Source of the DNA: an uncultured Candidatus Saccharibacteria bacterium
GTDB taxonomy: Bacteria > Patescibacteriota > UBA1384 > XYA2-FULL-43-10 > 1-14-0-10-43-13
DNA: 32,000 nt
NCBI GenBank assembly: GCA_964543385.1
Contig: CAZIYE010000001.1
Location: forward strand, 540,001 to 572,000
Direction of reading: 5' to 3'
In this document: positions 1 through 32,000 of the stretch, piece by piece
Layout of the letters: every line of letters begins with the position of its first letter
Position numbering within the stretch: the stretch's first letter is position 1
Made by a program: the position numbers and the translations under genes
The notes under the pieces: generated by a model
Database searches by the model: none
What the model saw: only the letters and a program-made list of their open reading frames with translations
Told to the model about the DNA's origin: nothing

Positions 1-409
1 TCATTACCCAGTTCCCGAATATCTTTATGAAGGGCATTCCCTTAGGACTTCTCATTCTGGTTCCTATAACAACGTCTGCTCTTTTCTCTAGGATTGGGGA
101 TATAATCTTTTCAATGTCGTTGGGGCTGTGTTGGCCATCAGCATCGACTGTTATGATAATATCGGCAGCCAATTTTTTGGCAGCTCCAAACCCTGTTTGT
201 ATTGCTGCACCTACACCTAAATTGATGATGTGATGCAATACGTGCTTAGTATTACTTTTGGCTACATCATAAGTTTTGTCAGTAGAGCCATCATCAACGA
301 CTAAAGTGACTATCTCGTCGATACCTTTAATTTTTTTTGGTAGTCCTCTTAAGACCTCACCAATCACTTTTTCCTCGTTATAAGCGGGGATTATTATCGC
401 TAGTCTCAT
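1..409 (-). CDS. Family-2 glycosyltransferase (GT-A fold, DPM1/GtrB-like), 3' end cut by window edge
   Basis: Absent from the ORF track because it is open at the window edge. Reverse translation from ATG at 409-407 reads MRLAIIIPAYNEEKVIGEVL..LVVDDGSTDKT..TVDADGQHSP..VVIGTR. These are the IIPxYNE, DDGSxD and DxD-type signatures of GT2 enzymes. Confidence 0.8.
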   Translation of the reverse strand, partial: MRLAIIIPAYNEEKVIGEVLRGLPKKIKGIDEIVTLVVDDGSTDKTYDVAKSNTKHVLHHIINLGVGAAIQTGFGAAKKLAADIIITVDADGQHSPNDIEKIISPILEKRADVVIGTRMRSPKGMPFIKIFGNWVM

Positions 410-539
410 ATAGTTATATTTTCAGTTAAGTTTCAATATAAGGACAAGGTTCATCCAAGAACCGATTGTCGCCGCAATCGTATCAAAAACAGTCATAATC
501 AGCAAGGCGAAATTCTATTTTTGGCCTCTTTTTGATATT

Positions 540-1958
540 ATGTTCTTGATGGAATTAAAAGTCAAAAATTTGTTTACTTCAAAAATAGGTCAGGTATGTC
601 TATATCTGTTGGCGATAATTATATTGGGAGTTATCTGTTTTCAGTATGCAGGAGTCGCCCATTTTCCAACCGGTGATGATCCGGCAGTGCATATACGCTA
701 TGCCAAAACTCTTTCTATCAGAGAAATATATTCAACTCTTCCTTATCCAATCCCTCTTAGCATTTTTAAATCAATACACGAACTAACCTCCATAGAATAT
801 CCCCGTCTATTTACTCTCACTATCTCTACTTTTCTGCTATTTTCGTCTATCTGCATATTCATCTTAACTAGAAAAATATCCAAGTCGGGATTCATGGCCT
901 TCATTGCGGCTGCGATCTTTGCAACTGGGGGTTGGGTGACTGACGGGCTTCGCATGGGTCTTCTCGCTGAGTCATTTGGTTGGGGCATGCTTGCTCTGAC
1001 TCTTTATTTCCTTGCGAGTCAAAACATTGTTTTCACTCTAGTATTTAGTGGACTACTAGCATTATCACATCCGTTTTCCTTCTCGGTATTTATTTTTGTG
1101 GCCATATTATATGTGCTTACAACTATATTTAGCAAAGACAAAAAAGAGCACAATTTTTCAATAACCATATCGTTGATTTATTTACTTTTCGCAATATTAA
1201 TATGGTTATTTGATAAAGAATTGATTCTTAAATTTGTTGACTTTATAAATCCCGAGAGAGCAGGTTGGGGCGAAAGAAAACTTTGGGAGATTGTCACAAC
1301 TTATGACCCAAAGAGGATCGTAATTGGATTTATGGCTCTGATTGGGGTAATGTCCAATATCAAAAGCTGGGGAAAGCCAGCCATTAAAGTTATATACATC
1401 CTTCTCTTTGTTGGGTTGTTTATGTCTATGAACCAAATCTTTGGTATTAGATTCCTTGTTTTTCGTTTCTTCCCATATTTAGAGATGGCGATTGCTGTTT
1501 TTGCGGCGCTTGGTCTTGTCGCCTTCGTGGAGAGACTACAAATTGTTAAATACAAGAATATAGCAATAATATTATTGGCTATCTTGGCTCTGACGCCCCA
1601 TTACATTAATAACGGAAAGGCTGTCCAAAATCAGGTTACAGATATTAGTCTAAACGATAGTATGACGGCAGGGGACCAAATAGCAATCAAATGGATTGAT
1701 CAAAATGTATCGAAAGATGCTTCTATTGTAGCTACGCGCAAAAGATTACTTTGGATCAGCGCTCTAACTGGAAACAAAAACACCCAAGAAGATATCACGC
1801 CTTTCGATTTAGCTGCTACAAAGAAACTGTATGATTCGGGAAACGGTTTCGCCTATGACTATTTCTATTATTCAGAGGTTGATACTATTCCTGATGAGAT
1901 AAAAAATAATTTCGACCTCATTTACAACAAAATGGGGGTTAGGTTATATAAAAGATGA
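540..1958 (+). CDS. Polytopic membrane protein, probable GT-C-fold glycosyltransferase
   Basis: 472-aa ORF with many hydrophobic spans followed by a soluble C-terminal domain of about 110 aa. The acidic motif FPTGDDPAVH lies just after TM1 and is shared with the paralogue at 2252-3865. The gene sits in glycosyltransferase context. The start is uncertain (ATG 540 or 549, no clear SD). Confidence 0.6.
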   Translation: MFLMELKVKNLFTSKIGQVCLYLLAIIILGVICFQYAGVAHFPTGDDPAVHIRYAKTLSIREIYSTLPYPIPLSIFKSIHELTSIEYPRLFTLTISTFLLFSSICIFILTRKISKSGFMAFIAAAIFATGGWVTDGLRMGLLAESFGWGMLALTLYFLASQNIVFTLVFSGLLALSHPFSFSVFIFVAILYVLTTIFSKDKKEHNFSITISLIYLLFAILIWLFDKELILKFVDFINPERAGWGERKLWEIVTTYDPKRIVIGFMALIGVMSNIKSWGKPAIKVIYILLFVGLFMSMNQIFGIRFLVFRFFPYLEMAIAVFAALGLVAFVERLQIVKYKNIAIILLAILALTPHYINNGKAVQNQVTDISLNDSMTAGDQIAIKWIDQNVSKDASIVATRKRLLWISALTGNKNTQEDITPFDLAATKKLYDSGNGFAYDYFYYSEVDTIPDEIKNNFDLIYNKMGVRLYKR

Positions 1959-2308
1959 AACAATTTGGAAATAAAATTTGGTGGTTGATCTTAATATATC
2001 TAGCTGTCGGGTACCTTTTCCCTGTGATTCTAAGGCAGAGATTTATGATTGTGGTTCTATTCGTATCTACTATGCTGATTCTCAGTGGATTGTCTTTAAA
2101 GGAAAAAAGCCGTTTTACTGCAGTGGTTGCAATTGCGGCTGCGTTTTTTCTAAAGATCATCCCTTCGCCTTACCCAGTCTTGGCAGACACGGGATTGCCA
2201 ATGGCCATTAACTTATTTCTGACAATGTTGGTAGTATTCCTTAGCTGTATTTTAGCTGCCAGAATATCCGACATAGTCTTGTTGAGAATTCAAAGGACAG
2301 AAAAATAA
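1955..2308 (+). CDS. Small membrane protein (about 4 TM), unknown function
   Basis: 117-aa ORF whose ATG overlaps the TGA of the upstream gene (ATGA coupling). It has four clear hydrophobic segments. Its 3' end overlaps the convergent gene by 57 nt. Confidence 0.5.
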   Translation: MKQFGNKIWWLILIYLAVGYLFPVILRQRFMIVVLFVSTMLILSGLSLKEKSRFTAVVAIAAAFFLKIIPSPYPVLADTGLPMAINLFLTMLVVFLSCILAARISDIVLLRIQRTEK

Positions 2309-3865
2309 TTCGTGATGAACTTTGAATAGATAAACCTCATTTATTTGGCTTTTTGAATTTAGAACTGTCGTCAAAAAGCGTTTTTTCTGATATTTATCAG
2401 CCATGCCAAGAGTTACCTCTGATGGCAGCCAGCCGGTCTTTGATTCCAAAAGGTATATATAGTCGAACTGGTAGATTGACCCATCTGCTTCGGGAACCCA
2501 GTAGTTATATTTAATTTTCCATTTTGGCAGGAGCGCATGTGAATAGAAATTATATGTCACAAGCAAAACTTTGCCTGGCTTTTGCTTATTTAAATAGTTA
2601 ATAACATCCATATCGGCGTTTGTTACGCGTATCATTGGTTCATATGAAACAGCACTGTCTAGCCTTAATTTAAATGGCAAAAAAAGAGAGACAGCCATGA
2701 CAATCATGCCAAGTATACACAGGATTTTATTGGTTTTAATTCTTTCTAATAAATAATAAACTCCACCTCCAGCCAGGATAGCTAAAGGCACGATCATATC
2801 ACGAGCTGGTCGTTCTGGGTTGCTCAGGAATGGCAATCGCGATGCGACGAATAAAATAACTATCCAAACCATCAATATAATTAATGGGGCAGATATCTTC
2901 CTTTGTTTTAGATAAATAAAGGGCATCGATATTAGTCCAAGAAGTGCATACAAACTAAAATACCGTCCGGGATTGCTGATATATCCTCTTAGAGACCACA
3001 TTGCTTCTGGGTTTGACCCGCCCAATATCTTAAAGAACGGAAAGGTGGAATTTATTTGGATCATTGTGCTAGACAGTGCTTTAGCGGATGCAAAAATTCC
3101 CGTCTTAGTAAAAGCATAAAAAAATGCCAGATACACTAAAAGATTTAATCCTAGAAGCAGAACTCCTTTTTTGACATTCCATTTATTTCTAATCCAATAA
3201 ATTATAATAAATGTTGGCAAAGACACCAATATAATAGCAATAAGATAAAAAGTGGTAGTGTGATGGGTAATTGGTATCAAAAGGGTAAAAATAATTGATA
3301 GTATAATAAATTTATTTCTGACCTTATGATTAATAGCTTTTATGGCACAAACAATAAAAGTCAAAATAAGCGGAAGTATAATTTGGGCAGCAATTATATT
3401 CGGATATCCTCCATCATTGAGCAGTTGGATTGGTGTTTTAGCAATAAAAGCGTAGAGAATAAAGGATACCAAGCCTGCCTCGACACCAAAAACAACGTAA
3501 CCGAGAACAAATATTGCGACACCAGATAGGACAAGTATTGCGGGCGCACTCCACTTAATTGCCTCCAGGAGATCTACATTAAATAAGATGGCGCTCTTTG
3601 CTACTAGATAATGGTAGGCCGGAGGATAACCGCCACTTTTCAAAACCTCAAAAAAATTACCTGTTCCATCATAAAATGGTCTGGCCATCCAATAGTGGTT
3701 CATCGGATCGTCACCAGCAGGAACAGCATATTGATACAGGACTAAGCCGTAATATTGGATAAAGGCTAGGACAACCAGGCCAAGCGATAAAAGATACCAA
3801 TATATTCTCTTGCTCTGTATTAACTTTTTAATGAAGTCGATCATTTGTTTTATTATATCAGCCAT
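2252..3865 (-). CDS. Polytopic membrane protein, probable GT-C-fold glycosyltransferase (paralogue of 540-1958)
   Basis: 537-aa ORF with more than 10 TM spans and a soluble C-terminal domain. It carries the same post-TM1 motif (QYAVPAGDDPMNH versus QYAGVAHFPTGDDPAVH). Confidence 0.6.
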   Translation of the reverse strand: MADIIKQMIDFIKKLIQSKRIYWYLLSLGLVVLAFIQYYGLVLYQYAVPAGDDPMNHYWMARPFYDGTGNFFEVLKSGGYPPAYHYLVAKSAILFNVDLLEAIKWSAPAILVLSGVAIFVLGYVVFGVEAGLVSFILYAFIAKTPIQLLNDGGYPNIIAAQIILPLILTFIVCAIKAINHKVRNKFIILSIIFTLLIPITHHTTTFYLIAIILVSLPTFIIIYWIRNKWNVKKGVLLLGLNLLVYLAFFYAFTKTGIFASAKALSSTMIQINSTFPFFKILGGSNPEAMWSLRGYISNPGRYFSLYALLGLISMPFIYLKQRKISAPLIILMVWIVILFVASRLPFLSNPERPARDMIVPLAILAGGGVYYLLERIKTNKILCILGMIVMAVSLFLPFKLRLDSAVSYEPMIRVTNADMDVINYLNKQKPGKVLLVTYNFYSHALLPKWKIKYNYWVPEADGSIYQFDYIYLLESKTGWLPSEVTLGMADKYQKKRFLTTVLNSKSQINEVYLFKVHHELFFCPLNSQQDYVGYSGS

Positions 3866-3900
3866 TGGGCCTAAACCAAAGATATTTGTGTGTTGCTACA

Positions 3901-3929
3901 TTGACTTATAATCAATATTATGCTATAAT
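3901..3929 (+). promoter_or_regulatory. Near-consensus sigma70-type promoter with extended -10
   Basis: TTGACT (3901-3906), a 17-nt spacer, then TGcTATAAT (TATAAT at 3924-3929). Downstream 5'UTR hairpins are GTTGCTT-GCAA-AAGCAAC (3936-3953) and GCGAG-ATACC-CTCGC (3957-3971). Confidence 0.65.
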
Positions 3930-3999
3930 ATAGAAGTTGCTTGCAAAAGCAACAATGCGAGATACCCTCGCAAATTTTCAGGTGAATGAGGTAATTATA

Positions 4000-4596
4000 A
4001 TGAATGGGAAGCGTCATTGGAGTGTCACTGGACCGTCGAACGGTTGGTTGCAGGATGGCACCGGATTAGTCAGCCCATGGGGGCAGATAATCTTCGTCAC
4101 CGATGGCAAGGTGACGGAACCGCGCATCATCGATGCGGGCGGGGCGATTGTGATCGCTGCGAATTCCCACGGCGAGATCGCCATGGTATATCGCGAGCGG
4201 TCCGTATTACCTGCATGGAGCAAGAAAGAGTCGCTCCCCATCGTGGACATGCCGGCATTCCTGGCTCGGCTCGAGGAGAATCCTCCTGAGCTCGAACTGA
4301 TCCGGGCCTATACGGCTCCGGATCTCACCATTGATCAGGCTGCCATGGTAGTGGCGGCAAGATACGGCATACCCGAGGCACATGCCAGTGGTACCGAGCT
4401 TATCGGAGAAGTATTCCTGTTCGGCCATACGCCGCAGCCGAACCCTATCATCTTGCTTGGTGTGATAGGTCGCCCCGAGCTTTCCGACGGGGCGTTCTGG
4501 ATGCCGGCCGCGGAAGTGAAGAAGGCCCTCGCTTCGGGAAAAATCCGCGATGCCTCCACTGGGACCGCGTTGGGCATTCATTTCGCCCAAATGTAA
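4000..4596 (+). CDS. Nudix-fold (ADP-ribose pyrophosphatase-like) protein with degenerate Nudix box; about 60 % GC island gene
   Basis: Longest ORF in the GC-rich island. I prefer ATG 4000 (GAGGT SD 7 nt upstream) over the track's TTG 3937, which would lie at or before the predicted TSS. By-eye similarity to NudF-type proteins: GGAIVIAANSHGEIAMVYRER at the N-terminal side and WMPAAEVKKALASGKIRDASTGTAL at the C-terminus. The REx2EE core is replaced. Confidence 0.6.
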   Translation: MNGKRHWSVTGPSNGWLQDGTGLVSPWGQIIFVTDGKVTEPRIIDAGGAIVIAANSHGEIAMVYRERSVLPAWSKKESLPIVDMPAFLARLEENPPELELIRAYTAPDLTIDQAAMVVAARYGIPEAHASGTELIGEVFLFGHTPQPNPIILLGVIGRPELSDGAFWMPAAEVKKALASGKIRDASTGTALGIHFAQM

Positions 4597-4610
4597 TAGT
4601 GCGTTGGCTT

Positions 4611-4635
4611 GGGAGATCGCTTGTTTGCATCTCCC
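4611..4635 (+). terminator. GC-clamped hairpin downstream of the island gene (terminator-like, no clean U-run)
   Basis: GGGAGAT (4611-4617) pairs with ATCTCCC (4629-4635) across an 11-nt loop, 15 nt after the stop codon. Confidence 0.4.
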
Positions 4636-4686
4636 ACCACCCCTCTTTGCTCAAATCTTGAGCTCGAAGGCAGTGGTAATAATATT

Positions 4687-4715
4687 TTGACAATTTTGTG
4701 CGAATAGGTTATTGT
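4687..4715 (+). promoter_or_regulatory. Candidate promoter of the metK leader
   Basis: TTGACA (4687-4692), a 17-nt spacer, then TATTGT (4710-4715), about 20 nt upstream of the riboswitch P1 stem. Confidence 0.4.
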
Positions 4716-4733
4716 AACAGTACAACTTAATAT

Positions 4734-4832
4734 ATTTATCAAGAGTGGCGCGAGAGTTTTGGCTCTATGACCGCCCAGCAACCTCAAGGAAACTTGAACG
4801 GTGCTAATTCCAAGCCTCACGGCGAGATAAAA
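4734..4832 (+). promoter_or_regulatory. SAM-I (S-box) riboswitch aptamer
   Basis: UUAUCAAGAG..GAGAG..UGGCUC.AUGA..GCAACC..GGUGCUAAUUCC..GAGAUAA matches the conserved S-box blocks in the correct order. P1 is formed by TTATC (4736-4740) and GATAA (4826-4830). It lies directly upstream of metK. Confidence 0.85.
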
Positions 4833-4841
4833 CAGTAAAAT

Positions 4842-4867
4842 ATCTTGCTTAACGGCAGGATTTTTTT
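4842..4867 (+). terminator. Intrinsic terminator (riboswitch expression platform)
   Basis: AUCUUGC (4842-4848), loop UUAACG, GCAGGAU (4855-4861), with the U-run continuing to 4867. It ends 23 nt before the metK ATG. Confidence 0.8.
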
Positions 4868-4890
4868 AAAACTAAACAAAGGATAGACAA

Positions 4891-6075
4891 ATGGAAGAGC
4901 CAAAAAATAAAAAAGTAAATAATTATCTTTTTACCTCAGAATCAGTGACCGAGGGCCATCCAGATAAAATGGCTGATCAAATCTCAGATGCTATTTTAGA
5001 CGAATTACTCAAAAAAGATCCACTTTCGAGGGCAGCTGTCGAAACTATGCTGACAAACGGAGTTTGCATTATTGCTGGCGAAGTCACAACTGACGCTTAT
5101 GTTGATATTGCAAAGATAGCTCGATCTGTCATCGAAGACATAGGTTATGACGGTTGTGGCTTTCACCATGCTTCCAGCGGCGTTATGACAGCAATCAAGG
5201 AACAATCATCGGATATTGCCCGTGGCGTTGATAGCTTCGAAAGAGTTGACGGCAAAATAGTAAAGGAAGATTTAGAACAATTGGGTGCCGGCGACCAAGG
5301 CTTGATGTTTGGCTATGCATGCACAGAGACCAAAGAACTTATGCCCTTGCCGATAACTTTAGCTCATGCTCTCTGTGAGCGTTTGTCAAAAGTAAGAAAA
5401 GCAGGGATCATAATGGGCTTATATCCTGATGGAAAATCTCAAATAACCATTAAGTATAAAGATAATAAGCCGGTAAGGGTACATACAATTTTGATTGCTG
5501 CTCAGCATGAAGAGGAAAAAGATCAAAAAATCTTGCAAAAAGAGATTATTGATTTTGTTATTAAGCCGGTTCTTGCAATTTATGATCTTGGTATTGATAA
5601 CGAGACTAATATTTACATCAATACTACCGGAAAGTTTGTCATAGGGGGCCCACAAGGGGATACAGGACTTACTGGCAGAAAGATAATAGTTGATACTTAT
5701 GGCGGCTACTCTCGTCATGGCGGCGGTGCTTTTTCTGGCAAGGATCCTTCAAAGGTTGATAGATCTGGATCGTACATGGCTAGATGGGTAGCTAAAAGTG
5801 TGGTTGGCTCAGGTCTGGCAGAGAGATGTGAAATACAAATATCATACGCTATAGGCAAGCCAGAGCCATTATCAGTTTATGTAGATACTTTTGGAACTGG
5901 TGTCATCCCAGACTCCGAGATCAAACAGAAGATACTTGATAACTTTGATTTTAGGCCAGGTATGATAATCAAAGAACTGGATTTGCGAAGGCCTATTTAT
6001 CGACAATTAGCAGCTTACGGTCATTTCGGCCGCCCGGATCTTGATCTGCCTTGGGAAAAGATTAGAAAAATATAA
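4891..6075 (+). CDS. metK: S-adenosylmethionine synthetase
   Basis: 394-aa ORF with hallmark motifs [36 protein letters not shown] and [16 protein letters not shown]. An AGGA SD is present. Confidence 0.97.
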
Positions 6076-6101
6076 GTTCTTCATGTGAAATATTTTCCTC
6101 A

Positions 6102-6175
6102 TGTCATTGCGGACTTGATCTGGAATCTTGAGCTCTCAGATCCTAAGTAGACGACTTCGTTGGTTTAGGATGACA
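6102..6175. repeat. REP-like palindromic element pair (GTCAT-hairpin ... hairpin-ATGAC)
   Basis: TGTCAT-tgcggaCTTGAtctgga (a degenerate hairpin) followed by ATCCTAA..TTAGGAT-GACA. The outer ends TGTCAT and ATGACA are inverted. Same family as 10792-10855. It sits between convergent metK and the flippase gene. Confidence 0.5.
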
Positions 6176-6198
6176 ACTTTTAATTCAAATTCATAGGA

Positions 6199-7632
6199 CT
6201 ATTTTGTATCAGCTTTTATAAGCGATCTAACCGATTGTAAGCTGATAATATCGAAGAGATATGCGAGAACAAAAAAGAAAGCAGCTGAAATTATCATACT
6301 CGGAATAAAATGAAGTGCTAAAATTTTTAGAATTAGAGCAAAAGCCAAAGTTACTATTGCTATAAAAACAGTTTTTACAACATTGATGAGGTCAATTTTG
6401 AACGGTATGATTCTTCTTGTGTTATAGAGGAAAATAAAGAATAAAACAATCTCCGATATCAATGTACCGTAAGCGGCTGCCATATATGAATATTGGGGTA
6501 TAAATACCAGATTGAAGATAAAATTAAAGAGTAAAATAAATGCAGAAATCTTTAATAGCAATTTTCTCTCGTCTTTTGCTATTAAAATTTCTCCAAGCAG
6601 GATATCAAAATACAGAAAAGGCAGTGCAAGAGAAAGTATTATCAACGCCGATCCTCCGATACTATAGCTTTCGTTACTCAAGAAGGCGATTATTTCTTTT
6701 GAATAGGCGCAGGATATAGCTGCTATTGGTAGAGAAATAAGCATCATCGCTGTAAATGATTTTTCAATCAGGCTTTTTAACTGGGATGCATTATCTATAC
6801 CGCGAGAGATAATCGGTTTGAGTGAATTTGCAAAATATGAACCGAAGAAGACAGTTACCTCTAAAATTTTGTAGGCTACAGAGTAAATACTAACTGCCAC
6901 TGCTCCCTTGATTGCAAACAGCATAATAGTATCAAGTCTGAAGAATAGGTTATTGGCAATAAATATTATGCCCATCGGCCAAGCCAGATCAAATATCCAT
7001 TTGGTAATTTTTTTCTCATAACCAATTTTGATAGGTGTAAACTTGCTGGCGAAGTACCATTTGAAGACAAAAATTAGAATGCCAGACAATGCTACCACCG
7101 AGAAGACAATCCAGAGGAAGTTGCCTTTCAGAGTCACAACTACAATTAGCGCAGCTAAGGAAATAAGCTTGCTCAAAAATTCTGCGACAGCTGAAAATTG
7201 CATCTTCAGTCGGTGTTGCAAAATCATATCCCCAATACTACCCATTAGGTTGAAGAATAGAAAACCACAAGCAATCATTATCCCAAAAACAAGATTATGG
7301 TCATTGCGATATGGTGTTAGATATATAATGGCAATTGCTGCAAGACAGGCGAGCAAAGATGAGACTAAACGTATAAAGAAAACATTCGAGATGATTCTTT
7401 TCTCGCTGGAGGGATCTTTTGAAATCTCTCTGACGGTTACGGAAAATAGACCAAGATCAGCAATGACGAGAAAATAATTTACATAAGCTGTGATTGTATT
7501 GAGATTCCCATAATCAGTGTTTGAGAGATAGTTTGTTAGGATCTTTATAGAGATAAGGGTAAACACCAAAGTAACGATTCGTACAAGAATCTGGGAGGCC
7601 GTATTTATAAATATAGCTCTACGTTCTTTCAT
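6199..7632 (-). CDS. Polysaccharide/oligosaccharide flippase, MOP superfamily (Wzx-like)
   Basis: 477-aa ORF with about 14 TM segments. The N-terminus, FINTASQILVRIVTLVFTLISIKILTNYLSNTDYG, is typical of Polysacc_synt flippases. Its start overlaps the stop of the upstream gene (TAATG). Confidence 0.8.
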   Translation of the reverse strand: MKERRAIFINTASQILVRIVTLVFTLISIKILTNYLSNTDYGNLNTITAYVNYFLVIADLGLFSVTVREISKDPSSEKRIISNVFFIRLVSSLLACLAAIAIIYLTPYRNDHNLVFGIMIACGFLFFNLMGSIGDMILQHRLKMQFSAVAEFLSKLISLAALIVVVTLKGNFLWIVFSVVALSGILIFVFKWYFASKFTPIKIGYEKKITKWIFDLAWPMGIIFIANNLFFRLDTIMLFAIKGAVAVSIYSVAYKILEVTVFFGSYFANSLKPIISRGIDNASQLKSLIEKSFTAMMLISLPIAAISCAYSKEIIAFLSNESYSIGGSALIILSLALPFLYFDILLGEILIAKDERKLLLKISAFILLFNFIFNLVFIPQYSYMAAAYGTLISEIVLFFIFLYNTRRIIPFKIDLINVVKTVFIAIVTLAFALILKILALHFIPSMIISAAFFFVLAYLFDIISLQSVRSLIKADTK

Positions 7633-8915
7633 TATTTTAGATCCAGAGTTTTTACCATTTTACGGAGATGATTATTTTTTCTTCCACTTATTATTATAGT
7701 AGTTAGAGCGACAAGAAGTATCAAAATAACGCTGGTTAATATGATTGAGGCTATACGGAAATCGATTTTGTCATACCACTTTTTGACTTGTTCTTTTGCT
7801 TGTACAACAATAGGCTCTTTTGCATCATCAGCAGTTAATACGTTTATTACCCCACCCTTTTTCTGTGAAATTTCAAAATAAGTAGGATCACTTTCTGGAG
7901 TCAATATTTTTTCATTTTGACCCTGAACTGTGAGTTTGTAACGGCCGGCTTTGATAGGGAAGTCAATCAGTAGCGCAAATTTACCAGTTTCATCAGACTT
8001 TACTGACAGGGTTTTACCTTCAGGTAAGGTAATCGCTGGGTCAAGTTTGAGATTAGCAGTAAAATTCGGCTCGGTGATCCCTACTATTTTAAAGCCTGAG
8101 AAAGTACCATCTTCAATATTATTGATATAATCATCAGTCTTTGTAAATTCGATCCGACTAGGTTTCGCTAGCCCTTCTTGTATTTTTGGATCTGGTTCCT
8201 TGATTGTAACTTTAAAATGAGTTACAGGGCTCCAGCCATCGCTATTTTTGGCTTTAATATGGAAATAATAAGCTCCGATTGCTTTGCCATCATAAGTGAC
8301 AGTGGTATTGGCATCGATTACTGTCGATGGAGGAGTGGTATCAGCAACTTGATCAAGTAAATATGCAAACCCAGTTACATTGCTGGCTTTTGTCCAATTT
8401 AGAGTAATCGAGGTACCATCATAGGCAACGGCCTGATCGGGGTGGGTTGTGGAGGTAACTGCGGTAGCCCCAGGTAGTTCGAGTGCGCGCTGGATAGGGA
8501 AGGAGGCGCTGCCTCCGGATGTACCGAGAGTAGCTGACCCATTTTTAAGAACTACGTTAGAAACTGAGACTGACCCAGTACCAACCCCTGTGGCTTTTAA
8601 TTTGATAGTAGCTACAGTAAATGATGTTACCTTCTGACCAAGTAGGGCTCCGGAAAATGAGCCGTTGGCAGACGGTTGAGTTATCCAATTGGCGCTACCT
8701 GCTGAGAAAGAAACAACTGAAAGCGGTCCGGATACAGCAATCTTGCCTTGGAAGGCGTTGAATTCTCCGCCGCTCGCTACAATATTAGCAGTAAAAGTTT
8801 GCCCGACAGTCTTGCTTCCACCTCCACTGACTGATATTCCGGCAGCAAAGACATGACTTGGTAGGATAAGAGCCAACAAAGTAATAAATGCTAAAGTTGA
8901 TATTATTTTTTTCAT
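7632..8915 (-). CDS. Membrane-anchored surface protein with N-terminal cohesin-like domain
   Basis: Signal peptide MKKIISTLAFITLLALILPSHVFA. It is followed by a cohesin-like beta-sandwich pattern (GQTFTANIVASGG..FQGKIAVSGPLSVVSFSAG..FTVATIKLKATGVGTGSVSVSNVVL). Next come an FN3-like domain (THPDQ..YYFHIKAKNSDGWSP) and further beta domains. The protein ends in a C-terminal TM anchor. Confidence 0.65.
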   Translation of the reverse strand: MKKIISTLAFITLLALILPSHVFAAGISVSGGGSKTVGQTFTANIVASGGEFNAFQGKIAVSGPLSVVSFSAGSANWITQPSANGSFSGALLGQKVTSFTVATIKLKATGVGTGSVSVSNVVLKNGSATLGTSGGSASFPIQRALELPGATAVTSTTHPDQAVAYDGTSITLNWTKASNVTGFAYLLDQVADTTPPSTVIDANTTVTYDGKAIGAYYFHIKAKNSDGWSPVTHFKVTIKEPDPKIQEGLAKPSRIEFTKTDDYINNIEDGTFSGFKIVGITEPNFTANLKLDPAITLPEGKTLSVKSDETGKFALLIDFPIKAGRYKLTVQGQNEKILTPESDPTYFEISQKKGGVINVLTADDAKEPIVVQAKEQVKKWYDKIDFRIASIILTSVILILLVALTTIIISGRKNNHLRKMVKTLDLK

Positions 8916-8968
8916 ATTAGATCCCTTCTTTTATGTGTATTTTTGTTTTTATTTTATTACTGTAGACG

Positions 8969-10198
8969 CTATTTTCCCCAATTCTCTGCAAAGATAGCGA
9001 GATCTGTGATATCCACAACATTATTTCCATCTATATCAGTCATTGGCTCTGTAGGACCTTCTTTTCCCCAATTTTCTGCAAAGATAGCGAGATCTGTGAT
9101 ATCAACTACACCATCGTTGTTTATATCAGCAGTTTTGTGTCTTACTACGGTAATAGGTTTGATACCAACTTCAGCCCCAGCTTCATTCTTAAAAATAATA
9201 GCGGCGTTTGTGGTCCCAATTCCTGGCTCAAATGTTAGAGACCATGAAGTAGTATTTAAGTCTGCCAAAACAGCGTCTCCGTAGTAAGCTCTGGAAGTTA
9301 ATGTTTTCTCTCCTGTATAAGTAACTACTGCGCGGTAAGTACGTCCGTTGACAGGGACAATATCGTTAGAAAGAGGCGGCGGCGGAGGAGGTTCACCAGC
9401 TGCAGGATCGCCGAAATAACTGGAGAAAATATTATAAAAGCTTGTTTGGATATGTGGAGTGTAGAGATAAAGTATTCTACTGCCGGCAGTTTGGCACACA
9501 ACCGATTGACCATCGATAGTTGTAGGATCATAGTACTGTTGCCAATATCCGCCGGTACAATTTGATCCAGTGCCACCGATACAACGCCCACCATTTTTGT
9601 ATGAATTATATTTGCTCCCAAACCAGCCAATTGAGTATCCGAGCTGGCGCCCCATGCCACCAAAATCAAGCGAAATTTGGCGATATGCCGAATCGTTGCA
9701 ATTTACTCCGCTATTTAAACAACCTGCCATTGTCTCGTCATACATATAGAACATCGGCCATGTAGCTACTGTTGAACTTCTAAAAACATCTCCGGTGATA
9801 GCAGAACTTTCTTTTTGCAGTGTTGCTAGGACTACTCTAGGATTAATATTATGCTCAACAGCTTCATCATAAATCAACTGTGCTACAGTCTTGCCATAGA
9901 AGGCATTACCATTTATATCGTTTATCTGTCTGGAGGTCACAGTGCCAAATCCACCAGCGGCAAGAGGATACGGAACATCGATATATTCAGGAATAACGTA
10001 ATTAGCCAGCTTGCTGCCTTTAGAGACCAGGAAATCATTTATCGCCGTTGCTGTCATAGGGTTACTATTATTGGAAAAGTTATAATCGCTAATAATGTTG
10101 GCATTATCAAGAGTTGCCGATACTGAGCCGGGATTTAATCCAATAGCAAACACTATTGCCGATGTAAGAAATATTAATTTTGAAATCTTTGACTTCAT
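8969..10198 (-). CDS. Secreted protein: Cys-rich lysozyme-like(?) N-terminal domain, poly-Pro linker, beta domain, C-terminal type-I-like dockerin
   Basis: Signal peptide. The motif NPRVVLATLQKESS is reminiscent of the catalytic-Glu region of GH23/GH73 muramidases (tentative). A PPPPPP linker follows. The C-terminus has two EF-hand-like dockerin segments, DINNDGVVDITDLAIFAENWGK and DIDGNNVVDITDLAIFAENWGK. Confidence 0.65.
   Translation of the reverse strand: MKSKISKLIFLTSAIVFAIGLNPGSVSATLDNANIISDYNFSNNSNPMTATAINDFLVSKGSKLANYVIPEYIDVPYPLAAGGFGTVTSRQINDINGNAFYGKTVAQLIYDEAVEHNINPRVVLATLQKESSAITGDVFRSSTVATWPMFYMYDETMAGCLNSGVNCNDSAYRQISLDFGGMGRQLGYSIGWFGSKYNSYKNGGRCIGGTGSNCTGGYWQQYYDPTTIDGQSVVCQTAGSRILYLYTPHIQTSFYNIFSSYFGDPAAGEPPPPPPLSNDIVPVNGRTYRAVVTYTGEKTLTSRAYYGDAVLADLNTTSWSLTFEPGIGTTNAAIIFKNEAGAEVGIKPITVVRHKTADINNDGVVDITDLAIFAENWGKEGPTEPMTDIDGNNVVDITDLAIFAENWGK
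8972..9102. repeat. Two 41-nt near-identical direct repeats, period 90 nt (the two dockerin segments)
   Basis: 8972-9012 and 9062-9102 read ttttccccaatt(c/t)tctgcaaagatagcgagatctgtgatatc, with one mismatch. Confidence 0.9.
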
Positions 10199-10210
10199 TT
10201 CCCTCTGCTT

Positions 10211-10744
10211 TTATTGTGGTTGGCTGCCTATATAATCTTTTTGTAAGACATCCAACCTTGATTTTAAGAGATCACTCTCAGGATTAGCGGCAAGGCCGGC
10301 TTCCAACGTGCTTATAGCCTGATCTTTTTGTCCTAAATTGTATTGAGCCTGAGACTTGCGGTTGTAATAATCCGGGACCTTATTATCAATATTAATCGCT
10401 TGACTAAAGTTTTCTACGGCTTTGTCCCAACTCTTTTCGGTCATCAAGGTTTGTCCCTCACTGAAGTAATCATTTGCACTTTTTGTTTCTGGTATGGCAT
10501 CGATCTTTCCAGTATCTTGATTTGTTGATGGTACGTTATCGATAGCAGTTATAGTGCCAGGACTATTATCAATATTTGCCAAATCCTGTGTTTTTTGATC
10601 ATTCCTTTTATGGAGATACAAAAAGATTGCCAATACAATGAGTGAAATTACCAGAATAATAGTCAGAATAAGGATCAACCTTTTGGGACGACCTTTAAAA
10701 AAGTGACCGCTGGCATTTTTTATATCTGCTTGCTCTTTCATCAC
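10211..10744 (-). CDS. Membrane-anchored TPR-repeat protein
   Basis: 177-aa ORF with an N-terminal TM (LILILTIILVISLIVLAIFLYL). The C-terminal TPR-like repeats include WDKAVENFSQAINIDNKVPDYYNRKSQAQYNLGQKDQAISTLEAGLAANP. It is the first gene of the minus-strand operon. Confidence 0.7.
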   Translation of the reverse strand: MMKEQADIKNASGHFFKGRPKRLILILTIILVISLIVLAIFLYLHKRNDQKTQDLANIDNSPGTITAIDNVPSTNQDTGKIDAIPETKSANDYFSEGQTLMTEKSWDKAVENFSQAINIDNKVPDYYNRKSQAQYNLGQKDQAISTLEAGLAANPESDLLKSRLDVLQKDYIGSQPQ

Positions 10745-10791
10745 ACCTATATTTTATCATATAATAACAATAGATAAAGTGACACCTTGGT

Positions 10792-10855
10792 GTCATCCTG
10801 AACTTGATTCAGGACCAATTATCAATAAAAAGATTCCGGATCAAGTCCGGAATGA
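10792..10855. repeat. REP-like palindromic element pair (GTCAT-hairpin ... hairpin-ATGAC)
   Basis: GTCAT-CCTGAA-CTTGA-TTCAGG (10792-10815) and its inverted partner ATTCCGGA-TCAAG-TCCGGAAT-GAC (10832-10855). It is preceded by the palindrome GACACCttGGTGTC (10781-10794). Confidence 0.55.
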
Positions 10856-10872
10856 CAGAAACATAGGTATAA

Positions 10873-11568
10873 ATGGAAGAATTAAAGGCCAACAAAGGCA
10901 AAAAAATTGAAATAGAGATTGACGGAAAAACATATGCCAGATTTCCCATCTCTACGCATATTATTAAAATAAATGATCCCATTGTGGAGACTGTTAAATC
11001 TTATGTTGCTAAACATTTGAAACCAGGCGACATGATTTTTATTAGCGAAAAAATAATTGCTATTATGCAAGGTAGGTCATTCCCAATTTCTGAAATTAAA
11101 CCTTCTTTTTGGGCAAAAGCATTCTCAAAGTTTGTACTCAAAACTCCTTATGGTATTGGTCTTGGTAGTCCTTGGACAATGCAGCTAGCGATACAAGAAG
11201 CAGGGTTATTCAGAATTTTCTTAGGTGCCATTGCAGTAATAATAACCAAACCATTTGGCATCCGTGGAGTTTTCTATAAAGTTGTTGGCAAGAGAGTAAA
11301 TGCTATTGATGGGCCTTGCGAATATACGCTCCCACCGTATAACAAATATGCTAAACTGCCACCCAAAGACCCAGATAAAGTCGCCAGAGAAATCAAAGAT
11401 GTACTTGGGCACGAAGTAGTTATAATAGATGCGAATGATTTGGGAGTAGAAATCTTGGGTAAATCATCAAGTGGTATTGAAGATAGTTTTGCTAAAGCGG
11501 TTTTTCGAGATAATCCTCTCGGTCAGACCAACGAGCAGACTCCTATTTGTATTGTCCGTAAATCTTAA
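10873..11568 (+). CDS. CofE-like (F420-0:gamma-glutamyl ligase family fold) protein, function unknown here
   Basis: 231-aa ORF. LKPGDMIFISEKIIAIMQGR and VVIIDANDLG resemble the conserved blocks of the F420_ligase family. This is a by-eye assignment only. Confidence 0.45.
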   Translation: MEELKANKGKKIEIEIDGKTYARFPISTHIIKINDPIVETVKSYVAKHLKPGDMIFISEKIIAIMQGRSFPISEIKPSFWAKAFSKFVLKTPYGIGLGSPWTMQLAIQEAGLFRIFLGAIAVIITKPFGIRGVFYKVVGKRVNAIDGPCEYTLPPYNKYAKLPPKDPDKVAREIKDVLGHEVVIIDANDLGVEILGKSSSGIEDSFAKAVFRDNPLGQTNEQTPICIVRKS

Positions 11569-11586
11569 CAAAGCCATTGGAGGGCT

Positions 11587-13704
11587 GTGCGCAATATTGA
11601 TGGTATAAGGAAAAAAAGCACAAGATCTGCATGGAGAGAGGAAGAAAATCCTCATATTTTGCCGTTGGCAAAAGAAAATGCACCTCCTCGAGATAATCCA
11701 AAGATAATCATCCCTGTAGATATCGCAAAAGAGGATTATCAAAAACCGCCAGTCTCAGATAAGCCAATCTCCAATGGCAAAAAAGTTTGGAGAGCAGGTA
11801 CCGGTTTGTCGCAAAAAAACTTGATAATAGTTTTTCTGATTGCTTTGCTTTTATTTGGCGGTAAGACAGCCTTTTCCAGTGGCGAAAAAAAAGCCATTGC
11901 TTTGAAAAGGGAAATGGGTACGAAAATTGCAATTATTGAGAACAAAATATCAAAAGTCCAAAAAGAAGCTGCTAGCGGCAATATCTCCAATGCGGTTAAT
12001 GATCTGACAAATTTAAAAACAGACATTTTAGAATTAAAAATGTTTGCTCAATCATGGGGTCAGGATATAAAGTACTTTCAAATTTTAAATGCCAACACAG
12101 AACTAACTAAGAATGAAAAATTGCTGAGTACGGCCTATGAAGCCATTATGATTATTGATTCTCTTCCTGTTGATATGAAGAAACTAGAATCAACTTCATA
12201 TCTTAGTCAAGGTGATTCTATCGCCGATATCAAAGCATTTAGACTGGAGCTATCTAGAGTAATAGATAAATTCGATAGTTTCGCAGTTCGGGCTAGGGAT
12301 AATCTTCAAGGCATAAGCTATACCAAAAGTTTGCTCCCAAAAATTGATCAATTAATTAATAAAATTAATTATGCTAAGAAGATAGCCAATAATGATCTTT
12401 TTTGGCTTTCCGGAGAAGATGGTACAGATAAAAATATTTTGGTCATTTTCCAAAATAATCGTGAATTACGTGGTGGCAGTGGTGGCTCATTTGGTTCGTT
12501 TGGGGTTGCTAGAATCAAGGGGGGCAAATTGCAAAAAATTGATTTTGGCACAAATATATACAAGCTCGACAAAGCTTTTATGGAAAAGGAGCAGATAGCT
12601 TCTCCATCTGAGCTCGAGGCTTTTGGTGGTATTTGGAGCTTAAAGCATTCTGGATTTGCTGTTGATGGCGCCGAAGCACTAGACAAAATCCGTTGGTTCT
12701 ATGAAAAGGAAACCGGTGAGAAAGTTGACGGTGCTGTCACTATCGATACAGATACAATCGTATCTTTGCTTAGAGTAACTGGTCCAATCGACATGCCGGC
12801 ATATCAGAAGACCTTAAATGCTGACAATTTTGTTGATGAGACAATGGCTGAAGTTCAAAATGACTATTTCGAGCGCACTGGAGGCAAAGTAGAAAATGAA
12901 CCAAAGAAAATAATAGGAGATATGACTCCAATCTTCATCACAAAACTTACTGCTGCTCTCAATGACAAGCAAAAATCGTTGGAGATAGTAAACTCATTGA
13001 AGCAATCATTCGCACAGAAACACATATTGTTCAACTTTGCCAAGGAAGATTTACAGAAAGAAATGGTCGGTCTCAATCTAGCCGGAACAGTAAAGAATTC
13101 AATCGGGGACTATCTCTATATAAACAATTCAAACTTAGCCGGTGCTAAGACTAACCAAAATATGGTCGAAAATGTCATTCTGAATTCAGAAATATCTAAA
13201 GATGGTAAAATAACTAATAATCTCTCTCTAGAGAGAGTCCACACTGGAAAATCAAAAGCCCCTGATGGCTTGGACCGCAATTACGTTAGAATTTTGATCC
13301 CAAGTGACAGTAAGGTATTGTCATTTAATGCCAAGAAGGGAAATTTCCAGCGTTATTATGATCGAGGATTTAGAAATAGTCAGCCTTTTTGGACAGATAA
13401 AGAGGCTGGAAAGAGTAGCATAAATTTCTGGATGTCGACATTGCCTCAAAATTCAACTCAGGCGGAGATGAGTTACGAGCCCAATTATCACCTAGACCTT
13501 ACAAAAAGTTTTACCTATATTATGAATTTTCAGAGACAGCCTGGTGCACCGGCTGATAATATTGAGTTAAATTTGAGCTACCCTGAGGGTTTCCAGCCTA
13601 TAAATGTGGATAATCTGGGTCAGCTTGATAGCAAGATCAAACTTAAATTCAAAGTTGACACTGACAAAGAGATTAAAATAAAGTTTATTAAAACTACAAA
13701 GTAG
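11587..13704 (+). CDS. DUF4012-like membrane-anchored exported protein
   Basis: 705-aa ORF with a GTG start 3-4 nt after GGAGGG. It has a single N-terminal TM (LIIVFLIALLLFGG). The block ILVIFQNNRELRGGSGGSFGSFGVARIKGGKL resembles the DUF4012 signature (FQNNxExRxxGG). Confidence 0.6.
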   Translation: MRNIDGIRKKSTRSAWREEENPHILPLAKENAPPRDNPKIIIPVDIAKEDYQKPPVSDKPISNGKKVWRAGTGLSQKNLIIVFLIALLLFGGKTAFSSGEKKAIALKREMGTKIAIIENKISKVQKEAASGNISNAVNDLTNLKTDILELKMFAQSWGQDIKYFQILNANTELTKNEKLLSTAYEAIMIIDSLPVDMKKLESTSYLSQGDSIADIKAFRLELSRVIDKFDSFAVRARDNLQGISYTKSLLPKIDQLINKINYAKKIANNDLFWLSGEDGTDKNILVIFQNNRELRGGSGGSFGSFGVARIKGGKLQKIDFGTNIYKLDKAFMEKEQIASPSELEAFGGIWSLKHSGFAVDGAEALDKIRWFYEKETGEKVDGAVTIDTDTIVSLLRVTGPIDMPAYQKTLNADNFVDETMAEVQNDYFERTGGKVENEPKKIIGDMTPIFITKLTAALNDKQKSLEIVNSLKQSFAQKHILFNFAKEDLQKEMVGLNLAGTVKNSIGDYLYINNSNLAGAKTNQNMVENVILNSEISKDGKITNNLSLERVHTGKSKAPDGLDRNYVRILIPSDSKVLSFNAKKGNFQRYYDRGFRNSQPFWTDKEAGKSSINFWMSTLPQNSTQAEMSYEPNYHLDLTKSFTYIMNFQRQPGAPADNIELNLSYPEGFQPINVDNLGQLDSKIKLKFKVDTDKEIKIKFIKTTK

Positions 13705-13707
13705 ATT

Positions 13708-15012
13708 ATGTTAAAAAATATAGATCAAGCAATATTGTTGAAAAGTAGAGCATTACGTTGGATTTTGTTAATAATTATTGCCTATATTCCTTTTTACCGC
13801 TTTGTCCAAGCATTTCTTGAAAATCATACTCAGCTTTCTAGCGGGACAGTTTTTTGGCTCTCGCATTGGTATGAGCCAGCAATTGTCATTTTAATATTCT
13901 TCTATTTTGCCATTTACCTATTTAAGAAAGAGCGGAAAATTGGGGCTGATCTTGTCTTGGCACTCATATTATTAAGTATGGGCACTCTTTCTATTTTTCT
14001 AGGAACTAAAGGTATCAGTAGGGGGATAGAGGGTTTTCGTTTTGTTGTGTTGCCCGTAGCGATTTTTGCCACTGCCTATCTGGCTGGTTTTGATAAGAAT
14101 GCTCTCAAGAAATTTATTAATGTTTACATCGTAAGCGCTGTCATGATTGGCTTGTGGGCGTTGATTGAGCAAATCTTACCTTCAAATTATTGGTCACTTT
14201 GGGGTATCTTAAGCCCTAGTGCTTCGACATGGTTCGGTGCCCATACCGTTGATGGTATTAGACAAAGTGTATCTTTTATCGGCGGGCCCAATCAATTGGC
14301 TGCATATCTTCTGCCAGCATTTTTTATCTTGTTATCTAGTGGTAATGACATTACAAAGAAATTTCGTTGGGCACTGATCATCATTCTGGGAGCGGCTATA
14401 ATTTTGACTTTTTCACGCTCTGCATTTATCGGGTTGATTATTGGTCTTATTTTATTCTTTATCTTAAATAAGAGTAATTTCGTTCGCTGGTTTGGATTGG
14501 CTTCATTTGTATTAGTCTTTGTTGCTATGTTCTTTATTTACCAATTTGGTGGTCCAACGGTTAAGAGTGTTTTTACTCATGGGGCTTCACAATCAGGTCA
14601 TGCCTCGGCTCTGCAGGAATCGGTTTCAGAATTGAAATCAAGGACGTCTGATCTGCCAACTCTTATCTTCGGTTCTGGCTTGGGCAGTGCAGGGCCAGCC
14701 GCAATGAAATATGGCGATGGGATTATCTCGGAATCATGGTATTTAGAAATTATTTTAGAGCTCGGCCTTTTTGGTATTTTTATATGGCTGCTTTATTTCT
14801 TTTTTATCGCCAAAAAGACAATCAATTCGAATAGGGGATTATTTCTTGGTTTTATTTCCGTCGCAATCGCATCGTTATTTTTGCACACGCTCTCTGACAA
14901 TCCGGCTGGAACATTTATTCTATTTGCATTACTAGGCATAAACAACAGTTTATTATCAAAGGATAGCAAAAATATTCAAATAAAATTTGACCAAAGAACC
15001 GATAAAAGTTAG
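13708..15012 (+). CDS. O-antigen ligase/polymerase-like (Wzy_C family) membrane protein
   Basis: 434-aa polytopic ORF. Motifs FSRSAFIGLIIGLILFF and SESWYLEIILELGLFG match the family pattern (SRxA ... YLxxxxExGxxG). Confidence 0.7.
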   Translation: MLKNIDQAILLKSRALRWILLIIIAYIPFYRFVQAFLENHTQLSSGTVFWLSHWYEPAIVILIFFYFAIYLFKKERKIGADLVLALILLSMGTLSIFLGTKGISRGIEGFRFVVLPVAIFATAYLAGFDKNALKKFINVYIVSAVMIGLWALIEQILPSNYWSLWGILSPSASTWFGAHTVDGIRQSVSFIGGPNQLAAYLLPAFFILLSSGNDITKKFRWALIIILGAAIILTFSRSAFIGLIIGLILFFILNKSNFVRWFGLASFVLVFVAMFFIYQFGGPTVKSVFTHGASQSGHASALQESVSELKSRTSDLPTLIFGSGLGSAGPAAMKYGDGIISESWYLEIILELGLFGIFIWLLYFFFIAKKTINSNRGLFLGFISVAIASLFLHTLSDNPAGTFILFALLGINNSLLSKDSKNIQIKFDQRTDKS

Positions 15013-15044
15013 ATTTAAAAATAAATCATTATGGAAAGCCAAAA

Positions 15045-16250
15045 ATGAAACTTAATTCTCAAACAAGTATATTTTATCTTCTCTGCGTACTACTCATTTT
15101 TTTGCCATTAAGCTCATGGCTAGTCAGTTTGACCGGCTTGGCTTCTCTAACTTTAGTCAGGGATATCTTGATACTAATAATGGCTGCTTTGATAATTTTT
15201 AATTTTGACTGGAAAAAGATAAATAAGACAATTTTCTGGTTAGCACTCGCCTTTATAATTTGGGGAGTCCTATCATTCTTTTGGAGGGAAGCCAGTGCAA
15301 TGCAGTGGCTCAAAGGCTTCAGATTCACATTTCTACCAATTATTTTCTTCCTTTCCATCGCAAATTCTAAGCTGAGTGAAAGTCAGAAGAGTACTATTTA
15401 TAAGTTGATATTCGGCGGGGCAATAGTGATATTAATTCTGGCAGCCCTTTCCCTATTTGGAGTCAATGTCCCTCTCATTACCTCTTTCTCAAGTCAGGGC
15501 GCCTTGGAAAGCGTTCATTATGTTGGCGATAGTAGTATCCCAAGACTGCAATCAGTTCTCGCTGGCCCAAATGCACTCGGGCTTTATTTAATGGCAATAT
15601 TTGGCTTAGCAATTGGTCATTTAAAAAATAATAAACTTGCCAAATTTTTGCTTTTACCGATTATAATTATCCTTTTTCTAACATTTTCCAGAAGTGCTTT
15701 GATCGGTGCTTTTGTCTTGACTTTGGCAACAATATTCCTCTTTTTCAAAGAAAAGATTGGCGCTTGCAAATCGGCCATTATTATAGCCGTCATTTCAGTG
15801 GCGGTAGCTCTCGCCGGTTTCATAGCTTATAAGAGTCCTGCATTGCAAAATTATTTTACTCATGACAATTCCTCTTCGCTCAGATATGAACAATATCAGA
15901 GGATTTGGGATATAAAAGCTGAAATCGGCTTGTTTGGAAGAGGATCAGGTACGGCCGGACCTTCCTCTCAATCTCGTCTTGATAACGGCGAAAATCATTG
16001 GACTGAAAATATCTACTTAGATATATTTGAGGAGCTTGGGTTTATCGGTTTATTTTTATATTTAATTTTAATTGGCGCCCTAATCTTTTCAACTTATAAG
16101 CGGGGGAACAAGAGCGCATTCTTAATTTTGACCGCTTTTGCCGTCACTGGTATTTTTATCAACTATTACACTGGCCAAGTCGGTATTTTCCTGATGTGGC
16201 TGATGGCAGCTTTAGTTTTGAATAATGATAAAAAGGATATTAATGAATAA
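15045..16250 (+). CDS. O-antigen ligase/polymerase-like (Wzy_C family) membrane protein, tandem paralogue
   Basis: 401-aa polytopic ORF with motifs FSRSALIGAFVLTLATIF and HWTENIYLDIFEELGFIG. Confidence 0.7.
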   Translation: MKLNSQTSIFYLLCVLLIFLPLSSWLVSLTGLASLTLVRDILILIMAALIIFNFDWKKINKTIFWLALAFIIWGVLSFFWREASAMQWLKGFRFTFLPIIFFLSIANSKLSESQKSTIYKLIFGGAIVILILAALSLFGVNVPLITSFSSQGALESVHYVGDSSIPRLQSVLAGPNALGLYLMAIFGLAIGHLKNNKLAKFLLLPIIIILFLTFSRSALIGAFVLTLATIFLFFKEKIGACKSAIIIAVISVAVALAGFIAYKSPALQNYFTHDNSSSLRYEQYQRIWDIKAEIGLFGRGSGTAGPSSQSRLDNGENHWTENIYLDIFEELGFIGLFLYLILIGALIFSTYKRGNKSAFLILTAFAVTGIFINYYTGQVGIFLMWLMAALVLNNDKKDINE

Positions 16251-17409
16251 GGCAAAAAGAATCCTAGTTGATGGCAGGTTTGTCGGTGTTGGCGAATCTA
16301 TCTCTCGATACACCTTAGAAATGCTTAATGGTATTTTAAAATTGGATAAAGAAAATCAATATACCTTACTGATAAGACCCCAAGGTGAGCGTGCACTTGA
16401 AAGGTACCCAGATATTGTCAATGCGCCAAACCTCAAAGTTGATATTTTAGAAATTCCTCATTACTCACTAGCTGAACAAACGAAGCTTTTAACCTACTTA
16501 AACAAAGAGAAATTTGATCTAGTTCACTTTACCCAATTCAATCATCCTATTTTTTACAAAGGTGATTATGTCACCACAATTCATGATCTTACTCTTGTCG
16601 GCCATTTACACTATTTCAATTTTGCTAAACAATTGGCCTATAATATGGTGATGAAATCGGCTGCCAGAGACTCAAAAAAGGTGATAGCAATCTCAAAGAC
16701 TTCGATGGACGATGTAATAGATTTTTTTGGCACACCAAAGAAGAAGTTTGAGATCATTTATCATGGTATTGACCACGCCAATTACAATTGGCAAGTCAAA
16801 AGTCAAAAGTCAAAAGTCAAAAGTTTTAAGGAAAAATATGGCATTCAACGCGACTATATTCTCTATACCGGTATGTGGAAGAAACACAAAAATTTGATCC
16901 GACTTTTCCAAGCCTTCGAAGAATTCAAAAAAGAAACAAAAAACCCAATCCAGCTTGTCATGACGGGTAAAATTGATAAGAATGAGCCAGAAGTCATCGC
17001 CGAAATGGAAAGAGTCAATAAGTCTCTATCTTCTATATCAAAAAATCAATCTTCTATCCAAACAACTGGTTTTATTGACGAAGAAGAGCTGCCGATCGCT
17101 TATGCTGGGGCGTCTATGTACGTGATCCCTTCACTATCTGAAGGTTTTGGTTGGCCACCGCTCGAAGCAATGGCTTGCGGTACACCAGTAATTGCCTCAG
17201 ATATCTCATGTATTCCTGAAATATTGGGTGATGCCCCATATTATTTTGATCCATATAAAATAGAAGAAATAACCAAAGCGATCTCAACTGTGTTGGGTGA
17301 TGAAAAAGTTCAGAAAGAGCTAGCGGAAAAAGGGCTCAAACGGGTCAAAAAGTATAATTGGAACGAAACCGCTAAAAAGACCTTGGAAGTATATAAAAGT
17401 TTGATATAA
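16243..17409 (+). CDS. GT4-family (GT-B fold) glycosyltransferase
   Basis: EX7E region [36 protein letters not shown] prefer ATG 16243 (AAGGA SD 7 nt upstream, ATGAATAA overlap with the upstream stop) over the track start 16225. Confidence 0.85.
16795..16822 (+). repeat. Heptanucleotide tandem repeat (GTCAAAA)x4 inside the GT4 coding sequence
   Basis: Read directly: gcaa-gtcaaaa-gtcaaaa-gtcaaaa-gtcaaaa-gtttt. It is translated as [10 protein letters not shown]. Confidence 0.95.
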
Positions 17410-17480
17410 GTTTAATCATTTCCTTACTATAATTATTCTTGCGAAGCAATCTATTCTTTTGGCACTCTCTATATAACTAA

Positions 17481-17514
17481 AGTACGCCTGATCCCCGAAG
17501 GGAACAGGCGTACT
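17481..17514 (-). terminator. Very stable hairpin with UUCG tetraloop downstream of the lipoprotein gene
   Basis: AGTACGCCTG (17481-17490) pairs with CAGGCGTACT (17505-17514). On the minus strand the apex reads UCCC-UUCG-GGGA and is followed by UUUAGUU. It lies 19 nt after the stop and may also terminate the convergent GT4 gene. Confidence 0.7.
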
Positions 17515-17533
17515 TGATACTTGGCAGGGAAAG

Positions 17534-18298
17534 TCAGCGACTAAATCCCATGCCGGGGTCATCTGGTAAACCGGTGACCGTGTAGGTGGTGGTTTCTTCT
17601 ATTGTTTCTCCAGTGTCAAGGTTTGTCACGATGACATGGAGGGTGCCCTCGCCATTAGCTGCGGCGTAGAAGCCATCAGCTGTTTTGGCCAGTGCATTTC
17701 TTTCTCCCGGGACATCCCACTCCGTTTTGATATGGTACCACGAGGTACCAAAACCAATGCGGAAGTAGTGTGCACCGGTGATACTAAAATGCCTGGTGCG
17801 ATCTGGCATGACTTGGGCCATGTCTCCAACGGTTGTGTCAAAGACAGTTGTTAATGCAGTGCCAATAGGCGGTTTGGGATTGCAGATAAAGATATACTCA
17901 CCTGCATTCCATTTGAAGGCGCCCTGTTGTGCAGTCGCAGTTGCAGTGTAGGCTTTGCCAGCCGCAACTATGGTGCTCAAGGTTGGCATAACTCCTTTTA
18001 CATCATTGCTGATGCTCAGGCCCCCCCCAGGGGTGTTTTCGGTCTCGGTCACTTTGATCGTGACCTCTATTGGTAGCGGCTGGGGTGACCAGGTGGCGAT
18101 TGCCTTCAAGGTCGTGCCAGCGGTGAGCTTGGTCGTACCCTCGGAGAGGGTGACCATGTTTCCAGCGCCATCCGTGAAACGGAGGCTGAGCCGGGGTTGC
18201 TCGTTGGAAGTCGAAGTGGCACCAGTGCCACAGCCGGCCAGAATTCCGGCGCAAGCGATGATGAGCAACAGGCTCATGGCTGAGAGGATACGGCGCAT
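17534..18298 (-). CDS. Lipoprotein of unknown function, beta-rich/Ig-like C-terminus; about 60 % GC island gene
   Basis: 254-aa ORF. Its signal peptide carries the lipobox MRRILSAMSLLLIIACAGILAG-C. An AAGGAGA SD lies 6 nt upstream. The C-terminal GEGTLHVIVTNLDTGETIEETTTYTVTG looks Big_2/Ig-like. Overlapping ORFs in other frames are GC artefacts. Confidence 0.75.
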   Translation of the reverse strand: MRRILSAMSLLLIIACAGILAGCGTGATSTSNEQPRLSLRFTDGAGNMVTLSEGTTKLTAGTTLKAIATWSPQPLPIEVTIKVTETENTPGGGLSISNDVKGVMPTLSTIVAAGKAYTATATAQQGAFKWNAGEYIFICNPKPPIGTALTTVFDTTVGDMAQVMPDRTRHFSITGAHYFRIGFGTSWYHIKTEWDVPGERNALAKTADGFYAAANGEGTLHVIVTNLDTGETIEETTTYTVTGLPDDPGMGFSR

Positions 18299-18364
18299 CG
18301 ATTTTCTCCTTATGCTTTCTTCAGCTGGTGGGATGATCCCATCGTCAGCTTAAAAACTTGCTAT

Positions 18365-18393
18365 ATATTAACATAAATAACGTAAAATGTCAA
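18365..18393 (-). promoter_or_regulatory. Near-consensus promoter of the lipoprotein gene
   Basis: On the minus strand: TTGACA (18393-18388), a 17-nt spacer, then TGtTAATAT (-10 at 18370-18365). The 5'UTR of about 60 nt contains the hairpin AGCTG..TGGG-AUCAU-CCCA..CAGCT. Confidence 0.6.
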
Positions 18394-18395
18394 GA

Positions 18396-18424
18396 TTGAA
18401 GAAAGAGTCCCCTTATGCTAGATT
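18396..18424 (+). promoter_or_regulatory. Candidate hppA promoter, back-to-back with the divergent lipoprotein promoter
   Basis: TTGAAG (18396-18401), a 17-nt spacer, then TGcTAGATT (-10 at 18419-18424). Confidence 0.4.
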
Positions 18425-18522
18425 ATGCTTAATATATAAGGTCAAAAGTTTGTAAAGCAACTCAAAAGAGTGCTTTATGAGCTTTTTACTTTATAACTTT
18501 ATTAACCAATCGGGAGTTTTCC

Positions 18523-20625
18523 ATGTACACAATTGCGATGATCCTGGCGCTTGGTGCCGCCATTGTTTCTATTATTTACGGCCTTATTTTGGTCATGAGC
18601 GTTAATAAGATGCCTGCTGGCAATAAGAAAATGGTTGACATTGCGAAAGCAATCCAAGAAGGCGCGATGGCGTTTCTAAATCGCCAATATTCCGCTGTTG
18701 GCATGGTTGCCGCAGTTCTCTTTGTAATATTGCTTTATGCACTTGGCTGGAAAATTGCCGTTGGCTTCTTGGTCGGCGCAATCTTTTCTGCTTTGGCTGG
18801 CTATATCGGTATGAATGTTTCCGTTCGCGGAAATGTCAGAACTGCTGAAGCTTCCAGAAAGGGTCTGCCATTTGGCATGGATGTTGCTTTCAAGTCAGGA
18901 ACTGTGACTGGAATGCTTGTTGTAGGTTTAGCACTTCTCGCGGTTGCTGGGTATTATGCACTCACCAAAGACATCAACGCCCTGATCGGTCTTGGTTTCG
19001 GCGGATCTCTTATCTCAATTTTTGCTAGACTTGGCGGCGGAATCTTTACAAAGGCTGCAGACGTCGGAGCTGATCTAGTTGGCAAGGTAGAAGCAGGAAT
19101 TCCTGAAGATGATCCAAGAAATCCGGCTGTTATCGCTGATAATGTTGGTGATAATGTTGGTGACTGTGCTGGCATGGCCGCTGACCTATTTGAGACCTAC
19201 TCAGTAACTGCTATTGCTGCAATGCTTTTAGGACACCTTTTCTTCCCAGATTTCGAGAATGCAGTTTTATTTCCACTCATTCTTGGTGCTGCTTCAATCG
19301 TAACTTCAATTATCGGTAGTTGGTTTGTAAAGCTTGGAAAAAATTCCAAAAACATCATGGGCACTCTATATAGAGGTTTGATTGTTGCTGGTGTTTTAGC
19401 TGCTATTGCTTTCTACTTCATCACAAATTGGATGATGGCAGACAACGGACAATATACAACTCTTGAAATTTATCTGACAGCCTTGATTGGCTTGGGTGTC
19501 ACCGCTGCATTATGTATAATTACGGAATATTTTACTTCGACAAAATTTCAACCAGTCCAATCGATCGCACAGAGTTCTCAGACAGGTCACGGTACAAATA
19601 TTATCACTGGTTTGGCTGTCTCGATGAGATCAACAGCAATGCCTGTAATAGTTATTGGTGCTGCTATCTTGGGCGCTTACTCTCTTGCCGGACTTTTCGG
19701 TATCGCTATCGCCGCTATGGCAATGCTTTCAATGGCAGGTATCATCGTAGCTATTGATGCTTTCGGTCCAGTTGTTGATAATGCTGGCGGAATAGCAGAG
19801 ATGAGTGAAATGCCATCTGATGTTCGTGTTCACACTGATGCACTTGACGCAGTAGGAAACACTACAAAAGCTGTTACCAAGGGTTATGCTATCGGTTCAG
19901 CTGCTCTTGCCGCTATGGTTTTATTTGCTGACTACACTGAGAAACTTAAAGCAGCTGGTGGACATTATGCTTTTGATCTTACTGATCCAAAAGTTTTAGT
20001 AGGTTTATTTATTGGTGGCTTGCTTCCATATTATTTTGGTTCTCTGGCTATGGAGGCTGTCGGTAAGGCTGCTGGTGCTGTTGTCGAAGAAGTACGAAGA
20101 CAATTCCGCGAGATGAAAGGCATCATGGAAGGCAAAGTAAAGCCTGATTATGCTAAAGCTGTTGATATTGTAACTAAAGCAGCTATCAAAGAAATGATCC
20201 TTCCTGCTGCTATTACAGTTGCTGCTCCAATCCTAGTTGGCTTCTTGCTCGGTCCTGTTGCCCTCGGTGGCTTTCTGATTGGTACGATTATCACCGGACT
20301 TTTTGTTGCAATCTCGATGACTTCTGGCGGCGGTGCTTGGGATAATGCCAAGAAATACATCGAAGAAGGTAATTTCGGCGGCAAGGGCTCGATCGCTCAT
20401 CAAGCTGCTGTGACAGGTGATACTGTTGGTGATCCATATAAAGACACTGCTGGTCCTGCTATCAATCCGATCATCAAGGTTGTGAATATTATTGCTCTTC
20501 TGATTGCTGGTACATTGATCAAGGTTGAGCTCACAAATACAACCAAGATTGTAGTTGTTGCAGTTATCATTCTCGGTATTACTGCTTGGATGCTCCTCGG
20601 TAACAAGAAGAAATCTGTTAAATAG
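18523..20625 (+). CDS. hppA: Membrane-bound proton-translocating pyrophosphatase, K+-independent type
   Basis: 700-aa ORF with motifs [53 protein letters not shown] and [29 protein letters not shown] is present. Confidence 0.95.
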
Positions 20626-20633
20626 TTGAGACA

Positions 20634-20657
20634 ATGGCTCCGCGAATGCGGGGCCAT
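20634..20657 (+). terminator. Hairpin after hppA (terminator-like)
   Basis: ATGGCTCCGC-GAAT-GCGGGGCCAT forms 10 bp including one G-U pair. The U-run is weak (ctcttacatattt). Confidence 0.45.
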
Positions 20658-20685
20658 CTCTTACATATTTAAAGATAGTGGAAAT

Positions 20686-20958
20686 ATGACTAAGAAGATA
20701 ATATTGCCTGTTGCAGCCTTGTTGCTCTCGGTAATTATCTTTTTGTCATATCAATATTTCAGAGATTATCAGACAAAAGAACAGGAAGAACAGTACGAAA
20801 AACAGACTTGTGCCAAAGAGGGAGAAGAAACTTTTGAACTGGTCGCTGACGCTAATCCTAGAAATTGTTGCGCAGGGCTAAAACCTTTTCGTGATTCAGA
20901 AACCCGTCCAGATGGTAGCTCGTGGATTTCAGGGACAGAGATATGTGTTAAGAATTAA
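20686..20958 (+). CDS. Small exported/anchored Cys-containing protein
   Basis: I prefer internal ATG 20686, which avoids the terminator hairpin. MTKKIILPVAALLLSVIIFLSY is a signal or anchor sequence. The mature part has 4 Cys (C..NCC..C). Confidence 0.45.
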   Translation: MTKKIILPVAALLLSVIIFLSYQYFRDYQTKEQEEQYEKQTCAKEGEETFELVADANPRNCCAGLKPFRDSETRPDGSSWISGTEICVKN

Positions 20959-20977
20959 TTTATAAAGCTAATTGCCA

Positions 20978-21226
20978 ATGAAAACAGAACGAAGCAACAA
21001 AATCAGGTTCATCTTCGGTAGCGCTATTATTCTAATGGCAGTTCTTATTCTTTATAATGCTCTAAATAATGGTCCTAGCGATCACGCCTGGGCAAACTTT
21101 ATGATTTTGACATTACTGGGAGTCAGTTGGTTCTTGCCTCCGGTCAAAGAAATGTCCTTGTGGCTGTTTCTAAGAATATTAGTTATCATGGTGATGGCTT
21201 TTACTGCCGGTTATATCTGGAGATAG
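20978..21226 (+). CDS. Small membrane protein (3 TM)
   Basis: 82 aa from ATG 20978 (the track starts at TTG 20972). It is hydrophobic, and its stop abuts the next ATG. Confidence 0.45.
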   Translation: MKTERSNKIRFIFGSAIILMAVLILYNALNNGPSDHAWANFMILTLLGVSWFLPPVKEMSLWLFLRILVIMVMAFTAGYIWR

Positions 21227-21466
21227 ATGAAAAATATTGAAAAAGGTACCAAAAGAACCAAATTAGAGCTAGACCGAATAGAGGGAGAAAAATCAGTTTT
21301 ATTTACTGATGACGGGGATGAAATTGTCCTATCGAACAAAATACTTCCTAAAGACATTGCCGAAGGTGATTGCCTTATTCTGACAGTAGCGACCGACGAA
21401 GCCGAGAAGTTGGCAAATGACCAAAAAGCCAAGGATATTCTAAACGCGATAATGAATCCAAGATAA
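21227..21466 (+). CDS. DUF3006-like small protein
   Basis: 79 aa. LDRIEGEKSVLFTDDGDEIVLSNKILPKDIAEGDCLIL resembles the DUF3006 pattern (RxEGxxAVL...LP...EGD). By-eye assignment only. Confidence 0.5.
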   Translation: MKNIEKGTKRTKLELDRIEGEKSVLFTDDGDEIVLSNKILPKDIAEGDCLILTVATDEAEKLANDQKAKDILNAIMNPR

Positions 21467-21567
21467 GAAGTCATTACACTTTCTGGAAAAGCTTAAAATA
21501 TTTATGGTTTTTCTGTATGATAGAGGCGAGACATGATTTAGAGCTGATTGTATATATGGATTAATTG

Positions 21568-23520
21568 ATGATAAAGAAAGATAAAGAAACCGCGAGAGAG
21601 GAAGATAAAGGGGAAAAGACAAAAGTAAAAATTCCTCTGAAATATTTGATTTTTGGCGGAGCAGGCCTCATCGTCCTGTCTTTGCTTTCTTTTGCTGCAT
21701 ATTCTATCGCTTTTCAAAATAAAAATTACATAAATCAATATGTAGGTACTATTAATCTAGGTGGCAGAGATAAGAATGATACTAAAAATGTTTTAAAAGA
21801 GGCAGCTGAGAAATATCAGAACTCCCAGATCGTTCTCAAGAACACAAACTTAAACAAAGTCTATAATATTGATCCGACAGAAATCGGCTTAACTTTTGAT
21901 GTAGATAGATCAGCAGATGAGATTTGGTCCTTCGGTAGAGGAGGAAGTGCCTTAGGAAATATGCTGGATCAGATAAAAAGCATTTTCGTTCGCAGAAATT
22001 TTGATTTGTTTATATCATTGAATGAAAAAGGCCTAAATCAAAAGATAAAAACAATTGCCGAAGAACTAGATAAACCTGAAAAAGATTATTCCCTTGTTTA
22101 CACTGGTAACGGTTTCGAAATCACAACAGAACGTGTTGCCGGTGAAAGGATAAACCAAGCTAAAATAGTATTGGATCTGAAAAAGAGCTTTTCTAGCCTA
22201 TCTACTGCTGAAAATATTTTCACAATCGATGTATATGAGCCAAAAGTAACGCTCGAGAGTGCTAATAAGACGCTGTCTGAGGCTAACGGGATTATTTCTC
22301 CGGGAGAATTAATAATAAAAGGGGAAGGCCAGGAATTCAAAGCAGATAAAGACACTATTGCTGGTTTTATAAAATCAAGCCACAATGGTAGCGATTTGGA
22401 GCTTGATTTTAATGAAGATAGGATAAAAAAGTTTCTCGACGTTGTTGCCAAGGCTGTCAATGTTGATGCTGGCAATGCAAAACTTAGAATGGAAAATGGC
22501 AAAGTGGTTGTTTTTAATCAATCAAAAGTTGGCAAGGCGCTCAAAATTGATCAGACAATTAATGAAATAAAAAGTGCATTACTGGCAAGAATTACTGGAG
22601 TCTATAACCAAGTCACATTAGTTGTAGAAAGTAAAAGCCCCCAAATTACCGAGACGGAGGTAAGTTCATTGGGGATCAACGAATTAATCGGAACTGCCAG
22701 TACTTCCTTCAAGGGATCTCCGCCAAATCGTGTTCATAATATAACCATAGGGGCAAATGGCTTGAACGGAGTTTTGCTCAAACCAGGTGAAGAATTCTCC
22801 ACTCTCAGCCATCTTGGCGTAATTGATGCCAGCGGAGGATATCTAGAAGAGCTTGTGATCAAAGAGAACAGGACCATACCAGAATTTGGTGGTGGGTTAT
22901 GTCAGGTCTCCTCAACTATTTTTCGTACAGCTATATATGCGGGGATGAAAATAACAGAGCGTAGCGCTCACAAATATCGAGTTGGCTATTTTGAGCCACC
23001 TATTGGCATGGATGCCACAATCTATGATCCGGCGCCAGATTTTAAATTTGTTAATAACTATAAGAGTCACGTCCTGATCCAATCAAGGATAGAAGGAACA
23101 AAACTTACATTTGATATTTATGGCACTAAGGATGGCAGAAAAATAGATGTTTCTAATCCTATAGCATTCGATTACGTTAATCCTGGCGAACCGATAATTA
23201 CTGAGACGGATACTCTACCTGCCGGTGAAAGAAAAAAAATTGAATCAGCACATCAGGGGGCAACTGCCAGATTTGATTATAAAGTGACGAGCGCTTCTGG
23301 GGACGTATTGCAACAAAAGACATTTGTCTCCAAGTATGTCCCATGGCCAGAGAAATGGCTAGTAGGTAAGGCTGCTGCTCCTGCTGTTGTCCCTGATCCA
23401 ATTCCGGCAACGCCCGAGACTCCGGCTCCATTGCCAACCACAACATGTACCGATGGAACTCAAAACGGTGATGAAACAGGTGTTGATTGTGGCGGAAGCT
23501 GCTCAGTCTGTGCGCAATAA
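21568..23520 (+). CDS. VanW-domain protein, N-terminal membrane anchor, C-terminal Pro-rich linker plus 4-Cys module
   Basis: VanW core GGGLCQVSSTIFRTAIYAGMKITERSAHKYRVGYF. TM segment LIFGGAGLIVLSLLSFAAY. C-terminus PAVVPDPIPATPETPAPLPTTTCTDGTQNGDETGVDCGGSCSVCAQ. ATG 21568 lies one codon inside the track's TTG start. Confidence 0.85.
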   Translation: MIKKDKETAREEDKGEKTKVKIPLKYLIFGGAGLIVLSLLSFAAYSIAFQNKNYINQYVGTINLGGRDKNDTKNVLKEAAEKYQNSQIVLKNTNLNKVYNIDPTEIGLTFDVDRSADEIWSFGRGGSALGNMLDQIKSIFVRRNFDLFISLNEKGLNQKIKTIAEELDKPEKDYSLVYTGNGFEITTERVAGERINQAKIVLDLKKSFSSLSTAENIFTIDVYEPKVTLESANKTLSEANGIISPGELIIKGEGQEFKADKDTIAGFIKSSHNGSDLELDFNEDRIKKFLDVVAKAVNVDAGNAKLRMENGKVVVFNQSKVGKALKIDQTINEIKSALLARITGVYNQVTLVVESKSPQITETEVSSLGINELIGTASTSFKGSPPNRVHNITIGANGLNGVLLKPGEEFSTLSHLGVIDASGGYLEELVIKENRTIPEFGGGLCQVSSTIFRTAIYAGMKITERSAHKYRVGYFEPPIGMDATIYDPAPDFKFVNNYKSHVLIQSRIEGTKLTFDIYGTKDGRKIDVSNPIAFDYVNPGEPIITETDTLPAGERKKIESAHQGATARFDYKVTSASGDVLQQKTFVSKYVPWPEKWLVGKAAAPAVVPDPIPATPETPAPLPTTTCTDGTQNGDETGVDCGGSCSVCAQ

Positions 23521-23540
23521 TTTATAAGAATAGAAAAAAG

Positions 23541-23569
23541 TTATCTTTTTAGTGTTTTGTTGGTACAAT
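23541..23569 (+). promoter_or_regulatory. Candidate promoter with extended -10 only 8 nt from the ATPase ATG
   Basis: TTATCT (a weak -35), a 17-nt spacer, then TGgTACAAT (-10 at 23564-23569). The ATG is at 23578. Confidence 0.4.
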
Positions 23570-23577
23570 AGGAACTA

Positions 23578-26175
23578 ATGAATGGGAGGGAATACTCTTT
23601 TTACCAATGGCCAGTCAAAGATGTCGAAAAACATCTGGAAACTGATGTTACCAATGGTCTTAGCAACAGCAAGGCCTCTTTTCGTTTGCAAAAATATGGA
23701 CCAAATACTTTAGAAAAGTTTTCGGAGGTTTCTCCTTTTACCATTCTACTGCGACAGTTCACAAATCTATTTGTGATAATTTTATTCGCTGCCGGCATGA
23801 TCTCTTATTTTGTTGACGGTTTGGTTCAAGCATTTATTCTCTTTGCCATAGTTTGCATAAATGTTAGTCTCGGTTTTCTTCAGGAATATAAAGCAGAAAA
23901 ATCAATTACAGCTCTGAAAAAATCTTTCTTTTCAAATGCCAAGGTAATCAGGGATGGTAAAGTTATATTAGTTGATAGCAGAGAAATAGTCTTGGGAGAT
24001 ATTGTTACCTTTGAAGCGGGAGATAAAATTCCTGCAGATATGCGATTAGTAGATGAGGAATCTCTTCAAATAAATGAGTCATCCTTGACTGGAGAATCGA
24101 TGCCCGTAAGCAAGAGCAGTGATACACTGCCCATAGATACGAGTTTGGCGGATAGAAAAAATATGCTATTTGGCTCCACAACCGTTTTAAAAGGTCATGG
24201 AAAGGGCATAATCGTTAGTACCGGTGCAGGGACCGAATTCGGCAAGATTGCTAGCATGGTAGATAAAGCTGAAGATACAACTCCACTAGAAAAACAGATC
24301 GCATACATTGCTAAGGTTTTTTCCTTAATAGGTATAATTCTTGCAGTCATAATATTTGTGCTTGGTTATGCCCGTGGATATGAGGTATGGAAATTGTTAA
24401 CATTCACCATCGCCCTGTTGGTGGCTGTGGTGCCTGAGAGTCTGCCGACAGTTATAACACTGTCTCTTGCAACTGGAGTAACTCGAATGTCACATAAAAA
24501 GGCCATTGTAAGAAAGTTGTCAGTGATAGAGGCTCTTGGTTGTGTGGATACAATTGCGACAGACAAGACAGGGACTTTGACCAATAATGAATTAGAGTTA
24601 GAGATTATATCCGTCCTTGAGGATGGTAAATTAACACCAATAACTTTATCTGCAAATAATATTAACAAAGAATCCTTAGAAATTATCTATCAAAGCTTGG
24701 CTTGTTCTAATATCGATATGAATAACGAAAAAGAATATATAGGTGATCCTGTGGAGATAGCTATAGCCAAGCGGTTGCAATCGCTTGGAAAAACAAAAGA
24801 TTTCCAATCAAAGGGATATGAGCGCTTAATGGAGATTCCTTTCGATTCTGATAAAAAATATATGGCTGTCCTCACCAGTTTTGAAGGCAAAAAGTTTTTG
24901 ATTTCTAAGGGATCTCCTGAAAGAATTATAAAATTCTGTTCATTTAAATCCGATATCGGAAAAGAGCATATCTTGTCTGAGGCAGCACGTCTTAGCGGGT
25001 TGGGGTATAAGGTAATTGCTTTAGCTGAAAAAAATATTGGGAAACTTTCTAGCAGTATTCTGTCTGGTATGAAATTTTGTGCGCTTCTAGTGATGATCGA
25101 CGAGCCAGCTGAAGGAGTCAAAGAGGCGATTAGAAAAACAATATCTGCTGGGATCAGGCCAATTATTATTACTGGCGATCACCCCGAGACGGCAAAGTTT
25201 ATTGCTAATAAATTAGGTCTAAAAGTAACTGATGATGAGATCATTTCAGAAAAAGAATTCGAACGTCTAGATCGCGCAGAATTAATCAGGGCACTTGGCA
25301 AGGTAAAAGTTTTTGCTAGAGTGACTCCCTCAGATAAGATAAAGATCGTCAGAGTGCTCCAGGAGATGGGATATTCGGTTGCTGTCACCGGAGATGGTGT
25401 AAATGATGCCCCGGCCTTAAAAGAGGCTTCAGTGGGCATAGCAATGGGTATAAAAGGTACGGATGTTGCTCGTGAATCGTCAGATATCATTCTTTCTAAT
25501 GACCGATACAATACTATCGTGTCTGCCATAGAATATGGTCGGACTATTTACGATAATATCAGAAACATTGTTACCCAGCTTGTCTCTGGAAATTTCACTG
25601 AAATATTTTTAGTAATAGTGGCATTTATTTTCGGTCTACCGATGCCATTTGTGACTTTGCAAATCCTCTGGATCAATCTGATAATAGAAAGTTTTGCCGG
25701 CCTTTCTTTCAGTTTCGAAAAACCAAGTCCGAATGTATTAAGAAGCAAGCCCAGAATATCCGGCTCAAATTCGATGAGTAAATCTATTATTTATGCTTCA
25801 TATCTCGCTGCATCATCTTTTGCTGTCTCTCTTGTTCTCTTTCTATGGGGATTAAATTCTTCTGTATCCAAAGCCAGGACACTAGTATTCTTTTTTATAG
25901 TCTTCTCCCAACTTTGTTTTGCCCTGTCAATAAGATCCAAGAAGAGGATATGGGAAAGTCCAAAAAGCTTTATTGAGAACAAATATTTATTGATCTCGGT
26001 TATTGCCGCTGTACTTCTCCAGCTATCGCTTCTTTTTGAGCCAGTTGCCCAGATATTTAGTATTACTGTTCCTAATTTCAGGGAGTGGATTGTCCTATCT
26101 ATCGCAGTTATAATTACTTTCTTATTTGCCGAAATCATAAGAAGCAAACACGACAGCCACTTGCATAAACGTTGA
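23578..26175 (+). CDS. P-type cation-transporting ATPase (P2-type, Ca2+/cation pump-like)
   Basis: 865-aa ORF. It has an N-terminal Cation_ATPase_N-like region and the motifs TGES, DKTGTLTNN, TGDHPETA, VTGDGVNDAPALKEASVGIAMG and PESLP in TM4. Confidence 0.92.
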   Translation: MNGREYSFYQWPVKDVEKHLETDVTNGLSNSKASFRLQKYGPNTLEKFSEVSPFTILLRQFTNLFVIILFAAGMISYFVDGLVQAFILFAIVCINVSLGFLQEYKAEKSITALKKSFFSNAKVIRDGKVILVDSREIVLGDIVTFEAGDKIPADMRLVDEESLQINESSLTGESMPVSKSSDTLPIDTSLADRKNMLFGSTTVLKGHGKGIIVSTGAGTEFGKIASMVDKAEDTTPLEKQIAYIAKVFSLIGIILAVIIFVLGYARGYEVWKLLTFTIALLVAVVPESLPTVITLSLATGVTRMSHKKAIVRKLSVIEALGCVDTIATDKTGTLTNNELELEIISVLEDGKLTPITLSANNINKESLEIIYQSLACSNIDMNNEKEYIGDPVEIAIAKRLQSLGKTKDFQSKGYERLMEIPFDSDKKYMAVLTSFEGKKFLISKGSPERIIKFCSFKSDIGKEHILSEAARLSGLGYKVIALAEKNIGKLSSSILSGMKFCALLVMIDEPAEGVKEAIRKTISAGIRPIIITGDHPETAKFIANKLGLKVTDDEIISEKEFERLDRAELIRALGKVKVFARVTPSDKIKIVRVLQEMGYSVAVTGDGVNDAPALKEASVGIAMGIKGTDVARESSDIILSNDRYNTIVSAIEYGRTIYDNIRNIVTQLVSGNFTEIFLVIVAFIFGLPMPFVTLQILWINLIIESFAGLSFSFEKPSPNVLRSKPRISGSNSMSKSIIYASYLAASSFAVSLVLFLWGLNSSVSKARTLVFFFIVFSQLCFALSIRSKKRIWESPKSFIENKYLLISVIAAVLLQLSLLFEPVAQIFSITVPNFREWIVLSIAVIITFLFAEIIRSKHDSHLHKR

Positions 26176-26202
26176 TCTCTTAGGAGTACTTAATATAATA
26201 AG

Positions 26203-26233
26203 AAAAATCCCCCGATAACTCCGGGGGATTTCT
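26203..26233. terminator. Bidirectional intrinsic terminator between convergent ATPase and pyrG
   Basis: AAATCCCCCG (26205-26214) pairs with CGGGGGATTT (26222-26231) across a 7-nt loop. There are A-runs and T-runs on both sides. Confidence 0.75.
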
Positions 26234-26234
26234 T

Positions 26235-27878
26235 CTATTTACCTGCTGCTTTAACGAAAGCTATAAAAAGTGGATGAGGTCGGAGCGGGCGTGAAGCTAA
26301 CTCTGGATGGAACTGTACTCCGACGAAGAAAGGATGACTTTCTACTTCTACGATCTCTACTAGATCTCTTTCAGGATTAAGACCACCTATTCTGAGTCCT
26401 GCTTTGGTAAGCTGTTCCCTATAATCGTTATTAAACTCATAACGATGGCGATGGCGTTCAAGAATCACTGGGAATTCACCTGGGTAGTCCTTGGCTTTAT
26501 AAGCATCATATGAGATAGACCCTTTTTGCAGTTCACAAGCATATTCTCCTAGTCTCATAGAGCCGCCGAAGTCTTTCTTCCGAAGTTTCTCTTTTTGATC
26601 TTTCATAATGTGAATTACTGGGTATGGAGTTTTGGAATTTATCTCTTCAGTATGAGCGTCCTTCAGGCCGCAAACATTACGGGCGTATTCGATAGTTGCG
26701 ATTTGCATGCCATAGCAAAGGCCAAAATAGGGGATTTTATTCTCACGACAGTATTTTGCTACAGCAATTTTCCCTTCGATCCCACGTGAACCAAAACCTC
26801 CAGGCACGATTACGCCGTCAAGGCTTTTTAACTCTGTTAGCTTCTCGGGATCTTCCTCATATGTAGTAGAGGAGAGCCAGACCATTTCTGGCTTGAAGCC
26901 TTGAGACCAAGCAGCATGTTTGACCGCTTCAATAACTGAAATATAGGAGTCAGATAATATGAATTCTCCTGTTTCGAAATATTTTCCGATAACTCCGATC
27001 TTGATCGGTTTATTTGCTTTCTTTGATTTATCGACAAAAGCTCGCCATTCTACCAAGTCTTTCCGTCTTGGTTTCAAGTGTAATCTTTTCAAGATCTTCT
27101 CACCGAGCTGTTCATTCTCAAAATTAACCGGAATTTCATAAATAGAATCGACGTCGGGTGCTGAGACAGCATTTTCTGGCAATATTGAGCAGAATGTGGC
27201 TAACTTTTCACGTCTCCTATCATCGATTGGATATTCACTACGGCATAGTATAAAGTCCGGTTGAATACCACATGAGTTAAGCTCTCTAGAGGCATGTTGA
27301 GTCGGTTTTGTTTTCATCTCCCCAACTTTTGATGGTATTGGCAAATATGAAACTAATACAAAGATTACGTCATTTGGATGCTCGAGCTTCATCATGCGGG
27401 CAGCTTCCAGAAAAAGCAGGTTTTCATATTCACCTACAGTTCCACCTATTTCGACAATAGAAATTTCAGCCTTTGTTTTTAAAGAAGCAGTTTCTATTCT
27501 ATTGATTATTTCTTCAGGTACATGAGGCACGACCTGAACACATTTTCCACCATATTCAAGATTTCTTTCTTTATTGATTACGGATTGGTAAATACGTCCA
27601 GTGGTCATGTAATTCATCTTTGTAAGATCCTCTCCGATAAAACGCTCATAGTTACCCATGTCTTGATCGGTTTCGTCTCCATCTTTGGTTACAAAAACCT
27701 CACCATGTTCAGTTGGGTTCATAGTGCCAGCGTCAACATTTACATATGGATCAGCCTTGATTGCAGTTACGCAGAAGCCTTTTGATTTTAGTATTGTTCC
27801 TATAGATGCTGCTGCAATGCCCTTACCTACAGAGGACATAACACCGCCAACTACAAAGATGAATTTTTTCGAAGCCAT
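26235..27878 (-). CDS. pyrG: CTP synthase
   Basis: 547-aa ORF. It has the N-terminal GGVMSSVGKGI, the amidotransferase nucleophile GLCYGMQ, and HRHRYE. Confidence 0.97.
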   Translation of the reverse strand: MASKKFIFVVGGVMSSVGKGIAAASIGTILKSKGFCVTAIKADPYVNVDAGTMNPTEHGEVFVTKDGDETDQDMGNYERFIGEDLTKMNYMTTGRIYQSVINKERNLEYGGKCVQVVPHVPEEIINRIETASLKTKAEISIVEIGGTVGEYENLLFLEAARMMKLEHPNDVIFVLVSYLPIPSKVGEMKTKPTQHASRELNSCGIQPDFILCRSEYPIDDRRREKLATFCSILPENAVSAPDVDSIYEIPVNFENEQLGEKILKRLHLKPRRKDLVEWRAFVDKSKKANKPIKIGVIGKYFETGEFILSDSYISVIEAVKHAAWSQGFKPEMVWLSSTTYEEDPEKLTELKSLDGVIVPGGFGSRGIEGKIAVAKYCRENKIPYFGLCYGMQIATIEYARNVCGLKDAHTEEINSKTPYPVIHIMKDQKEKLRKKDFGGSMRLGEYACELQKGSISYDAYKAKDYPGEFPVILERHRHRYEFNNDYREQLTKAGLRIGGLNPERDLVEIVEVESHPFFVGVQFHPELASRPLRPHPLFIAFVKAAGK

Positions 27879-27967
27879 ATTTTTCCCAAGATTAAGAATT
27901 AAGAGCTAAGGATTAAGCTCATACACACAGCTTAACTCTTACTATCTTATCTCTAATCCAAACAAGC

Positions 27968-28004
27968 AAAAAACTCCGGACGCAATTTTTTTGGAGTTTT
28001 TTTT
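27968..28004 (-). promoter_or_regulatory. Terminator-like hairpin in the pyrG leader (possible attenuator)
   Basis: On the minus strand: AAAAAAAACUCC, a 15-nt loop, then GGAGUUUUUU. A TATAGT -10 candidate (28016-28011) lies just upstream. No upstream gene on either strand needs a terminator here. Confidence 0.4.
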
Positions 28005-28068
28005 GAGGATACTATATCGTATTTAATGCCATTTTACAGAATTGCCAGAAATAATGCAAGACCTAAGA

Positions 28069-28097
28069 TTGACACAACAACACTTATCTTATATAGT
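28069..28097 (+). promoter_or_regulatory. Near-consensus promoter of the small GC-rich transcript
   Basis: TTGACA (28069-28074), a 17-nt spacer, then TATAGT (28092-28097). Confidence 0.55.
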
Positions 28098-28138
28098 GTC
28101 AACACAACGAACCCCCGATCCATTCTGAAGGAGACACC

Positions 28139-28297
28139 ATGGGAACAAAGACCGACGCTGCTGATCACAGCCAACAAACCCTACCGCCGGATGTTGCGCC
28201 GGTGCACGACTCTGTACTTGCCGATGGCACTGTCATTAAGGGGAATGAAGAATCCCCTCAGTCAGTGTCGCCCGACAAGAAGCCAATTAGCGGCTAG
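28139..28297 (+). CDS. 52-aa acidic, Pro/Ser-rich peptide (below the ORF-track cutoff); about 60 % GC island gene
   Basis: AAGGAGA SD 4 nt before ATG 28139. Translation: MGTKTDAADHSQQTLPPDVAPVHDSVLADGTVIKGNEESPQSVSPDKKPISG. About 41 % of codons start with G, which is a coding signature. There is no signal peptide and no recognisable family. Confidence 0.45.
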   Translation: MGTKTDAADHSQQTLPPDVAPVHDSVLADGTVIKGNEESPQSVSPDKKPISG

Positions 28298-28321
28298 TCT
28301 GCTTGGCACGTTCTTTCTCTT

Positions 28322-28349
28322 GGGTCCCCGTCGCTTGCGCCGGGGACCC
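28322..28349 (+). terminator. GC-clamped hairpin after the 52-aa ORF
   Basis: GGGTCCCCG (28322-28330) pairs with CGGGGACCC (28341-28349) across a 10-nt loop. No adjacent U-run. Confidence 0.45.
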
Positions 28350-28372
28350 TTAGCTTATCCCTGTCTATTTTT

Positions 28373-28381
28373 TGGTATAAT
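28373..28381 (+). promoter_or_regulatory. Extended -10 element 9 nt upstream of the nucleotidyltransferase ATG
   Basis: TGgTATAAT (TATAAT at 28376-28381), with the ATG at 28391. There is no SD in between and no good -35. Confidence 0.35.
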
Positions 28382-28390
28382 CATCGCATA

Positions 28391-29068
28391 ATGAATCAAT
28401 ACAAAGATAAGTATTTAAAAAGAACAGTTAGATTCTCAGGGATTCTCCAATGTGTGCCATTTCTGCGTGCAATCATTCTAAATGGCTCTCTAGCAGGAGG
28501 TAATATTAAAGAAAGCTCTGATATAGATCTACTTATTATTGCAAGATCAGGGCGGATTTATACCACCAGATTCTTTGTTAATCTACTTGGTAATCTGCTG
28601 GGAGAAAAAAGATCGAAGAATGAAGAGAAGTCTCATGCTGGGAAGTTCTGCTTTAATTATTTTTTAACTGATGGTTATCTTAAAATCCCGACAGGTAGGG
28701 GAGAAAAGATGGACAAATATTGTGCGATGAATTATTCAAGAAGTGTCCTCCTTTGGGGTGATGATAAATTATTTGATAAGTTTCTTGCAATAAATAGTGA
28801 TTTGTTTGCAAAATTTGGTTGTTTTTCGTCATTAAATGATTCAAAAGAGCTAGAATATTATTTCCCAGCCAGAAGTATTACTTTTCTCTTGTTTATTAGA
28901 AAAATGCAAGAGATTGTTTTTGGCGGAATGTTTGGTAATTGGATTGAAAGAAGGCTTAAACATTTACAAATAAAAATGATAGAAAGTGACCCGAGAACTA
29001 GCAAATTTCCGAGTTTGATCGTCTATAATGATCAAGAAGCTCGCTTTCATCCACCAAAAAATCTTTAA
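28391..29068 (+). CDS. Pol-beta-superfamily nucleotidyltransferase domain protein
   Basis: 225-aa ORF. LNGSLAGGNIKESSDIDLLIIA matches the G[SG]-x(9-13)-DxD nucleotidyltransferase signature. Confidence 0.7.
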   Translation: MNQYKDKYLKRTVRFSGILQCVPFLRAIILNGSLAGGNIKESSDIDLLIIARSGRIYTTRFFVNLLGNLLGEKRSKNEEKSHAGKFCFNYFLTDGYLKIPTGRGEKMDKYCAMNYSRSVLLWGDDKLFDKFLAINSDLFAKFGCFSSLNDSKELEYYFPARSITFLLFIRKMQEIVFGGMFGNWIERRLKHLQIKMIESDPRTSKFPSLIVYNDQEARFHPPKNL

Positions 29069-29133
29069 AATAGTCCTTGACTAATGTTTGTTCAACTTGA
29101 CTTTTCGTGCTCATTTGCGCTAGTATAGGTTAT

Positions 29134-29174
29134 ACGGCAACGGTGTTATCCCCCTTACACTTGTTGCCGTTTTT
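29134..29174 (+). terminator. Intrinsic terminator of the nucleotidyltransferase gene
   Basis: ACGGCAAC..GGTGT pairs with ACAC(T)..GTTGCCGT and is followed by TTTTT (29170-29174). Confidence 0.7.
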
Positions 29175-29242
29175 AATATGAATTAATAGTAATAATGCAC
29201 AAAGTGAATTCATCGCTATCTCAATAAGAGATGAAAAAAGTA

Positions 29243-29272
29243 TTGACAAAAATGTAAAGTTTACTTTACAAT
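29243..29272 (+). promoter_or_regulatory. groESL promoter with embedded perfect palindrome (candidate operator)
   Basis: TTGACA (29243-29248), an 18-nt spacer, then TACAAT (29267-29272). TGTAAAGT-tt-ACTTTACA (29253-29270) spans the spacer and overlaps the -10. Confidence 0.55.
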
Positions 29273-29342
29273 TCCTTATGTATCAAGTCCTGATGTGGCT
29301 AACAATTGGGTCAATAGTAATAAGCAAAGAAAGGAAGATTTT

Positions 29343-29615
29343 ATGTTCAAACCACTAGCTGATAGGGTTTTAATCAAACCATTGGAAGCAGAAGTAAAAA
29401 CTAAGGGAGGAATCTACATCCCAGACACTGCCAAAGAAGCTCCTGATCAAGGAGAAGTTGTCGCTTTAGGAAACGGCAAGATGACTGATGGCAAGAAATA
29501 TGATTTTACCGTTAAAAAAGGTGATAAAGTAATTTTTAAATACGCTCAGGAGATCGAAGTTGATAATACTTCATATAAAATCTTAAAAGAAGAAGATATT
29601 TTAGGAATTATTTAA
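29343..29615 (+). CDS. groES: Co-chaperonin GroES
   Basis: [32 protein letters not shown]... gives 90 aa from ATG 29343, with an AAGGAAG SD. The track's upstream extension (from 29295) is unlikely. Confidence 0.95.
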
Positions 29616-29634
29616 TTTTTAGGGAAAGGATTAA

Positions 29635-31296
<1,662 letters not shown>

Positions 31297-31326
31297 AAGT
31301 ATATACGAATAAACTAATCTCACAAT

Positions 31327-31360
31327 AAAAGAAGACCCTCTCTATTTAGGGTCTTCTTTT
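31327..31360. terminator. Bidirectional intrinsic terminator after groEL / PRC-barrel gene
   Basis: AAAAGAAGACCCT (31327-31339) pairs with AGGGTCTTCTTTT (31348-31360) across an 8-nt loop. Confidence 0.85.
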
Positions 31361-31362
31361 AT

Positions 31363-31884
31363 TTAATTCGTTGAGATTGCATCTACTGTTGCCATTGAAC
31401 TTATTTTATTAGAGGTAAAATTGTCTTTTATTCTGATAATTTTTCCATTTATGGATATGACTTTGTCTGCGCTTATTATTCTTTCCGCAAAAAGGTGTTT
31501 GATATAAAACTTAACAATTGCAAGATTTCCAGTCTCAATTAGGAAGTCATATACATAACCGATATACGTGCCACTGCTCGTCTCAACTCTCTGATTTATA
31601 CCAAAGACTTTTCTTTTAATCAGCTTTTCTAACTGGATTGATTCGTCTAAATCTACAATTGACTCTATGTCATTTATCATAATCCCGTCCTTGAGAAGAT
31701 GAACAATATCAATATTAAGGACAAATTTATCCTTTTGAAAAGACCAAAAGGGCATATCTACCGCAATGGCCGCAATTGAGATTGAGCTATCGTCAATAAT
31801 GACTTCTGAGATTCGCCCTATTTTGGTTTGATCTCTTAATTCAGCGACCGTCGATCCAATAATAGAAGTATATCGAACTATCAT
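31363..31884 (-). CDS. Tandem PRC-barrel-like domain protein
   Basis: 173-aa ORF. Two copies of the pattern (G..V..l.d..kiGrisevIiD / V.tssGtyiGyVyDflie) are typical of PRC-barrel/YlmC-like proteins. By-eye assignment only. Confidence 0.45.
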   Translation of the reverse strand: MIVRYTSIIGSTVAELRDQTKIGRISEVIIDDSSISIAAIAVDMPFWSFQKDKFVLNIDIVHLLKDGIMINDIESIVDLDESIQLEKLIKRKVFGINQRVETSSGTYIGYVYDFLIETGNLAIVKFYIKHLFAERIISADKVISINGKIIRIKDNFTSNKISSMATVDAISTN

Positions 31885-31903
31885 CTATGCCTTAGTTAAT
31901 TTG

Positions 31904-31937
31904 TTATGGATTGATTTATTCTTTAATCAATCCATAA
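31904..31937. other. Perfect 13-bp inverted repeat hairpin downstream of efp
   Basis: TTATGGATTGATT (31904-31916) pairs with AATCAATCCATAA (31925-31937) across an 8-nt loop. No U-run follows on the minus strand. Confidence 0.5.
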
Positions 31938-31947
31938 ACATATAAAC

Positions 31948-32000
31948 CTAGGCTCTTTCTACGTAGCTTCCGTCGGAGGTGTTAACAACAATTTTATCGC
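31948..32000 (-). CDS. efp: Elongation factor P, C-terminal 17 codons only (5' part outside window)
   Basis: Reverse translation reads DKIVVNTSDGSYVERA-stop. This matches the conserved EF-P C-terminus pattern (xKIxVxTxxGxYxxRx). Confidence 0.55.
   Translation of the reverse strand, partial: DKIVVNTSDGSYVERA

Follow-up and report, generated by a model that had tools for sequence, protein, structure and literature searches.

Composition and gene content of the three islands

The stretch of DNA analysed here, 32,000 nucleotides in full and referred to as the window, belongs to a Saccharibacteria-like Patescibacteria genome with a background of about 39% GC, and three isolated genes in it are GC-rich (about 55-58%). 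Island 1 carries an ORF of 198 aa on the plus strand (4000-4596; GC 0.585, GC3 0.668), island 2 encodes a predicted lipoprotein of 254 aa on the minus strand (17534-18298; GC 0.544, GC3 0.584), and island 3 holds a candidate ORF for a hydrophilic peptide of 52 aa on the plus strand (28139-28297; GC 0.553, GC3 0.566), while the remaining 24 genes of the window have GC values of 0.33-0.44. The z-scores of the islands against background segments of equal length are 6.4, 5.7 and 4.4, respectively, and the GC content of each exceeds the maximum among such segments. Codon choice in the islands is inverted, with CGC, CTC, ACC and ATC replacing AGA, CTT, ACT and ATT, and GC3 deviates in all three (0.57-0.67 versus 0.26-0.45 in the other genes), which supports a foreign-like composition at synonymous sites. 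Windowed GC, GC3 and the z-scores bear out the preliminary description of three single-gene islands with abrupt compositional steps; the uniform 60% GC that it gave for them does not hold, as the ORFs measure 54-58% and island 2 is patchy along its length, ranging from 0.48 to 0.615. A GC bump at 8301-8700 was rejected as a fourth island, as the GC3 of its gene is 0.315 and amino acid composition therefore lies behind the bump. In two more distant relatives (L102 and L103), lone genes with a GC content of 0.59-0.67 were also found among host-like genes.

Promoter-like sites of near-consensus sequence, as previously claimed, were located for all three islands: TTGACT-17-TATAAT in AT-rich DNA upstream of island 1 (3901-3929, plus strand; 11 of 12 matches), TTGACA-17-TAATAT for island 2 (18393-18365, minus strand; 10 of 12), and TTGACA-17-TATAGT for island 3 (28069-28097, plus strand; 11 of 12), the first two with the TG of an extended -10. 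Two small hairpins are predicted in the 5' leader of island 1 (3936-3972, plus strand; z = -3.4 for the fold of 3930-4000). The suggestion that each gene has a strong Shine-Dalgarno sequence holds for islands 2 and 3, where AAGGAGA lies upstream of the ATG (by 6 nt in island 3), but not for island 1, which has only a weaker GGTGA/GAGGT. Hairpins lacking a clean U-run follow the stop codons of all three genes, in agreement with the earlier reading. In island 1 the hairpin is part of a conserved element (GGGAGATCGC..GCATCTCCC; 4597-4638, plus strand), recognized by its fold and by similarity to a relative, L091; in island 2 it has 16-nt arms that are 94% complementary (17480-17515, minus strand); and in island 3 it was recognized by folding (28322-28349, plus strand). 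A SAM riboswitch at 4733-4833 was the sole Rfam match.

Occupancy of the three slots among relatives

For slot 1, located between the GT-C and metK genes, flank homology with the relatives L091, L092 and L093 ends at 3880-3887 and restarts at 4678-4703, and the intervening insert of about 800 bp (3881-4677, plus strand) has no counterpart in the interval from GT-C to the metK promoter of relatives. L092 and L093 have an empty slot, in which 17-23 bp separate the flank homology points and GT-C directly adjoins the metK leader, and L091 carries an unrelated ORF there as cargo. Over 3897-3935, the sequence shares 74% identity with the promoter of the L091 cargo; with a score of 28 against a shuffle maximum of 27 this similarity is borderline, as two AT-rich sequences close to the consensus are being compared. 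For the element at 4597-4638, identity to its counterpart behind the L091 cargo is 79% (score 37 versus at most 27 after shuffling), and no copy other than those in this genome and L091 was found in 177 loci. Both signals have diverged from L091 as much as the flanks did, which argues that the signals stayed in place and the ORF between them changed. It thus appears that the AT-rich promoter (at a borderline level) and the terminator hairpin of slot 1 are homologous to those bracketing the unrelated ORF of L091. As they are common to L091, the capture of cargo behind resident promoters, one of the options raised in the preliminary description, fits island 1.

The product of island 1 had been regarded as a Nudix-fold protein. 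It has no Pfam (E <= 0.01) or NCBIfam match, falls below the gathering score of Pfam NUDIX (PF00293), and recovered only itself in a word-filtered search of 5.8 billion proteins. Its sole, remote homologue, P0005 (E 3.5e-8, 33% identity), aligns with it over its full length and matches Pfam NUDIX with 29.2 bits versus a cut-off of 21.1; the P0005 gene neighbours a DDE transposase and is part of a patch of elevated GC within a genome of about 31% GC. In the alignment of the two proteins the Nudix box of P0005 is intact (GYAKKLETATETGLRESREEVGL), whereas the island 1 protein has AYTAPDLTIDQAAMVVA-ARYGI at these columns, so that of the box residues only the last G is kept, the initial G, E, RE and EE all being replaced. 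As to the alpha/beta/alpha sandwich fold of the superfamily, a two-sequence profile gave a weak best match in PDB to 2yvm (E 0.068), an enzyme of the ADP-ribose pyrophosphatase type, that takes in the C-terminal G-[KE]-I-[RQ]-D-A-S-T stretch, and a single-sequence AlphaFold2 model had a mean pLDDT of 34.5. The Nudix label is therefore derived from P0005 only, and the motif that distinguishes Nudix hydrolases (G-x5-E-x7-R-E-U-x-E-E-x-G-U), with its catalytic glutamates, has been lost. Given this loss and the lack of a Pfam match, catalysis by the island 1 protein is unlikely, and the product would be better described as a degenerate Nudix-like ORFan.

For slot 3, located between pyrG and an NTase gene, no relative aligns with an insert of about 330 bp (28035-28366, plus strand). 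The starts of pyrG and the NTase gene are 512 bp apart in the window versus about 200-235 bp in L098 and L101, and pyrG directly adjoins the NTase gene in L098, L100 and L101. Alternative cargo occupies the slot in L099 (GC 0.55) and in L158, where its GC content is weakly elevated (0.47 versus a locus mean of 0.425). The 52-aa peptide has no family match in Pfam, NCBIfam or the family libraries, and no tblastx match to the island was found in the locus of any relative. The possibility that island 3 is a structured RNA was rejected, as the fold of 28104-28345 is unexceptional (z = -0.65) and no Rfam match was obtained.

A hypervariable lipoprotein locus in slot 2

Slot 2 lies between hppA and GT4. 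The protein of island 2 (MRRILSAMSLLLIIACAGILAGC) reads as a signal peptide with a lipobox, LAGC, at residues 20-23 that conforms to L-[AS]-[GA]-C, and the lipobox Cys is invariant in the orthologues P0003 (68%) and P0004 (52%), which are encoded in the same slot. Whereas close relatives lack islands 1 and 3 at the corresponding sites, slot 2 is occupied by a GC-elevated homologue or analogue in six of the six relatives examined. The orthologues in L003 and L005 have GC3 values of 0.59 and 0.50 versus 0.33-0.40 in the flanks, and the lipoprotein genes of L098 (GC 0.50), L101 (0.59 and 0.59) and L158 (0.56) have no BLAST-detectable kinship. The dN/dS of island 2 is 0.12-0.23, which indicates a functional gene. 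Its dS to the L003 orthologue, 0.90, is near that of the flanking hppA, 1.16, and by this measure island 2 is old and dates back to the split from L003 or earlier. Together with the filled slot in all six relatives, this contradicts the recent transfer that had been proposed for it.

Between L004 and L005, the flanks, promoter and signal peptide have identities of 0.92-1.00, with the promoter region 18365-18393 kept in both; identity drops to 0.45-0.78 in a segment that covers the mature part and the 3' end of the gene (17440-18259, minus strand), and returns to 0.95 in GT4. This hypervariable segment roughly coincides with the GC-rich stretch. L003 and L005 have a dS of 0.18 in hppA and of about 1.95 in the mature part of the lipoprotein, with breakpoints past the signal peptide and at GT4, and the allele P0003 appears to be mosaic. 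The alignments thus show replacement of the mature part of island 2 by highly divergent alleles, with the promoter and signal peptide kept, even where the flanks of two strains are 92-100% identical. A diversity-generating retroelement target was rejected as an explanation, as the alleles vary along the whole mature protein with indels; no template repeat was found in the window and no reverse transcriptase domain among neighbouring genes.

Search for mobility hallmarks

No integrase or transposase domain was found in the called genes around the window, no tRNA in the window itself, and no attC, phage or plasmid link for the islands. At the borders 3881/4677 and 28035/28366 there are neither terminal inverted repeats nor target-site duplications, with repeats at chance level only, and an IS or MITE was rejected on the basis of these homology-defined borders. 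None of the islands thus displays an integrase or transposase, a tRNA target or flanking direct repeats. Such genes are not needed if entry is possible by recombination in the flanks.

Origin of the islands

We consider it reasonably probable that the three islands represent accessory genes at recombination-prone slots between core genes, one of the slots being a hypervariable surface-lipoprotein locus, and that each island has its own history, the underlying events differing in age. A source pool of higher GC content than the core genome is suggested by their composition. Conserved flanks or expression signals would be the sites at which homologous recombination brings in cargo and alleles, the incoming DNA possibly being taken up from other cells. 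The island 2 lipoprotein is probably located at the surface and under diversifying selection, for example for host attachment or phage recognition. The lasting GC excess may reflect repeated import, selection, or GC-biased repair at a recombination hotspot. It counts against this explanation that the searches described below found no donor and that GC richness is, as a rule, not general among the non-conserved segments of these loci: the unaligned segment 20664-21213 of the window has a GC content of 0.38, and several such segments in the loci of relatives have values of 0.32-0.40.

A more speculative extension, which we hold to be improbable as it stands, is that the clade has fixed expression docks between core genes, each formed by a promoter, its 5' hairpin and a terminator hairpin, all resident, into which unrelated GC-rich ORFs from a common, compositionally distinct pool are swapped without a recognizable recombinase; slot 2 would then be a dock extended to the signal peptide, and the GC-rich pool might be host-derived.

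It also seems improbable that the GC excess arose in place, without foreign origin, through GC selection or through a recombination hotspot with GC-biased repair. The association of GC-biased gene conversion with recombination has been described in bacteria (PMC4450053). In island 2 the recombined segment is the GC-rich one, and the GC excess lasts over a dS of about 1, with balanced direction-of-change counts (15:18 and 9:10); this test of GC decay is weak, however, because the outgroup allele is saturated. The effects of biased gene conversion known from bacteria shift GC3 by a few points, far less than the 20-30 required here, and islands 1 and 3 have sharp insert borders and no homologous precursor in relatives.

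The equal GC content of the islands had been taken to suggest one donor, and a single high-GC organism, for example an episymbiont's host, could have supplied all three genes in one recent or in repeated transfers. The similar GC content of the ORFs (0.54-0.585), the absence of islands 1 and 3 from close relatives, and the resemblance of the lineage to Saccharibacteria or other Patescibacteria are consistent with this scenario, as Saccharibacteria live on high-GC Actinobacteria. We nevertheless regard it as quite unlikely. The third-position frequencies of G and C are 0.35 and 0.32 in island 1 versus 0.19 and 0.40 in island 2, and the dinucleotide distance (delta*) between the two islands is 233, which exceeds their distances to the host genome (181 and 153), so the argument from equal GC to one donor fails. 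An actinobacterium of 65-72% GC would be expected to show a GC3 far above that of the islands, and the presence of island 2 before the L003 split, in a slot filled in all relatives, also disagrees with this scenario. No homologue from a GC-rich organism was found for islands 1 and 2 among the 5.8 billion word-filtered proteins, nor for island 1 in a full scan of 1.84 billion representatives, nor for the island 3 peptide in the family libraries and the loci of relatives; in the large protein collections searched, homologues of islands 1 and 2 were confined to AT-rich Patescibacteria-like contigs.

Less likely still is a dedicated cassette system, in which a site-specific recombinase, like that of integrons, would set mobile promoter-ORF-hairpin units or promoterless ORFs into fixed docking sites. 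The promoter and post-stop element of slot 1 bracket two unrelated ORFs, and the three slots are reused by differing cargo across relatives, as such a system would predict; however, no end sequence is common to the three islands, the ends shared with L091 have diverged as resident DNA would, and the inverted repeats, target duplications and recombinase genes looked for above were not found. Integron cassettes proper were rejected, as the three post-stop hairpins are unrelated in sequence, the slot 1 element is not common to them, and an integrase was not seen. Finally, local assembly chimerism, in which the contig took in GC-rich reads from a different organism, would account for the abrupt composition steps but is excluded for practical purposes by five independent assemblies from two projects, which are 100% identical (L001, L002, L007-L009 and L094-L096, from the runs SRR12261223, 224, 225 and 227) or 99.96% identical (L097, from JGI 3300045131) across the junctions and whose contig ends never coincide with island borders, as well as by the synteny of island 2 in other species.

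Significance and relation to known systems

The analysis yields three concrete variable slots, one of them a hypervariable lipoprotein locus whose signals for expression and export are conserved and which can be tracked across strains. The genomes of Patescibacteria are very small and these bacteria rely on other cells, so the few genes in which close relatives differ are promising candidates for determinants of host range or phage resistance. If the finding proves true genome-wide, GC-richer flexible genes would constrain the DNA source of these organisms, and the case illustrates that equal GC content is no warrant for inferring a single transfer event.

The islands resemble integron gene cassettes in that they are single, unrelated genes, for the most part ORFans, and that one appears to be driven by a resident promoter, but they are dispersed, each with its own promoter-like site, and have no attC-like common site, integrase or array. 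Island 2 is similar to variable surface lipoprotein and antigen loci, as its 5' end is conserved and strains that are otherwise nearly identical have hyper-divergent mature parts; surface lipoproteins with exchanged mature parts include the ospC alleles of Borrelia and vlp/vsa of Mycoplasma. It differs from them in that no tandem repeats, invertible or phase-variable element or silent cassettes are present within about 46 kb, and in that the variable part is compositionally unlike the genome. Taken together, the three islands represent a known kind of feature, being similar to the chromosomal hotspots of horizontal transfer called genomic islets: accessory genes of deviant composition occupy fixed intervals (GT-C|metK, hppA|GT4 and pyrG|NTase), and slot occupancy varies among relatives, which have an empty slot or other cargo. 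The GC-rich direction is unusual, as gene acquisition mostly brings in DNA of higher AT content, whereas the cargo of these islands exceeds the core genome in GC; in further contrast to such hotspots, each unit contains a single gene, and the promoter and terminator of slot 1 apparently remain fixed while the ORF between them changes.

Composition and expression signals of the islands

The window contains three sharp GC peaks over a background of 0.386 ± 0.047 in a 200-nt profile, at 4001-4600 (GC 0.58-0.60), 17500-18300 (0.48-0.615) and 28100-28350 (0.51-0.55), and each matches a single ORF in position. The GC islands were accurately observed in the preliminary description. Island 1, in the interval between GT-C and metK (slot 1), carries a 198-aa ORF on the plus strand (4000-4596; GC 0.585, GC3 0.668); island 2, between hppA and GT4 (slot 2), a 254-aa lipoprotein ORF on the minus strand (17534-18298; GC 0.544, GC3 0.584); and island 3, between pyrG and an NTase gene (slot 3), a putative 52-aa ORF on the plus strand (28139-28297; GC 0.553, GC3 0.566). 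The remaining genes of the window, hppA, groEL and pyrG included, have GC 0.33-0.44 and GC3 0.26-0.45. Each island surpasses the maximum of same-length background windows (z = 6.4, 5.7 and 4.4 for islands 1, 2 and 3, respectively), and codon choice in the islands (CGC, CTC, ACC, ATC) is opposite to that of the host (AGA, CTT, ACT, ATT). GC-richness of unaligned DNA was not upheld as a general rule in these loci when judged by tblastx coverage. A GC bump at 8301-8700 (local GC up to 0.54), which lies within the minus-strand ORF 7632-8915 for a secreted Gly/Ser/Thr-rich protein (GC2 0.435), is mistakable for a fourth island; it is caused by second codon positions and was rejected because the GC3 of this host gene is only 0.315.

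Promoter-like sites matching 10-11 of 12 consensus positions are present at all three islands (plus strand 3901-3929 for island 1, minus strand 18393-18365 for island 2 and plus strand 28069-28097 for island 3), the SD motif AAGGAGA stands ahead of the island 2 and island 3 start codons, and a hairpin lacking a clean U-run lies 3' of the stop codon of all three ORFs, all as previously proposed. A small hairpin, GGGATCATCCCACCA (18320-18345), lies in the lipoprotein gene's 5' leader, and its 3' side has the 8-mer TCCCACCA in common with the island 1 terminator GCATCTCCCACCACC (4628-4640), probably by chance.

The genes neighbouring the islands are typical of Patescibacteria, and the window holds a large envelope-glycan cluster (GT2, GT4, GT-C/DUF6541, Wzy and a flippase) as well as metK behind a SAM riboswitch, hppA, pyrG and groES/EL. 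The SAM-I riboswitch of the metK leader (4733-4833; RF00162, 59.6 bits) is preceded by a promoter-like site at 4687-4715 and was the sole Rfam match in a scan of the whole window, none of the three islands matching a known RNA family; a tRNA scan of the window was likewise negative. In a species-level genome collection, the nearest hppA sequences share 63-70 % identity with that of the window and belong to MAGs that are labelled Saccharibacteria, Lloydbacteria, Uhrbacteria, Paceibacteria and other Patescibacteria, hppA being too conserved as a genome-scan query to single out close relatives.

Slot 1: different cargo between shared signals

Relatives were gathered via the adjacent GT-C protein; a fused GT-C and NTase query returned GT-C relatives only; the GT-C|metK arrangement is not retained around two too distant homologues (P0012 and P0016). 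In related loci L092 (60 % identity) and L093 (73 %), GT-C runs straight onto the metK promoter, with 17-23 bp replacing window positions 3881-4677, and in L091 (77 %) the slot is occupied by a different 540-bp insert with a GC peak of 0.53, whose ORF is unlike island 1 and matches no family. The SAM-I riboswitch is kept in all three loci. Two segments are common to the window and L091 inserts, diverged about as much as the flanks: one directly 3' of the stop codon, containing the hairpin (4597-4638; 79 % identity, with a local score of 37 where shuffles reached at most 27; pattern GGAGATCGC-N(4-10)-GCATCTCC), and the promoter (3897-3935; 74 % identity, borderline score 28 against 27). In slot 1, conserved expression signals thus surround different cargo. 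Since these elements are shared at flank-like divergence around unrelated ORFs, the AT-rich signals look resident, and the earlier idea of capture behind resident promoters gains support for island 1. Neither terminal inverted repeats nor a target duplication were found at slot 1, nor was a further copy of the terminator element among 177 loci.

The island 1 protein has no Pfam or NCBIfam match, and a word-filtered search of 5.8 billion proteins recovered only the protein itself. HMMER, run exhaustively on 1.84 billion representatives, yielded one full-length relative, P0005 (E 3.5e-8, 33 % identity), which scores above the Pfam cut-off for NUDIX and whose Nudix box is intact. As all catalytic residues of the box are replaced in the island 1 protein, and the best PDB match of the joint profile, the Nudix ADP-ribose pyrophosphatase 2yvm, reaches only E 0.068, the 'Nudix-fold' label of the preliminary description is a fair guess for ancestry and is unsupported as an assignment to Nudix hydrolases. 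Seven matches of P0006 (1189 aa, Ig-like repeats) to residues 80-121 were taken as a low-complexity or repeat artefact, and a single-sequence AlphaFold2 model was unusable (pLDDT 34). At L090 180-2630, the P0005 gene shares a patch of raised GC (0.41-0.47) with genes for a DDE transposase and a HAD hydrolase, on the margin of a glycosyltransferase cluster whose GC is ~0.30.

A small gene of the bAvd / 23S-rRNA-intervening-sequence-protein family was seen near metK in L091 (1407-1784) and L092 (1515-1898, adjacent to metK), without a counterpart at this position in the window. In diversity-generating retroelements (DGRs), bAvd serves as an accessory protein; no reverse transcriptase was seen in these two loci.

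Slot 3 and the pyrG leader

Homology to relatives stops at ~28034 and restarts at ~28366. Three relatives (L098, L100 and L101) have the NTase gene within 200-235 bp of the conserved pyrG leader hairpin and no gene in between. In L099 the slot holds a different ORF behind its own promoter-like sequence (GC 0.55, GC3 0.63), and in L158 another whose GC is only weakly raised (0.47; locus mean 0.425). Despite its strong SD, the 52-aa ORF of island 3 has no match in family libraries or in any relative locus compared; treated as an RNA, the unit matches no Rfam family, and its fold does not surpass that of shuffled sequences (z = -0.65). In L003 on contig CAYPDD010000006.1, the closest relative in this region, a 93-aa ORF begins exactly at the island 3 start (L003 1-21, at the locus end, corresponding to window ~28035 onward).

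Just upstream of pyrG, itself on the minus strand, the hairpin AAAAAACTCC..GGAGTTTTTTTT (27968-28008), with A- and T-runs on its sides, is kept in L098, L099, L100, L101 and L158, although its loop varies. It resembles a pyrG-leader terminator or attenuator and could act in both directions. In Bacillus and Lactococcus, pyrG is known to have a CTP-sensing attenuator.

Slot 2: a variable lipoprotein locus

The island 2 product begins with a signal peptide and carries the lipobox LAGC. Orthologues with 68 % and 52 % identity (P0003 and P0004) occupy the same slot in two other genomes and are GC-elevated too (GC3 0.59 and 0.50, the flanks having 0.33-0.40). The slot also holds lipoprotein genes in the more distant relatives L098, L101 (two genes) and L158 (GC 0.50-0.59, GC3 up to 0.72), for whose products BLAST detects no homology to the window protein outside the signal peptide. 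Between strains of L003/L004 and L005, hppA has 99 % amino-acid identity and dS 0.18; the lipoprotein genes have dS ~1.95, with 32 % of residues differing. In the L004/L005 comparison, identity is 0.92-1.00 from hppA through the promoter to the signal peptide, falls to 0.45-0.78 immediately after the lipobox (window ~18259) and is back to 0.95 in GT4 (~17386), so that allele replacement in this slot is confined between the signal peptide and GT4. P0003 looks like a mosaic: it is nearer the window allele in its N-terminal domain and nearer P0004 in its signal peptide and C-terminal domain.

With dN/dS 0.12-0.23, island 2 is a functional gene. The window and L003 alleles have diverged (dS 0.90) nearly as far as hppA (dS 1.16), and the lipoprotein gene has therefore been in the lineage at least since their split. 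Counts of GC-to-AT against AT-to-GC substitutions are balanced (15:18 and 9:10) and speak weakly against GC decay, the test being weak because the outgroup allele is saturated. An AlphaFold2 model from three sequences was unusable (pLDDT 41) and Foldseek gave only generic, unreliable tandem Ig/FN3-like matches (TM ~0.25); the modelling suggests at most an all-beta protein, perhaps of two sandwich domains.

Downstream of hppA, 20626-21226 is another variable spot, without composition signal: two small ORFs (110 and 84 aa; host-like GC 0.38) align to no relative, and the L003 counterpart is a single 260-aa gene.

Origin of the islands

Occupancy of the three fixed slots varies among relatives. 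The proposal of one donor and a recent transfer is not supported, and a single donor or event is argued against because both signatures and ages differ. Third-position use is about equal in island 1 (G 0.35, C 0.32) and strongly prefers C in island 2 (C 0.40 vs G 0.19), island 3 being too short to judge; the dinucleotide-signature distance between islands 1 and 2 is 233, and 181 and 153, respectively, to the host, with a 95th percentile of 126-130 for host fragments. Island 2, its dS near that of hppA, has a different history from islands 1 and 3. A stronger version of the same phenomenon recurs in the clade: in the more distant relatives L102 (11816-12697, 13489-14166) and L103 (14422-15477, 16792-18474), in contigs as assembled, GC-rich single genes (GC 0.59-0.67, GC3 0.70-0.82), which encode ORFans, a polytopic membrane protein and an HD-domain protein, are interspersed with host-like genes (DJ-1/PfpI, GC 0.43).

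A defence-system or phage origin is unsupported, as nothing significant was found for the three island proteins in Pfam, NCBIfam, PADLOC or PHROGs, or for the relatives' cargo proteins in Pfam, PADLOC or PHROGs; islands 1 and 2 also have no relatives among viral contigs and plasmids. DGR-target, integron and IS/MITE models were rejected by membership tests, and no hallmarks of phages, plasmids, defence systems, integrons, IS or DGRs were found. Local assembly chimerism, also raised earlier, is excluded, as all three island products are encoded on independently assembled contigs (SRR12261223, 224, 225 and 227 and JGI 3300045131) that are 100 % identical to the window across the junctions (99.96 % for the JGI contig) and end away from the islands, at 16795, 19031-19060 and 23469-23498.

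It is plausible that cargo entered through homologous recombination in the conserved flanks after DNA uptake, that the source pool was of higher GC than the core genome, and that the lipoprotein is a surface protein under diversifying selection. Repeated import, selection, or GC-biased repair at recombination hotspots (PMC4450053) are possible reasons for the lasting GC excess. No such pattern was described for Saccharibacteria in the literature searched. The islands are neither integron, transposon nor DGR target, and appear to work like the accessory-gene hotspots known from chromosomes, together with a variable locus for a surface lipoprotein. Compared with such hotspots, it is less usual that the flexible genes are GC-richer than the core, that each unit comprises a single gene, and that one slot keeps its promoter and terminator around the exchanged cargo.
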